Source: an uncultured Veillonellaceae bacterium (GTDB taxonomy: Bacteria > Bacillota > Negativicutes > JARBTT01). From it: a stretch of DNA of 64,000 bases. The stretch spans positions 771,464 to 835,463 of the forward strand of contig CAWDTA010000005.1 of the NCBI GenBank assembly GCA_963805085.1. The letters run 5' to 3'. Of this stretch, positions 1 through 64,000 are shown piece after piece. Position 1 is the stretch's first letter, and each line of letters opens with the position of its first letter. A model generated the notes under the pieces. The model was not told where the DNA came from. It saw nothing but the letters and a program-made list of their open reading frames with translations, and did not search any database. Both the position numbers and the translations under genes were made by a program.

Positions 1-1
1 A

Positions 2-943
2 GATATTCGTGGCTTTGAACGTAAGGTAAGTCTAGAAAATCTAAAGACCCTATTCAAATCTGCACAAAGTATTTGGGAATCTTGTAAGATTATTAAGGAT
101 TTTAAACCAGATGTGGTGATTGGTACAGGTGGCTACGTTTGTGGCCCCGTTTTACTAGCTGCTAGTTTAATGAGAATTCCAACGATAATCCAAGAACAAA
201 ATGTAATCCCAGGCATTACAAATAAAATCTTAGCAAAGTTTGTCGATAAAATCGCTGTTGGTTATCAAGAGGCTGGAAAATATTTTTCTGTGGATAAAGT
301 TGTTTTTACTGGTAATCCGATCAGAGAAGAAGTAATGACTGCCAAAAAAGAAAGCGGTATTGCTGAATTTGGTCTTGATCCGGGTAAAAAAACGATTTTA
401 ATATCAGGTGGTAGTCGCGGGGCAAGAAGTATCAATCAGGCCATGGTTGGAGTACATAGGCATTTTGTTAAAAATAGTAGTATACAACTATTGCATGTTA
501 CTGGTAAAAATGAGTATAATGACATAGTTACAAAGCTAAAAAATGAAAGTATAGATGTAGAAGCTATTGGAAATATTATGATTAAACCATATTTATATGA
601 TATGCCAAAAGCACTAGCAATCGCTGATTTAGCAATATTCAGAGCTGGAGCAGTCGGTCTTGCTGAACTAACAGCCAGAGGGATTCCATCTATTTTAGTT
701 CCATACCCATATGCTGCAGAAAACCATCAGGAACATAATGCGATGGTAATGGAGCAAAAAGGGGCGGCGCTTGTCATTCGTGATCGTGAGTTATCAGCGC
801 AGCGATTGATTGAAATGATTGATGGATTACTAGGGTCTGATACGAAATTAGATACTATGGCAAAAGCAAGTTTAACGTTAGGAAAACCGAAAGCCGCGAC
901 AGAAATTGCGGAGCTTGCAATAGAGATTGCAAAAAACTGTTAA
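2..943 (+). CDS. murG: Undecaprenyl-PP-MurNAc-pentapeptide GlcNAc transferase (5' end outside window)
   Basis: Frame open from base 2 (DIRGFERK...KPDVVIGTGGYV); motifs EQNVIPG, GGSRGA, RAGA, HQEHNA; first gene of dcw run. Confidence 0.96.
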   Translation, partial: DIRGFERKVSLENLKTLFKSAQSIWESCKIIKDFKPDVVIGTGGYVCGPVLLAASLMRIPTIIQEQNVIPGITNKILAKFVDKIAVGYQEAGKYFSVDKVVFTGNPIREEVMTAKKESGIAEFGLDPGKKTILISGGSRGARSINQAMVGVHRHFVKNSSIQLLHVTGKNEYNDIVTKLKNESIDVEAIGNIMIKPYLYDMPKALAIADLAIFRAGAVGLAELTARGIPSILVPYPYAAENHQEHNAMVMEQKGAALVIRDRELSAQRLIEMIDGLLGSDTKLDTMAKASLTLGKPKAATEIAELAIEIAKNC

Positions 944-1028
944 TGTTGTAACAGGTTGCATATTTTATGCATAAAATACAATACATATTGAGGTAGGTTT
1001 GTTGATGCGCGAAAGGGGAGAAACGTCG

Positions 1029-2405
1029 TTGCTAAATGGTATTAATAAAATTCATTTTGTCGGCATAGGTGGAGCTGGCATGAGCGCAATTGCGAAAATT
1101 TTAGTGGAAAAAGGTTTTCAAGTTTCAGGCTCAGACTTACATGATTCTGAGATTGTATCAAAACTAAAAGCCTTAGGAGCTACCATCTTTTATGGACAAA
1201 AAAAGGAAAATATTACGGGTGTAGATGCAATTGTTGTTTCTACGGCAATTTCAGAAGAAAATCCTGAAGTGATTGCAGCAAAAGAAAATAATATAAAAAT
1301 ATTTCATCGTTCTGATATTGTGGCTACTTTGATGAATAAAGAAAAAGGAATTGCCGTTGCTGGTGCGCACGGTAAAACTACGACGACTTCGATGATTGGG
1401 GTTATGCTTGATCATGCAGGGGTAGAACCTAGCATTATCATTGGTGGTGAAGTGGATTACTTAGGCAGTAATGCCAAACTTGGGAATGGTGAATATCTAG
1501 TTGCCGAAGCCGATGAAAGTGATGGCTCCTTTTTGAAGCTATTACCTGAGTTTGCTATTGTAACAAATATTGAAAATGATCACATGGATTTTTATGGTAC
1601 AATGGAGAATATTTTAAAAACGTTCGAAAAATTTTTAAATAACTTACCTAAAGAAGATGGTTTAGCAATACTTTGTTTTAATAACTCATATATTAAAAAT
1701 ATTGCAAAAACGCTAGATCGTAAGTATGTTTCGTATGCAATTGATGGTGAAGCCGACTATGTTGCTAAAAACATTACGACGAATGGTGCAGAAACCTCGT
1801 TTGAAGTATATCATCGTGGACAAAATTTAGGGATGATTTCCTTGAATATTCCTGGTAAGCATAATGTATTAAATGCAATGGCAGCGATTGTTCTTGGTCA
1901 TAAAATAGGGCTTTCTTTTACAGCTATGGCGGCAGCACTTCGTCAATTTAATGGTGCAAAGCGCCGCTTTCAGACGAAGGGTCGAATAGCAGATGTGTGG
2001 GTAGTTGATGACTATGCGCATCATCCAACAGAACTTAGTACGACACTTGCGGCAGCAAGGCAGACGAAACCAAAGCGTTTAATTTGTGTATTTCAACCAC
2101 ATCGTTATTCGAGGACAAAATTATTACTCAAAGAATTTGGTGTTTGTTTCGATGAAGCAGATGTCCTTATTCTAACCGATATTTATTCTGCCGGTGAATC
2201 GCCAATCGAAGGTGTTTCTGGAGAGACGATAAAGGTAGAAGTAGAAAATCATATGCATAAAGAAATTGTTTATATTGCAGATCGAAAGGATATCGCGCCA
2301 TATCTTAGTGAGGTTGTCCAAGCAGGCGACCTTGTTATGACGATGGGGGCTGGTGATATTTATTTGACGGGTGAAGAACTCGTTGCTTTATTAAACAAAA
2401 AATAA
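1029..2405 (+). CDS. murC: UDP-N-acetylmuramate-L-alanine ligase
   Basis: HFVGIGGAGMS, GAHGKTTTT, EADESDGSF, DDYAHHPTE, FQPHRYSRT; TTG start after AGGGGAG (ORF track starts at 999). Confidence 0.97.
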   Translation: MLNGINKIHFVGIGGAGMSAIAKILVEKGFQVSGSDLHDSEIVSKLKALGATIFYGQKKENITGVDAIVVSTAISEENPEVIAAKENNIKIFHRSDIVATLMNKEKGIAVAGAHGKTTTTSMIGVMLDHAGVEPSIIIGGEVDYLGSNAKLGNGEYLVAEADESDGSFLKLLPEFAIVTNIENDHMDFYGTMENILKTFEKFLNNLPKEDGLAILCFNNSYIKNIAKTLDRKYVSYAIDGEADYVAKNITTNGAETSFEVYHRGQNLGMISLNIPGKHNVLNAMAAIVLGHKIGLSFTAMAAALRQFNGAKRRFQTKGRIADVWVVDDYAHHPTELSTTLAAARQTKPKRLICVFQPHRYSRTKLLLKEFGVCFDEADVLILTDIYSAGESPIEGVSGETIKVEVENHMHKEIVYIADRKDIAPYLSEVVQAGDLVMTMGAGDIYLTGEELVALLNKK

Positions 2406-2447
2406 GTGTGAGTATTGGGTGATTGTACTTTTCTAGGAGGTTAGGCG

Positions 2448-3698
2448 ATGGATAAGTTTATCGTCACAGGGGAAGTGCAACTAAAAGGTAATGTCAGGAT
2501 TAGCGGGGCAAAAAATGCTGCTTTACCAATTATGGCGGCTGCAACATTGTGCTCAGGAACCAGTGTTATTCACGATGTACCTGATTTGAGTGACATTAGA
2601 AATATGATCGCGATTTTAGAGCATCTAGGTGCGAAGGTTTCACGTGAAGGAAAAGATCTGATCATTGACAGTAGTGAATTAAACAAAGTTTTCATTCCAG
2701 AGTTTTTAATGAGGGAAATGCGAGCCTCTATTTTTTTAATGGGAGCCCTCGTCGGTAGGTTTAAAGAAGTGCGTCTTTCTTATCCTGGCGGTTGTACCAT
2801 TGGGCCAAGACCAATCGATCTACATATTAAAGCATTAGAAAAATTAGGGGCAAATGTAAAAGAGAAGCATGGAGTGATCATAGCAGAAGCCAAAAAATTA
2901 TCTGGAGCTGAAATCGTCTTAGATTTTCCAAGTGTTGGTGCAACTGAGAATGCCATGATGTCCGCGGTTCTCGCAAACGGTATAACGACAATTCGTAATG
3001 TAGCCCGTGAACCTGAAATTATAGATTTAGAAACGTTTTTAAATAAAATGGGAGCAAAAATTTACGGTGCTGGAACAGATACCATTTTCATTAATGGTGT
3101 ACAAAATTTGCATGCTACGGAGCATACCGTTATGCCAGATAGAATCGAAGCAGGGACTTTTATCCTGGCTGGGGCAATGTCGCATGGTGACGTTACCATT
3201 ACTAATATTTCGTCAAATTATTTATTTTCATTGCTTGATAAATTGTCTGGTATTGGGGCTGTCCTTACATTTGGTAATGATTTTATTCGTGTAAAAGCAA
3301 ACCAATTGCATAATACGGACATTAAAACACTTCCATTTCCAGGTTTTCCTACAGATTTACAAGCACCCATGCTTTCGCTATTAACGATGGCGAAGGGAAC
3401 AAGTATTGTGACGGAAACGATTTTTGAAAATCGTTTTCAACACGTAGACCAATTGATTAGAATGGGCGCAAAAATTCGGGTGGAAGGTCGTAGTGCAATT
3501 GTGCGTGGTGTTAATAAATTAACAGGAACAATTGTGGAGGCCCTTGATTTAAGAGCAGGGGCATCGCTGGTATTAGCGGCTTTAGCAGCCGAAGGAACCT
3601 CTATTATTAAGCAGGTCAATCATATTGATCGTGGATATGAAATGATAGAACAAAAATTGCAAAGCTTAGGTGCATATATTATTCGTGATATGGAATAG
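2448..3698 (+). CDS. murA: UDP-N-acetylglucosamine 1-carboxyvinyltransferase
   Basis: SGAKNAALP, PGGCTIGPRPIDLH (catalytic Cys), PGFPTDLQ, DLRAGA, HIDRGYE. Confidence 0.96.
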   Translation: MDKFIVTGEVQLKGNVRISGAKNAALPIMAAATLCSGTSVIHDVPDLSDIRNMIAILEHLGAKVSREGKDLIIDSSELNKVFIPEFLMREMRASIFLMGALVGRFKEVRLSYPGGCTIGPRPIDLHIKALEKLGANVKEKHGVIIAEAKKLSGAEIVLDFPSVGATENAMMSAVLANGITTIRNVAREPEIIDLETFLNKMGAKIYGAGTDTIFINGVQNLHATEHTVMPDRIEAGTFILAGAMSHGDVTITNISSNYLFSLLDKLSGIGAVLTFGNDFIRVKANQLHNTDIKTLPFPGFPTDLQAPMLSLLTMAKGTSIVTETIFENRFQHVDQLIRMGAKIRVEGRSAIVRGVNKLTGTIVEALDLRAGASLVLAALAAEGTSIIKQVNHIDRGYEMIEQKLQSLGAYIIRDME

Positions 3699-3712
3699 GG
3701 GAGGAAATATTG

Positions 3713-4642
3713 ATGAAGGATAAAAAAATTGTAGTACTAATGGGAGGGCCTTCAGCAGAACGTGAAGTTTCCTTAAATACAGGAAATGCAATCCTTGGAG
3801 CATTAGTAGAAAAAGGATATAATGCGGTTGGGATTGAGCTTGATCCGCCTAAACTATTTGAACAGTTAAAAGCCAGTGGTTGTGATGTGATATTTAACGC
3901 AATTCATGGTCAATTCGGTGAAGATGGGAAATTGCAAGGAGCCTTAGAATTACTGGGCATTCCGTATACTGGGTCTGGTGTGCTTGCCAGTGCAATGGCG
4001 ATGGATAAAGCGGCATCGAAACACTTATTTGTTGCTAATGCTATTTCGACACCAAAATCTAGAGTTTATACAAAAGTGGATTTGAAACGTGATTTAGTAA
4101 AAGAAATTATGGTTGAGTTCACGATTCCAGTAGTCGTAAAATCAGCGGCACAAGGGTCAAGCATCGGTGTTACGATTGTAGAAAAGCAGGAAGATCTACC
4201 AGAGGCGATAAAAAATGCATTTGAATATAGTCCAAATATATTAGTAGAAGAGTTTATTAAGGGGCGGGAATTAACTGTTGCGGTTTGGGGCAATGAATGC
4301 AAAAAGGCACTACCGATCATCGAGATTATTCCCCATTCTGGTAAATATGATTACAAATCAAAATATACAAAAGGCGCAACAGAGTATATAGTCCCAGCTG
4401 AATTAGACGAGGCTACTGCACAAAAGGTGCAAGCAGTTTCTTTGCGTGCGTTTGATGTGCTAGGTTGCACTGGGATTGCCCGTGTGGATATCATGCTAGG
4501 TGAAGATGGTGCTCCTTATGTTTTAGAAGTCAACTCTGTACCTGGGATGACAGCTACAAGTTTGGTGCCAAAAGCGGCAAAAGCAGCGGGAATTAGTTTT
4601 ACTGATTTATGTGAAAAATTGTTGTTAATGGCAAAAGCGTAG
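3713..4642 (+). CDS. ddl: D-alanine-D-alanine ligase
   Basis: GGPSAEREVS, HGQFGEDG, QGSSIG, YDYKSKY, LEVNSVPGMT. Confidence 0.96.
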   Translation: MKDKKIVVLMGGPSAEREVSLNTGNAILGALVEKGYNAVGIELDPPKLFEQLKASGCDVIFNAIHGQFGEDGKLQGALELLGIPYTGSGVLASAMAMDKAASKHLFVANAISTPKSRVYTKVDLKRDLVKEIMVEFTIPVVVKSAAQGSSIGVTIVEKQEDLPEAIKNAFEYSPNILVEEFIKGRELTVAVWGNECKKALPIIEIIPHSGKYDYKSKYTKGATEYIVPAELDEATAQKVQAVSLRAFDVLGCTGIARVDIMLGEDGAPYVLEVNSVPGMTATSLVPKAAKAAGISFTDLCEKLLLMAKA

Positions 4643-4660
4643 TATGTTTTTGCTAGATTA

Positions 4661-4694
4661 TTAGACAGCATTTCGGTGCTGTCTAAATTTTTTT
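4661..4694 (+). terminator. Intrinsic terminator after ddl
   Basis: TTAGACAGCA-tttcgg-TGCTGTCTAA perfect stem followed by T tract. Confidence 0.85.
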
Positions 4695-4714
4695 ATTAAC
4701 ACACAATTAACCAT

Positions 4715-4742
4715 TTGATATTATGATCAGCTGGTGTATAAT
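4715..4742 (+). promoter_or_regulatory. Putative sigma-A promoter of divIB
   Basis: TTGATA-N16-TATAAT. Confidence 0.55.
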
Positions 4743-4784
4743 AAATAATGTTTTTAATCTTTAAAGAGAAATCGAGGTGATAAA

Positions 4785-5546
4785 ATGAAAGTGGCTGATC
4801 AGACTGATTCAATAGATGGTAATTCAGCGAAAAAGTCGAAATCAAAGCAATTATTCTTAAGTTTATTATTTATATTTATATTATTAGTGACGAGTTTTTC
4901 TTTTATTACATCACCTGCTTTTTCAGTAGGTAATATAAAAATTGATGGCAATAAATATTTAACTGCGGAAGAAATTTACCAAATTGCGGGAGTGCCGGAA
5001 AAAATTAATATTTTTCGTTTAAATACAAAAGAAATTCAAACGCGTTTACTTAAGGATTTACGTATTTCAGAAGCAAATGTATTGCGTGACTTTCCCAGTA
5101 CAATTAAAATTAACATAGTTGAGCGCAAACCGATTGCTTATGTTGCGTGCGATTATGGATTTGTTGAGGTAGATAAGACGGGATTGATTTTAGCTGCATA
5201 CAAAAGTGTTAAAAATATTGATGTCCCGATGATCACAGGAGTTACATTACATAACTTGTATGTTGGTGATAAAGTTGAAAATATGATTATCGTAAATGTA
5301 TTGGAATATCTTTCGTATTTAGATGAATCTTCTATTAATCAGATGTCGGAAGTAAATGCGACAGTAGCAGATCAGCTGATTGCTTATACAAATAGTTCTG
5401 TACAGATCAAAATCGGGAATAATGAACGGTTGGCAGATAAAGCAAAATTGACGCAAGAATTTTTAGGTGAATTGAAAAAGACCAAGTTACCAATTGAGTA
5501 CATCGATTTAAACTTTGCGTCACCGTTTATTAAATTCAAAAAGTAG
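4785..5546 (+). CDS. divIB: Cell division protein FtsQ/DivIB
   Basis: N-terminal TM helix, POTRA-like segment (GNKYL...FPSTIKINIVER), C-terminal YIDL; dcw context. Confidence 0.88.
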   Translation: MKVADQTDSIDGNSAKKSKSKQLFLSLLFIFILLVTSFSFITSPAFSVGNIKIDGNKYLTAEEIYQIAGVPEKINIFRLNTKEIQTRLLKDLRISEANVLRDFPSTIKINIVERKPIAYVACDYGFVEVDKTGLILAAYKSVKNIDVPMITGVTLHNLYVGDKVENMIIVNVLEYLSYLDESSINQMSEVNATVADQLIAYTNSSVQIKIGNNERLADKAKLTQEFLGELKKTKLPIEYIDLNFASPFIKFKK

Positions 5547-5566
5547 GTTTTAAGGAGGCTCTTAAC

Positions 5567-6256
5567 ATGCTGCCAATTAAACAAGGCCAGGCGGCAATTG
5601 CACTTGTATGTATTGTGTTAGGTTTTATGCTTGCAGTGCAATTTCGGACAACACAGGATATTAAATCAACAGTACCTTTTCAAAGAATCGAAGATATATC
5701 ACAACGATTAGCGCAGACAGAAAAAGAACGAGATTCATTATTGGAAGAGGTGCAATCTCTTAGAAAAAGTTCCAATAAAGAGGTATTATCTAAAGAAATC
5801 GAAAATGTAAAAATGGGTGCAGGAGTTACTCCTCTTAAGGGGCCAGGGATTGTTGTTACGATTGATGATAGTAAGAGACAATCAAAAACTGGGGAAAATC
5901 CAAATTTATATTTGATTCATGATGATGATATTTTAAAAGTAATCAATGAACTTTGGGCGGCTAGCGCAGAAGCAGTTTCGATCAATGAGCAGCGTTTAAT
6001 TGCAAGTTCAGAAATTCGGTGTGCTGGGCCTACCTTATCAGTAAATAATACTAGGTATTCACCACCATATGAAATAACAGCAATTGGTGATCCTAAAAAT
6101 TTGGAAAATGCATTAAAGATGCGTGGCGGGGTAGTTGAAACATTACAATTTTGGGGGATTCAAGTAAGTATCAAAAAATTAGATGAAGTAAATGTACCTG
6201 GATATAAAGGCACATTTCGATTTGAATATGCGCATCCTGTGAAGGAGGGCGAATAA
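5567..6256 (+). CDS. DUF881 family protein (YlxW/YlxX-like)
   Basis: TM plus coiled coil, GPGIVVTIDD, IHDDDILKVINELWAASAEAVSINEQR, PPYEITAIG. Confidence 0.88.
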   Translation: MLPIKQGQAAIALVCIVLGFMLAVQFRTTQDIKSTVPFQRIEDISQRLAQTEKERDSLLEEVQSLRKSSNKEVLSKEIENVKMGAGVTPLKGPGIVVTIDDSKRQSKTGENPNLYLIHDDDILKVINELWAASAEAVSINEQRLIASSEIRCAGPTLSVNNTRYSPPYEITAIGDPKNLENALKMRGGVVETLQFWGIQVSIKKLDEVNVPGYKGTFRFEYAHPVKEGE

Positions 6257-6258
6257 GT

Positions 6259-6588
6259 ATGTTATTACCTATTGTAGGTCTTATTGTAGGTCTGATTATT
6301 GGTAGTTTATGTCCAATCAGTATTCCACAAGAATATGCAAAATTATTCTCGGTTGCGTTATTAGCTGCACTCGATACCGTATTTGGTGGGCTTAGAGCGA
6401 ATGCTGAAGAAAAATTTGATAATACTGTTTTCATTACAGGTTTTTTTACGAATGCATTACTTGCAGCGGTACTTGTATACATTGGCGATCGATTAGGCAT
6501 TGATTTATATTATGTAGCGATGCTTGCCTTTGGTCTTCGTATCTTCCAAAACTTAGCGATCATTAGACGTTATTTCTTAAAAAAATAA
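6259..6588 (+). CDS. sbp: Small basic membrane protein Sbp (DUF1290)
   Basis: LAALDTVFGGLRA, FGLRIFQNLAIIRR; located between DUF881 and ftsA as in Bacillus. Confidence 0.88.
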   Translation: MLLPIVGLIVGLIIGSLCPISIPQEYAKLFSVALLAALDTVFGGLRANAEEKFDNTVFITGFFTNALLAAVLVYIGDRLGIDLYYVAMLAFGLRIFQNLAIIRRYFLKK

Positions 6589-6596
6589 ATTTTTGT

Positions 6597-6632
6597 AAAA
6601 CTCAGATAGAGAAAATACTTTATCTGAGTTTT
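6597..6632 (+). terminator. Hairpin/terminator after sbp
   Basis: AAAACTCAGATA...TATCTGAGTTTT inverted repeat. Confidence 0.7.
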
Positions 6633-6762
6633 GCTAAATTCTTGATAGGAAATTTATTTTTTTTATAAAAATTTTTATAAAAGTTTTTATAAAAAAAGGA
6701 AATTTACAAAATTTATTGAAATCTTTATTGTACAGCGTATGTATAATTTTTGTGAGGTTATT

Positions 6763-7962
6763 ATGGATACACAACGAGTTTTAGTGGTTGATGTCGGTAC
6801 CTTTCAAATAAAAGTGTATTGGGCTGACGTAAGAAAAGGACAAATTAATATTGATAGTGAAGGGATAGTTCCTTCCGTAGGCTTCAAAAAAAGTGAAATT
6901 CAAGATGTTAAGGCACTAGGGAATGCAATCAGTCAAGCAATTAGTTGTACAAATGTAGCGGAAAATGGTAAAATAGATAGTGTTATTGTCGGAATTAGTG
7001 GTATGCAAATAACGTCACATTTTGCCTTGGGAAGTGTTACTTTACCAAGTAGTCATGTTTGCAAAAAAGACGTTGAGCATGTGAATAATTCGGCAGCTTT
7101 CATGGTAACGTCGGAGGATGTAAAAGTATTACATATTATTCCGAAAAATTATCGCTTGGATGGCTGTATTTGCGCTAACATTCCTTTGGGAAAAAGTGGA
7201 ACAATATTAGAATGTGAATGTTCACTAATTACGGTATCAAAAACGATATTGGCTCAGCTAGTGGAAGCATTGAACATTGCGAAAATAAAAGTCGATTATT
7301 TTGTTGCGAGTATTTTTAGTATTCATGAAATGATATCGCAATATTTAGATCAAAAATCATATTTGCTTGTCGATATTGGTGCTGGCAATACGGATGTTAT
7401 CCTATATGAAGACAATCAGTTCGTTAAGTTGTATTCGTTGCCAATCGGTGGCGAATATATCTCTCATGACATTATGAAGGGGATTGATCTTGATTTTCAA
7501 CATGCTGAAAAATTAAAACGTTATTTTAGTAAGTTAGATGCCAATTTAAAAGGGAAAAATATAATTTTAGACTGTAGTGATGAAAATATTGAAGATAAGA
7601 ATGTACAATATGACTTCTTATATGATATTATTGACAGCAGGGTCAATGAAATAATCGATATTGTTTATGACACAGTAAGTTTAGAACTCATTGATCGTGA
7701 TATTCATAATATTTACTTTACAGGTGGCTGCTCCTTACTTTATAATTTTAGTCATAGTTTACAACGCAAGTTTGCTATGAATGTCAATCCGCTTGTAATA
7801 GAAGAGTTAGCTCCTGAATATTTAGATCCGAAAGATATTACAGGATATGGTTTGCTTTATTATGCAGGAAAAAACTTGATAGGCGAAGAAGTTATAGAAT
7901 TAGACGAAAAAACAGCATATCAATCAATTTTTAGTAAATTAAAGAAAATATTGAAGTTATAA
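6763..7962 (+). CDS. ftsA: Cell division protein FtsA (divergent)
   Basis: VDVGT, LVDIGAGNTD, PIGGEYISHDI, AEKLK, FTGGCS actin-fold motifs; immediately upstream of ftsZ; ATG after GAGG. Confidence 0.88.
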   Translation: MDTQRVLVVDVGTFQIKVYWADVRKGQINIDSEGIVPSVGFKKSEIQDVKALGNAISQAISCTNVAENGKIDSVIVGISGMQITSHFALGSVTLPSSHVCKKDVEHVNNSAAFMVTSEDVKVLHIIPKNYRLDGCICANIPLGKSGTILECECSLITVSKTILAQLVEALNIAKIKVDYFVASIFSIHEMISQYLDQKSYLLVDIGAGNTDVILYEDNQFVKLYSLPIGGEYISHDIMKGIDLDFQHAEKLKRYFSKLDANLKGKNIILDCSDENIEDKNVQYDFLYDIIDSRVNEIIDIVYDTVSLELIDRDIHNIYFTGGCSLLYNFSHSLQRKFAMNVNPLVIEELAPEYLDPKDITGYGLLYYAGKNLIGEEVIELDEKTAYQSIFSKLKKILKL

Positions 7963-7989
7963 TATTTGATTTTGTGGGGGGAACATAGA

Positions 7990-9072
7990 GTGCTTGAATT
8001 AGACATGGATCTTGACCAATTTGCAAAAATAAAAGTTATCGGTGTCGGTGGCGGTGGTAATAATGCCGTAAATAGAATGATTTCTTCTGGTTTACAAGGT
8101 GTTGAATTTATCTCTGTAAATACGGATGCACAAGCTTTAATTCATGCTATGGCGCCAAAACGTATTCAAATTGGTGAAAAGTTAACAAGAGGTCTGGGAG
8201 CTGGTGCTAGACCTGAAATTGGCGAACAAGCAGCCCAAGAAAGTCGTGAAGAGATTCTAGAAGCATTAAAAGGTGCTGATATGGTATTTGTCACTGCTGG
8301 AATGGGTGGCGGAACTGGTACTGGAGCGGCTCCAGTGGTTGCTGAATGTGCAAGAGAAATTGGTGCATTAACAGTTGGAGTTGTAACGAGACCATTCTCA
8401 TTTGAAGGACGCAAGCGGCAAAAACAAGCAGCAGATGGTACTGCAAGGTTAAAAGAAAAAGTAGATACATTAATTACGATTCCGAATGATCGTTTATTAC
8501 AAGTTGTTGATAAGAAGACCTCTATGATGGATGCATTTCGCATTGCAGACGATGTACTTCGACAAGGGGTACAAGGTATTTCAGATTTAATTGCAGTACC
8601 TGGTCTTATTAACCTAGATTTTGCCGATGTAAAATCAATTATGAGTGATACGGGCTCGGCTCTTATGGGAATTGGTATTGGTACTGGAGATAATGCTGCA
8701 GTCGCTGCAGCAGAAGCAGCAATCAATAGCCCACTTCTGGAAACCTCTATTCAAGGTGCAAGAGGCGTTCTTCTTAATATTACAGGTGGATCTAATTTAA
8801 GCTTATTTGAAGTGAATGAAGCATCACAAATTATCGCTGAGGCTGCGGATGAAGAAGCGAATATTATCTTTGGCTCGGTTATTGATGAAAGTTTAAATGA
8901 TGAAGTTCACGTTACGGTTATTGCTACTGGTTTTGATGATCGTCCAGCAAAAAATGCTGCGGCAACTGAAACTGCTATACCTGCTGTGCCAGCCGCAGAA
9001 GAACCTACGAAACTCGGTGTGTTTAAAATGCCAGATTTAGATATTCCAACTTGGATGCGTAAAAATAACTAA
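7990..9072 (+). CDS. ftsZ: Cell division protein FtsZ
   Basis: [17 protein letters not shown] tubulin signature, NLDFADV, C-terminal DIPTWMR; GTG start. Confidence 0.98.
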
Positions 9073-9075
9073 GTA

Positions 9076-9119
9076 ATAAAGCTGACCGTTTATTATTTTA
9101 TGAACGGTCAGCTTTATTT
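9076..9119 (+). terminator. Terminator after ftsZ
   Basis: ATAAAGCTGACCGTT...AACGGTCAGCTTTAT. Confidence 0.85.
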
Positions 9120-9301
9120 AAATATATTGTTAAAAAACTGAATTATGCTTATAATAACAATAAATAGTTTTATTTAATTTATTGGGTCCTAGTTTCCGTA
9201 GCTGTGATTCTATGATGACGAAATTAAGGCGATGGCTTATTATTTTTAATGATTATGATAATTTATGTTGCATAGTTGCCGAATTAAAGGTATAGTAAGA
9301 T

Positions 9302-10372
9302 TTGTTATTTTATTCTGGAGGCATAGTTATGCGTCGTTATACACCTTTGTTTTTGATTAGTTTTATTTTATTGGTACTTGTTTTAGCAGGAAATATTTAT
9401 TTAGCGGGATACGCTGATAATAAAACCAGTAATAATCAAAAAAGTATTACTGTATATACCACTCTGCCTGTGGAGCATATTGCAATTTTGGCAGAAGCTT
9501 ATGAAAACACACACAATGTTAAACTTAACTTTGTACCAGTGACTGAGAAAGAGTTAATAGAAAAAGTCACTGCTGATGCAAACAATCCGATAAATTCTGC
9601 AGATGCAATTTTAACAAATAAAGAATTACTTGTGCAAATTGCACAAACGAAGGTTCTTTCCAATTATTCGTCAGAGTACACTGATATTGTTTCAAAACAG
9701 TTTAAAGATGAACATGGGGCTTGGGTTGGCGTTTGGTATGATCCAATTGTTCTTTGTGCTAACAAAGATTATTTGAAAACATTACCAAAGCTTCCGACAA
9801 GTTGGAATGAAATTGCAAAGATGAATGGTGTTCGAATTGGGATTACAGATTTTTTAGCCGCTGATGCATCGGCTAACTTGTTGTATACATTAGTAGCCGA
9901 ATATGATGAAGAAAGAGCCTTTGCATTGTTAGGGCAATTGCAGCCCAAAATTGTGCAATATGCGAAATTTTTAGCAACACCAGTACGTATGGCAGGTATG
10001 GGGGAAGTTGATATTGCAGTTGCAGTACAAAGTGAAACGATTCGTTATATCAACGATAGTTTTCCGATTAGTATTATCTATCCTTCAGAAGGCACTTCGT
10101 ATATGTTAACAGGGGTAGGCATACTAAAGGCAACAAAAAATAGAATTGAAGTAGAGCAATTTGTAAATTGGTTAGTTCAAGATGATGTACAACTTTGTTT
10201 ACAGAAAAATAAATTTTTCTTTGTACCAACAAATCAAGAAACAATTGCTTATAAAGTTTTTACTGGTAAAAACTTAAAACTTTTTGAAAATTATTCTGAT
10301 TTAAATGCAGAGCAAAAGCATGCTGTCCTTGATAGATGGGTAAAAAATGTTCGGTTAAAAGAGAAAAATTAA
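9302..10372 (+). CDS. ABC transporter substrate-binding protein (Fe3+/thiamine/polyamine-like family)
   Basis: Signal/TM segment, TVYTT, PTSWNEI, IIYPSEGT; no permease gene adjacent; real start may be ATG 9329. Confidence 0.7.
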   Translation: MLFYSGGIVMRRYTPLFLISFILLVLVLAGNIYLAGYADNKTSNNQKSITVYTTLPVEHIAILAEAYENTHNVKLNFVPVTEKELIEKVTADANNPINSADAILTNKELLVQIAQTKVLSNYSSEYTDIVSKQFKDEHGAWVGVWYDPIVLCANKDYLKTLPKLPTSWNEIAKMNGVRIGITDFLAADASANLLYTLVAEYDEERAFALLGQLQPKIVQYAKFLATPVRMAGMGEVDIAVAVQSETIRYINDSFPISIIYPSEGTSYMLTGVGILKATKNRIEVEQFVNWLVQDDVQLCLQKNKFFFVPTNQETIAYKVFTGKNLKLFENYSDLNAEQKHAVLDRWVKNVRLKEKN

Positions 10373-10387
10373 GTATGGAGGTAAACA

Positions 10388-11719
10388 ATGCTAAAAGCAG
10401 GTTTTATTAGTTTAGGTTGTGCAAAAAATTTAGTTGATACAGAAGTTATGTTAGGCGCTTTAACAGATCATAAAATTGAACTTACATCAAATCCAAGTGA
10501 AGCGGATATCCTAATCGTAAACACTTGCAGTTTTATTAAATCTGCTAAAGAAGAATCCATTACTACAGTGCTGAATATGGCAGAATATAAAGAAGGTAAA
10601 TGTCGTTCGCTGATTATTGCAGGGTGTCTTGGTGAACGTTATAAGCAAGAACTGCTTGATGAAATTCCTGAAGTAGATGCGATTGTTGGGACGGGCGCTT
10701 GGCATCGGATTGTAGAAGCCGTAGAGGAAACTCTTAAAGGCAATCGCGTTGTGATTGATGGACCAATTGATACGCTTTATGATGACAAGATGACACGGAT
10801 CACGACGACACCAGACTATAGTGCTTATATCAAAGTGGCAGAAGGCTGTAACAATCGTTGTTCATATTGTGTTATTCCAATGGTGCGTGGCAATTATCGT
10901 AGTAGAACCATTGAGTCTATTGTCGCAGAAGCGATTCGCTTAACCAACAATGGAGTTAAAGAAATCAATTTGATTGCACAGGACACGACCAATTACGGTA
11001 GTGATTTATATGGTAAAAGTAGACTTACTGATTTATTAAAAGAATTGGTTAAAATTGATAAATTAAAGTGGATTCGCATTTTATATTGTTATCCTAAATA
11101 CTTTACCGATGAATTGATTGATCTTATGGCAAGTGAATCTAAAATTTGCAAATATGTTGATTTACCTTTGCAACATGCCAACAATGATGTTTTAAAATCA
11201 ATGGCACGTCGTGATACAAGGGAAAGTGTGATCGAACTTCTTGTAAGAATTAGAAACAGAATTCCAAATGTAACAATACGTACTTCTTTTATTGTAGGTT
11301 TTCCAGGCGAAACTGATGAACAATATCAATCGCTTCGTGAATTTGTAAAAGAGCAACGTTTTGATAAAGTTGGTGTATTTACATATTCACATGAAGAGGA
11401 TACACCAGCTTATGATATGTCAAATCAGATCTCTGACGAGGTTAAGCAAGAGCGCTACCACGACTTGATGTCATTGCAGTGTCAAATCTCAGAAGAGTTA
11501 AATCAAGCTGTAGAAGGTAGGACCTTGGAAGTGTTGATTGAAGGTCGCGATACAGATCAAGAGCAGGTTGCTTATGGCCGTTCTTATCGTGAAGCACCAG
11601 AAGTCGATGGACAGGTGTATGTTGAAAATGATTCAGACAGTAAAGCTGGCGATCTAGTGAAAGTTAAGATTATGCAAGGTTTTACTTATGATATATTAGG
11701 CGAAAAAATAACTGAATAA
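10388..11719 (+). CDS. rimO: Ribosomal protein S12 methylthiotransferase
   Basis: SLGCAKNLVD, NTCSFI, CNNRCSYC radical-SAM motif, APEVDG, C-terminal TRAM. Confidence 0.95.
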   Translation: MLKAGFISLGCAKNLVDTEVMLGALTDHKIELTSNPSEADILIVNTCSFIKSAKEESITTVLNMAEYKEGKCRSLIIAGCLGERYKQELLDEIPEVDAIVGTGAWHRIVEAVEETLKGNRVVIDGPIDTLYDDKMTRITTTPDYSAYIKVAEGCNNRCSYCVIPMVRGNYRSRTIESIVAEAIRLTNNGVKEINLIAQDTTNYGSDLYGKSRLTDLLKELVKIDKLKWIRILYCYPKYFTDELIDLMASESKICKYVDLPLQHANNDVLKSMARRDTRESVIELLVRIRNRIPNVTIRTSFIVGFPGETDEQYQSLREFVKEQRFDKVGVFTYSHEEDTPAYDMSNQISDEVKQERYHDLMSLQCQISEELNQAVEGRTLEVLIEGRDTDQEQVAYGRSYREAPEVDGQVYVENDSDSKAGDLVKVKIMQGFTYDILGEKITE

Positions 11720-11894
11720 TAAGCTGAATGGTAAAATTTTTCAATTAGACGTGTGATTCAATGTAGAATTAAGTGGACGAATATAGGAAAATAGTGGGGT
11801 AGAGAACCTGCTATTTTTTGTTTACCGAGCTAAATTTAATTAATGCATTTTGTGCGACGATAGGGCTTATGAAAAGTAGAGAGGAGAAAGAAAA

Positions 11895-13136
11895 ATGATT
11901 GTTGAAATTGTAACAACTGGGACAGAACTATTACTGGGACAGATCGTAAATACCAATTCTGCATACCTAGCAGAAGAGTTAAATAAATTGGGTTTGGATG
12001 TGTTATATCAAACAACGATTGGTGACAATCGTCAGCGAATGACAGAGGTGTTAAAGCTTGCATTAAGTCGTGCTGATATTGTGATCACTTCTGGAGGTCT
12101 TGGACCAACGCAAGGTGATATTACAAAATTGGTTACAGCTAGTCTATTTGATCTTGAAATGAAGTTACATCAACCAAGCTTAGATAATATCAAACAAAGA
12201 TTTACTTTCCGTGGAATTGAAATGACGGATAATAATATTCGTCAAGCGATGATTCCAGAAGGTGCGATTGTATTAGATAATGCTTGTGGAACTGCACCGG
12301 GGATTGTGCTAGAGCATGAAGGTAAGGTAATTATTAATTTACCAGGGCCGCCACATGAATTAAAAGATATGTTTAGGTTAAAAATAATACCGTATTTATC
12401 TAAAAAATATGGCTGCGAAAGTGTCATCATGTCAAGGGTTTTAAATACGTTTGGCATTGGCGAATCGTTATTAGAAGACAAAATCAAGGATTTGATTTTA
12501 AATCAAGAGAATCCAACTTTAGCGCTTCTTGCAAGACTAGGCGAAGTCATTATTCGCATTACTGCAAAAGCAGATACAAAGGAAGAAGCTGCTTTACTTA
12601 TCAGTAAAGTCGAAACTGAAATACAAAGTCGCGTAGGTGAATTTATTTTTACCATCGACGATGGCGATATGGAAGAAGTTGTTGGACAGTTACTTACAGA
12701 TAAGAAATTAACGATTGCGTGTGCCGAATCTTGTACTGGTGGGTTGATTACTAGCCGCTTAACTGATGTAGAAGGCAGCTCAAGCTATGTTTATGGATCG
12801 GTAGTATCTTATACAGATGAAGTGAAAAAAAGTGAACTAAACGTACCTGAGGACGTTTTAACGGCAAAAGGTGCGGTTAGTGAAGAAGTTGCAATTGCGA
12901 TGGCAGAAGGTATTGCAAGGAAGTTTCATACGGATATTGGCGTAGGTGTTACTGGTATTGCGGGCCCAGGAGGCGGAAGTGAAGAAAAACCAGTAGGCTT
13001 AGTTTATATTGCAATTACAGGAAAGCTTGGAACTAAAGTATATAAAAATAATTTTAATGGTAAACGTAAATATATCAAGTATCGTACATCGCAAACGGCG
13101 TTAGATATTGTAAGACGTTATACACAAGAAATTTAA
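11895..13136 (+). CDS. cinA: Competence/damage-inducible protein CinA (NMN deamidase)
   Basis: GTELLLGQIVNTN, GGLGPT, AESCTGG, TGIAGPGG. Confidence 0.95.
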   Translation: MIVEIVTTGTELLLGQIVNTNSAYLAEELNKLGLDVLYQTTIGDNRQRMTEVLKLALSRADIVITSGGLGPTQGDITKLVTASLFDLEMKLHQPSLDNIKQRFTFRGIEMTDNNIRQAMIPEGAIVLDNACGTAPGIVLEHEGKVIINLPGPPHELKDMFRLKIIPYLSKKYGCESVIMSRVLNTFGIGESLLEDKIKDLILNQENPTLALLARLGEVIIRITAKADTKEEAALLISKVETEIQSRVGEFIFTIDDGDMEEVVGQLLTDKKLTIACAESCTGGLITSRLTDVEGSSSYVYGSVVSYTDEVKKSELNVPEDVLTAKGAVSEEVAIAMAEGIARKFHTDIGVGVTGIAGPGGGSEEKPVGLVYIAITGKLGTKVYKNNFNGKRKYIKYRTSQTALDIVRRYTQEI

Positions 13137-13156
13137 ATTTTAGGAGGATATATAAT

Positions 13157-14749
13157 TTGAAAAAAGATATAACTACATTTGGTGAAATTGAATTAAGTAA
13201 AAAATTATTACAAGCAGTAAGTGATATGGGGTTTGAAGAACCATCTCCAATTCAAAGTCAAACCATTCCATTGGTATTAGAAGGTCATGACGTAGTAGGT
13301 CAAGCACAAACTGGTACTGGTAAAACAGCGGCTTTTGGTATTCCTACGATTGAAAAAATAGTGGATGGCAGCCGTCATATCCAAGCATTGGTACTTACAC
13401 CAACACGTGAACTTGCAATTCAAATCGCAGAAGAATTTAATAAAATCGGTAAATATAAACGTGTTAAAACATTACCAATTTACGGCGGACAATCGATCGA
13501 CCGTCAAATTCGTTCTTTAAAATTTGGTGTTCAAATCGTTGTTGGTACACCAGGACGGTTACTTGACCATATTCGTCGTAACACAATCAAATTAGAAAAC
13601 GTAAAAACATTAATTCTTGATGAAGCAGATGAAATGTTAGATATGGGCTTTGTTGATGATATCGAAGCTATTTTAGAACAATTATCTAGCGAAGATCGTC
13701 AAACATTATTATTTTCAGCGACAATGCCAGGCCCAATCGCAAAAATTGCTGGTAAATATATGAACAATCCTAAAACGATAACAATCAGTCGCGAGAATTT
13801 GACAGTTCCATTGATTGATCAAGTTTACTATGAAACACGTGAGAAGTTAGAAAGCTTATGCCGCGTATTAGATGTGGAAGAAACAGGCAAGATCATTATT
13901 TTCTGTCGTACGAAAAAAGGCGTAGATGATCTTGTTGCATCACTTCAAGCGCGTGGGTATATGTCCGATGGTCTGCATGGCGACTTAAGCCAATCACAAC
14001 GTGATCGTGTTATGAAAAAATTCCGTGAAGGAAAATTAGAAATTTTAGTTGCAACTGATGTTGCTGCACGTGGTATTGATATTGATGATATTACACACGT
14101 AATCAACTATGATATTCCACAAGATCATGAATCTTATGTACACAGAATTGGTCGTACTGGTCGTGCGGGTAAAAAAGGTGTAGCAATGACTTTTATCGAT
14201 CCACGTGAATATCGTCAATTAAAATTAATTGAACGTTTAGCAAAAACTAAAATTGTTCGTAAAGCATTACCATCTTTCGCTGACATTTTGGAACGACAAC
14301 GTGAATTAATCAAAGACCGCTTGTTAAAAACGTTAGCAAATAATAAATTTGCTGATTACCATACGATTATTTCTGATTTATCAGCAGAGTATGATATTGT
14401 AGATGTTGCAGCTGCAGCAGTGAAATTGTCGGTAGAAGGTTTCAAAGAAAAAGAAGAAGAAGCTACTACAGTAATTTCTTCTAAAATGGAAAATACCGGT
14501 GGATCACCAGGTATGGTTCGTTTGTTCATGAACATTGGTCGCAGCCAAAAAATTCGTCCAGAAGATATTGTACGTGCGTTTGCAGCAGAAGCAGATATCC
14601 CTGGTAACATTATCGGTGTTATCAACATCTATGATCGTTTTACTTTCGTTGAAGTTCCAGAAGATGTAGCGGAACGTGTTTTAGCTGTAATGCATAAAAA
14701 CACATTGAAAGGATATAAAATCAACATAGAACCAGCAAAAAGTCGCTAA
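13157..14749 (+). CDS. DEAD-box RNA helicase with DbpA RNA-binding C-terminus (CshA/DeaD-like)
   Basis: AQTGTGKT, PTRELA, DEAD, SAT, HRIGRTGR. Confidence 0.93.
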   Translation: MKKDITTFGEIELSKKLLQAVSDMGFEEPSPIQSQTIPLVLEGHDVVGQAQTGTGKTAAFGIPTIEKIVDGSRHIQALVLTPTRELAIQIAEEFNKIGKYKRVKTLPIYGGQSIDRQIRSLKFGVQIVVGTPGRLLDHIRRNTIKLENVKTLILDEADEMLDMGFVDDIEAILEQLSSEDRQTLLFSATMPGPIAKIAGKYMNNPKTITISRENLTVPLIDQVYYETREKLESLCRVLDVEETGKIIIFCRTKKGVDDLVASLQARGYMSDGLHGDLSQSQRDRVMKKFREGKLEILVATDVAARGIDIDDITHVINYDIPQDHESYVHRIGRTGRAGKKGVAMTFIDPREYRQLKLIERLAKTKIVRKALPSFADILERQRELIKDRLLKTLANNKFADYHTIISDLSAEYDIVDVAAAAVKLSVEGFKEKEEEATTVISSKMENTGGSPGMVRLFMNIGRSQKIRPEDIVRAFAAEADIPGNIIGVINIYDRFTFVEVPEDVAERVLAVMHKNTLKGYKINIEPAKSR

Positions 14750-14930
14750 GCGACTGATATAATCCCTAGTATTAAAATAGGATTATTACAAATTTATTTT
14801 TGTAGTAATCCTATTTTGCATAGGGCTACTAAAAGTAACAGTGTATTTTTATAAAAGGCTAAATTTGGTCTTTTAATTTTATTTAGAAAGGTTTTGTTAT
14901 ATGATTGTCGAATGCAAACTAAAACAAGTA

Positions 14931-14959
14931 TTGACTTTACGAACAAATGTTTGTAAAAT
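14931..14959 (+). promoter_or_regulatory. recA sigma-A promoter with LexA (SOS) box in the spacer
   Basis: TTGACT-N17-TAAAAT; CGAAC-AAAT-GTTTG at 14940-14953 matches the Firmicute CGAAC-N4-GTTCG box. Confidence 0.88.
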
Positions 14960-14988
14960 GATAAAAGATAATGAAAGGGGCGGATTAT

Positions 14989-16032
14989 ATGGCGATTGAT
15001 AAAGTAAAAGCTTTAGAAAATGCGATGAAACAAATAGAAAAAGATTTTGGTAAAGGTTCTATCATGAAATTGGGAGAAGCCTCTGCGAAAATGAATATAG
15101 AGGTAATTCCTACAGGAACATTACCGTTAGATATTGCTTTAGGGGTTGGTGGTTTGCCACGTGGACGTATTGTTGAAATTTACGGACCAGAATCTTCGGG
15201 TAAAACAACAATTGCCTTGCATGTGATTGCAGAAGCACAAAAATTAGGTGGTATTGCAGCCTTTATAGATGCCGAACATGCCTTAGATCCTATTTATGCA
15301 AAAAAACTTGGTGTTGATACAGATAACTTACTTATTTCACAACCAGATAACGGAGAACAAGCATTAGAAATTGCTGATGCCTTGGTTCGGAGTGGGGCAA
15401 TTGATGTCGTTGTTATTGACTCTGTTGCGGCGTTAGTGCCAAAAGCAGAAATCGAGGGTGAAATGGGAGATTCCCATGTTGGTTTGCAGGCACGCTTGAT
15501 GTCACAAGCGATGCGTAAATTAACTGGTGTCATCAGTAAATCTCATACTACCGTAGTATTCATTAACCAAATTCGTGAAAAAGTTGGCGTTATGTTTGGT
15601 AGTCCTGAAACGACAACCGGCGGTCGGGCGTTAAAATTCTATGCTACGATTCGTCTAGATGTTCGTAAAATTGATATATTAAAACAAGGCAATGAAATGG
15701 TAGGTAATAGAACCAGAATTAAAGTTGTTAAAAATAAAATTGCTCCACCATTTAAACAGGCTGAATTTGATATTATGTATGGACAGGGCGTTTCTCATGA
15801 AGGGTGTATTGTAGACCTTGGAACAGAAATGGAGATTATTGAAAAAAGTGGTGCTTGGTATTCTTATGCTGGCACTCGTTTGGGACAAGGCAGAGAAAAT
15901 GTAAAAGAATTTTTACGTGACAATAAAAATATAACGGCTGAAATAGAAGCTAAAATTAGGGCGCAATTAATTGTAACTACACCTGTTGTTGTTGAGGAAA
16001 AAGTAAGTGATGCTGAAACAACCGAAGACTAA
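14989..16032 (+). CDS. recA: Recombinase RecA
   Basis: [37 protein letters not shown]. Confidence 0.99.
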
Positions 16033-16483
16033 AAAAACAGCCCTTGTGTCCGCCGTGGATATGTTAGCGATTCGTTCGTACGGGACAGAAGAGTTAAAAA
16101 TAAAATTACAACGAAAAGGTTATTTAAACGAAGAAATAAATGATGCAGTTGAGACCTTAGCAAAGCGTGGCTATCTTGATGATGCCACGCTTTGTAATTC
16201 GTTATTTAAAGAGTATTGTCGCGCCGAAAAGTATAGCTTAAATTATATTTTACAAAAATTAATGCAAAAAGGTTTTTCACGTAGCATAGTGGAACTGTAT
16301 AAGAATCAGATGGACGATGAGGTTGAACTTGCGATAGCACAAAAGATACTTTTACAAAAATATAAATCTCCAGAATCCGTTGACGTAAAACTGATGATGA
16401 AATATTTATATGGTAAAGGTTTTACCACCGTAGTCATTGGAAAAGCTGTTTTACAATATACTAAATTTGAAGAAAATTATTGA
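16007..16483 (+). CDS. recX: Regulatory protein RecX
   Basis: Overlaps recA end; LAIRSY..ELK.KL, GYLDD, YLYGKGF. Confidence 0.85.
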
Positions 16484-16554
16484 TGGATTGTAATGCTTCA
16501 AAATATAAAATCATGTTCTGATTTTATACTTTTCTAATATACACACAGCCTAAC

Positions 16555-16583
16555 TTGACACTACTTTCAAAAACCTTTAAAAT
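16555..16583 (+). promoter_or_regulatory. Sigma-A promoter of rny
   Basis: TTGACA-N17-TAAAAT. Confidence 0.7.
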
Positions 16584-16738
16584 GGAATTTGTACAGTTAT
16601 GCCAAAATGATTTTATCGTATTTTATTGCTTAGAAAAGCACTATCAATTGTAAGAGGGAAGCAATTGATAAATGAAGGTTAAAAAATAGATTGTAAACAT
16701 CTATTTTATGGGACTAATAAATATAGTTAAGAGGGGGT

Positions 16739-18283
16739 GTGAGAATTATCGTTGAGATATTATTGTCTGTAATACTTGCGGTAGTTATTGGTGCAGGTAT
16801 TGGTTATTGGTCGAGAAAAAAGACAGCCGAGTCACAAATTGGTTCAGCGGAGGATGTAGCGAAAAAAATTGTTACGGATGCGGAACAAAAAGGTGAGGCT
16901 AAGAAAAAAGAAGCGTTACTAGAAGCGAAAGAAGATATTCATAAGTTACGCTTAGAATTAGACAAAGAAACAAAAGAACGTCGTAATGATTTACAACGTT
17001 TAGAACGTAGATTGGTTCAAAAAGAAGAAAACCTTGATAGAAAAATCGATTCCCTTGAGAAAAAAGAAGAAATGCTTGCTGGTAAAGAAACTGAAGTTGA
17101 TAAGTGCAAAGAGAAAGTGAATGAATTGCACGAAAAACAGCTGTCTGAACTTGAAAGAATTTCTAGTTTAAATTCCGAAGAAGCGCGTACAATGTTACTT
17201 GCCAATGTGGAAGAAGAAATTAAACACGAAACAGCAATGATGATAAAAGAGTTAGAGCAACAAGCGAAAGAAGAAGCTGACAAACGTGCTCGTAATATCA
17301 TTTCTTTAGCAATTCAACGTTGTGCGGCAGATCATGTTGCTGAAACAACAGTATCCGTAGTTGCATTGCCAAATGATGAAATGAAAGGTAGAATTATCGG
17401 TCGTGAAGGTCGTAATATTCGTACATTAGAAACTCTTACTGGGATTGATTTAATTATTGATGATACTCCAGAAGCTGTAATATTATCAGGCTTTGATCCT
17501 GTACGACGTGAAGTGGCAAGAATCGCTTTGGAAAAATTGATTGCCGATGGTCGTATTCATCCGGCACGTATCGAAGAAATGGTTGAAAAAGCGCAAAAAG
17601 AAGTGGAACAACGTATTAAAGAAGCTGGTGAGCAAGCAACCTTTGAAACTGGTGTTCATGGATTGCATCCAGAAGTTATAAGATTATTAGGACGTTTGAA
17701 ATATAGAACTAGTTATGGCCAAAATGTTTTAAAACATTCTATTGAAGTTTCACATTTAGCGGGTGTTATGGCAGCAGAACTTGGTGTCGATGTTATGCTT
17801 GCAAAGCGTGGTGGATTACTACATGATCTTGGGAAAGCTGTTGATCATGAAGTAGAAGGTCCACATGTAACAATTGGTGCTGATTTAGCGAGAAAATATC
17901 GTGAATCCGCTGAAGTTATCAATTGTATTGCAGCCCATCATGGAGATATAGAGTTTAATACAGTACAAGCGGTACTTGTATCTGCGGCGGATGCTGTGTC
18001 TGCAGCGCGCCCTGGTGCTCGTCGTGAAAGTCTTGAAAGCTATTTGAAACGTTTAACTCGCTTAGAAGAAATTGCCGAATCCTTTGAAGGTGTAGATAGA
18101 TCGTTTGCTATTCAAGCAGGTCGTGAAATTCGTATTATGGTAAAACCAGATAAAATTGATGACGTTACGTCTGTCGGTTTAGCTCGTGATATTGTCAAGA
18201 GAATAGAAAGTGAACTTGAATATCCGGGACAGATTCGTGTAACAGTAATACGCGAAACGCGTGCAGTTGATTACGCAAAATAA
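16739..18283 (+). CDS. rny: Ribonuclease Y
   Basis: N-terminal TM, coiled coil, KH domain ([13 protein letters not shown]), HD domain (LLHDLGK). Confidence 0.97.
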
Positions 18284-18295
18284 TTTAGCAAAATT

Positions 18296-18325
18296 AACGA
18301 CCTTGTATAACGCAAGGTCGTTTTT
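18296..18325 (+). terminator. Terminator after rny
   Basis: AACGACCTTG...CAAGGTCGTTTTT. Confidence 0.8.
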
Positions 18326-18432
18326 GATATTTTTATATGAAGTATTGAAAGGAATTAAATTAAATATATCGAATAGGAATACTATGTTGGAATTACATTT
18401 CTATTATTCCTATCAATAGACTAATTTGTTGG

Positions 18433-18960
18433 ATGGTGATTATGATGAAACTAGAACAAGAAGATAAATTAAATACTGACGGTGTTAATTTGTTAGTATC
18501 CATACTTGTTTGCTATCCGGAAATTGGTACTCTTAATTTTGAACCAATCAATGATTCACTAAAGATGACATTTGTCTTAAACAAAATGCCATCGAAGAAG
18601 GAATTTCTATTGGTAAAAGACATGATTTTTCGTAGTATATTAACTTATCATACCTTAGAAGGTTTTAAAAGTAATAAAATAGATATCAAAATGAGCAGTT
18701 ATGAGGATGTTGCTTTTATTAGTTTTGTTCGAGATATGGATACTTTATCAAAGGGCGAAATTGCTTTGATTAGTACGTTAATGAAAGAAAATTTTAAAGA
18801 GTCACTCGTTACGGATGGTAATACAACCCCTGCGGAAGAAGATGGTATATTCCAGGAAGATTTTATTGATAATATGATAGGTAATATGAAGCTTAGTCAA
18901 ATGGCGACTAATTTGATTGGGATACGCGAAGAAGGTCGCGTAATGGTTTTTAATAAATAG
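18433..18960 (+). CDS. Conserved hypothetical protein
   Basis: 175-aa ORF between rny and ymdB; no motif recognised. Confidence 0.75.
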   Translation: MVIMMKLEQEDKLNTDGVNLLVSILVCYPEIGTLNFEPINDSLKMTFVLNKMPSKKEFLLVKDMIFRSILTYHTLEGFKSNKIDIKMSSYEDVAFISFVRDMDTLSKGEIALISTLMKENFKESLVTDGNTTPAEEDGIFQEDFIDNMIGNMKLSQMATNLIGIREEGRVMVFNK

Positions 18961-18977
18961 TTTTTGGGGGCTAAGAA

Positions 18978-19775
18978 TTGAATATACTGATGATTGGTGA
19001 CATCTATGGAAAATCTGGTAGGCAAGCAGCTATGCAGTATATTCCTACCTTGAAAACAAAGTATCAGTTAGATATGATTGTTGCAAATGGAGAGAACTCT
19101 GCCGGTGGTGTGGGTATTACTAAGAAAGTTTTGGATGAAATATTTTCTGCTGGTGTTGATGTCGTGACCTCAGGGAATCATATATGGGACAAAAGGGAAA
19201 TCCTTCAATTTATCGACGAAGAACCCTATTTGATTCGTCCAGCAAATTATCCACCGCAAACCCCAGGCAAAGGGTACTGTATTTTCGAGGTAAATGATAA
19301 AAAAATTGGTGTTGTGAATCTTTCGGGAAGAACGTTTATGCCAGATATGGATTGTCCCTTTCGCAAAGCAGACGAAATCCTTGAACATTTGACAGCACAA
19401 TGTGATACGATCCTCTTTGATTTTCATGCTGAAACTACTTCGGAAAAGATGGCGATGGGCTGGTATTTAGACGGCAGGATTGCGTGCATGGTTGGTACAC
19501 ATACGCACATTCAAACTTCCGATGAAAGAATTTTACCAAAAGGAACCGCTTATATCACAGATTTAGGTATGGTGGGGCCATGGAATTCTGTTTTGGGCGT
19601 TGATAAAGATTTGGTGGTGAAAAAGTTCTTAACAGGAATGCCAGTTAAATTTGATATTGCCAGTGGACCTCATGTATTTTGTGGTCTGATTATTATGATC
19701 AATGATCAGACCAATATTGTTCAAAAGGTGAAACGAATTATGATTCGTGAAGATGAAATGGACGATGAAATATAA
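18978..19775 (+). CDS. ymdB: YmdB-like 2',3'-cyclic nucleotide phosphodiesterase
   Basis: GDIYG, NGENSAGG, GNHIWD, DFHAETTSEK, GTHTH. Confidence 0.93.
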   Translation: MNILMIGDIYGKSGRQAAMQYIPTLKTKYQLDMIVANGENSAGGVGITKKVLDEIFSAGVDVVTSGNHIWDKREILQFIDEEPYLIRPANYPPQTPGKGYCIFEVNDKKIGVVNLSGRTFMPDMDCPFRKADEILEHLTAQCDTILFDFHAETTSEKMAMGWYLDGRIACMVGTHTHIQTSDERILPKGTAYITDLGMVGPWNSVLGVDKDLVVKKFLTGMPVKFDIASGPHVFCGLIIMINDQTNIVQKVKRIMIREDEMDDEI

Positions 19776-19811
19776 ATAATTGGAAAAAATTGAAATTTAT
19801 CAATAATTCAA

Positions 19812-19839
19812 GAAGGAATTTTTTGTTAAATACAGAATA
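19812..19839 (+). promoter_or_regulatory. Sigma-H-type promoter of spoVS
   Basis: GAAGGAATT with AGGA-N17-GAAT; spoVS is sigma-H dependent in B. subtilis. Confidence 0.65.
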
Positions 19840-19900
19840 CTGATACTGTAAATCTATTATAAGTTCTTTTTCTTAATATTAAAGGAGGGTACTAATAATC

Positions 19901-20161
19901 ATGGAAGTTTTAAAGGTATCAGCGAAATCTAATCCAAATTCTGTAGCAGGTGCTTTGGCAGGAGTTTTGAGAGAACGTGGTGGTGCAGAAATGCAAGCCA
20001 TAGGTGCAGGTGCTCTGAATCAAGCAGTAAAAGCGGTAGCGATTGCGCGAGGGTTTGTTGCTCCTCATGGAGTTGACCTAATATGTATTCCAGCTTTTAC
20101 AGATATCTTAATTGATGGTGAAGAACGCACGGCGATAAAATTAATCGTCGAACCAAGATAA
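19901..20161 (+). CDS. spoVS: Stage V sporulation protein S
   Basis: MEVLKVSAKSNPNSVAGALAG...GALNQAVKAVAIARGFVAP. Confidence 0.97.
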   Translation: MEVLKVSAKSNPNSVAGALAGVLRERGGAEMQAIGAGALNQAVKAVAIARGFVAPHGVDLICIPAFTDILIDGEERTAIKLIVEPR

Positions 20162-20173
20162 TGATGATAAAAA

Positions 20174-20216
20174 AATAAATAATAAACCCTGTTCAAATGA
20201 ACAGGGTTTATTATTT
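20174..20216. terminator. Bidirectional terminator after spoVS
   Basis: AATAATAAACCCTGTTCA-a-TGAACAGGGTTTATTATT. Confidence 0.85.
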
Positions 20217-20290
20217 ATATAGTACAGTAAATTTTTGATTTTCTTCGTTAGTATGGTATGATAACAGTAATAATCTTTGGAGGGATAATA

Positions 20291-21787
20291 ATGTCAGTAA
20301 AAGTGATATCTAATGTTGGAGATGCATTTGCACAGGATGTTCTAATGATAAATATTTTTGAAGGTGATTTTACCAATGAAAATAATTTACCAATTAAAAC
20401 TTTAAATAAAGCGATGGATAATCAGATTAAACAATTTTTAAGTAACTATCCAATGGCGACAAACTATGGTGAGATTAACATCTTGCATACAATGAAAACT
20501 CTACAAGCAAAAAGTGTCATTATCGTTGGCTCAGGTAAGTTCAATGAAATGACAAATGATAAATTGCGTAGCCTTTCTGGCAAGGCGATTCAGATAGCAA
20601 AGAAAATCAATGCAAAGAGTATTGGCATTTATACAAATCTAAACTATAATTTTGACTATGAAGATGCTGTGCAGGCGATTATAGAAGGTGTTACACTTGG
20701 TGCATATCAATTTGATTTTTATAAATCGACGAAAAAGAATGCGCCATTAGAAACGATAGTTCTTGTTGAACCAGATCAAATATTAGTTGACGTTGCAAAG
20801 GCAATCGTAAGTAAAACTACGGTTATTACAGATAGCGTTTGCCACTGCCGTGATTTAGTCAATCATCCGGCTTGTACTGTTACGCCAACCTATATGGCGC
20901 AGGAAGCAGAAAAGTTGGTTGCTTACGACAATTTTACAGTAGAAATCATGGATTTAGCTGCAATAAAAAAATTGGATATGGGCGCTTTTCTTGCTGTAGC
21001 AAAAGGCAGTAACGAACCACCTAAGTTCATTACGATAAAATATACGGGTAACAAAGCTAGCGACGAATGCCTGGCTTATGTCGGTAAGGGGATTACCTTC
21101 GATAGTGGCGGTATATCTTTAAAACCAAGTTCCAGTATGGGGGAAATGAAAGATGATATGGCCGGTGCAGCAACAGTACTAACAACAATGCAAGCGATTG
21201 GCCAACTACAGCCCAAGGTCAATATACTCGCGGTGATCCCATGTTGTGAAAATATGCCATCGGGACATGCAACAAGGCCTGGTGATGTGGTAAAATCAAT
21301 GAGTGGTATTACAATTGAAATTGATAATACCGATGCAGAAGGCCGCCTGATCCTAGCAGATGCAGTTCACTATGCAATTACACTAGGGGCAACAAAAATT
21401 ATTGATATAGCGACTCTTACAGGGGCCTGCGTCGTCGCATTGGGTCATGTAGCATCAGGTGTTATAAGTAATGACGAGCAGCTTTGTAATGCATTATTAA
21501 AAGTAGCAAAGTCAACAGGAGAAAAAATGTGGCAATTGCCAAATTACGAAGAATATAAGGAACAGTTTAAAAGTGATATTGCCGATCTAAAAAACACAGG
21601 TGGGCGTATGGCAGGAACAATTACAGCAGCCATGTTTATTGAATGCTTCGTAAAAGGTCTACCTTGGGCACATATAGATATTGCAGGCACTTCCTATTTG
21701 AAAAGCAGTAATGGATATAACGTCAAAGGTGCGAGTGGTGTTGCAACGAGAACATTAATTGAACTGGCTCTAGATATGGAGAAATAA
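20291..21787 (+). CDS. pepA: Cytosol leucyl aminopeptidase (M17)
   Basis: VGKGITFDSGG, MKDDMAG, NTDAEGRL, DIATLTGA, HIDIAG; ATG after GGAGG. Confidence 0.93.
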   Translation: MSVKVISNVGDAFAQDVLMINIFEGDFTNENNLPIKTLNKAMDNQIKQFLSNYPMATNYGEINILHTMKTLQAKSVIIVGSGKFNEMTNDKLRSLSGKAIQIAKKINAKSIGIYTNLNYNFDYEDAVQAIIEGVTLGAYQFDFYKSTKKNAPLETIVLVEPDQILVDVAKAIVSKTTVITDSVCHCRDLVNHPACTVTPTYMAQEAEKLVAYDNFTVEIMDLAAIKKLDMGAFLAVAKGSNEPPKFITIKYTGNKASDECLAYVGKGITFDSGGISLKPSSSMGEMKDDMAGAATVLTTMQAIGQLQPKVNILAVIPCCENMPSGHATRPGDVVKSMSGITIEIDNTDAEGRLILADAVHYAITLGATKIIDIATLTGACVVALGHVASGVISNDEQLCNALLKVAKSTGEKMWQLPNYEEYKEQFKSDIADLKNTGGRMAGTITAAMFIECFVKGLPWAHIDIAGTSYLKSSNGYNVKGASGVATRTLIELALDMEK

Positions 21788-21788
21788 G

Positions 21789-22604
21789 ATGAGTAGTGAT
21801 TTGCATATTCATACGTCAGCTTCTGATGGGAGATTATCTCCTAGAAAAGTAATTGAAGAGGCAAAAGCTGTTGGCTTACATTATATTGCCATTACAGATC
21901 ATGATACAGTAAAGGGCTTACTTCAATTACAAAAAGAGCATTTATTTCCCAATGAGGAGATTACGATTATTCCTGGTATTGAATTTAGTGCGCATATGCC
22001 CAAACATGAAGTTCATATATTAGGCTTAAATATTGATATTTCAAATAAAGTATTGCAAGAAAATCTACAAAAAATTGTGGATTGTCGTTGGCGCAGATTT
22101 GACATTATGTTAGAAAAGATAAATTTACTCGGATATGCCGTTGGTAAAGAAGATGTACTAGCGATTGCAGCTAGTACAGAATCGATTGGTAGAGCGCACA
22201 TTGCGCGTGCTTTAGTGGAAAAAGGCTTTTTTAAGAGTGTCGGCGAAGTATTTGAAAAATTACTATATAAAGATGGCCCGGCGTATGCACCGCATTATAA
22301 GTTAGGGGTTGCAAAGATTATTGAGTTAGTTCATAATGCGAATGGTCAGGCGGTGATTGCGCATCCGGGACTCATTGGCAATGACGATATTGTACGACAA
22401 GTGATAAAAAGTGGAATTGACGGTTTAGAAGTATATCATCCGAAACATGCAGCAGAAGAGATACAAAAATATCAAAATCTAGCTAAGGAAAATCAAATCA
22501 TCATGACAGGTGGTTCCGATTTTCATGCAATTCCTAAACGTTATCCAAATAAATTAGGTATATTTACAGTAGATGATAAGTATGCATTACAATTTATAAA
22601 ATAA
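21789..22604 (+). CDS. PHP-domain metal-dependent phosphoesterase (TrpH/YciV-like)
   Basis: DLHIHTSASDG, AITDHD, HILG, AHPG, GGSDFH. Confidence 0.9.
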   Translation: MSSDLHIHTSASDGRLSPRKVIEEAKAVGLHYIAITDHDTVKGLLQLQKEHLFPNEEITIIPGIEFSAHMPKHEVHILGLNIDISNKVLQENLQKIVDCRWRRFDIMLEKINLLGYAVGKEDVLAIAASTESIGRAHIARALVEKGFFKSVGEVFEKLLYKDGPAYAPHYKLGVAKIIELVHNANGQAVIAHPGLIGNDDIVRQVIKSGIDGLEVYHPKHAAEEIQKYQNLAKENQIIMTGGSDFHAIPKRYPNKLGIFTVDDKYALQFIK

Positions 22605-22659
22605 ATTCATATAGATCACCTAAAAATAAAATGATATCTATAGGTTGGAGGAGTCGGAA

Positions 22660-23493
22660 ATGGAAGTTATGGCTCTCGTAGGTCAAAGTGGAACAGGAAA
22701 AAGTCACCGTGCTTTAATCGTGGCACATGAATATAAAGCAGATGCAATTATTGATGACGGTATTTTAATTCAAGATGGTAAAATTGTTGCCGGACATTCT
22801 GCTAAAAGAGAAGCAAGTAAAATCATGGCGGTTAGAAGAGCAATTTTTTCTATTCCAGGTCATGCTGAAGAAGTGAAACAGGCAATAAAGGAAAAGAGTC
22901 CTAGACGCATTTTGGTATTGGGAACTTCAGAAAATATGGTGCACAAAATTGCAAAAATATTGGGATTAACTGCGATTAAAAAAATTATTCGGATTGAAGA
23001 TATTGCAAGCAAAGAAGAAATGGAAAAAGCACGTGATTGCCGCATAAAAGAAGGAAAGCACATTATCCCAGTGCCAACAATCGAATTAAAACCACATTTT
23101 TCAGGCTATCTGATTGATCCACTAGAAATTTTCTTCAAAAAGCCACAGGCAAAACGTCGTAGATTGGGTGAAAAATCCATAGTCCGTCCAATTTTTAGTT
23201 ATTATGGAAAACTCCTGATTGATGATTCCGCGATTGCAGCCATCGTAGATAAGGTCGCGACCAATAAAGCAAATATCAGCAAAACCTCACAAGTTAGAGT
23301 TAAACGGATTCGTGAGGCTGATGAAGATAGAGGAATCGATGTTACTTTAGAAGTAACCATGCGATACGGAACCAATCTTCTTTCTACAGTATCAGAGGTG
23401 CAAAGCGAAATTAAAATCGCTGTTGAACATATGACAGGAATGATTGTAAAACAAGTCAATGTAGTAGTAAAAACACTTACTGTTGGTGCATGA
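22660..23493 (+). CDS. P-loop NTPase-like protein with C-terminal Asp23/Gls24 domain
   Basis: GQSGTGKS Walker A; C-terminal YG..L..VQ..IK.AVEHMTGM.V..VNV. Confidence 0.75.
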   Translation: MEVMALVGQSGTGKSHRALIVAHEYKADAIIDDGILIQDGKIVAGHSAKREASKIMAVRRAIFSIPGHAEEVKQAIKEKSPRRILVLGTSENMVHKIAKILGLTAIKKIIRIEDIASKEEMEKARDCRIKEGKHIIPVPTIELKPHFSGYLIDPLEIFFKKPQAKRRRLGEKSIVRPIFSYYGKLLIDDSAIAAIVDKVATNKANISKTSQVRVKRIREADEDRGIDVTLEVTMRYGTNLLSTVSEVQSEIKIAVEHMTGMIVKQVNVVVKTLTVGA

Positions 23494-23501
23494 TAAAAAG
23501 A

Positions 23502-23544
23502 AATAACAAATATCCCCGGCTATGCCGGGGATATTTGTTATTTT
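23502..23544. terminator. Bidirectional terminator at the boundary of core region and tail element
   Basis: AATAACAAATATCCCCGGC-tat-GCCGGGGATATTTGTTATT. Confidence 0.9.
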
Positions 23545-23633
23545 ATATAGTTCATCTAGTTGATTTAAATATTTTTTTCTTCAGATAAATCAACTAATTC
23601 TGCTAGATAATCGACGGTATCAGTTATTGTATA

Positions 23634-24056
23634 TTATTTAATACTGCTAATAAGATTTAATTTTATATTTATAAGTTCGCTAGTTACGCAAAAAAATTCC
23701 GCTAATTCACAAGTTGTATGTATCCCATTTTGTATAGCTATTTTTAAATCTTTATCATCGATTAAATAATTTGCAGCCTAGCGTAGTGCTTTATATTCGA
23801 CTTTGCTTACATAAAGTCTATTACTATGATTGTAAAATTTTCTAGGAATACAGTCACCTATCGTTGTAAAATGGTGCCCGAGTTCTTCAGCCATAATAGA
23901 TCGAAGAAGCGTCTTATTCTCTTTCAAGGATTTATCTAGCCCAATAACAGGAGGCATGTCAACACCCACAAAATATATGCCTTTTATCGGAGCGAGAAAA
24001 TCGAAAAAGTGGATTTTTATTTTAGATTCATTTGCTAATATAAACATATTATTCAT
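23634..24056 (-). pseudogene. ImmA/IrrE-family metallopeptidase (antirepressor) with in-frame TAG
   Basis: AEELGHH zinc motif; EYKALR*AANYLI with TAG at 23778-23780, then 47 more family-like codons (ELAEFFCVT) to TAA at 23634. Confidence 0.85.
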
Positions 24057-24133
24057 AACATCACATCACATTCATACGAAAAAAGTCGAAACATGTCGAA
24101 AGATATTAAAAGACATAAAACCTACAACTAATA

Positions 24134-24481
24134 TCACTTAGTTGTAGGTTTTTTTTGATATTTAAGACGCATTAATTCTATAAATTCTTCAACGCGTTCT
24201 ATAGCTTCAGGCGGTAGATCATCCATAAGATTATCCTGGCGGTGGAGAGCTATAGTACTTATCTCTGTTTTAATATTCGATTGACTGAGCAAGTAATCAA
24301 TTGAAACATGAAAAAAATCAGAAAAATCTTTTAATGCTGAAACTTCTGGGGTTCTTTTATCGTTCTCAAATTGAGAAATAGCAGCAGCAGTATAAGATCT
24401 ATTATATTCATGATTAAATTGTTGCCTGAATTTTTCTTGTGTCAATTTAAGCTCTAATCTTAATTCTTTAAAACGTGACAA
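24134..24481 (-). CDS. Xre/ImmR-type HTH repressor
   Basis: RFKELR..LKLTQ..AAISQFENDKRTP..FFHVSIDYLL; TTG start after GGAGGTG; upstream of immA. Confidence 0.9.
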   Translation of the reverse strand: MSRFKELRLELKLTQEKFRQQFNHEYNRSYTAAAISQFENDKRTPEVSALKDFSDFFHVSIDYLLSQSNIKTEISTIALHRQDNLMDDLPPEAIERVEEFIELMRLKYQKKPTTK

Positions 24482-24502
24482 AATTATCACCTCCGTTAAT
24501 AA

Positions 24503-24650
24503 ATTATACCATTAAATAAACTTAAATGATATTACTATTTAAGTTTATTTAATGAATAAAAGCATTGACAATTAACTCAAATGATAATAAAATAAATTTA
24601 ACTTAAAAAGAAATAAAAAGGTTGGTTTTATTAGTATTTATTAACTTAAA
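24503..24650. promoter_or_regulatory. Divergent promoters and operator of the genetic switch
   Basis: Leftward TGgTATAAT (24503-24511); rightward TTGACA-N17-TAAAAT (24565-24593); perfect 18-bp inverted repeat 24510-24527/24537-24554; TTAACTYAAA half-sites at 24572, 24598, 24641. Confidence 0.75.
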
Positions 24651-24693
24651 AGGAATTGATACTTGTATTAGGGTTATAGGAGGTGAAAAAGGA

Positions 24694-24789
24694 ATGAAAA
24701 AAATCAATGTTTTTACCCAAAGAGAATATAAATTCTTAGGGATTGTAGTAGTTTTATTTTTCCTAGTCGGGATGTGGATGGCAAAATAA
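24694..24789 (+). CDS. 31-aa membrane peptide (not in ORF track)
   Basis: GGAGGTG RBS; MKKINVFTQREYKFLGIVVVLFFLVGMWMAK. Confidence 0.6.
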   Translation: MKKINVFTQREYKFLGIVVVLFFLVGMWMAK

Positions 24790-24815
24790 TATAAAGATAA
24801 AAGGAGATATGTCAG

Positions 24816-25145
24816 ATGGATGATAGCAAATTTAAATATTTACAAAATAAAGTTGAAAAAGTAAATAAAATACATACGGAAATGGAAAATATTAAAAATA
24901 CGATAAAGTTTCTTTTTAAAATAAATGATGGTGAACAACTCTGTATGGATATTAGTTTTAGTATTACAGGAGATATGCATATATATTCTATTAAAGGAAT
25001 GGGTTCTGAAATGCTATATAATGCTATGAAGGGGCATCTTCTATATGAATTAATAGATCGGCTTGATGAATTGCAAAAGAAATATCAAGATTTACTGGGG
25101 GAAGTAGAATATGGACTTACTAAAAAAATTCATAAGTATATTTAA
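24816..25145 (+). CDS. Hypothetical phage early protein
   Basis: AGGAG RBS; 109 aa; no motif recognised. Confidence 0.65.
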   Translation: MDDSKFKYLQNKVEKVNKIHTEMENIKNTIKFLFKINDGEQLCMDISFSITGDMHIYSIKGMGSEMLYNAMKGHLLYELIDRLDELQKKYQDLLGEVEYGLTKKIHKYI

Positions 25146-25352
25146 TTAGATTTTGATAGAAATAATTGAGGGATTATAAATGAAAAAAAGATTTTAATTC
25201 ACGATAAGATTGATGCTATTTGAATCCATTTATAAAGGCAGTAAGAACGATACTTAAAGCAGCAGAGTTTGAAATAGTTGGACCAATAGCTTTGAAAATA
25301 TAGATGAGAAAATATTTGTCTTATATATTAGGCATTTACGGGGGGATCGATT

Positions 25353-25847
25353 TTGAAAGAATACAGCGATTATGCAGGAATTGTTAAAAGATATTTACAA
25401 AATTACAATCAGCTTAAAGTTACTGTTCTTAATTTAGAGGATGAAAAAAATGCTAAGATAAAGATGCTCGAAGAATATTCTATACCAATAGCGAAGTATG
25501 GAGAGCAGACCGGCGCTAAAACAGTAGAACTAAATCAAACGGAAGCTGCTGCAGATCGACGCTTAAAGATAAAAGAAGAAATTGAAACAGCTAATACAGA
25601 TATAATGGAGATTAAGCGTTTGCTCGGTAAATTAGATAGAGCAATAAATGGACTTATTGATGTTGAACATAGACTTATTGTTGGTTATTTCATTGAAGGT
25701 AAAAGTTGGCGTGATCTTGGGATAGAAATGTATTATACGGAAAAATGGGCACGAGAAAAAGGCAATAAAGCCATTCATAAGATTGCTTTTATGATGTTTG
25801 GTTCTGCGGCGCAATCACAAAAATTGCGATTTGTATTTTGTGGGTAG
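25353..25847 (+). CDS. ArpU/RinA-like late-gene transcriptional activator
   Basis: YLQNY N-terminus, coiled coil, sigma4-like C-terminus (AINGL..EHRLI..YFIEGKSW..LG); directly precedes the putative late promoter. Confidence 0.8.
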   Translation: MKEYSDYAGIVKRYLQNYNQLKVTVLNLEDEKNAKIKMLEEYSIPIAKYGEQTGAKTVELNQTEAAADRRLKIKEEIETANTDIMEIKRLLGKLDRAINGLIDVEHRLIVGYFIEGKSWRDLGIEMYYTEKWAREKGNKAIHKIAFMMFGSAAQSQKLRFVFCG

Positions 25848-25881
25848 ATTTAGACAGTAAAATAACAGCTTTTTATTTCTT

Positions 25882-25972
25882 TTTACTTCCGGTTTTTGCT
25901 TAAATAAAGAGCTATAATAATATCATCAAAAGTTTATAGGTAAACCGCTTACAAATAGATGTAGGCGGTTTT
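25882..25972 (+). promoter_or_regulatory. Putative late promoter/leader, copy 1
   Basis: TTTACTTCCG box 31 bp before TATAAT (25913), then TATCATCAAAAGTTTATAG and hairpin AAACCGCTTAC..GTAGGCGGTTT; repeated at 31025. Confidence 0.7.
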
Positions 25973-26163
25973 CATATTTTATAAGCTTCAACTAAAGTCA
26001 TATTTGATTTGAAGCAAAGCTTCATTTGAAATTTTATTAATTTTAATATGAATGGGATGGAGCAATAGAAATCTATTTGTGATATCCAATGTGCGGTGTG
26101 GTATATATCCGTATAAATAAGAAAACTATATGCTATTTGAAATAGGTAAGAGGAGGAAAAATA

Positions 26164-27459
26164 ATGTCAGAGGAACGTACAACAAAAAATCTAGGGATAC
26201 CACTAATTTTAGGTTCTGATTATGTGATGAAGGATAAGATCAATGACTCAATAAAAACCATTGATAATGTTGTTTTATCCCAGAGCCATGCGGACAGCAA
26301 AGCTCACTTTGATATGTGGCAACCGAATACCGCTTATAAAAAACAAGACGTAGTTAGAACCCCAACCTGTCCGAGTTGGGGTTTTTACATGTGCATAGTT
26401 GCAGGTATATCAGCAATTGTAGAACCTCAAGGCTATGGTGAGGGTGATAGTATTACGGATGGTACAGTTACTTGGGTATTAAAGTTATTTGGCGGATCAA
26501 CATCGATCAAACATAGTGATTTAACAGGCAGAAATTTAGAAAATCAACATGAAATTAAAGCAATTACTGGATTACAAGAAGTGTTAGATTTAACAGTAAC
26601 AAAAGAAAATCTAAAAAAAGCCATTGATGATCTAATCGTGGGTGCGCCAGAAACGCTAGATACACTTAAAGAAATAGCGGATGTTTTAGCAAATGATGAT
26701 AATGCAATAGCTACAATCATGGCGAGTCTATCCGGCAAAGTGGATAAAATCGAGGGTAAAGGGCTTTCGACAAATGATTATTCTGTCTTGGATAAAGCGA
26801 AGGTTGATAAAATAACAATTACAGAAGCTATCGATTTGGATAGTTTAAATAAGCAAGCTCATATGCACAACAACAAAAATTCATTAGATAAATATGGTGA
26901 AAAAAACAATCAGCCAACCTTTAATGGAAAATTAATTCTAGGTGGGGCTTCCAATTGGACTGCAAATACCGAATATGAAATAACCATGCTTATAGTCCAT
27001 GATGGAAAACTTTATCGTTGTAGGATAAATCATGTTTCTGATGATAAATTTAAACAAATTTATTGGGAGGTGTTAAGCAGTGAAGGTGCTGATTTAAAAC
27101 AACTTACAAAATTAAGTGTTATCGCACCAGTTTCTATAGATATTCCTATAAGTTATACCAATAAATTCAGGCTTCCGCCAGTAGAAATTTTGAAATTTAA
27201 CTCACAAGGCGGTGAACAAGATCAACTATTTACAATGTATAACTTTGATAACGCAGATGCAGAGGATTTTGTTGTCGATGGGCAGAGTGCAGTGCTGTTT
27301 GATCAAATTATTTTTGATGGAGTGATGAAGAAAAATACGGAATATGAAATTAAAGTAAATAATCCAGAATTTATGGATGGAAATACGATATGTGAAAGTG
27401 ATTTTATTGATTTTTCGACTTATAAGACAATCGAAAACATACGAGGAGGTTTTTTATAA
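26164..27459 (+). CDS. Tail fibre/anchor protein, cassette A
   Basis: First ~145 aa paralogous to 51436-52581; fibre motifs GAPETLDTLKEIA and KVDKIEGKGLSTNDY; CBM5/12-like W..NT.Y modules. Confidence 0.75.
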   Translation: MSEERTTKNLGIPLILGSDYVMKDKINDSIKTIDNVVLSQSHADSKAHFDMWQPNTAYKKQDVVRTPTCPSWGFYMCIVAGISAIVEPQGYGEGDSITDGTVTWVLKLFGGSTSIKHSDLTGRNLENQHEIKAITGLQEVLDLTVTKENLKKAIDDLIVGAPETLDTLKEIADVLANDDNAIATIMASLSGKVDKIEGKGLSTNDYSVLDKAKVDKITITEAIDLDSLNKQAHMHNNKNSLDKYGEKNNQPTFNGKLILGGASNWTANTEYEITMLIVHDGKLYRCRINHVSDDKFKQIYWEVLSSEGADLKQLTKLSVIAPVSIDIPISYTNKFRLPPVEILKFNSQGGEQDQLFTMYNFDNADAEDFVVDGQSAVLFDQIIFDGVMKKNTEYEIKVNNPEFMDGNTICESDFIDFSTYKTIENIRGGFL

Positions 27460-28154
27460 TGGGAGCACCAGCAAGTAATGGAAGGTTATGTACAAAATTA
27501 AGTGAGATGTTAATTGGGGATTATATAAAATGTGAATATGTAGCATCCACTGCTAATGTAGCAGGAGAGTTTAAAAATTTAGGTTTAGAAAGTAATGAAT
27601 TGTCAGGATTATCCACTAATCCAGCTACGACAGCTAACGGATATTTATATTTTATTAAAGCAGATAAGGGATTATTAATAGCAGACAGGTTGGTACAACA
27701 GTCTATATCTGGACAAGCTTTAAAAAATAAAGGTTATTTAACTGGAACAAAGACTGATTTAGGGTTGATAAGATGTTTATCTAGAGCTGAATTTTTAAAA
27801 TATATTTCTAATTCAGACTTAAATGGAAATATTATAAGGCAAGATGTAAATGTATGGCATTGTACTGCAGGGACAGCTAGTACTAGTTTTAGAAACGTAT
27901 ATCTTCCTATCGAATTAAATACAGACAGGTCAGCGGGCTATATAAATGCATCTCTTTTTGCAGACGGAAGTTTGGTTAACACAACAGGTCTTTTTTCTAC
28001 TAGCTTAGATGGTTATGGATGGGCGACATGTCCTATATCGCAGAAGATGGGTGACACAATTATTAATTTCGGGCGTGGTAATGGGGCTTATATTTGTTTC
28101 AGACCTGCTTTAGAATACATAGATAATACAAAATCGACAAATATTTGGAAATAA
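27459..28154 (+). CDS. Putative receptor-binding accessory protein (single copy of the CEY..ADR..FRP module)
   Basis: IKCEY, FKNLG, LIADRLVQ, CFRPAL; same module is repeated in the next gene; translationally coupled. Confidence 0.6.
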   Translation: MGAPASNGRLCTKLSEMLIGDYIKCEYVASTANVAGEFKNLGLESNELSGLSTNPATTANGYLYFIKADKGLLIADRLVQQSISGQALKNKGYLTGTKTDLGLIRCLSRAEFLKYISNSDLNGNIIRQDVNVWHCTAGTASTSFRNVYLPIELNTDRSAGYINASLFADGSLVNTTGLFSTSLDGYGWATCPISQKMGDTIINFGRGNGAYICFRPALEYIDNTKSTNIWK

Positions 28155-28173
28155 TAAAAGTGTGGTGAAAAAT

Positions 28174-30891
28174 ATGGCTACTATTACGGCATTAGAAATA
28201 GTAACAGATATTAAAAATATACAACCAAATCAAGCAATATCATGTGAATATACTGCCGCAACATCAGGAGCTTTCGGAACCTTTGCTAATTTAGGAAAAG
28301 CAACTAAGGCATTCATCGATGTAACTACAAATCCGACATTTGTAGATGGATCGTTTTACTTCGTGTGTGTAGGATATACACCGGATGGAAAAATAAAATT
28401 GGTGGCCGATAGAAATATCCAAGCAAATATAGCATGGGAAGCTTTAAATACAGCAGGTTTATGTACAACGGTTCCTAGTGAAGTATCAATTGATGGTAAT
28501 TCAACAAATTACTCTATGAGGCTAATCGGATCATCTCTACAAAATGATAATACTTATAATGGTGAATATGACGCTATTATCTTAAATTACGATTTAGGAG
28601 GAAAAATAAGTAAAGGTGATTCTGAGTTTTGGTATACAAGTGTTCCGTCTTGGACGCTCAATACACCTGCATTTGCAGATGATACGCGAATAGCAACTAA
28701 TGTGGCGCAAAGAATACAACGTGGTGGAACGGCGCCTTCAACTATCACGAATATCGTATCAAGTACAGCTTCTGCAATTTGTGGGTTCAGACCGGTTTTA
28801 ATCTATGACTCAACGCCTGATGTATTTACGAGAGGGACACCAGGTTGTCCACTAGAATTAGTGAATGATATCAAAAAAATTAAGCCAGGACAGGCTATTT
28901 CATGTGAATATATTTCAACCGCCAATACATTTGGTACATTTGCTAACCTTGGAAAAGCTATAAAATCGAATCTTTCAGATTTAGCACCAGAAATGCCAGA
29001 TGGAACTTTTTACTTTATCTGCGTCGGCTATACGCCAGCAGGAAATTTAAAGCTTATTGCTGATCGTAATATTCAAGGAAAAATAGCGTGGGAAACGCTG
29101 AATAGTACGGGGCTTTGTACTAGTGCGGGAGTAAAAATCAATATTGATGCTATGGACGGTATGACGATGCGAATCCTCCATACAATTGCTGATCGACATG
29201 TGGATGCAGAAAATCATGGTGAATGGGACGAATTTATCTCTTATCATGACTTAGGTGGTATCATCGTGCCTTCGGATAGTGACGTTTGGAATTGTTTATC
29301 CACGAAATCCTGGACCTTGGCAACCTTAGCAACTGTCGATGACATAGGAACAGTAGCAGCGCCAAGCTTAAGAATTGCACGAGGGTCTCAGGATAAAAAT
29401 ATAAATCCAGTTACAATGAGTCAAAGTAAATATGACAGTAGTTCAGCGAATCAATATGTCGGCTTTAGGCCGGTTCTAATATATAATTCAACTCCCAATA
29501 TATTTACGAGAGGGACACCGGCTTGCCCGTTAGAGTTAGTTAGTGATATCAAAAAAATTAAGCCCGGACAGGCTATTTCATGTGAATATAGTGCCAAAGC
29601 AGGTGCTTTTGGTGAATTTAAGAATCTTGGAAAAGCTACAAAATCTAATCTTTCAGATTTAGCACCGGAAATAGCAGATGGCACTTTTTATTTTATATGC
29701 GTTGGCTATACGCCAGCAGGAGATTTAAAACTGGTTGCAGATCGTAATATTCAAGGAAAGATAGAATGGGAAATGCTAAATAATGCAGGGCTATGTACAA
29801 GCTCGGGACTAGAAATCAATATTGATGATATAGATGGTATGGTAATGAGAATTCCTCATACCATTGTTGACCGGCATGTGGATGCAGAGAATCACGGTGA
29901 ATGGGATGAAGTTATTTCTTATAATAACTTAGATGGTGCCATCACACCATCGGATAATGACGTTTGGAATTGTTTATCCACGAAATCCTGGACTTTGGCA
30001 ACCTTATCAACTGTTGATGACATAGGAACAGCAGCAGCGCCAAGTTTAAGAATCGCACGAGGTTCTCAGGACAAAAATGTAATTAGAATGAGTCAAAGCA
30101 AATATGATAGTAGTTCGGCTAATGAATATGTCGGTTTTAGACCAGTTTTAACTGTAAAAAGAGAAAGTCGTTTTTTATATTTAAAAGAGGATAATAGTTG
30201 TTATAAAGTTGTAAATGATGTTTTGACCAAGGTGAGCGAAGATTGGTCTGCGCTTACAGACGCGGACAAACAAAATTTATTTAAGTCTGGCGAGCAAAGT
30301 ATTGCAAAAGCAACTGCTTTGAAACCATTGCAAAAATTTAAAATTCTTGCCTATACATTGGGCAAAGAGGAACGAGCAACATTAAAAATTTCAGCTGTAC
30401 CTTTCGATAAAATACTCTTTCCTGTAGGACTTTTGCCTATTGATAGTTTTGAAGGAATTGACAAGGTATCTATAAAGGGGAAATTCTCTGGCAAGGGAAA
30501 ATGTAAAGTGCTCGTTACCACAGATTTGACGCATTATAAAACATTGAAAGATGGGATATGGCAAAATATTGACCCTACCAATATTGCTGCGGTAAAAAGT
30601 GATGGGATTGATACACAAACGATTTCGTCCATTACTCGAAGTGAGTGGGATGCATTAACGACAGAAGAAGTAGGAATTGGATTTGCCTATTTGCCGATGA
30701 TTGAAAGTATAAGTGACCAGTGTGAAATAGATGAGCTTATTATGCAAGTTGACATGAAAGGTAGCTGGGATATGGCAATGCCAGGCACAGATTATACATA
30801 CGGGTATCCGCGCAATAACGTTTTGCGTGTTAAATTATTAACCAACGGAGATTATAAAATAAATTATAGCCAAGGTGTAATTGAGCTTTAA
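28174..30891 (+). CDS. Large putative receptor-binding protein with three tandem ~220-aa modules
   Basis: Three repeats of LE.V.DIK.I.P.QAISCEY...ADRNIQ...GFRPVL plus a C-terminal domain resembling part of 53485-55581. Confidence 0.65.
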   Translation: MATITALEIVTDIKNIQPNQAISCEYTAATSGAFGTFANLGKATKAFIDVTTNPTFVDGSFYFVCVGYTPDGKIKLVADRNIQANIAWEALNTAGLCTTVPSEVSIDGNSTNYSMRLIGSSLQNDNTYNGEYDAIILNYDLGGKISKGDSEFWYTSVPSWTLNTPAFADDTRIATNVAQRIQRGGTAPSTITNIVSSTASAICGFRPVLIYDSTPDVFTRGTPGCPLELVNDIKKIKPGQAISCEYISTANTFGTFANLGKAIKSNLSDLAPEMPDGTFYFICVGYTPAGNLKLIADRNIQGKIAWETLNSTGLCTSAGVKINIDAMDGMTMRILHTIADRHVDAENHGEWDEFISYHDLGGIIVPSDSDVWNCLSTKSWTLATLATVDDIGTVAAPSLRIARGSQDKNINPVTMSQSKYDSSSANQYVGFRPVLIYNSTPNIFTRGTPACPLELVSDIKKIKPGQAISCEYSAKAGAFGEFKNLGKATKSNLSDLAPEIADGTFYFICVGYTPAGDLKLVADRNIQGKIEWEMLNNAGLCTSSGLEINIDDIDGMVMRIPHTIVDRHVDAENHGEWDEVISYNNLDGAITPSDNDVWNCLSTKSWTLATLSTVDDIGTAAAPSLRIARGSQDKNVIRMSQSKYDSSSANEYVGFRPVLTVKRESRFLYLKEDNSCYKVVNDVLTKVSEDWSALTDADKQNLFKSGEQSIAKATALKPLQKFKILAYTLGKEERATLKISAVPFDKILFPVGLLPIDSFEGIDKVSIKGKFSGKGKCKVLVTTDLTHYKTLKDGIWQNIDPTNIAAVKSDGIDTQTISSITRSEWDALTTEEVGIGFAYLPMIESISDQCEIDELIMQVDMKGSWDMAMPGTDYTYGYPRNNVLRVKLLTNGDYKINYSQGVIEL

Positions 30892-31024
30892 GAATCATTA
30901 CAGAAGCTATTTTTATAAATCATGTGTGGAGTAACTGTAAAATTTCAGTTGTTATCGAAATAAAGAGTATCATTAAGGCTATTTGGCAGTAAAAAAACAG
31001 CACTTTTAAGGTTTTTTCGTTCGG

Positions 31025-31114
31025 TTTACTTCCGTTTTTTTAGTTATCGAGGTGTTATGATAGTATCATCAAAAGTTTATAGATAAACCACTTACAAGAT
31101 ACGTAGGTGGTTTT
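31025..31114 (+). promoter_or_regulatory. Putative late promoter/leader, copy 2
   Basis: TTTACTTCCG 31 bp before TATGAT (31056, extended TG), TATCATCAAAAGTTTATAG, hairpin AAACCACTTAC..GTAGGTGGTTT. Confidence 0.7.
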
Positions 31115-31233
31115 GTTTTTTAGGACTGACTATAGATTTTTAATAGTAGCAGCTCAAGGAGGAATGCGGAGCAATAAAATTCATTTAGTTAAGTGGCTAG
31201 TTAAAATATTTAAAACAAAGGAGGTATACCTAC

Positions 31234-31614
31234 TTGAATTTAGATGCGAAACAAAAGCTATTGTTAGCGATTTATATTGAATATCAAAAAGATATCCCCG
31301 ATATGGGTTTACTATCTAATGCAATATTAGATATGGATGAGAAGTCCTTTCGGGTTGCTTTAAATAAATTACAGAGCGAAAGTCTAATCTCGGGGACGAA
31401 ACTTCATTTTATGAGAAATGATCCTTATCCAAATGCGGAAAATACACAGTTTGTTCAGATGACGCGAGAAGGAATTGAATTTGCAGAAGAAAAAATGAAA
31501 ATTGATAAATTTTTATCTGGCAAAGAGAAACTTGAAGTATTGCAAGGAAAATTTAGTGATTTAGGTTGGACAGCATTAAGTGATTCTGTAAATAAGGCTT
31601 TAGCTGAAATGTGA
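31234..31614 (+). CDS. YjcQ-like winged-helix protein
   Basis: AIYIEYQK, FRVALNKLQSESLISG, MTREGIEF; AAGGAGGT RBS, TTG start. Confidence 0.55.
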   Translation: MNLDAKQKLLLAIYIEYQKDIPDMGLLSNAILDMDEKSFRVALNKLQSESLISGTKLHFMRNDPYPNAENTQFVQMTREGIEFAEEKMKIDKFLSGKEKLEVLQGKFSDLGWTALSDSVNKALAEM

Positions 31615-31719
31615 AGACGAAGGGATTTATATAAAATATTTGTGAATTCATCCTAAGATCATTTTGATGTAGTCAGTTTTCAAATCTATAAAGGAGGTGG
31701 TGCGTTTGATTGCCATAGT

Positions 31720-31753
31720 TACCGCAAGAGCTTGCTCTTAGCGGTATTTTTTT
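31720..31753 (+). terminator. Intrinsic terminator upstream of the tail tube gene
   Basis: TACCGCAAGAGC-tt-GCTCTTAGCGGTA followed by T7. Confidence 0.75.
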
Positions 31754-31840
31754 ACCTATAAAATTTACTAATGAAGAACTAGAAATTTTATAGAATATCC
31801 AATTACATTATATTTTTTAAAATTATGGAGGAATAAGTAA

Positions 31841-33010
31841 ATGAATAAGAAAGAAATTTTAGAAAGAAATATTACAAATAACACGGAAAGTTTTAATTTT
31901 GATATGCAATTATTTGCCTCTGCACCATCACCAAAGGATTTAATGATTGGTGCTGGTAAGGTGTTTTTTAGATTATGGGACTCCTTGGGGAATCCGCTTG
32001 TACGCAGACACATGGGGAATGTTGAAACTTTAAACCTAACCCCAACAATTGAAAAAGTTCAAAAAATGAGTTCGATGAACGCAGCAAAAGAAGTCTATGC
32101 AGAAGCAGTGAAATCTATGACTTATAAATTAACTTTAACCTTAGATGAATATAACCCTTATAATCTTGCTTTGGCTTTATATGGCGAGGCAGGCGTAGAA
32201 ACACAAGAAGCGCAATTGGTTACAGACGAACTATATACGGTTAATCTAGGCTCACCTATTTCGGTTCCGTATAAAAATATTACGGATGTTGTGATCCAAC
32301 CATTGACTGGCTCTCCTGCCAAAGTTGGCGCAGCAAAATCTTTTGCGCAGGTGGGTAATACGCCAGGTACTGCTATTGTAACCTCTGGGGGTCTTTATTC
32401 TGGAACAGACTCAACTTCATATTTTATTACGATTACTAAAGCGAATTCTACAGCAGGCACGATTACAGATGCAACATTTACTTATAGAAAAGGCAGTAGT
32501 ATGGAAAGTGCGCCGATTACGGTTACCGGTACTGCGCAGACTCTTGCTGAAGGTGTAACCGTAACTTTTGCTTCAGGTACTATTGGACAAGACCTTGTAA
32601 CAGGTGAAATTTATGAAATCAAAGTTACACCAGCAAATAACAAATATGTTGCAGGTGTGGATTACATTCTAGATAAAACACAGCTTAGAGGCGGGATTAT
32701 TACAATTCCAGATAACTCAAATATTCCAGATGGCCAAAAGGTACGTGTATCCTATAAAGTATCTGAAGCAAAATACCCTAAAATTATGGGTGGAACAGCG
32801 AAAAAAATCGAGGGAGATTTATTATTCCTTGGCGATCCTTCTCATGGTCGTCCTTATAATCTAGAAGTTTGGCATGTATCTATCGTTCCTACTGGCGATA
32901 TTGGTTTAATCACAGAGGAATGGGGTACTTTTACACTTGAAATGACTGTGCTTTCTGATCGGGAAAATCATCCAGAAGAGCCATTCTTTAAATTAATAAA
33001 TGTAGCATAA
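31841..33010 (+). CDS. Major tail (tube) protein, siphovirus type, with internal Ig-like insertion
   Basis: IGAGKVF, GNVETLNL, NLALALYG, GDIGLITEEWGTFTLEMTVL; precedes chaperone and tape measure. Confidence 0.82.
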   Translation: MNKKEILERNITNNTESFNFDMQLFASAPSPKDLMIGAGKVFFRLWDSLGNPLVRRHMGNVETLNLTPTIEKVQKMSSMNAAKEVYAEAVKSMTYKLTLTLDEYNPYNLALALYGEAGVETQEAQLVTDELYTVNLGSPISVPYKNITDVVIQPLTGSPAKVGAAKSFAQVGNTPGTAIVTSGGLYSGTDSTSYFITITKANSTAGTITDATFTYRKGSSMESAPITVTGTAQTLAEGVTVTFASGTIGQDLVTGEIYEIKVTPANNKYVAGVDYILDKTQLRGGIITIPDNSNIPDGQKVRVSYKVSEAKYPKIMGGTAKKIEGDLLFLGDPSHGRPYNLEVWHVSIVPTGDIGLITEEWGTFTLEMTVLSDRENHPEEPFFKLINVA

Positions 33011-33136
33011 AAGATTGTCTCAATAAGACCGTCCTAATTGGGCGGTCTCAATTCTATTGTTTCGAGTAAAATATTTTTAGTACAGTCTAGGTTTAGCGTG
33101 TCTGTCCTTATGTAAAAATAAAAATTTTAAGGAGAA

Positions 33137-33592
33137 ATGAAAATGCCCAAAAAAAACAGCTTAGAAATTTTAACGCAAAATGGTGCTGAAATTATCATAA
33201 AAGGGGAAGCGTTAGAAATAAAAGCTTTTAAATTAGTTGATTTACCTAAATTTACTTTGGCTTTGCAAACGATTATGAGTGATGTATTTGCATTACTTGA
33301 ACCTGGCAATGGCATTGTTTTTGAAAAAGGAAAAGCTATATCTATTAATCAAGAAGGTTGGAATTTAATAAATCAAGCGATTGAAAAAAATATAGAATCT
33401 CTTACGACAATCTTGGCAGCTTATACCAGAAAACCGCGCGAATGGTTTTTAGATGAAAAAGTGGGTATTGATATTGAGGAGGCGATACTCTTAATTTTTG
33501 CAATTCTTGAAAATCATTATGATTTTTTTACGAAGCGCTTAGCGCCGATTGTCAACAAAATCAAGGCAAAACAGCTTCCGGAGAAGAAGTAG
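33137..33592 (+). CDS. Tail assembly chaperone (gpG-like)
   Basis: Between tube and tape measure; ends near slippery GAT TTT TTT ACG. Confidence 0.8.
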   Translation: MKMPKKNSLEILTQNGAEIIIKGEALEIKAFKLVDLPKFTLALQTIMSDVFALLEPGNGIVFEKGKAISINQEGWNLINQAIEKNIESLTTILAAYTRKPREWFLDEKVGIDIEEAILLIFAILENHYDFFTKRLAPIVNKIKAKQLPEKK

Positions 33593-33792
33593 ATTGGATC
33601 GATATTGCTGATATATTAAAAAACCGAGGTTTTTCATTAGATGAAATTTTGGGTATGACGCTTGATCAGATCAGTGAATTTTATTCCCGTGCAATATTTG
33701 CCAGAATCAATTATATGAATGATGTTCGCATGAGTGTTTGGTCTGAGTCTAAAGAACTAGATAAATACTATGATCGCATTGCAAGGAGGTGA
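33137..33792 (+). CDS. Tail assembly chaperone gpGT via -1 programmed frameshift
   Basis: T7 heptamer at 33523-33529; -1 frame open to TGA 33790-33792 (YEALSAD...WIDIADILKNRGFSLDEILGMTLDQISEFY...), ending just before the TMP start. Confidence 0.8.
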
Positions 33793-33797
33793 AATAA

Positions 33798-36700
33798 TTG
33801 GCAGAAAATGAAACAAAAGTTGTAATAAAGATAGACAACACGCAGTTTTTAGAAGCACTTCAAGTATGTAGTCAGAAGGTTGAAGAATTTGTGAAAAATA
33901 CAAATTCTATCAAGCTAAAAAATCCCAATCCGATTCAGATAAGCGTTGATGATTCTGCAGCCCAAAATAAAATAAAAGCAATTGAAGAATCCTTAAATGT
34001 ATTGAAAAACCAGAAACTTTCTGTTGATGTTGAGAATGAAAGGGCTATTTCTAGCATAAAAGAAGTCAAGGACCTGTTATCATCTAATACTGAACAAAAA
34101 ATAAGTGTTTCATTGTCTGATCAGGAAGGTTTAAGTTCAGCTAAAGAATTTGCTGATAATGTTAGAAACTTGACGCAGACAAAAATGTCTTCGCAGTCAG
34201 CCTCTGCGGATGCATCTAATACGACAAATCTATTTAATGAGCAAAATCAATCTGGGGCAGAATCTTTTTCGACGAAGCTTTCTAAAATAGGAAGTTTTGC
34301 GGTAGGCGTATATTCTAAAGTAAAAATGGTAGGTACTGCGATTAAAGATACGGTTGCCCCTGTTTTGGAATATAGCGCAGCACTGGAACAAAATACAATT
34401 GCTTTTGAATCTTTACTTGGTAATACAGAGCTTGCAAAAAAATATCTAGGGGATTTACAAAAAGTCGCGGCAGACACACCGTTTGATCTTCAAGGTGCAT
34501 CTGATGCTGGAAAAAAACTTCTTGAAGTTGGCTTTAGTGCAAAACAGTCTCTATCCGTACTTAAAACGGTTGGAGATGCCTCTGCGGCACTTAATCTAAA
34601 GAATGATGGAATTGAACGTGTAACGCTTGCTATGGGACAAATGAAAGAGCGAGGTACGGTTACCAATGATGATCTTCTTCAATTAACGAAAGAAGGAATT
34701 CCTGCATACCAAATCCTTGCAGATAAGTTAGGTTTAAGTGCCGAACAAATGCAGAATATCGGCGCAGCAGGAATCGATGCAGATACAGCAATGAATGCCT
34801 TACTCGAAGGGATGAATGATAAGTTCGGTGGTTTAGCAACAAAAATTGCCGATTCAAAGCAAGGGATGCTGTCTACGATTCAAGACAATGCGCTGGCGAT
34901 CGGTGATTTTATTCTAAGCCCACTCGATAGTGCGCTGACGGATGGATTAGGACGTGTTCGTGATTGGACAAATAATGTTGCTGATGCAATCCGGAGCGGT
35001 GACAATCAGGGCGTTCTTGCAGCTCTTTTTCCGGAAGAGATTGTACCGGAAGATTTTGTAGAGAAAATTACTGAAATCGGTGAAGATATTAAGAATATGT
35101 ATGATGAAGCTAGTGCGCTTGCCGGGCAGTTTGGTGATACTGGCAAAAATGCGCTTGATGGAATCATCGATGCAGCACTTGATCTTGTTGACGATTTTAT
35201 CAATGTATCCAGGGGAATTATACAAGTTGGCAATGATCTTACCTATATTGTAAGAAGTATTGTACCAGAAGGTACAGGAAATTTTTTGACCATGAAATCA
35301 TCCATTGAATTTGCTGTTAAAGTATTAGCAGGATTTTTTATTTTAAAGCAAATTATTTCTCTTGTGGATAAGACAAAAACAGCATATGCTGCTCTAAGAT
35401 TAGCAGTTATTGCTACATCGAAGGCATCACAGACTTTGATTCTATCAACGGTTTCAGGTATGGCGTCCGCTGTTAAAAATGTTCGTAGTCTAAGAGGAGC
35501 CGTGCTCCTGTTAACAACGGCATTTAAAAATCTTACAAAATCAAATATTCTTTTATTTATCGTTTCAATCGGTGTTGCGGCATTCGGTGATACAATCATG
35601 GGCTGGATAGATAAATATCTTGGTAAAAATTCTGACGATAATACGAATGAAACGGATAAGCCAGAAGTTCCTGAGGATAAGCCAGAAACTTCTGAAGATA
35701 AACCGCCTGAATCAGAACAACCACCTTCCGGCGCTCCTACGACGCCTGCTGCTGGTGTTAATGACAGTAAGTATTATCAAGAACAGAAGGGCGATTTAGA
35801 TGATTACACCAAGATGCTTGAACAGCAGCGGCAGTTAAAGCTTATACAAATAGCGCAAGATAAAGAGAAGCTTGACGAAGATCATAAAGCAGATTCGAAT
35901 GGTGATGAATATGCTTATTTCGCAAAGGATGCACAGCTTGCAGCTGATAAGGCTGGCATTAATCTTGAAACGGAAAAGTTAATCCGTGAGAAAATTGAAA
36001 ATACGGACTTCGAGAATAGTCAAGATAAAAAAGATCAACTGAATGCGGCGGACCTTAAAATTAGCAATTTTGCTAATGAGCTTAAGGGTGTAACTAAAGA
36101 TATGGAAGAGTTAGGTCGAGCTTCTATTGACAGCGGTGCTGCCATATATTCGGCAGCAGAAAAATTTCTTGGCATGGAATACCATATGGGGGGGAGTGGT
36201 GACTGGGCAACTGGCACGGATTGTGGGAAACTAACCATGGATGCGTATGCTGGTGCTGGTTTATCACTTTCAAGTCGCACAGCGGATGGACAGCTAGCGC
36301 AAATGGAAGATGCGGGAGGTTTCTTTACTGATCGAAAAAAACTTAAACAAGGTGATTTAGTTTTTTATGATACAAAATATATGGACGTATCTAACGATAG
36401 GTCTGCACTTGCTAGCAACAATACTGCGTATAAAGCCAATCACGTAGGTGTTTATCAAGGTGATGGCAAGATTCTGCATGCTGGAAGTTCTACTGGTGTA
36501 GCTGAAAATATCAATATGGATTTTGCAGAAATAGTGGGTTTTGGTGACTATACAGCAGTTGGTGGTTCGGCAGGTCAGCAAGGGGTAAAAGTAACAAAAG
36601 AAAGAGCATCAAAATATGTAGAGTTCATTAAAAGCCTAGTTGCACAAGGTGATAAATTTCTTAAAGAATCCGCCGAAATGACTGGAAATATTTCAACCCA

Positions 36701-38132
36701 GCAGATCAGTGAACTTCAAAATGAATATGATAGTACGATTGAAAAATTCAAGAATAACCATATGCCGGAAAAATACATTAAAGCGGCAGAAAATGTAAAA
36801 ACATTTAAAATTGGACAAGCTGAATTTTCACAAGCACAAAAAGATATCGAATCCGCTTATGATACAGCTAGCAGAAAACAAAAAGAAGCATTCAATGACG
36901 TTGCTTTGGGAACCAAAAGTGAACTTGATGTAGCAAACGAGGCAGCAAGCGACTATAAGAATTCAGTTTCAGATGAACGCATAAAATTAGAAGGAATGCT
37001 TAAGGTTGCTAAGGAAAATAAATGGACAGATTTCGCCAATAAAATTAGCGATCTACTTGATAAAATTGATAATAATATCATCAGTTTTTACAATGCATCG
37101 CTTGCTGCGTTAGATGAAAAACTGAAAAATAGGCTTGCCTTAATTAATTCAGATCCATCGTTGACTAAGTTGCAGAAGCAAGATTTAACGGATAAAGCTA
37201 ATCGGGAAAACTTGCAAGGAAAGATTGTTTTAAAGAAACAAGAACGAGATGCGCTTGCCACAGATGATATCTCGGGTATTCAAAAAGCTAATTTTGAGAT
37301 TCAAGAACTTCAAAATAAATTAAATCAATTAGCTCCAACAATTGATCAAGTTCACTATGCCAGCAAGCAAGCTTTTGAAGATGGACTTCTCAATTTTCTT
37401 GAAAAAGGGATTTTTGAATGTCAATCACTTGGTGATGCGTTTAATAATTTAGCAATTACGGTTCTGCAGTCAATACAAAAAATTTATGCCCAAGCAATGG
37501 CTACAGATATTATGAATGCACTTTTTCCCGCGAAGTCTAAGAAAAGTAATGATGTAAAATTCTCTTATCAATCACAGTATGGACTTGATTATGGTGGGGG
37601 TTCTACGAATTCGGCTTCGCCGTTAAAAGCAGGTTTTTCTTACCTGTCGCAGTATGGGCTTGGACTTTTTGCTGATGGTGGTTCAATGAACAGCGGTCAG
37701 GTGGAAGGAGCCGGCACAGGAACAAGTGATAGCATATTGGCATATGTAAGTAATCTAAGAAAATTTGTCAGAGTATCAGATGGCGAATGGGTCATGAAGC
37801 AAAAGGCTGTAAACCATTATGGTACGAATATCATGAATGCTATTAATCAGGGAATGATACCAAAAAAAATCTTAGATGTTCATGCAAAATATGCGAGTGG
37901 TGGGTCGCTAAGAGGAATGATACCATCAACTGGTATAGAAGGAGCGTATGGGTTAACTGCTGATATTGCAAATCATGTTAGTCCTAAGATAGATGTCACC
38001 AATCGCTTTATTGGCGATGGATTTATTAAATCAATAGAACCTTGGGTGAAGAGTCAAGTGGATGTTGGCTATAAAAGGAACATGGTCGAGAATGCGAAGG
38101 TGCAAAGCATGCTAATGAAAAAAACGCGGTAA
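33798..38132 (+). CDS. Tape measure protein with NlpC/P60 peptidoglycan peptidase domain
   Basis: 1444 aa; tape-measure N-domain (AADTPFDL, LQLTKEGIPAYQILAD), hydrophobic stretches, NlpC/P60 DCG...HVGVY...LHA at ~36150-36550, FADGG C-terminal motif. Confidence 0.92.
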   Translation: MAENETKVVIKIDNTQFLEALQVCSQKVEEFVKNTNSIKLKNPNPIQISVDDSAAQNKIKAIEESLNVLKNQKLSVDVENERAISSIKEVKDLLSSNTEQKISVSLSDQEGLSSAKEFADNVRNLTQTKMSSQSASADASNTTNLFNEQNQSGAESFSTKLSKIGSFAVGVYSKVKMVGTAIKDTVAPVLEYSAALEQNTIAFESLLGNTELAKKYLGDLQKVAADTPFDLQGASDAGKKLLEVGFSAKQSLSVLKTVGDASAALNLKNDGIERVTLAMGQMKERGTVTNDDLLQLTKEGIPAYQILADKLGLSAEQMQNIGAAGIDADTAMNALLEGMNDKFGGLATKIADSKQGMLSTIQDNALAIGDFILSPLDSALTDGLGRVRDWTNNVADAIRSGDNQGVLAALFPEEIVPEDFVEKITEIGEDIKNMYDEASALAGQFGDTGKNALDGIIDAALDLVDDFINVSRGIIQVGNDLTYIVRSIVPEGTGNFLTMKSSIEFAVKVLAGFFILKQIISLVDKTKTAYAALRLAVIATSKASQTLILSTVSGMASAVKNVRSLRGAVLLLTTAFKNLTKSNILLFIVSIGVAAFGDTIMGWIDKYLGKNSDDNTNETDKPEVPEDKPETSEDKPPESEQPPSGAPTTPAAGVNDSKYYQEQKGDLDDYTKMLEQQRQLKLIQIAQDKEKLDEDHKADSNGDEYAYFAKDAQLAADKAGINLETEKLIREKIENTDFENSQDKKDQLNAADLKISNFANELKGVTKDMEELGRASIDSGAAIYSAAEKFLGMEYHMGGSGDWATGTDCGKLTMDAYAGAGLSLSSRTADGQLAQMEDAGGFFTDRKKLKQGDLVFYDTKYMDVSNDRSALASNNTAYKANHVGVYQGDGKILHAGSSTGVAENINMDFAEIVGFGDYTAVGGSAGQQGVKVTKERASKYVEFIKSLVAQGDKFLKESAEMTGNISTQQISELQNEYDSTIEKFKNNHMPEKYIKAAENVKTFKIGQAEFSQAQKDIESAYDTASRKQKEAFNDVALGTKSELDVANEAASDYKNSVSDERIKLEGMLKVAKENKWTDFANKISDLLDKIDNNIISFYNASLAALDEKLKNRLALINSDPSLTKLQKQDLTDKANRENLQGKIVLKKQERDALATDDISGIQKANFEIQELQNKLNQLAPTIDQVHYASKQAFEDGLLNFLEKGIFECQSLGDAFNNLAITVLQSIQKIYAQAMATDIMNALFPAKSKKSNDVKFSYQSQYGLDYGGGSTNSASPLKAGFSYLSQYGLGLFADGGSMNSGQVEGAGTGTSDSILAYVSNLRKFVRVSDGEWVMKQKAVNHYGTNIMNAINQGMIPKKILDVHAKYASGGSLRGMIPSTGIEGAYGLTADIANHVSPKIDVTNRFIGDGFIKSIEPWVKSQVDVGYKRNMVENAKVQSMLMKKTR

Positions 38133-38230
38133 AGGTTTACGGTAAAATCCTCTAATGGTATAATTAAACAAAATAGTATTGGAGGATTTAATGTGAAAAA
38201 ATTATTGTTTTGTTTTATTGTGTTATATTT
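37998..38230 (+). repeat. Tandem duplication unit (TMP 3' end, promoter, signal-peptide start), copy 1
   Basis: High-identity copy at 38767-38997. Confidence 0.9.
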
Positions 38231-38684
38231 TTTAGGGACTACATCTACAAGCTATGCTGGAATTTATCGAAGTACAGATAAGTTTGATAACAGTACACGA
38301 ATTGCTTCTGCTACTGCGAATTTATTTCCATTTAGTAATACAAGAATTGTTAAAATAATTCTTGATGATATCAATAAATATAGTATTATCGTAGATAAAA
38401 CTCTTGATGATAGGAAAATCATAGAATCGAATAATTACGCTGATGATTATGCAGAAATTAAAATCGACGATGACATCTACAAGATGAAGATATTATCAGC
38501 ATATGTATCAAAATATTCAATTCTTTATTCAGAGGCAGAATTAACCGATGAACTAGTAAATAAAATCAATATCGCTAAGAAAGTAACAATACGCTTTCAC
38601 AAGAAGGACAGTACGAACGACACTTTAAATTTACCCGATACCGTCTTAAATGAATGGAAGCAAGTCATCAATACGAAAAAATAA
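38193..38684 (+). CDS. Exported protein, moron cassette 1
   Basis: Signal peptide MKKLLFCF...SYA; own promoter TTTACG-N17-TATAAT; paralog of 38960-39451 (shared EWKQVIN end). Confidence 0.8.
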   Translation: MKKLLFCFIVLYFLGTTSTSYAGIYRSTDKFDNSTRIASATANLFPFSNTRIVKIILDDINKYSIIVDKTLDDRKIIESNNYADDYAEIKIDDDIYKMKILSAYVSKYSILYSEAELTDELVNKINIAKKVTIRFHKKDSTNDTLNLPDTVLNEWKQVINTKK

Positions 38685-38766
38685 AATGAATGAAGCCTTC
38701 TAATATAGTTGGAGGATTCATTCATGTAGTATCGAGGGAAGAATCTCTAATCCTAAAGCAGTGCTT

Positions 38767-38997
38767 ACCAATCGCTTTATCGGCGATGGCTTTATTAAAT
38801 CGATAGAACCTTGGGTGAAGAGTCAAGCGGATGTCGGCTATAAGAGAAATATGGTTGAGAATGCGAAGATACAAAGCATGCTAATGAAAAAAACACGGTA
38901 AAGGTTTACGGTAAAATCCTCTAATGGTATAATTAAACAAAATTGTATTGGGATTTGATATGAAAAAATTATTGCTTTGTTTTATTGTATTATGTTT
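38767..38997 (+). repeat. Tandem duplication unit, copy 2 (silent alternative TMP C-terminus)
   Basis: Encodes TNRFIGDGFIKSIEPWVKSQADVGYKRNMVENAKIQSMLMKKTR*, then the same promoter. Confidence 0.9.
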
Positions 38998-39451
38998 TGT
39001 AGGGACTAATTCTGTTTCTTATGCTTATATTAAAAGAAATGTAGATTCGTTTGATGAAAGTGCTTTATTAATGTCGTTTAATCAGCCAAATATTTCTACC
39101 GGTATAACATTTTCGAAAAGATGTTTTAAAGAAGGTGAGATTAAATATAATATCTTATTAAGTTCTGATGCTAGTGATAAATATGATATGTATTCTAAAA
39201 AAGATGCAGAAATCAAAACGGATGCTGAAATATCAGAAGCAAAAGTTATAAATACGAAGATTAAACGGTTTACATATTCTGCTGATCTCATTTCTTCTGA
39301 AGTAGAACTAACACCCGCATTAGTTGAAAAAATAAAAGATGCTAATAAAATAAGCGTGAGATTTTATAAAGAAAATGGTATGGCGAATACAATAAATTTA
39401 TCTGATAACGCCCTAGCTGAATGGAAGCAAGTCATCAATATGGAAAAATAA
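38960..39451 (+). CDS. Exported protein, moron cassette 2
   Basis: MKKLLLCF...SYA signal peptide; paralog of cassette 1. Confidence 0.8.
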   Translation: MKKLLLCFIVLCFVGTNSVSYAYIKRNVDSFDESALLMSFNQPNISTGITFSKRCFKEGEIKYNILLSSDASDKYDMYSKKDAEIKTDAEISEAKVINTKIKRFTYSADLISSEVELTPALVEKIKDANKISVRFYKENGMANTINLSDNALAEWKQVINMEK

Positions 39452-39458
39452 AATAAAG

Positions 39459-39489
39459 GAAGCCTTCGAATATAATCGGGGGCTTTTTT
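39459..39489 (+). terminator. Terminator after cassette 2
   Basis: AAGCCTTCGA...TCGGGGGCTTTTTT. Confidence 0.75.
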
Positions 39490-39561
39490 GCTGTAACGTT
39501 GACGGAAAAAATATCCAATGTTATAGTTTATTTGTAAAATATAGCATTGGAGGATTAATTT

Positions 39562-39711
39562 ATGAAGTGGATTTTGATTTTATTAATGTGTTATATGGTG
39601 TTGGATATCAGTATATGTAATGTTGAGATATTTAGCAGCAAAGATGATTTTGTTAGTCGAACAATAGTTGGTTCGCATTCTAAGGGGAATTTTAGTATGA
39701 AAATAATTTAG
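39562..39711 (+). pseudogene. Truncated third paralog of the exported proteins (cassette 3)
   Basis: Promoter TTGACG-N17-TATAGT, GGAGG RBS; MKWILILLMCY...EIFSSKDDF resembles GIYRSTDKF; stops after 49 aa. Confidence 0.55.
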
Positions 39712-39845
39712 ATCAATGGGAATATTGTTTGTAATTGAGTTAGTTTTATTTTAATTTCAAAGCTATTAATAAGGGATCGTACAGCAGTTAATAAATGAAT
39801 GAGTGTGATGCTACATCCTAGTTGATGGTGTAAAGAAGGGGTTGT

Positions 39846-40064
39846 ATGATGATGCAGCAGATTGCGCAAGCGTTATTAGAGTTATGGAATCTAATCATAG
39901 AACAGAAAAATAAATTGGTTGCAGAGTTTAGAGCAATTGGAGATCAATCGAAGCTTCTATCAAAAATAGCTGAAGTAGACCAAGATAAGGAGCAGGTAAT
40001 TAGCCAAATGAAAAATTTATTTGGAAGTATTGATAATACTGTTTTAGTTGCTTATCAAGGATAA
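39846..40064 (+). CDS. Small hypothetical coiled-coil protein
   Basis: 72-aa ORF with AAGGG RBS and downstream hairpin. Confidence 0.5.
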   Translation: MMMQQIAQALLELWNLIIEQKNKLVAEFRAIGDQSKLLSKIAEVDQDKEQVISQMKNLFGSIDNTVLVAYQG

Positions 40065-40138
40065 GGCAAATCTGCATATTCAGTTTTAGGGACGTGGTTG
40101 ATGGCGTCCTTTATTATTTGCAGTTTAATATTTAGAAT

Positions 40139-40174
40139 TTAGACAGCTTGATTTTTCAGCTGTCTTTTCTTATG
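40139..40174 (+). repeat. 36-bp direct repeat (terminator hairpin) left of fliB
   Basis: TTAGACAGCTTGATTTTTCAGCTGTCTTTTCTTATG, identical at 41477-41512. Confidence 0.92.
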
Positions 40175-40259
40175 AGTAATTTTGCAGTTTGTTATATGGT
40201 TGACGGAAAATTTATCCAATGTTATAGTAAAAAGATAGTATTGGAGGTTGTTATATTTC

Positions 40260-41459
40260 ATGTCTGTTAAATCATATAAAGTTATTCAGCCAGAATATGT
40301 AGATCAATTTCAATGCATAGGTTCTACTTGTGAGGACACATGTTGTAGGTATTGGGAGATACCGATTGATCGAGATACGTATCAAAAGTATTGTAACATT
40401 CAAATTCCGGAATTAAAGGAAAAAATAAAAACAGGGTTTGTTCACAATTACAAGGGAAAAGATGAATTGCGGTATGCAACTATCAAATTTAATAAACAAA
40501 ACTATTGTCCATTTTTAAATGAGGATAAATTATGTTCATTCCAATATCTTTTTGGAGAACAGTATCTTTCTAAGACATGTCGTACTTATCCTCGTGGATT
40601 TTGTAAAATAAATGATAGGATTGAAGTCACAGTAGCTATTTCTTGCCCTGAAGCTGCGAGATTAATTCTATTGAATGATCAGCCAATAAAATTTATAGAA
40701 ACAGAGATAACTTTGGATGATACTTTAAATATGATATATTCTTATCCATCTCATTTATTTAAAAATGAAAATAAACCAGAATATTTTTTTGATGAGATAA
40801 GATTATTTATTATAAATTTATTGCAAAATCGGAATTTGCCATTATGGAACAGGTTAATTGTTTTAGGTTTATTTATAAATAAAATAGATGAATTGATTAT
40901 GCAACAGCAAATTTTAAAAATTCCTGCGGTAATTAAGGCTTATGAGCAGTATATAAATCGAAATGTGTTTACTGATAAGTTTGATAACATACAGAATAAT
41001 GATTCTTTTAAGTATACTGCAATAGATTCATTCGTTGAATTAATGATTGATAAAAAAGAAGTGCATGTACCGTTTAATGAATGCTTGCATGATTTTAAAA
41101 AAGGTATATCTAGTAATGAGGATAGAAAACATTATATGAATCTAGTCCTTCAAAAGGAATATATATTAGAAAATTATCTTGTTAATTATGTTTTTCAAAA
41201 TGTTTTTCCTTTTTCAGATAAAAAATTGTTGTTTGAAAATTATTTAGGTCTTGTTAGTGATTATGTCACTATTACGGGAGTTCTTGCAGGTATGGCGGGA
41301 TATTATAGAGAAGATTTAACGATTGATCATATAATAAAGTTAATATATTCTTTTGGCAGGACAACCTCTAACCAGATTTTTTCTCAGAATAGAGTAGAAT
41401 TGTTAATGGCTAATGGATGTAATAAGATTAGCAATGTAGCTTTATTATTAAAAAGTTAA
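40260..41459 (+). CDS. fliB: Flagellin lysine-N-methylase (FliB family), moron cassette 4
   Basis: FQCIGSTCEDTCC..W.I.ID, CPFLNEDKLC, TCRTYPR, SCPEAARLIL, LENYLVNY; own promoter TTGACG-N17-TATAGT at 40200-40228. Confidence 0.85.
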   Translation: MSVKSYKVIQPEYVDQFQCIGSTCEDTCCRYWEIPIDRDTYQKYCNIQIPELKEKIKTGFVHNYKGKDELRYATIKFNKQNYCPFLNEDKLCSFQYLFGEQYLSKTCRTYPRGFCKINDRIEVTVAISCPEAARLILLNDQPIKFIETEITLDDTLNMIYSYPSHLFKNENKPEYFFDEIRLFIINLLQNRNLPLWNRLIVLGLFINKIDELIMQQQILKIPAVIKAYEQYINRNVFTDKFDNIQNNDSFKYTAIDSFVELMIDKKEVHVPFNECLHDFKKGISSNEDRKHYMNLVLQKEYILENYLVNYVFQNVFPFSDKKLLFENYLGLVSDYVTITGVLAGMAGYYREDLTIDHIIKLIYSFGRTTSNQIFSQNRVELLMANGCNKISNVALLLKS

Positions 41460-41476
41460 TTTTATATTTTTTATAG

Positions 41477-41512
41477 TTAGACAGCTTGATTTTTCAGCTG
41501 TCTTTTCTTATG
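41477..41512 (+). repeat. 36-bp direct repeat (terminator hairpin) right of fliB
   Basis: Identical to 40139-40174. Confidence 0.92.
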
Positions 41513-41538
41513 CCCAAAAATGAAAGGAGAGTGATCAA

Positions 41539-42480
41539 ATGGCATGTCTAGAATTTGTTGCAAACAACGTCAAAGATTTAGTAAAGCAATCTGTAGAATT
41601 TCTTATTGATCCAAATAATTTTGCTCCGGGGATGGCTTGGCAGTTGATATATCCGGCAACTGTACAGGTGTTTGCAAATGAATCTTACGATTTGCAAAGT
41701 GGAATCGGAGGAGAGATTATTTTAAAAGGTGTAGGTGATGGCGAGGATGAGATTTACATTGGCATACAAACGAAAAATAAAGGAGAACAAACCGACATAC
41801 GGTTTAACGGATACGCTGGGTATGATGCAGGGCTTGAATGGGTTGAGCAGCCCGGTTGCATTTATCATAATACCCTTCCTATTATTCCTCTTGCCGATAA
41901 TACGAGGATGACGTGTTGGCTCAGTGCGAATTCATCAAGGTTTATTCTGACTGTTCAAATGTCGACGCAGTATGAGTGTGCCTATATTGGTTTTGTAAAA
42001 ACTGTATCGGTAGAAAGACAGTATCCTTATCCGCTTGTTATTGGAGGCAGTGGATACGATGGCGTTGGTTGGAGTTCTACGTCAGATGTGCATAGCACCT
42101 TTATTAATCCGGGAGGATCCGGCGATGATACAACACTTAGAATCAGGCGTCCTGATGGTACTTGGCGGGCGGGACAAAATAAAGGCGGAAGTCCTATAGC
42201 TGGAAAGCTTTGTGTATGGCCGCAAAATACCAAGCCGACGAATGTGCTTACAGTGCTAGATAATAATCTTACGATAGAAAATGTCATCATGTTTCCAGTG
42301 CTTTTATATGAATGTGATCAGCCAGGAATTGTTGGAGAATTTGATGGAATGTATTTTATTGGAAATCGCGAAGACTTATCATCAAAAGATACGCTGATAC
42401 ATGAAGGAAAACCGTATAAAGTTTTCAATAATGTTCATCGACGTGACAATGACGAGTATTTTGCATTTGAATGGTTTTGA
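41539..42480 (+). CDS. Virion structural/tail-tip protein
   Basis: YPYPLVIGGS, RRPDGTW, GEFDGMY; recalls D3112/YuA-type siphophage structural proteins; downstream of TMP. Confidence 0.65.
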   Translation: MACLEFVANNVKDLVKQSVEFLIDPNNFAPGMAWQLIYPATVQVFANESYDLQSGIGGEIILKGVGDGEDEIYIGIQTKNKGEQTDIRFNGYAGYDAGLEWVEQPGCIYHNTLPIIPLADNTRMTCWLSANSSRFILTVQMSTQYECAYIGFVKTVSVERQYPYPLVIGGSGYDGVGWSSTSDVHSTFINPGGSGDDTTLRIRRPDGTWRAGQNKGGSPIAGKLCVWPQNTKPTNVLTVLDNNLTIENVIMFPVLLYECDQPGIVGEFDGMYFIGNREDLSSKDTLIHEGKPYKVFNNVHRRDNDEYFAFEWF

Positions 42481-42492
42481 GGTGATTAAATA

Positions 42493-44115
42493 ATGCCTTG
42501 GAAAAAATTTATTTATAATTATAAGGGATCATCCGATACATTTTTAGATGATGTACTTGCAGATATTACTACCTATGTAACAGATCAAAGTATCCATGGA
42601 GATGATGCTTGGCAATTGATGAGAAATAAAAGCTGGCCATATGGGACGGTCTTAAAAGTGCCAAATTACCAAGAAAATGAATATGGATATATTGGGCTTA
42701 TGACAGATGAAATTCGTGTTGGTAGTTCTTATTGGAATTGGTTAAAACAAGACGATGTTTTAAGAAAAGAATTTGCTTTAAGTAAAAAAGGGTTAGGATT
42801 AGCAGATAATACGGATTTTACAATAAATAATGGTGTGGTTACCCTATATTCAAAAAACTCTTATGATGTAAAAGTGGGAACAAAAAAATTGCCGAACGGC
42901 AAAGATGAAGCAATATACAGTGAGAATTATAGCTTTACGGCAAGAGGTTCTTATCAATTCTCCCCGACTCCAGATATTTTTGCTAAAGATGCAAATGTTT
43001 TATTCTTTACAATGTTTAAGCAGTATCAGCCAGAGTTTGATTGGTCAGAGCTTATGGGGAATGAAAGAGCAAGCATTCAGGCAAAAGCACTGAAATATTA
43101 CAATACTTATACAGGACAAACCTATCCATCATTGCTTGATCCGCCACTGTATCCTGGAGTAGGCTGTCCTGCAATTGGTTATAGTCCAGGGTGTTTCGAT
43201 TTTACGAAGAATGAGTGTAGCCAAGATGATAAAGAAAAAGCGATAACTGTGTACCTGTATAAAGACAGGCATCGTTTAATTATCATTATCAACTGGCAAG
43301 AGCATTGGGATGTAGCATCTGTAGGCTTTTTTGAAGCCTTTGACACGCAAAGTGAATATCCTTTTCCTGCAATGGCGTTAGGTGGGACAAGTGGTGCCTT
43401 ACCACTTACGGAACTTTGTAGTTATAACGGTACACCACAAGTGGAGCATGGCTTCCGTCTGGATTACACAGAAAAAAATTGGTCTCTTTCACATGGAAAT
43501 CCAACCTTTGCATCGACTTGGTGGAATGGTTCAAATACTTTTCTAGATAGCTATATGTATTCTCAGGTACAGGCAATGCTGCCTAATGGTAACTGGCAAT
43601 CCTTTGCTAATTTTGGTTTGCAACAAGACACGTACTATTACCATGATCGTGGGCAGTATTATTCTGCACATAAAGAGCCGGAGAGAATATCTGGTGCAAG
43701 GTACTATCTGACACCGAATTTTACCGATTTGAGCGCAGTGAAAAATATCTATCCTTCCGGGACTGTAAATACTCCATATTTAAATGATATAGCTATGGAA
43801 AATCGCAGTACGTATCAGTTAGAACCATTGTATTTTATTGCCAATACGGCTGGAAATACCAATCAAAATATTCTCGGAAAAATTAAAAATATCTACTGGT
43901 CTTCGCAGCCAGTGACTAGATATGGTATTCATGAAAAGGATGGAGCGACTTATCTGGTGTTGCCAAATGGATGGGTAAATCGAAAGTTTCATATGAAAAA
44001 CTTTTTTTCGGTACTGCAGGGTGAAGCGCAATCAAACGAGAGGCAGATTGCTGAATTTGAGCGATTAGATAAACTATCACGCTGTATGAATTGCGTGATT
44101 AAATTAAGCGATTAA
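42493..44115 (+). CDS. Virion structural/tail-tip protein (paralog of previous)
   Basis: EYPFPAMALGGTS, MLPNGNW, ILGKIKNIYW align with motifs in 41539-42480. Confidence 0.6.
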   Translation: MPWKKFIYNYKGSSDTFLDDVLADITTYVTDQSIHGDDAWQLMRNKSWPYGTVLKVPNYQENEYGYIGLMTDEIRVGSSYWNWLKQDDVLRKEFALSKKGLGLADNTDFTINNGVVTLYSKNSYDVKVGTKKLPNGKDEAIYSENYSFTARGSYQFSPTPDIFAKDANVLFFTMFKQYQPEFDWSELMGNERASIQAKALKYYNTYTGQTYPSLLDPPLYPGVGCPAIGYSPGCFDFTKNECSQDDKEKAITVYLYKDRHRLIIIINWQEHWDVASVGFFEAFDTQSEYPFPAMALGGTSGALPLTELCSYNGTPQVEHGFRLDYTEKNWSLSHGNPTFASTWWNGSNTFLDSYMYSQVQAMLPNGNWQSFANFGLQQDTYYYHDRGQYYSAHKEPERISGARYYLTPNFTDLSAVKNIYPSGTVNTPYLNDIAMENRSTYQLEPLYFIANTAGNTNQNILGKIKNIYWSSQPVTRYGIHEKDGATYLVLPNGWVNRKFHMKNFFSVLQGEAQSNERQIAEFERLDKLSRCMNCVIKLSD

Positions 44116-44127
44116 GGAAGTGAGAAA

Positions 44128-45204
44128 ATGGCATATACAGTATATGAAAAATTAGGCGGACCAAATGACGTCTTAGAAAAAATCAGAGATTTTCTTGTCG
44201 ATAAGGGGTTCACTGTTCTCAATAATTGTACAAGTGATTTGGATATAAACGGTAGTGGGATAAGCGATGGCAATGTCCTAGTGGTGAAAAAGAATGATCT
44301 TTACGCTGTTTTTCGCTCAGCAAATGGGAAAGTGATTTTTGCTAATCAGCAAAATTCTAATCAATCCTATGGAATTGGGCTGACATGTGCAACGAACTAT
44401 ACAGTAAATCCGCCGAGTGGCAAATGGTTTGATCAACCGAATGTTGTTGTTAATACAGCGCAGAGCCCAATTGGTGTAGGTATACCAGTAAAACAAAGTG
44501 ATAACTATCGTCTCTATTGTAACTATGTGGATGATCCTGCAATTATGGTGGTATTATCTTTGGAACTTGAAAAAGGGATATTTCAGCATTTGGCATTTGG
44601 AGAAACACAGAAAGTTGGTACATGGAACGGTGGAACAATTTTTAGCGGTAGTAAAAACTCGTACAATATGTTTCCAACATCGTGGGACGTAGAGCAAATT
44701 GCTGCTGGTTCGAATCATTTATTTGGTATGTCCTCGAATCCAAGTACGTTTTTGCGTATTGATGTCGATGCCGCACCGCTTCGGCAAAATCCAGTGTTTT
44801 GGGCCACGGCGGGCCCCGCAGCGGGCACTTGTAGTACGGGGAAAATTCTAGGGACTCCACTGACAAATCTAGATTCATTAGGGGCTAGCTGGTTCCCAAA
44901 GGTACCGCATTATGCTTATCTGCAATCGCAAACTGTATCTGACTACGGCAGAAACGTCAATACGTTAAACTGCATCAGTGTTAATTTACCGATTGCGTTA
45001 TACATCCAAAGAGACCCAGATTCTTTAATGAATTTTTCTCAGGTAGGTTATGTACCGGCGGTTTATGCGATTTCAATGAGAAATATAGCACCTGCAAGTT
45101 GCTACGAAATCAGCTATCCAAAGTCAGGAAATCTGCACCAGGTATTCCCGCATGTAAAAAGAGCTGGTATGTTTGGTTACGACGGAATTTCTATTATGCA
45201 GTAG
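44128..45204 (+). CDS. Virion structural/tail-tip protein
   Basis: FQHLAFG...K.GTWNGG, WQ/HQVFP-type C-terminus; tail operon context. Confidence 0.6.
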   Translation: MAYTVYEKLGGPNDVLEKIRDFLVDKGFTVLNNCTSDLDINGSGISDGNVLVVKKNDLYAVFRSANGKVIFANQQNSNQSYGIGLTCATNYTVNPPSGKWFDQPNVVVNTAQSPIGVGIPVKQSDNYRLYCNYVDDPAIMVVLSLELEKGIFQHLAFGETQKVGTWNGGTIFSGSKNSYNMFPTSWDVEQIAAGSNHLFGMSSNPSTFLRIDVDAAPLRQNPVFWATAGPAAGTCSTGKILGTPLTNLDSLGASWFPKVPHYAYLQSQTVSDYGRNVNTLNCISVNLPIALYIQRDPDSLMNFSQVGYVPAVYAISMRNIAPASCYEISYPKSGNLHQVFPHVKRAGMFGYDGISIMQ

Positions 45205-45216
45205 GAGTGATGCGTT

Positions 45217-46158
45217 ATGTCAAACGAAAGAGGCGGCTTCATGGCAAATATGCTTTCGGGTGGATATTTAGATAAATCCTCGAAAAGCGTAAGGCGCTGT
45301 CCACGGGGGATTGATCTTGTCCGTATGAAAGCATTGGGCCATTTAGGTGTAAATTTCCATGAAGAATATTATGGCGATACGATGGCTTGGTTTGAATTGG
45401 AATCTATAAGGTTAAAACATGGCAATAGTTCAACTGTAAAATATCCGCAGCTACAGACAGGCTGGACTTATTACTATGACGCAATCGGGAAAATTTTTAC
45501 GGTCACTGACGATAAGGGCGTACAAACCTCAGAAAAGATAAATACATTGTCAGATATGGGAATTGTTTGGGATATTTTAAGTTCGCATCAATTCAAAATC
45601 TATTTTTCAGCGAGATTTATCAATGATGCTTTTTTAATCGCATGGGTAAAAAAACGTGGCTATGTTTACGATGACGATGGAAAAATAATTGATCCTGATG
45701 ATACTATACCGAAAGATGATACAATCATTGATTTAGGTTATAAATTGGCGTATGTTGATCAGTTTTTTAATGAAACACTGCATCACCGATGTAGTAGGAT
45801 AGTGAAAAAGGAATTTAAGCAACCAGAATCGGAAAATAGGATCACGCAAGTATTATGTGAGCCAAAAAAAGCTGAAATTTTGAGAACGAGTGTACCGGTA
45901 AGACGTGCGACAGGCGATTATTCGGATATGGCGATCAAAGGCCCTGAAGTAAAATTTGTCATGGCAAATAAAAAGCGAAATGCAATCATCGATATCATTT
46001 TAGGAGAATTTTTGATGGTTGCATTTTTTGCGTCCATTATGAATATGAGTAAACCTGTTTTCGAGCCTTGGATGTTATGGGGGCTTTGGAAGTGGCTTGG
46101 TAGTGGAAAACCGATTGAATCAATTGAAAAAATCTTTGATTTGTCGCCAAGGTGGTGA
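45217..46158 (+). CDS. Hypothetical tail-associated protein
   Basis: Tightly packed in the tail operon; no motif recognised. Confidence 0.55.
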   Translation: MSNERGGFMANMLSGGYLDKSSKSVRRCPRGIDLVRMKALGHLGVNFHEEYYGDTMAWFELESIRLKHGNSSTVKYPQLQTGWTYYYDAIGKIFTVTDDKGVQTSEKINTLSDMGIVWDILSSHQFKIYFSARFINDAFLIAWVKKRGYVYDDDGKIIDPDDTIPKDDTIIDLGYKLAYVDQFFNETLHHRCSRIVKKEFKQPESENRITQVLCEPKKAEILRTSVPVRRATGDYSDMAIKGPEVKFVMANKKRNAIIDIILGEFLMVAFFASIMNMSKPVFEPWMLWGLWKWLGSGKPIESIEKIFDLSPRW

Positions 46159-46164
46159 AGAATT

Positions 46165-47373
46165 TTGAGTGAAAAAATTACAGAACAAATTGAATATTTA
46201 ACGCAGATTCATACTGCATGGGATGGCACGGAGCAAAGAGTAGTTCTCAGAGGAAAACCGCGTCGGTATGTAAAGTATGAATATGTAGGTGTAAATACCA
46301 AGCAGAGTCAGTACTTGCGGGCGTTAACCTGTAGCACACAGACACAAATTTTACAATTCCCACTTTGGCATGCAAATACAATTTTGGGAAATATAATTTA
46401 CGATAGGCAAAGCATTGTCGCGCTAAAAAAAGAAGATATGTGGAATTATCGCGATTGTGCAGGAACGATGCTCTGGACAAATGATGAAGATGGTGGCGAA
46501 TATTTTACATTGAAAAATGTAAGCGCAGATGGAATTTTACATTTAAGCAAACAAGTAACACATGATTGGAAAGCCTTTAGTACACTTGTCGTGCCAGTGT
46601 TTTGGGGGATATTACAGCAGGAAGATAAATATACAAATCTTACTGCTGAGTTGACGAATATGACAATTAATGTAGAGTTTATCAATCGTGGCTTAAGCAT
46701 AGACTTGCCAGATGGGGTCAATGAATATAATTATCCGCGCTTATCCTTTGAAGAAAGTAAAAATGCGCCGGATGAGTACCTAGGAAGGGAATTATTTATG
46801 ATGCCACCTACCTGGAACGAAGATATTGGCAGTAGCTACAGTCGCAATGCAAACCGATTAGATAATCAATCAGGCGTTATACGGTATGATTTAAAGTCAA
46901 ATGAAACAACAGAAGTACGCAGCATGGAGTATAGTGCAATTAGCCATGAAGAACTTCAGTTTATCCAGCGCTTTTTTTGCCGTTGTAAAGGGCGATTGAA
47001 ATCATTTTATGCTCCTACTTGGGTTAGTGATGTGGAACTCGTAGAGAGTGTAACATCTGGTAACGTATTAATTGCAAAATTTAATTTGTATTGGAAATAT
47101 TACATGTCAAGCAAAAGGAGAAAAACCATCATTATTTTTTTTCAGGACGGTACCATTGAGATTTTAAAAATCGCAGGCTTCAGCCTTGATGATAGTCAAA
47201 AATATGGAAAGATATTTCTAGATATGCCAATTGAAAAAGCGCTTAATAAAAACGAAATCAAGATGATGTCGTTTCTCTGTCTATACAGACTCAATAGCGA
47301 TACGTTGACAACCGATTATGAAACGACTGGTATTGCCAATATAAACCTAGAATTCGCGGAGGTAACAGAATAA
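46165..47373 (+). CDS. Distal tail-like structural protein
   Basis: WDGTEQRVVLRGKPRR, PLW, FF.RCKGRLKSFYAPTW, RLNSD; precedes the BR0599-type gene. Confidence 0.65.
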   Translation: MSEKITEQIEYLTQIHTAWDGTEQRVVLRGKPRRYVKYEYVGVNTKQSQYLRALTCSTQTQILQFPLWHANTILGNIIYDRQSIVALKKEDMWNYRDCAGTMLWTNDEDGGEYFTLKNVSADGILHLSKQVTHDWKAFSTLVVPVFWGILQQEDKYTNLTAELTNMTINVEFINRGLSIDLPDGVNEYNYPRLSFEESKNAPDEYLGRELFMMPPTWNEDIGSSYSRNANRLDNQSGVIRYDLKSNETTEVRSMEYSAISHEELQFIQRFFCRCKGRLKSFYAPTWVSDVELVESVTSGNVLIAKFNLYWKYYMSSKRRKTIIIFFQDGTIEILKIAGFSLDDSQKYGKIFLDMPIEKALNKNEIKMMSFLCLYRLNSDTLTTDYETTGIANINLEFAEVTE

Positions 47374-48279
47374 ATGGACAAAGAAGAAAGCAATATTACG
47401 GTTTATGAAAAATTAATCGAAGGCGGTCAACCGGTAGAACTTTATAAATTTACACAAAAAAATATCAATTATTTTTACACGTCAAATCACCAAGATGTGA
47501 GTATAACAATTAAAGATGAAGGGCAAGTGCGGACGGAAAAATATTTTGCCGACTATATTGAACGGGCAGAAATTCGCCCGAATACAAGCGGCAATACAGC
47601 ATCCGATATGCAGATTACTGTATGGAAAGATCATCCGGTTGCGAAACTTTTTCAGGGAGCTCCCCCAGAAAAGTCTGTCGAAGTTCGAATTTATCGTGCA
47701 CATGCTGAAAATATCGATAAATATGATGTTGTATTTTACGGTATCATTAGTCAGGCCAATTTTCAGGAATCAAAATGCAATTTAACTGCAAAACTTGAAA
47801 ACTGGCTTGATAAAGAATTGCCGAATGGAATGTACCAATATTTTTGTAAAAATATGATTTACGATCAAAATTGCCGTTTAAGTAAAGCGGATTGGCAGGT
47901 CAATATTTTCGTTGATAAGGTTGAAGAGCTAAAGATTTACTCCATGCAATTTGCAAATTACGAAGATGGCTATTTTACCGGGGGATGCTTATATTATGAC
48001 GATCAGATTCGTATGATTGATTCGCACAAAGGAAATATCGTTACGGTAAGATACCCCTTTTTAAGAGATCCGCATAACGATGTAGTCGTAACGCCAGGGT
48101 GTGATCATTTATTTTCTGTATGCGCCAAAAAATTTAAAAATATAGAAAATTTCACTGGTTGTCCTTATATACCGCCAACTGACAGCGAGAAAAATCCAAC
48201 TGGTAAAGGGGTGTATTGGGTAGATTCATCAGTAATTGAACGGGATTCAAAAGGCTTTGTCGGAACGATAAAGATATAG
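47374..48279 (+). CDS. Phage BR0599/DUF2163 family tail-tip (gpL-like) protein
   Basis: PVELYKF; C..MIYD..C; PGCDH...C..KFKN.ENFTG.PYIP Cys cluster. Confidence 0.85.
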   Translation: MDKEESNITVYEKLIEGGQPVELYKFTQKNINYFYTSNHQDVSITIKDEGQVRTEKYFADYIERAEIRPNTSGNTASDMQITVWKDHPVAKLFQGAPPEKSVEVRIYRAHAENIDKYDVVFYGIISQANFQESKCNLTAKLENWLDKELPNGMYQYFCKNMIYDQNCRLSKADWQVNIFVDKVEELKIYSMQFANYEDGYFTGGCLYYDDQIRMIDSHKGNIVTVRYPFLRDPHNDVVVTPGCDHLFSVCAKKFKNIENFTGCPYIPPTDSEKNPTGKGVYWVDSSVIERDSKGFVGTIKI

Positions 48280-48289
48280 GAGTGAGAAA

Positions 48290-51200
48290 ATGGCACTAAA
48301 TCCATATGCAGGCTGGGGGTTATCTACTCTGGCCTTGTATTTTTTAAATAAAAGCTCAAAATCCCAGAGTGATTCTTCAAGCCTAAAGCCTAGTGATTTA
48401 AATGTAACTGAGACAAAAATAGGAACGCCAATACCAGTCATCTTAGGGACGAGCCTAATTAAATCGCCACTGACTATTTATTATGGAGATTTTAGAGCAG
48501 AAGCTTATACAGAAACCTACGCAGCTCACGCCAATTTCTCGGCTTGGCCGTTGGTATTTGCACTGATAGCTCAGTACATAGCTGCACCGTCAACTACCGT
48601 CGGTAACGGCGGTGGACCAGTAAAGACTTCAGGTGGGGCTGGTTCTTGTACGGTTACCATCGCAGGTAAGGATATGGCGGTAGGACCTTTGATTAATGCT
48701 TTATTTATGTGGCTTTTGTCGTGGCTTATCAACGGTAGAAATCTAAAGACGACATTACAAAAAGGGTTTAAGTATTATCTTGGATATCAGCAGCTTATTT
48801 GCTGGTCTGGAGAAAATGTAAAATTAAAGAAAATTTATATGAATGAAGAACTTGTATGGGAAGGCAGTGTGGGAGCAAAAGAACAAAATGGTAGTGCTCT
48901 TGTTATACCAATAAACAACGATCAATTGTTTGGAGGTCCAGATGAAAATGGAGGATTTGTTGGTGAAATTCATGTATATTTTGGCGGAGCTAATCAAATG
49001 CCGGATGCCTGGATGGTAAATCAAATGCAGGCAGATAGTATTCAGCAAGAGCTTCGTGGTCTTACGCCAGCGTATCGTCCGTTTATTTCAGTTGTTATTC
49101 CTAGCGCTTACGTCGGCAAACAGGCTACGGTACCAACGATGTGGTATGAGATTGAAAACATACCGGATCATCTTGGATTAGGGAGAGTTGATGAAGATAT
49201 AAATCCAGCTGAGGCTTTTTATGAAATGCATGTCAATAAAAATTGGGGGCTTGCTGAATCGGAAGAGATTTTAAACCTTGATGCGTTGAAAGAAATCGGT
49301 GAAACATTGCAAGAGGAAAAAATCGGAATTACATTACCGCTAACGAGTAAAGTTACAGCAGGGCAGATCATTGATTCAATTTGTGAGCATATCAATGCAG
49401 TGAAATTTATTGAGCCTAAAGATGGAAAACTTACCTATCGATTAATTAGAAACGATCTTAATCAATATAAGACAGACGAGGAATTGCCAGAGGATCAAAA
49501 GAATTTAAAAGAAATATTCTTGTTAAATGAAAGTAATATTTCAACCATTTCCTTTTCGCGGCTTGATTGGCGCGAAACAGTATCGGAGATATCGGCAACC
49601 TATACTGATAGATCGGCATTATACGAAACAGGGTCTTTATCTGATACAGATCAGGCAAATGTTGAAATCAATAATGGAATTCAGACGACGAAAACTTATT
49701 CTTATCCGTATTTTACAAAAGCCGAAAATGCTTTATGGGCCGCTAAACGGGAATTAATGCAGCAAGGATATCCACTAGCTACAGCTTCTGTTGAAGGAAA
49801 TCGAAATTTGTATATGCTGCGGCTTGGAGATATTTGCTGTTTGAATTTTCCGGCATATGGTATTAAAAATATGCTATTTAGAGTTACTGATGTAAATTTA
49901 GGGAACTTTACGGACGGGAAGATTAAAATTGAGCTCATGGAAGATATCTTCAGCTTAGCAAAAACAGATTTTAATTTTTCAGATTCTACAGAATGGAAAC
50001 CTGAACCGCTTTATCCAACAGGAGTTCAAGCTTTTAATTATTTTGAATTGCCGTATGAAATTATGCAGATTAAAGATACGTACGTGTTTGCATTTGCTGC
50101 AAAGCCAGATCTGAAAACACAAGCTTGGACGATATGGCGCAAGCGAGCAGGTGAGAATTTTGAAACGACAAATACCATGAGTAAATGGACAGCAACTGGC
50201 CGGCTCATTTATGACTACGATGCGTTTGGCAATGCTGAGGACTTGACGGGGATTGAAATCATCGATTTAGGTGGCATTGAAGATTTAAGATTCAGTGCAC
50301 TTAGTGATTCCGCAACCAATATCGTATCAGCAAGGCGTGGCGGTAAACTCCTAATGATGGGAAATGAGCTCATGGCATGGAGCAATATTGCTCAGATCCC
50401 AAATGGTAACTGGCGTGTACAGGGAATAATTCGCGGGGTATACGATACTGTGCCAGAAAGACATGGAAATGGCGAGATTATTTACTTTATAGAATCCGGG
50501 CATTATGCAAACGTAACGACTGGCGGACCGGTTTGTCATGAAAGAAATATAGTGGATGAATTTTATAACATTACAACCAGTACGGTAAATGAAAAAGAAG
50601 ATTTTGACAATGCTAAGGTGCGACGTCTTACTACAGTTAGGCGTGCAGAGCGACCTTCGCCGCCAGGCAAAATTCGTATGAATGCGCATTTGCTTTATGA
50701 GCAGGTTAACACGAGTAAAATTGCAGGGGATTTAAATATTAAATGGTTTGCACGAAATAAGCAGTTTAGTTTTGGCTGTGTAAGTCAGGATGATGAAAAA
50801 GAATACTGGAGTAGTACAGCTTTTACGCCACCAGTTGGATTGGAATACATCGTAAATGTATATGTTGACGATAAACAGATCAAAGAGTACACATTGCCAG
50901 ATACAGCATCAATATTTGAGTATTCGTGGGCGCAAAGAGCTATAGATGGTGGGAATCTTGCAGGTATTACAGGAGAAACAACAATTGAAATTTATGCGAA
51001 ATTAAATGATCTGCTATCTTATCAGGCACAGAAACGGACTTTTAATTGGAGTATCCCAACGATGGTTAACGGTGTTGTGGATGAGCAGACCGCATTGAAA
51101 TGTATCTCCAATTGGGGTGATACTGCAGAGATAGTTGTGCCTCAAAATACGGCATCAGATGAGCAGTATGTCAAATACGTTAATCTTCCAGTTATACTTT

Positions 51201-51421
51201 TGGGGCAAAAAGTATTGCAGGCGGCTACTAATACAGTTCTATGCTATGACGGTAGTTATATTATTCCGGACGGACGAGCGATGTTAATTAAAAATGATAC
51301 TGAGCATGATTTTGTTAGTCTGGAAACTGGTTTTGTTTTAAGAACGAAATTTAAAGAACCTAATATGAAAGCAGAGAAATATTTACAGTGGAATGGTACG
51401 CAGTTCATTGAATTAATATGA
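48290..51421 (+). CDS. Central tail fibre/host-specificity (gpJ-like) protein
   Basis: GTPIPVILGT, GFKYYLG, LFGGPDENGG, PAYR, DINPA, WGL, LIRND, RGVYDTVP..H; 1043 aa. Confidence 0.8.
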   Translation: MALNPYAGWGLSTLALYFLNKSSKSQSDSSSLKPSDLNVTETKIGTPIPVILGTSLIKSPLTIYYGDFRAEAYTETYAAHANFSAWPLVFALIAQYIAAPSTTVGNGGGPVKTSGGAGSCTVTIAGKDMAVGPLINALFMWLLSWLINGRNLKTTLQKGFKYYLGYQQLICWSGENVKLKKIYMNEELVWEGSVGAKEQNGSALVIPINNDQLFGGPDENGGFVGEIHVYFGGANQMPDAWMVNQMQADSIQQELRGLTPAYRPFISVVIPSAYVGKQATVPTMWYEIENIPDHLGLGRVDEDINPAEAFYEMHVNKNWGLAESEEILNLDALKEIGETLQEEKIGITLPLTSKVTAGQIIDSICEHINAVKFIEPKDGKLTYRLIRNDLNQYKTDEELPEDQKNLKEIFLLNESNISTISFSRLDWRETVSEISATYTDRSALYETGSLSDTDQANVEINNGIQTTKTYSYPYFTKAENALWAAKRELMQQGYPLATASVEGNRNLYMLRLGDICCLNFPAYGIKNMLFRVTDVNLGNFTDGKIKIELMEDIFSLAKTDFNFSDSTEWKPEPLYPTGVQAFNYFELPYEIMQIKDTYVFAFAAKPDLKTQAWTIWRKRAGENFETTNTMSKWTATGRLIYDYDAFGNAEDLTGIEIIDLGGIEDLRFSALSDSATNIVSARRGGKLLMMGNELMAWSNIAQIPNGNWRVQGIIRGVYDTVPERHGNGEIIYFIESGHYANVTTGGPVCHERNIVDEFYNITTSTVNEKEDFDNAKVRRLTTVRRAERPSPPGKIRMNAHLLYEQVNTSKIAGDLNIKWFARNKQFSFGCVSQDDEKEYWSSTAFTPPVGLEYIVNVYVDDKQIKEYTLPDTASIFEYSWAQRAIDGGNLAGITGETTIEIYAKLNDLLSYQAQKRTFNWSIPTMVNGVVDEQTALKCISNWGDTAEIVVPQNTASDEQYVKYVNLPVILLGQKVLQAATNTVLCYDGSYIIPDGRAMLIKNDTEHDFVSLETGFVLRTKFKEPNMKAEKYLQWNGTQFIELI

Positions 51422-51435
51422 TGGGAGGAAAGATA

Positions 51436-52581
51436 ATGGCGGAGGAAAGTGTAACAAAAAATCTAGGACTACCGCTAATTTTAGGCTCCGATTATGTGAT
51501 GCGGGAGAAAATTAACGATTCGATAAAAACCATTGATGATGTTGTTTTACCCAAAGCGCATGCAGATAGCAAATCGCATTTTGATATGTGGAAACCTAAC
51601 ACAGTCTATAAAAAACAAGATATAGTCAGAACCCCGACTTGTCCGAGTTGGGGCTTTTATATGTGCAGTGTTGGTGGAACGTCTGGAACCGTAGAGCCAC
51701 AAGGATACGGTGAGGGTGATATCGTTACAGACGGCACTACTGCATGGATATTAAAACTATTCGGTGGGGCAACCTTCATAAAACATCAGGATTTACAAGG
51801 GCGTAATTTTGCAAATCAACACGTGATTAGTGCAATTACTGGATTACAAGAAGCGTTAAATTTAAAAGAAAATACATTAAACAAGGGACAGGCTGGTGGC
51901 TATGCTGAGTTAAATTCAAGTGGTTATGTACCAATGTCTCAATTACCTCCAAATGTTAAAGAAATGCGGGTAGTTAGTAATATAGCTGACCGTAACGTCA
52001 TCAATGGAACCAATCTATATGACGGTCTACAAGTTCACGTTGTAGATGCTACTGGAGATACTACCGTTACGTCTGGATGGGCTGAATATATTTATGACGC
52101 TACTAATACTACTTGGATTAAAAGAGCTGAAAAAGAAAGCATGGATGTGGTGCTAAAATGGGATAACATCCAAGGTATTCCTAATGTAGTAGCTGGCTTG
52201 TCAGATCATAATGACAAATTAGACTATAAAGGGGCGCTAGTATATGAAGATATAAGAACAGTAGTCTTCGTGGGGGGCGAAACTGAAATAATGTATCCGT
52301 GGAATGGCACAATACAAAAAATCGCGGTCATTTGCTCTGAGCCACAAACCGCATCTTTATTGTTTAATGTTGAAATGCAATCAAAAGCAAATTATGTTGC
52401 AAAGTCAGATATATGGTCACTGGTTGGGGGGAGTGCATTAACATTACCAAAAAGTACTTCATATCAAGAATATAGTGGCTTGTCTACCAATATGTCCATA
52501 TCATCTGGCGATGTTATCAGAGCTTCAACCGCTGGAGACGACACTGGTGTTGTTTTCCACGTAACTATAAAAAATAATTAA
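51436..52581 (+). CDS. Tail fibre/anchor protein, cassette B
   Basis: N-terminus paralogous to 26164-27459; NKGQAGGYAELNSSGYVPMSQLP fibre motif; ATG after GGAGG. Confidence 0.75.
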   Translation: MAEESVTKNLGLPLILGSDYVMREKINDSIKTIDDVVLPKAHADSKSHFDMWKPNTVYKKQDIVRTPTCPSWGFYMCSVGGTSGTVEPQGYGEGDIVTDGTTAWILKLFGGATFIKHQDLQGRNFANQHVISAITGLQEALNLKENTLNKGQAGGYAELNSSGYVPMSQLPPNVKEMRVVSNIADRNVINGTNLYDGLQVHVVDATGDTTVTSGWAEYIYDATNTTWIKRAEKESMDVVLKWDNIQGIPNVVAGLSDHNDKLDYKGALVYEDIRTVVFVGGETEIMYPWNGTIQKIAVICSEPQTASLLFNVEMQSKANYVAKSDIWSLVGGSALTLPKSTSYQEYSGLSTNMSISSGDVIRASTAGDDTGVVFHVTIKNN

Positions 52582-52604
52582 AAAATTTAAGGGGGAATTT
52601 TATT

Positions 52605-53471
52605 ATGGCTATACCAACAAATTATATTTTTACTTCGGGAACTTGTGCAAAATCAGCAATATATCAACTTATTATCGACAAATTAACTTCTGCAGGGTGG
52701 AGTAATGTGGCGTCTTTAGCTAGTTCTGATTTTGTAGTAATGAAATCAAAAGGAAACACTGGAGATAAAAATTTAATATTAAATCTTAGAGACACAAGCT
52801 CTACTGCAGCAAATTCGATAGTGACCACTGATTATTGTTGTATGTCCTATAGATTACAGGATACTTATGTGCCGGGGGCGGCAGGTGTAGCAGGGACATT
52901 TGGTAGACCAGCTTTAGCGTGGACTAATTTATATATCGTCCCTGTAGCAGTTACAACTACTTTGGGTAAAGACACAGTTGTTAATTATAAAGTTTATGCG
53001 GATGCGAGTAAGCTAATTTTAGAAATAGAGTATCCATCTCCTACGTTGATAGCTCCATTATTAATTTATATTGGTGAACCAGATACGATATATGTTAGCG
53101 ATTCAAATTCTAGTGGTGTATTAGTAGCGACAACATCGCAGAGTGTTGCAGCATCTCAGTTACTTATTTCTAACACTTCGGATACTGTAGCATCTGTAAC
53201 CGTTCCATATAATTTAACAACATATGCTTTGTTACCTCCTGGTGACCCTAACGTATGCAGTAGATATATGGCATCACCTATTTACTACGGTAGTGTAGCT
53301 GAAGGTTTTAGAGGTAAACTGGATGGAGTTAAATGTTGCTATTATTCTGGTACTAATTTTATTACAGGAGATACTATTACAATAGGAACTGTCAATTACT
53401 ACGTAGTTGTTGCGGCATCTGTGGGTGCAACATCATTTCCAAGTAGGGCATTGCTTATTCAGATAGCATAG
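52605..53471 (+). CDS. Tail fibre-associated structural protein
   Basis: KLTSAGW, GFRGKLDGV, GDTITIG..NY resemble the 41539-42480 family. Confidence 0.55.
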   Translation: MAIPTNYIFTSGTCAKSAIYQLIIDKLTSAGWSNVASLASSDFVVMKSKGNTGDKNLILNLRDTSSTAANSIVTTDYCCMSYRLQDTYVPGAAGVAGTFGRPALAWTNLYIVPVAVTTTLGKDTVVNYKVYADASKLILEIEYPSPTLIAPLLIYIGEPDTIYVSDSNSSGVLVATTSQSVAASQLLISNTSDTVASVTVPYNLTTYALLPPGDPNVCSRYMASPIYYGSVAEGFRGKLDGVKCCYYSGTNFITGDTITIGTVNYYVVVAASVGATSFPSRALLIQIA

Positions 53472-53484
53472 GAGGTAAATCCTA

Positions 53485-55581
53485 ATGGCTACAAGATTTT
53501 ATGAATTTGGAGGGCTATCATCTGTCAACGGTGTTTTCACCGTTGATGGAGTTAGTCATACTTATTCGTTTTCAGGAACTTATGGTGGAAATGATGCTAG
53601 TTACGCAGTAGATATAGATTATGGTAGTCAATGGACAGGAAATTATTATTATGCTGAATGTGCATGGCAAATAAACTTTTCAAGTTCCTTTTATAATTCT
53701 TTTAAATTACTTAATTTATCTATGTATCTCTGGCTAGAAAACCCTTGTGCTTTATTTGCATATGATGATAGTAGTTGGACCATGATAGCATATTTACCTC
53801 GTGGTTGGACGAATGGCGTAGTAGTTCAATATGAGCAGCATCAAGGTAAGAAATATAGTGCTTTTAAACTTTACAAATATAATTCTAGTAGCTATAGAAT
53901 GAGATTATACGACATTAGATTTACATTTGAAGCTAATGATTATGAGGTAATTAAAAGGAAAGGTTTTGAATTAGAGTCGCTTGAAAGTGGAAGAAGAACA
54001 GAGTGGTTTGATAACGGCTTCGCTTTGGATGATATTGAAATTGCCTCAATATCTAACCTAAAGGAAACTGGATTATATATAGAAGGTCCTCGAATTGGGG
54101 TTTTTGGTAATACCAACAATAAAGGTTTAGAAATAGAAAATGTTGAAATAGGTAATATTTATAATAAAATCGTTACGGGGCTAGATATAGGAGAATTTGA
54201 TAACGCTACTTTCACTCATTTTAATGGTATAGCAAATTCGTCTGGTGAAATAGAAATATCCACCATTAAACATTTTCAGGGTAATGGTAATGATACAGGG
54301 GTAGATGATGCTAGTGATATTTCAAGAAATGTTACAGCAATTGATGTATACGTTGAGCCTGGTGGTGATGTTTTACGTATTAGAGCAGGTAACGATGTGG
54401 GTCTAGATACAGCTGGTAATCGTTATTCTAATGTACGGGGGATTGAAGTAGATAATATAGAAGCTAGCTCAACTGCAATATATAGATATGCTTTAACTGT
54501 AACACCAACTCATCAATATAAAAATATGCCAGTAAAGGTGTCTTTAGTTAGCCGGTCTACCGTTGGCATATATGGTAGATACAGCGTAATATTGAATGAT
54601 TCTGTTATTATTCAACCTGCAGCAATTAATGCAGCTATGAATAATATAGATTTTGTAATTACTCCTAGTCAGTTAACCATAGGAATTAACAAAGTAAGAA
54701 TAAAATTGCTATATTCAGATGGGGTACAAGAGTATTTAGATTTTGAAGTGCTTAAGGAAGAATCTAAAAGGACAGTAGTAGAAAGATTATTTCGTGATTA
54801 TGATGGGGGATTTACTGGAAATGGTTATGCTCCACCCCAAATATTAATACCAAATATTTATCCAAGTTGGTTTGCAACGATCAATTCACCTACTAGTTTA
54901 ATGAAAACAACTGATTATACGAGAATATCACTAGCTCATTATACTGCAATGCAAGGGGTGTCAATTGTAGGCAGTGGTTTGTCAATATTAGTAAGTTTTG
55001 ATAAAGGGGCAACATGGGAATCTTTTATCAATAATGTTTGGACTCCAGTTGATGTTTCAAATATAGCAATATATGGGATGACGGTTGAAGCGATTAATGG
55101 CATAACAATAGCCCAATGGACAGACATTTTTACACCGACTTCAATTGATTTTGCTGTATATTTCAATGATAATTCGTTGAATAACTTTTATGCATTAGAA
55201 ACAAGCCCTAGCATAGTGTTATATGGGGCTACCAATCTTACGCTAACTAATAATTTAACAACCACTATACAGATTCCAGATGGTTATATGGCGACTAAAA
55301 TAACATCGGCTGATAAAGGAGGGAGCATTAACCCATCATACCCTGTAATTAGAACAATATATAGCAATATACACCCGACCGGATATGCTTATGAAATGCC
55401 TGGTAGCTGCGTTTATTCCGCACAAACAGGTGAACGCGTTAGTAAAGTTACTTTTTATCGTTACAATGGAACTGCTTGGATTATGGTAACGGTTAAAGGA
55501 CAACCAGTTAAAGCATACCTTAAATCAATCACCGTAAATATGATCCCAAGTCCATTTACAGGATACGCTTTTATTATTTAA
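53485..55581 (+). CDS. Large putative receptor-binding protein, cassette B
   Basis: Beta-rich 698 aa; VSFDKGATW...YGMT..IN.I..QW domain resembling the C-terminus of 28174-30891. Confidence 0.55.
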   Translation: MATRFYEFGGLSSVNGVFTVDGVSHTYSFSGTYGGNDASYAVDIDYGSQWTGNYYYAECAWQINFSSSFYNSFKLLNLSMYLWLENPCALFAYDDSSWTMIAYLPRGWTNGVVVQYEQHQGKKYSAFKLYKYNSSSYRMRLYDIRFTFEANDYEVIKRKGFELESLESGRRTEWFDNGFALDDIEIASISNLKETGLYIEGPRIGVFGNTNNKGLEIENVEIGNIYNKIVTGLDIGEFDNATFTHFNGIANSSGEIEISTIKHFQGNGNDTGVDDASDISRNVTAIDVYVEPGGDVLRIRAGNDVGLDTAGNRYSNVRGIEVDNIEASSTAIYRYALTVTPTHQYKNMPVKVSLVSRSTVGIYGRYSVILNDSVIIQPAAINAAMNNIDFVITPSQLTIGINKVRIKLLYSDGVQEYLDFEVLKEESKRTVVERLFRDYDGGFTGNGYAPPQILIPNIYPSWFATINSPTSLMKTTDYTRISLAHYTAMQGVSIVGSGLSILVSFDKGATWESFINNVWTPVDVSNIAIYGMTVEAINGITIAQWTDIFTPTSIDFAVYFNDNSLNNFYALETSPSIVLYGATNLTLTNNLTTTIQIPDGYMATKITSADKGGSINPSYPVIRTIYSNIHPTGYAYEMPGSCVYSAQTGERVSKVTFYRYNGTAWIMVTVKGQPVKAYLKSITVNMIPSPFTGYAFII

Positions 55582-55641
55582 ATACTAATTCTTAGAAAGA
55601 GCCGATATAGGCTCTGTTTTTTATGCTGAAAGGATGATGAT

Positions 55642-56070
55642 ATGTTAGATTTTTTTTTGAACATGTATACAGTAACTGAACTTAAAATATTAGCGGTTGC
55701 GGGGGTTTTAGGCACAATATTTGCAAAGACAATAGGTGGTTTTGATATTCAAGTAAAAATGCTTATGTTATTTGTATTTATCGATTATGTAACAGGAATG
55801 TATGCCGCTTGGAAAGCAAAACAATTGTCAAGCCAGATTGGATTTAAGGGTATAGGGAAAAAGGCAACTATCTTTGCGGTAGTTGCCTTTTTCTATGGTG
55901 CTGATTTATTGTTTAACACCAATACCTTGCGTTACATGGCGATATGTGCTTATGGCGTACTTGAATTAGTTAGTATTGTCGAAAATGCTGACAAAGGCGG
56001 CTGGGGTAATTTATTCCCATATTTCGTTAGAGAGAAATTGGCTCAAATAAAAGAAGAAAAGAAACTTTAA
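55642..56070 (+). CDS. Phage holin (toxin secretion/phage lysis family)
   Basis: IDYVTGM.AA, SSQIGFKGIGKK, ELVSIVENA; TM helices; precedes lysin. Confidence 0.9.
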   Translation: MLDFFLNMYTVTELKILAVAGVLGTIFAKTIGGFDIQVKMLMLFVFIDYVTGMYAAWKAKQLSSQIGFKGIGKKATIFAVVAFFYGADLLFNTNTLRYMAICAYGVLELVSIVENADKGGWGNLFPYFVREKLAQIKEEKKL

Positions 56071-56093
56071 TTTATGAAAGAGGTCGATGAAAA

Positions 56094-56609
56094 ATGAAAA
56101 TTTGTATCAACGCAGGGCATTGCCCAGGACTTGATAGTGGTGCTATAGGAGCATTTTTGCAGGAGGCAGATGTAGTAAAAAATATTGCTGAAATCGTATG
56201 TAGGGATTTACGAGCAGCCGGCTATGAAATTTTATTCGTACAGGAAAATGAACTTGCAGATATCACTAATGCAAGCAATACATTTTGTGCTGATTTATTC
56301 GTGTCGTTACATTGTAATGCGGCTGCTAACACTGAAGCGAAAGGAACAGAAACGTTTTGCTATGCTTCCGGCGGTGCAGGTGACTCGCTAGCTTTTTGCA
56401 TTCAAAATCAGATTGTAAATTCGCTGGGTACTGTTGATCGTGGCATAAAATACAGTACTGAATTGTATGTACTTAAACATACTGATTGCCCAGCAGTTTT
56501 GGTTGAAACAGCGTTTGTCAGTAATGCTGATGATGAGCAGTTACTTGCAAATCGTCAAATTGATTTTGCGCATGCCATTTCAAGGGGCTTAACTGATTAT
56601 TTCGCGTAG
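56094..56609 (+). CDS. Endolysin, N-acetylmuramoyl-L-alanine amidase (Amidase_3), catalytic domain only
   Basis: NAGH, E, FVSLHCNA, GTET, LYVL, PAVLVETAF. Confidence 0.92.
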   Translation: MKICINAGHCPGLDSGAIGAFLQEADVVKNIAEIVCRDLRAAGYEILFVQENELADITNASNTFCADLFVSLHCNAAANTEAKGTETFCYASGGAGDSLAFCIQNQIVNSLGTVDRGIKYSTELYVLKHTDCPAVLVETAFVSNADDEQLLANRQIDFAHAISRGLTDYFA

Positions 56610-56698
56610 AAAGTTAAGTCCATATAAATGAAAACGCATAAATCGAATCCTAAGAGGTCGATTTTAAGTTCTTTATTAATTTTAGGAGGTTTTTTGAA

Positions 56699-57355
56699 AT
56701 GGATGAAAAAGAATTAGCCGAAAAAGTTATGAAAGAAACAGCACAAAAAGTCGAAATATTACCAACGCGCATAAAAGTAACCATAGCTATTTGGGCTATG
56801 GCTTTACTTTTTCTAGGCGGATACCTTATTTATGAATATTTTTTTGCTAAACCGCAGTTAGATACATATGAAAGCCAGCAACAAGCCGAAACATCTCAAG
56901 GTGTAAAAGAAGCTGCTAATAATGCACATGTTGATATGCTGCAGAGTCAGCTAGATGAAGCAGCAAAACAAATTGCCGCACTCAAAAATAAGGGACCGGA
57001 TACTATAACGCATACAGTTGTACAGCAAGTGCCTGTCGTCGTTGAAAAAGAACGGCAGAAGTCTGGTGCTGATTTTGTTATTATTACAAATCCTAAAAAT
57101 CCAGATCAGAAAGTAGATTTATCGCAGTACAAAGAAAATGATCCGATTGTACTCAATCAATATAACGTACATGCATATAAAAAAATATTGCGGCAAGTTG
57201 ATTATGCACCTAAAAACGTGGATAATTGGACACCTGCCGAAGTTGGATATTCAGTATCAAGAAAGATATCGAATGATGGCAAATATTTAGGTGTTGCTGT
57301 TGACCATAATTTTGACAATAAAAAAACAATTGTTAAATTGAGATATACTTATTAA
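56699..57355 (+). CDS. Membrane-anchored lysis-cassette protein (spanin-like candidate)
   Basis: N-terminal TM, coiled coil, C-terminal beta strands; follows holin and lysin. Confidence 0.5.
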   Translation: MDEKELAEKVMKETAQKVEILPTRIKVTIAIWAMALLFLGGYLIYEYFFAKPQLDTYESQQQAETSQGVKEAANNAHVDMLQSQLDEAAKQIAALKNKGPDTITHTVVQQVPVVVEKERQKSGADFVIITNPKNPDQKVDLSQYKENDPIVLNQYNVHAYKKILRQVDYAPKNVDNWTPAEVGYSVSRKISNDGKYLGVAVDHNFDNKKTIVKLRYTY

Positions 57356-57492
57356 ATTTATTTTAAGTTAAGTTTAAACATTGCGATCAGAAAAATATCT
57401 ATATAAGTAAAAGTCGATATATAGGTAATATGCAGTGCAAATAAGAGCTTCTTAAATATACAAAAATAATAATTTATTTGGAGGATTGTAAA

Positions 57493-58158
57493 ATGGCGAC
57501 AGTAGGACAAGTTCTAACCGCTCCGGAAGAAGGATGGAGAAGATTAGACGATAGAGATAAAAATATAAGTTATATAGGAACATGGACAACAGATGCAATT
57601 TCTGGTGAATATAATACAACTATAACGGTTATCCCAGAAGGTGTTTCTGTGGATGTGGTAAATTCTAGCTCAATAAAATTTAACTTTACAGGAACATCAA
57701 TAAGATTTATTCATTCTAAGCATCCACAACATTCAAAAACTATTAGTTATAAAATAGATGGTGAATTAGTATGTACGGCAAATATGGATAATGATACTGT
57801 GATTAGACAAATTTTAGGACTTGAAAAAACAGATTTAGTGAATAAAGAACATTCTGTAGAAATATATTCAGGTGATGGGATACGATTTGATTTTGATTGC
57901 CTAGATATAGATGCTACCGGAGAACTTAAACCATATTCACGTGGCAAAGTCTTATTAAGAATCACCATGAATGATTCTAGTGAACGAGAGTATTATTTAC
58001 TTGATTATGAAGCTGATGAATTTGTCAAATGGTGTAATCGTACTGTTGATACAGGAAATTCGTATTATATTTTTAATAAGGCTGTTGGTTCACAAAATAG
58101 CAAAGAGTATTTATTCTTTGAAAAAATTATTAGCTTTGGAGTAATTGAGCTTAAATAA
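57493..58158 (+). CDS. Hypothetical protein with beta-sandwich (carbohydrate-binding-like) domain
   Basis: GGAGG RBS; FNFTGTSI..IDG..EHSVEI pattern; C-terminal LLRITMNDSSEREY domain. Confidence 0.6.
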   Translation: MATVGQVLTAPEEGWRRLDDRDKNISYIGTWTTDAISGEYNTTITVIPEGVSVDVVNSSSIKFNFTGTSIRFIHSKHPQHSKTISYKIDGELVCTANMDNDTVIRQILGLEKTDLVNKEHSVEIYSGDGIRFDFDCLDIDATGELKPYSRGKVLLRITMNDSSEREYYLLDYEADEFVKWCNRTVDTGNSYYIFNKAVGSQNSKEYLFFEKIISFGVIELK

Positions 58159-58164
58159 TGCTAG

Positions 58165-58215
58165 AAAAAACAGCGTAACTAGGTACTTGAATTAGTACTT
58201 GGTTACGCTGTTTTT
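58165..58215. terminator. Long bidirectional terminator
   Basis: AAAAACAGCGTAACTAGGTACT...AGTACTTGGTTACGCTGTTTTT. Confidence 0.85.
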
Positions 58216-58494
58216 ATAAAAAAAAGACCACACAGTTGGTGGTCTTACATGGAGTAGAGAAACTTATAGAATCTATTGCGGTAGATCCTAGTAAAGCTAG
58301 TATATCCAATAATTTATGACTTATACAATTTATAATGGGAGAACAAGACCAGCGCCGTTGGTGGTCTTGTTCGAAGTGGAGTTCTTCAATGATAGTATGC
58401 TCTAAATTATGGATTTTATACAAATTTATTGATAAAAATAATTTTAATAATTGAGGTGGAAGGACGGATGGACGATAAGTCTTGTATTCTTCAC

Positions 58495-58602
58495 TTATTT
58501 TATATACTTGTAAATGTGACATAAAATATATCCAATTAAAAACACAAGAAACCAGATAAGTAGTAAAATACAGAATCTTGGTAAATAAATATTAAGAAGC
58601 AT
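58495..58602 (-). CDS. 35-aa hydrophobic peptide (not in ORF track)
   Basis: AGGAGGAG RBS; MLLNIYLPRFCILLLIWFLVFLIGYILCHIYKYIK. Confidence 0.55.
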   Translation of the reverse strand: MLLNIYLPRFCILLLIWFLVFLIGYILCHIYKYIK

Positions 58603-59004
58603 GTGGGACATCTCCTCCTAAAAATTCAGCTCATATAATAGATTATTTTTTGATATATCTTCTGGTGCTGACTATTCATGCTTGGTTTTGGGATGAGATT
58701 TAAGTAAAAAATATTATGGCTGTAAATAAACTAGAATATATTTATATAATAGGTAGTACTGAAAAAAAAGATGAAGTTGATAATCAATTTTGTTTATCTA
58801 GCCCTCGAAGAGCAGCAAAAAACAATAAATAAAGTAGAAAAAGTGAGTATAAAAATAAATTTATACTCACCTAAATGGGTTTTATGAATTGCTCGCGTTT
58901 AGCAGTGCCTATTCGATTCTCGTAGCAATGGTATAGATTGGATTTTTACAAATATTCGTACTTACTTAATATTGATGTAAGCATGCGTGGTGAGTGTTAG
59001 AACT

Positions 59005-59685
59005 CTAATAATAATTATGAATACCTACGGCAATTGCTTCAGCTAGCTTTTTTTGATATTCAGGAGTTTGTAGTGCCATCCGTTCCTCCATATTAGTAAT
59101 GTAACCGACTTCAATCAGCGCCGCGGGGATTTTGTTACGGCGTAGTACAAAGTAGTCTGCATTCTTAGCAGTTCTATTAGCTTCGGTAACCTTACAAAGT
59201 TCGCCTTGTATTGAATTGGCTAATGTTTTACCACTATCGGACTTAGAATAGTAAAAGACCTCGGCTCCATGCCGTTTCGCATCATTGGCGACGGCATTAG
59301 CATGAATACTAATAAATAAATCCGCGTCTGATTCCTCGACTATTTCTACACGCGCTGCCAAATCACGATGATAGCGCCCTCTGACTTTTTCATTGTCACA
59401 TTCGCCACTAAGATCTACATCGGCTTGACGGGATAAGATAACTTTACAGCCGTATTGGTTGAGAATGTCTTTAAGATCTAACGCTATTGCCAGATTAATA
59501 TCTTTTTCAAGCACACCTGAACGATTGGCGCCAGGGTCAATACCACCATGACCGGCATCAACGACAATTACTTTGCTCGTTAGCGTATGGGACAGAGTAT
59601 GGACAGATACGAAGGTGCCTAGCAGTAACATGGCTGGTATTAGGAAGCCGATAAAGCGATGTTTGGCAGTGCATAGAACCTTCAT
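59005..59685 (-). CDS. N-acetylmuramoyl-L-alanine amidase (CwlD-like)
   Basis: TM/signal, VDAGHGGIDPGA, EKDINL, DLAARV, ISIHAN, ALIEVGY. Confidence 0.88.
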   Translation of the reverse strand: MKVLCTAKHRFIGFLIPAMLLLGTFVSVHTLSHTLTSKVIVVDAGHGGIDPGANRSGVLEKDINLAIALDLKDILNQYGCKVILSRQADVDLSGECDNEKVRGRYHRDLAARVEIVEESDADLFISIHANAVANDAKRHGAEVFYYSKSDSGKTLANSIQGELCKVTEANRTAKNADYFVLRRNKIPAALIEVGYITNMEERMALQTPEYQKKLAEAIAVGIHNYY

Positions 59686-60140
59686 GGCGTTTTCTCACTC
59701 CTCTCATGAAAAAATGTATATGCAAAAAAAGCAGAAGTATAACAATTTTTACTACGAAAATCATTATAAAGTGAGTCTTAAATAATATAATTTTATATAT
59801 TTCTAAATCTCAAAAGAATTTCAAAAAATTATTGATAAAGTTTAAGGCATAAAGTAAATATTACTTATTTCAAAGTATACAGGGGCGTATTTTATTAAGG
59901 ATATAAGTTGATGTTCCAGAATCAAAAACAGATGATAGTAATTAAATTGCATTTAGAATTTAATTCAATTCAACTGATAATATAAATATTATCAAAAAGA
60001 TGCTTATCTTAATTTTGAGATAGGCACCTTCTTCTTTAGGTGTTGCTGCTGGTTCTGAATTTTATTATAAGAAATGGATAATAAGATTAAGAATCATATT
60101 TTAAGCCTTTAAATTTTATTGGACTACGTCCCTTGCTTCT

Positions 60141-60326
60141 CTAATAAAGCAATTCGTATGCTGAGATTATTAAGTTCTTGGTTAAATCTTTTTTCTCTTG
60201 TTCTCTTTCTGATTTTCTTTCATCTCGTTGATTTAACAGCTCAGCAACTAGTCCGAGGGCGTCTCCAACTATAGTGATTAATATTGCCCAAATATCTATA
60301 TTGTTAATGGTATTAGTGCATTTCAT
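60141..60326 (-). CDS. Small hypothetical protein
   Basis: GAGGGA RBS; hydrophobic helix then charged stretch. Confidence 0.4.
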   Translation of the reverse strand: MKCTNTINNIDIWAILITIVGDALGLVAELLNQRDERKSEREQEKKDLTKNLIISAYELLY

Positions 60327-60661
60327 GCGAATCCCTCAATCTTGATTTATTGATATAAGGTATTCTTAGGTTTAGAAAAGGTTACTGGTTAGTTATAGAT
60401 TGTCAGTATTATTTGTATAATCTCATATCATTAATAAGGTTTATATGTAAACCTTATTAATGATATGTAAATTTGCTTTGTGATGAGATTAATTGAAAAA
60501 CTTGGATGATAATATAAATTCCATAGGTAATTTGTATGATTTTTCTATAGCTGTTGGTAATCATGCAGGACTTTTTAGAGTGGATAGTAAATATATATGC
60601 TATATTGTCAAATACTGTCCTGTAAGGAATTTTAATATATTTTAAAAGAGGAGCTAAAAGC

Positions 60662-60937
60662 ATGGAAGTTAAAAATGTCATGGAAGAATTCGTATTTAAG
60701 CACTTGGACAAAATGATAAACAGTGATGAAAAAATTTGCAAATGTGAAAAATGTCGTATTGATGTTGCTATGTTAGCGTTAAACAATCTAAAACCACATT
60801 ATGTAGCTACTGATAAAGGCAATATTTACACAAACATTGCCTTATATGATAAAAATAATGAGGTAGATATTATGTGTGCCATTGGTAGAGCAATTAAAAC
60901 TGTAGGCGATAATCCTCGACACACCGAGGTTAGGTAA
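60662..60937 (+). CDS. Late competence development ComFB family protein
   Basis: NVMEE.V, CKCEKCRIDVAMLALNNLKPHYV, C-terminal NPRH. Confidence 0.88.
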   Translation: MEVKNVMEEFVFKHLDKMINSDEKICKCEKCRIDVAMLALNNLKPHYVATDKGNIYTNIALYDKNNEVDIMCAIGRAIKTVGDNPRHTEVR

Positions 60938-61042
60938 TCGGATAATTCCCTTGTAATAATTACATATAATAAAGAATAACCGTCAGTTTTGAAGTGAGCC
61001 CCTTTTGTTAGACAAAAAAAGTCTAATGAAAGGGGTATTTTT

Positions 61043-61549
61043 ATGCCAAAGAAAATATATACTACAGAATTAAAGATGAAAATAGTACAACACTATCTAA
61101 AAGGTGATATTGGATTCAATTCACTTTCTAATGAGTATCATGTACATAAAAGTGATATTCAAAAATGGGTAGGAGCTTACAAAGAACATGGTATTGATGG
61201 TCTTTGTACAACTCATAGAACTTATACTGGCGATTTTAAAGTTTCTGTCGTAGAATATATGCATAATACAGGAGCATCAATTCGCCAGACTGCTGCACAT
61301 TTTAATATTCCATCTCATCCATCTATAAGCACATGGGAGCGTATTTATTACGAAAAAGGCAAGGCTGCTCTGTATGAAGAACGCAGAGGAAGGTCAAGTA
61401 AAATGGGAATTAAAAAAGAACGTAAGAACATCGAAAATAATGAAGAGCTTTTATTAGAAGTCCAGAGACTTCGTATGGAGAATGAATACCTAAAAAAATT
61501 GAATGCCTTAATTCAAAAGCGGGAAAAATCGGAGAAGCCGATAAAGTAG
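61043..61549 (+). CDS. IS3 transposase OrfA
   Basis: YTTELKMKIV, two HTH modules, RLRMENEYLKKL. Confidence 0.9.
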   Translation: MPKKIYTTELKMKIVQHYLKGDIGFNSLSNEYHVHKSDIQKWVGAYKEHGIDGLCTTHRTYTGDFKVSVVEYMHNTGASIRQTAAHFNIPSHPSISTWERIYYEKGKAALYEERRGRSSKMGIKKERKNIENNEELLLEVQRLRMENEYLKKLNALIQKREKSEKPIK

Positions 61550-62121
61550 CTGTCATAACCAAATTAAGGCAGAAATATAAACTGACAGCATTATTAGAGC
61601 TAGTTAAGATACCACGCAGCACATACTATTATTATTTGAAAAAATCGAATGAACCTGATAAATATAAAACAATCAAAGATTAAATTATAGCCATTTATCA
61701 TGAAAATCAAGGTAGATATGGATATCGTAGAATTATAATGGAATTAACGAATATAGGCCATAAAATCAATCATAAGACAGTACAACGTTTAATGAACGCA
61801 TTGAAAATTAAATGTATGGTAAGAGTCAAGAAATATCGTTCTTACAAGGGTGAAACAGGGAAAATTGCCCCGAACCTTATTCAGAGAAATTTTAAAGCTG
61901 ATGCACCAAATCAGAAATGGACAACAGATGTAACGGAGTTTTCGTTGTTTGGCACTAAATTATATTTATCGCCGATATTGGATATGTATAATAGTGAAAT
62001 TATAAGTTATAACATTAGCGAAAGACCTATATTAGGGCAAGTGATGGATATGTTAGATAAAGCTTTTGCAAAGATTCCAACTGATACAAATCTTATATTT
62101 CATTCTGATCAAGGATGTCAT
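61492..62121 (+). pseudogene. IS3 transposase OrfB (DDE), with nonsense codon and intron insertion
   Basis: PRSTYYY...KD*II..YGYRRI..NHKTVQRLM..WTTDVTEF..FHSDQGCH; TAA at 61681-61683; broken at 62122. Confidence 0.88.
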
Positions 62122-63546
62122 GTGCGACAAGAAGTCGCATGATATATTGCCGAAAGGCTACCCATCCATTCGGGGCAACCCTATTGTGACTAGCGTGAAT
62201 GGTAACGTTTGGGTTAGAAAGCTCACAAGACAATGTGGAAATCCAAGTAGCCTAAAACTGGGATAACTGCTAGGGTAAGAAAGCTATGGAGAACGTAAAG
62301 TGAATCACTATAGGAATCGTTACGCTGGAGGAAGCGAAATAGGCTGAAAACGCTTCGACCAAAATGGTAAGGAGTCAAGAAAAGGTCAACTGTTAAACCA
62401 ATGCGAATGGATGAAGAACTCCCGGTTTAAAAGTGGCTCCTAAGGCTTTCACAATTATATATCATGCGGAACTTGGTAAACCCTATATGCTCCCTCATGC
62501 AAATGAGGTATCAAACCGCAAGGGGACGAAACAGCATAGCGGGCAGAAGAAAAGGATAAAAAGCGAATGCTACTCTTGTAATGAAAGAAGATAAGGGTTC
62601 AAACTTTGCCCTAACTCGAAAGAGTGCTGACTTATCCTGTGGTATTTCTTGGCAAGAAAGGATGGTAACCCTATGAACTTTAGTAACTCAACGACGGATA
62701 ATACCGAGAGGCTAAAGGACACAAGAAAACTAACCCACCAATGGGAAACTATTGACTGGGTACTAGCCGAAAACTATGTTAATAGGCTACAAATCCGAAT
62801 CGCCAAGGCAACAGTGACAGGTAACAAGAACAAAGCTAAAAGGCTACAATACTTACTAACCCATTCGTTTTATGCCAAAGCCTATGCAGTAAAGAAAGTA
62901 ACATCAAACAAAGGCAAGAGTACTTCTGGTATCGACAAAAAACTCTGGTCAACCGCTGCAGCCAAGATGAAAGCTGTGTTGGCACTCACAGATAAGCATT
63001 ATAGAGCTAAGCCGCTTAGACGAGTGTTCATCGAAAAGAAAGGGAAAAACAAGTTACGCCCACTGGGTATTCCCACCATGTATGACAGAGCTATGCAGAC
63101 ACTATATGCACTAACACTGGAACCAATAGCTGAAATCTCAGCAGACCTAACCTCCTTCGGCTTTCGCAGAGGAAGAAGTGCTAAAGACGCCTGTGAACAA
63201 ATATTTTGTGTATTAGCAAGAAAATGCTCACCAACATGGATATTAGAAGGCGATATCAAAGGTTGTTTTGACAATATCAATCATGAGTGGCTTCAAGAAA
63301 ATATACCAATGGACAAAAGAATAATGAAGCAATTCTTAAAATCAGGATTTGTATATAAGGGCAATCTATTTCCTACCAGCAACGGTTCTCCACAAGGAGG
63401 AGCCATTTCAAGTCTATATGCAAATATGACACTCGATGGAATTGAAAAACTAATCCAAGATAAATACCACCGAAATTCCAAAGGCAAAATAGAAAATCAC
63501 TATCGAGCTAAAACTAAAGTAAACATCGTAAGATATGCGGATGACT
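62122..63546 (+). mobile_element. Group II intron 1 (chloroplast-like/IIB type), 5' part
   Basis: GTGCG 5' end exactly where orfB homology stops; ~550-nt structured leader then RT ORF. Confidence 0.9.
62673..63546 (+). CDS. Group II intron reverse transcriptase/maturase, interrupted after YADD
   Basis: WETIDW..RLQIRIAKA, RPLGIPTMYDRAMQ, SFGFR.GRS, EGDIKGCFDNI, GSPQGG.IS, VRYADD; homology ends at 63546. Confidence 0.92.
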
Positions 63547-64000
63547 GTGCGCCACGAAGGAGTGTCCAAGTAGCGTAGCTACTTGAAGGCAGCCATGCTG
63601 TACAGATGATGGTGGTAGGTCCACCGAAATCGCCATACAGGTGGAGGTTTCAAACTACCTTAAGGTGCTGTGGTCAAAAGCCATGGTATTGAGCGTTAAG
63701 GAAAAGGCAGTGATAAAACTGTCAAGTACGTATTAAGGAGATGAATGAACAAGTGAACCACTTACGGAAATGTCGATAGCGTAGAGATTCCATCAAAACC
63801 AGGGGGTAGTCGTTAATCTGGGATAAGTCTAGGGGAAACCTGTTTACTGCCTAGACGGTGGGCGGCATAAAGGTGGCATGAACTTAATACAGGCGTCTGT
63901 ACGGAACGTGGGAACCCACGGGCTGATGTTAAGGGAGTATATCAAGCGGAAGAACCGCAAGATAAGAGTACCAATGCAGTCATGGGGGCAGATTGGGTTG
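63547..64000 (+). mobile_element. Group II intron 2 (class D-like domain I), nested in intron 1, continues beyond window
   Basis: GTGCG 5' end after TAT GCG GAT GAC T; EBS1 AGTCGT (63808-63813) pairs with ATGACT; EBS2 GCGTA (63779-63783) pairs with TATGC; GGAACGTGGGAACC motif. Confidence 0.88.

Follow-up and report, generated by a model that had tools for sequence, protein, structure and literature searches.

We analysed a 34.7-kb insertion within a 64,000-nucleotide stretch of DNA (the window), and the results suggest that it is probably an F-type tailocin, namely the head-deleted, immobile descendant of a temperate Negativicutes siphophage that would have been kept as a tail-only particle factory (Table 1). 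It is also probably the first tailocin candidate in Negativicutes; no paper pairing tailocins with Negativicutes appeared in the literature searched, within which the original prediction that no such system had been described there holds.

Table 1. Features of the element in window coordinates.
Feature	Position	Strand	Basis or remark
Whole element	23514..58210	.	34.7-kb insertion relative to same-genus genome G001
ImmA/IrrE-family (M78) metalloprotease gene	23634..24056	-	phrog_87; in-frame TAG
HTH_3 (CI-like) repressor, 118 aa, without peptidase domain	24134..24490	-	Pfam HTH_3, phrog_8/3/4
First rightward gene, 109 aa	24816..25145	+	Promoter-like site upstream
Late-gene regulator, 164 aa	25353..25847	+	phrog_36 (4e-15), phrog_248 'activator', phrog_79 'Q-like'
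Cis element R	25848..25985	+	Conserved boxes, TATAAT-like box, hairpin with T run (25942-25971)
Fibre cassette A	26164..30891	+	431-aa fibre, 231-aa protein, 909-aa protein
Cis element R', second copy of R	30990..31127	+	Hairpin 31085-31113
YjcQ-like winged-helix protein, 126 aa	31234..31614	+	Pfam YjcQ below cut-off; Atlas score 0.92
Major tail (tube) protein with Ig-like domain	31841..33010	+	phrog_807, 1e-40
Tail assembly chaperones G and G-T	33137..33792	+	phrog_1442; G = 33137-33592
Tape measure protein, 1444 aa	33798..38132	+	TMP_3, internal NLPC_P60 (NlpC/P60 peptidase), tape measure PHROG families
Two tandem paralogues (163, 167 aa) and 72-aa gene	38193..40064	+	Paralogues match the same G004/G039 gene
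FliB-type flagellin lysine-N-methylase, accessory insert	40248..41459	+	NF038110, 278.7 bits against cut-off 85; Atlas 0.97
Four tail-tip structural genes: three phrog_687 paralogues and 313-aa protein	41539..46158	+	PHROG
Tip core: DUF2460-like distal tail 402 aa, BR0599/phiJL001-gp84N hub 301 aa, gpJ-like fibre 1043 aa	46165..51421	+
Fibre cassette B: 387, 288, 698 aa	51418..55581	+	Canonical place after gpJ, as in L030-L032
Lysis region	55642..58158	+	Holin, Amidase_3 endolysin, 218-aa and 226-aa proteins
Terminal hairpin with T run	58162..58215	+	Homology to second copy G041 stops here

Absence of head and packaging genes

The description of the element as tail-only and non-contractile was confirmed. 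Searches with PHROG and Pfam covered 29 ORFs (23778 to 58158) and, in addition, an ORF at 58214 just outside. None of the 29 ORFs gave a family match to terminase, portal, major capsid, sheath or integrase, and no head or terminase gene was detected among the hypothetical proteins of this set. The cluster thus lacks capsid, portal and terminase and encodes a siphovirus-type tube, G/GT chaperones, tape measure, tip and fibres with no sheath family among the 29 ORFs, which is the composition of an F-type system. Matches labelled 'head and packaging' were to phrog_687 (three times), phrog_9130, phrog_20658 and phrog_22602; all four are generic 'structural protein' or 'decoration' families, and the homologues of phrog_687 and phrog_9130 fall inside the tail module of complete prophages where they were located. 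Tail terminator and neck proteins were likewise not found in the element. Across the host genome (4.2 Mb in 5 contigs, 83% complete by marker count), HK97 capsid, TerL (phrog_2, PF03354) and portal (PF04860, PF05133) families were absent, the head proteins of related prophages used as tblastn queries gave no match, and conn3, the gene in the terminator position of relatives, had no homologue.

These searches bear on two other readings. The tails could serve a complete virus or another element, with heads encoded in unassembled DNA or with tails supplied in trans to tailless phage or satellite capsids. The incomplete genome would permit this, as would the fact that the window stops where the contig does, next to a group II intron and IS genes, and IS copies cut the contig of a second copy, G041, at both ends. 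Nevertheless, we consider it unlikely, since neither the head families nor homologues of the relatives' head proteins occur in the 4.2 Mb, the three neck/terminator genes required for head joining are missing too, and the interval between late regulator and tube, the canonical head site, is fully sequenced. A gene-transfer-agent-like system is suggested by the RcGTA-type tip domains DUF2460, BR0599 and Rcc01698_C, with Pfam matches to families common to RcGTA g12, g13 and g15. Ordinary siphophages carry the same domains, however, and an RcGTA-type agent is contradicted by the missing capsid, portal and terminase, which it requires and which were found neither in the locus nor in the genome; it is highly improbable.

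Related prophages with heads

At 10 related loci (in G004, G039, G088, G218, G061, G186, G190 and G214, and two in G222), portal, MuF, scaffold, capsid and three neck genes lie directly upstream of the homologous tube gene, and nine of the loci additionally gave a TerS or TerL match. The same tail module with heads is present in Megamonas sp. UBA1796 (DCFU01000048.1) and Propionispira arboris DSM 2179 (NZ_FNZK01000006.1). These complete Negativicutes prophages share with the element the gene order tube, chaperone, tape measure, a small gene after the tape measure, seven tip genes, fibres, lysin, with amino-acid identities to the element's proteins of about 25% to 81%, whereas the full head module that immediately precedes the tube gene is theirs only. 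The adjoining of homologous tails to full head modules at 10 loci argues that the element is a head-deleted siphophage. In addition, three further loci in two other genomes look headless, which points to at least three separate head losses.

Tail, fibre and lysis genes

The tube protein is 62% identical to a G004 prophage protein. Reading frames and sequence indicate that G-T is made by a -1 slip at T_TTT_TTT (33523-33529), the frame of the T extension running from 33523 to 33792. No family match (PHROG, Pfam, NCBIfam) was obtained for the three small genes that follow the tape measure gene, and the G004/G039 counterpart of the two paralogues also sits after the tape measure. The fliB insert is missing in G041 and is bypassed by a contig of metagenome X2. 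The tip spans seven genes (41539-51421), of which the first four have full-length homologues within the tail modules of the G004 and G039 prophages, and the gpJ-like central fibre contains Phage-tail_3 and Rcc01698_C domains. Among phage records, the best matches of the tip are proteobacterial phages. The type of tip originally proposed, BR0599/gpJ as in proteobacterial siphophages, stands in the form DUF2460/BR0599/gpJ, but its combination with the rest is not special, as complete Negativicutes prophages share the tail module.

The 431-aa fibre of cassette A combines the shared N-terminal anchor with CBM_5_12; at the N-terminus it shares 76% identity with the G041 orthologue of the fibre at 51418. 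The 231-aa and 909-aa proteins jointly hold four copies of the phrog_30895 domain, and the latter has a fibre-type C-terminus matching a G004 fibre. The YjcQ-like protein occupies the place of the neck and terminator genes of relatives; its model (pLDDT 86.7) gave fold matches that were all weak, to MarR/PadR and to B. subtilis YjcQ (2hgc). The late activator had been described as leading straight into tail genes: the junction is indeed headless, but cassette A and the winged-helix gene intervene before the tube gene. In the lysis region, the holin belongs to Phage_holin_4_1, the 218-aa product is a single-pass membrane protein with a weak Rz-like match, and the 226-aa product matches phrog_10059.

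Regulatory genes and cis elements

An HTH repressor gene and, behind it in one operon, an M78 (PF06114) metalloprotease gene form the arrangement of an ImmR/ImmA-type switch. The metalloprotease antirepressor was thus correctly recognised as to family, but the gene is not intact: codon 93 is an in-frame TAG (23778-23780), and translation across the stop gives 140 aa. P0001, a 99%-identical relative of 140 aa, is intact with Trp at this codon (TGG>TAG in the copy of the element), and the homologues contain PF06114 and share the AEELGHH motif. Given this TAG, the switch may be dead in this copy, unless the codon is a sequencing error. Pyocin regulators are PrtN/PrtR, whereas the element has an ImmA/HTH pair as its switch.

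The early region has shrunk to two genes. The 109-aa gene, which had no significant family match in PHROG, Pfam or NCBIfam, is preceded by a promoter-like site, TTGACA-17-TAAAAT, at 24565-24593. The label 'ArpU-like' for the late regulator was not upheld, as the curated ArpU model was unmatched (no NCBIfam family at E<=0.01, no Pfam match) and only the PHROG regulator families 36, 248 and 79 were hit; a 62%-identical homologue lies just before TerS/TerL in the complete provirus L024. Alignment showed that R and R' are late-promoter-like elements of ~140 bp, one preceding each of two late operons, and that an R-type element is also conserved before TerS in a complete provirus. A 19-mer of R/R' occurs just twice in 4.2 Mb, once in each element. 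Both regulator and cis element resemble those of L024, which has no gpJ homologue. The parts related to release that were observed are the repressor, late regulator, two cis elements, holin and amidase, together with ImmA carrying its premature TAG.

Boundaries and host

The boundaries were set by comparison with the same-genus sister species G001, which has both flanks without the element. Its contig C263 corresponds to window 17049-23513 at 98%, followed by 81 bp and then by window 58211-58379; inspection of the junction sequences showed that homology stops at 23513 on the left and restarts at 58211 on the right. The limits first proposed, 23634-58215, hence captured the element, with its exact ends shifted to 23514 and 58210. 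Absence from G001 argues for an accessory island rather than a fixed locus. The reported lack of att repeats was reproduced: the longest exact word common to both ends is 8 nt, a length equalled or exceeded in 177 of 200 shuffles. As for the host, LpxC is encoded in its genome and the tail proteins have their nearest homologues in Megamonas and Propionispira, in line with the predicted diderm; it is related to Selenomonadaceae and bears LPS. Elsewhere in the same genome lies a second remnant, which is clearly eroded.

Second copy and selection

The copy on the G041 contig is ~92% identical over window 26152-58215 and has the same headless fibre/yjcQ/tube junction. In both copies, every one of the 22 genes compared is intact, and their dN/dS, a check on the prediction, supported it: the pooled value is 0.17 (range 0.015-0.44) at a pooled dS of 0.24, with about 21% of synonymous sites differing. 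Had all sites drifted like synonymous ones, about 189 premature stops and 0.3 of 22 intact genes would be expected (200 simulations). However, dS ranges from 0.03 to 1.1 among the genes, suggesting recombination with other phages or elements, so part of the purifying-selection signal could be imported. The G041 contig has IS copies at both ends, one fragment lying directly before cassette A with the regulators outside the contig, and heads further upstream in G041 are accordingly conceivable. In metagenome X2, contigs link the host flank with the regulators, the regulator region with the fibre gene, and the fibre via yjcQ with the tube, and in X3 a contig joins regulator and fibre with 4 differences across 499 bp; these metagenome (Logan) contigs are short and cover the left half piecewise, never by one contig. 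No RNA run was listed as containing the stretch. On this evidence, the genes are kept intact by selection in the headless state, with the upstream region of G041 outside its contig.

The element might instead be an inert prophage remnant from which integrase, early and head genes were deleted, the rest decaying or silent and useless to the host at least in this strain. The ImmA nonsense codon, the lack of a detected integrase, att repeat and terminator gene, the absence from G001, the IS insertion beside the fibre cassette in G041, the foreign fliB insert within the tail module and the eroded remnant elsewhere in the genome would all fit such decay. Even so, this reading seems doubtful: the 22 intact genes and their dN/dS contrast with the stops expected neutrally, the losses are confined to the head and to replication and integration, the switch and late regulator are retained along with both cis elements, frameshift site and lysis genes, and further metagenome contigs share the architecture. 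A complete set of tail, fibre, regulatory and lysis genes without a head, kept by selection, makes a phage-tail-like bacteriocin the most likely product.

Proposed mode of action

As a tailocin, the locus would be silenced by the CI-like HTH repressor, which the co-transcribed ImmA-family protease would clear on a stress signal. A short rightward early transcript would then yield the late regulator, which may act on both ~140-bp elements (each a promoter-like box with a U-run hairpin behind it) and activate cassette A together with the long operon that begins at the yjcQ-like gene, continues over the tube, tape measure and tip genes and cassette B, and finishes with lysis. With the G/GT chaperones, the tube would polymerise around the tape measure on the DUF2460/BR0599/gpJ-type tip, decorated by two fibre types with one common N-terminal anchor. 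After lysis of the producer by holin, amidase and membrane protein, freed tails could attach to receptors on the outer membrane of related strains and eject the tape measure, NlpC/P60 domain included, killing by envelope breach. In this genome, the ImmA nonsense codon may have silenced induction.

Comparison with known tailocins

One close parallel is rhizoviticin, an F-type tailocin of Allorhizobium vitis VAR03-1, which is functional, derives from a chimeric headless prophage and has intact prophages as relatives (PMC10811719). Both are strain-variable, headless prophage-like islands without a working integrase, with tail and lysis genes homologous to intact prophages of relatives and a regulatory part of other ancestry than the tail part (PMC10811719). 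Rhizoviticin differs in retaining replication-type early genes required for expression, against two early genes here, and its activity is proven, while the element is known from its genes and the two are compared by description (PMC10811719). The element, in turn, differs in its Negativicute host and in the extra fibre cassette with its own late cis element ahead of the tube.

The F-pyocins of Pseudomonas aeruginosa are likewise non-contractile tail-only clusters that include regulators and lysis genes and in which no tail terminator is detectable; they share a central fibre of gpJ type and variable, duplicated fibre-end genes that set specificity; unlike the element, they occupy a fixed trpE-trpG locus in the species (bioRxiv 10.1101/2021.02.16.431561). 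Their tip is of the lambda M-L-K-I type, the pyocin set being taken by description, whereas that of the element is of the DUF2460/BR0599 type: from the lambda-type M-L-K-I-J series a gpJ-like Phage-tail_3 was seen, and the other tip genes match DUF2460, BR0599/phiJL001-gp84N and phrog_687.

The Listeria monocytogenes monocin (ftb cluster) resembles the element in its F-type particle genes and Firmicute-type layout, with regulators including a shared anti-repressor, tail structural genes and holin-lysin, but it possesses the terminator cap FtbF, and its TP901-1-like baseplate is suited to a monoderm wall (PMC11830787, PMC9043618). A monocin-type (TP901-1-like) tailocin was therefore rejected: no FtbF-like cap precedes the tube gene, and the gene at that place is YjcQ-like and models as a winged helix. 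Compared by description, the element has instead a diderm-phage-type tip and, after the lysin, a membrane protein with a weak spanin-like match.

Gene Order and Boundaries of the Element

Comparison with a same-genus genome that lacks the element (G001) gave a 98% match to the left flank up to window position 23513 and, 81 bp later, a match from 58211 onward. Since the flanks resume around this gap, the element is an insertion of 23514-58210, and the boundaries in the original prediction had been nearly exact. The absence of att repeats was confirmed as well: the longest repeat common to both ends measures 8 nt, a length equalled or exceeded in 177 of 200 shuffles, and no tRNA was found within the window. 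Host genes to the left of 23.5 kb encode RNase Y, YmdB, pepA, a PHP-domain protein and an Asp23 fusion. Of the 29 ORFs mapped at 23.6-58.2 kb and assigned by PHROG and Pfam scans, 27 lie on the + strand.

Gene order and cis elements of the headless tail element
Feature	Position in window	Strand or direction	Remarks
ImmA-type metalloprotease and HTH_3 repressor		leftward	pair, first in order
109-aa gene, then 164-aa late regulator		rightward	regulator: phrog_36/248/79
R, first ~140-bp block	~25848-25985		after late regulator
Fibre cassette A			431, 231 and 909 aa, fibre-like; after late regulator
R', second ~140-bp block	~30990-31127		before yjcQ-like and tube genes
YjcQ-like gene			126 aa; after cassette A
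Major tail protein (tube)			after yjcQ-like gene
Chaperone G			after major tail protein; -1 T frame opens exactly at T_TTT_TTT heptamer
Tape measure			1444 aa; NlpC/P60 domain
Two small tandem paralogues and 72-aa gene			after tape measure
FliB flagellin lysine-N-methylase	40248-41459	+	403 aa; NF038110, 278.7 bits
Seven tip genes			last ones DUF2460-like, BR0599, gpJ-like
Fibre cassette B			three genes; after tip genes
Holin, Amidase_3, single-pass membrane protein, phrog_10059 protein			end of element

Several local rearrangements were also observed. The fliB gene is a low-GC insert in the tail module, and tblastn found no second copy in the source genome. The small gene after the tape measure is tandemly duplicated at 38193-39451, and in G041, a sister copy of the element on a metagenome contig, a further duplication (12293-13554) includes a piece of the tape-measure 3' end at 81% identity. 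At the empty site of G001 (contig C263, L114), the matches to window 23513 and 58342 enclose three partial copies of 58211-58462, separated by inserts of 3.4 and 2.3 kb that encode an IS fragment and small proteins whose N-termini resemble signal peptides; with these repeated copies and inserts, the site is thus a variable region. The right end of the window coincides with the contig end, where 61043-64000 contains a transposase-type HTH gene and a group II intron reverse transcriptase (RVT_N, RVT_1) running off the contig; this assembly break was probably caused by repeats.

No Head Genes Found in the Locus or the Genome

No terminase, portal, major capsid, sheath or integrase family was detected among the 29 ORFs by PHROG and Pfam, in agreement with the earlier claim that no head or packaging gene is recognisable in the block. 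The only matches labelled head and packaging were phrog_687, 9130, 20658 and 22602, all generic structural or decoration families, and homologues of phrog_687 and phrog_9130, where placed in complete prophages, belong to the tail module. Three groups of ORFs were weighed as hidden head proteins and rejected: the 403-aa ORF is FliB, the 909-aa and 231-aa ORFs consist of repeated copies of a domain associated with fibres, and the 126-aa ORF is a winged helix, a modest fold assignment with all Foldseek E values above 0.001. Sequence searches of the PDB returned nothing for the 126-aa and 909-aa proteins, and PADLOC gave weak partial matches only.

The same picture extends to the source genome (4.2 Mb, 5 contigs), in which Phage_capsid PF05065, TerL phrog_2, TerL PF03354 and the portal families PF04860 and PF05133 are all without a match; control genomes gave matches for each head family searched. 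The head proteins of related prophages likewise had no tblastn match in this genome. With an assembly completeness of 83% by markers, the evidence for absence of heads from the whole genome is strong, short of absolute proof, and complete prophages of the common types seem to be lacking from this genome.

Origin from Complete Siphophages

A homologue of the tube protein was present in 14 of 401 genomes of the class. The tube gene is directly preceded by a head module, comprising portal, MuF, scaffold, capsid and three neck genes, at 10 loci (G004, G039, G088, G218, G061, two in G222, G186, G190 and G214), nine of which also matched TerS or TerL. Records of Megamonas sp. UBA1796 and Propionispira arboris DSM 2179 show the head module likewise before the tube gene. 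From the tube gene through gpJ to the fibres, the tail module of these relatives keeps the gene order of the element, at ~25-81% amino acid identity. Head-bearing relatives with collinear tails indicate that the element is a siphophage of Negativicutes from which the integrase, the head module, the neck genes and almost all early genes have been lost. The source genome encodes LpxC, in agreement with the proposed diderm host. Synteny at the pepA-PHP-Asp23 site bore on the same question: no homologues of these genes occur in the flanks of the relatives' prophages, which cover only 10-24 kb, and therefore no complete prophage was found at the locus of the element.

Other loci that appear headless exist in two further genera of the class. 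Three tube-gene loci with full tail modules (G138:C15, ~15-36 kb; G053:C281, ~24.7-45.2 kb; and G053:C223) left capsid, portal and terminase unmatched in the 12 kb upstream, with G004 and G039 as positive controls; the only upstream matches were a neck gene beside the tube gene and a scaffold-like stretch in G138. No phrog_29 capsid was found anywhere in either genome, and their TerL matches lie on other contigs only. In G053:C281, a phrog_36-type regulator directly precedes a terminator-like gene and the tube gene. G013, whose contig ends at the tube gene, and G202, a 51-aa fragment, were left out of the count of loci with and without heads. The headless relatives are filed as L123, L128, L132, L139 and L143-L150.

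A quick tube-protein tree, rooted at the midpoint, with SH-aLRT as its only measure of support and with one long branch, puts the headless loci at three separate positions between head-bearing prophages, so that at least three changes are needed. It is conceivable, and in our view rather doubtful, that one siphophage tail lineage gave rise to tail-only weapons at least three times (the element with G041, the G138 locus and the two G053 loci), with a two-warhead form here. If true, Negativicutes would hold an undescribed, recurrent family of F-type tailocins targeting the outer membrane.

Evidence for Maintenance of the Element

G041 (IMG/VR UViG_3300033481_000119, Ga0316600_10000230; 31,318 bp) is collinear with window 26152-58215 at ~89-93% nucleotide identity, lacks only fliB and has one extra small duplication. 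The derived junction of cassette A, yjcQ-like gene and tube gene is found there too. Over 26164-58158, 22 of 25 + strand genes could be paired, the exceptions being 38193 (no clear orthologue), fliB (absent from G041) and 53485 (too diverged). The comparison of dN/dS suggested in the original prediction gave a pooled value of 0.17 (dS 0.24, dN 0.042), and all 22 paired genes were intact in both copies. If all sites had changed like synonymous ones, ~189 premature stops (range 150-223) and only 0.3 of 22 genes intact would be expected (200 simulations). The regulators of G041 are unseen because IS fragments cut its contig at both ends (L025/L027/L028). At the left end, an IS110-like fragment, 95% identical to copies in the source genome, stops ~10 bp short of the fibre gene's ribosome-binding site; at the right end, an IS3-like fragment follows the terminal hairpin.

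Logan contigs from four metagenome runs were placed on window 22001-42000. In run X2, a 2283-bp contig joins the Asp23 end of the host to ImmA, the repressor and the start of the late regulator (23323-25615), a second runs from 25981 into the fibre gene across a 154-bp gap, a third (3513 bp, 29640-33012) links the end of the 909-aa gene, R', yjcQ and the tube gene, and a fourth skips fliB. A 499-bp contig of run X3, with 4 differences, covers 25811-26310, from the regulator end to the start of the fibre gene. Joints supported on one side by just 21 nt (26047>31771, 28009>31806 and 27353>33967) were left out, and the runs may depend on the same source as G041. Taken together, the sister copy, the metagenome junctions and the duplicated late element are evidence that the element has been kept and would be more than a leftover.

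Putative Late Control Element and Fibre Cassettes

In the R/R' block, which is conserved in G041, a TATAAT-like box precedes a hairpin with a T run. R and R' are the only two places in the genome where the 19-mer core of the block occurs. The complete provirus L024 has the same block behind a regulator of 62% identity, with TerS and TerL coming next. We infer that both late operons answer to the regulator of the locus itself. Each would lie behind its own promoter-plus-terminator element, through which the Q-like late regulator would read, perhaps by antitermination, given its weak Q-like PHROG match.

Over its first 150 residues, the 431-aa protein of cassette A shares ~76% identity with the N-terminus of the 51418 orthologue in G041, and within the window the 431-aa gene and the 51418 gene of cassette B share ~77% nucleotide identity. 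In complete relatives, the fibre anchor domain comes after gpJ. With a common N-terminal anchor in this position, both fibre sets are predicted to dock at one site, and there should be one particle type with two receptor-binding options, a two-warhead design in which two fibre cassettes would have one anchor domain in common. The phrog_30895 domain forms three ~225-aa repeats in the 909-aa protein, and the 231-aa gene is a fourth copy. The element and G041 diverge most in their distal genes, the pattern that specificity determinants would be expected to show. Both the doubling of the late control element and the presence of two fibre cassettes are design features open to direct testing.

Functional State and Class Assignment

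Several features weigh against a working system in this copy. The ImmA gene is interrupted by an in-frame TAG at a codon that reads Trp in each of the six homologues compared. An intact form (140 aa) exists in a relative of 99% identity, so the lineage is predicted to have a working protease; the present copy may be uninducible through the TAG, or the TAG may be a sequencing error. A broken motif, EELGH in place of HExxH, was also considered and rejected, as AEELGHH occurs in all homologues annotated ImmA/IrrE. No tail terminator was found, and its position is occupied by the YjcQ-like gene. The 126-aa product falls just under the Pfam cut-off (Atlas 0.92), and its model (pLDDT 86.7) resembles winged-helix regulators, including B. 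subtilis YjcQ (2hgc), with weak scores only. F-pyocins are described as also lacking a terminator (bioRxiv 10.1101/2021.02.16.431561) and monocin as having one (PMC11830787). The element is absent from G001 and is thus not fixed in the genus. A look-up of RNA datasets for window 25353-35352 listed none that contains it.

We regard the element as a probable F-type tailocin lineage, with this copy possibly silenced by the ImmA stop. Scaled from the 1444-aa tape measure by the lambda ratio, its particles would be flexible headless tails of roughly 200 nm. Far fewer F-type than R-type tailocins have been characterised. Examples from the papers considered are F-pyocins (bioRxiv 10.1101/2021.02.16.431561), monocin (PMC11830787) and rhizoviticin (PMC10811719). 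Gene content sets the element apart from monocin and GTAs and probably also from F-pyocins, and its closest likeness in origin is to rhizoviticin. The view that no such system is known in Negativicutes held up: in the library searched we found no paper pairing tailocin-type terms with Negativicutes or Selenomonas, and the combination of tailocin and Veillonella returned, by title and abstract, reviews on other subjects only. The presence of a tail-only element in a diderm Firmicute would add a new lineage to those known to carry this class of weapon, would supply a natural domestication series, from complete prophages through fresh head deletions to a copy under purifying selection, and would offer narrow-spectrum killing particles against anaerobes of the Negativicutes.

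A second, more eroded prophage remnant lies at 1758000-1779000 of contig C2 in the source genome (L022, L023). Besides a helicase and a dCMP deaminase, it contains a paralogue of the repressor with 43% identity, two tail-fibre fragments, three phrog_10059-like genes and an endolysin that shares 73% identity with that of the element.
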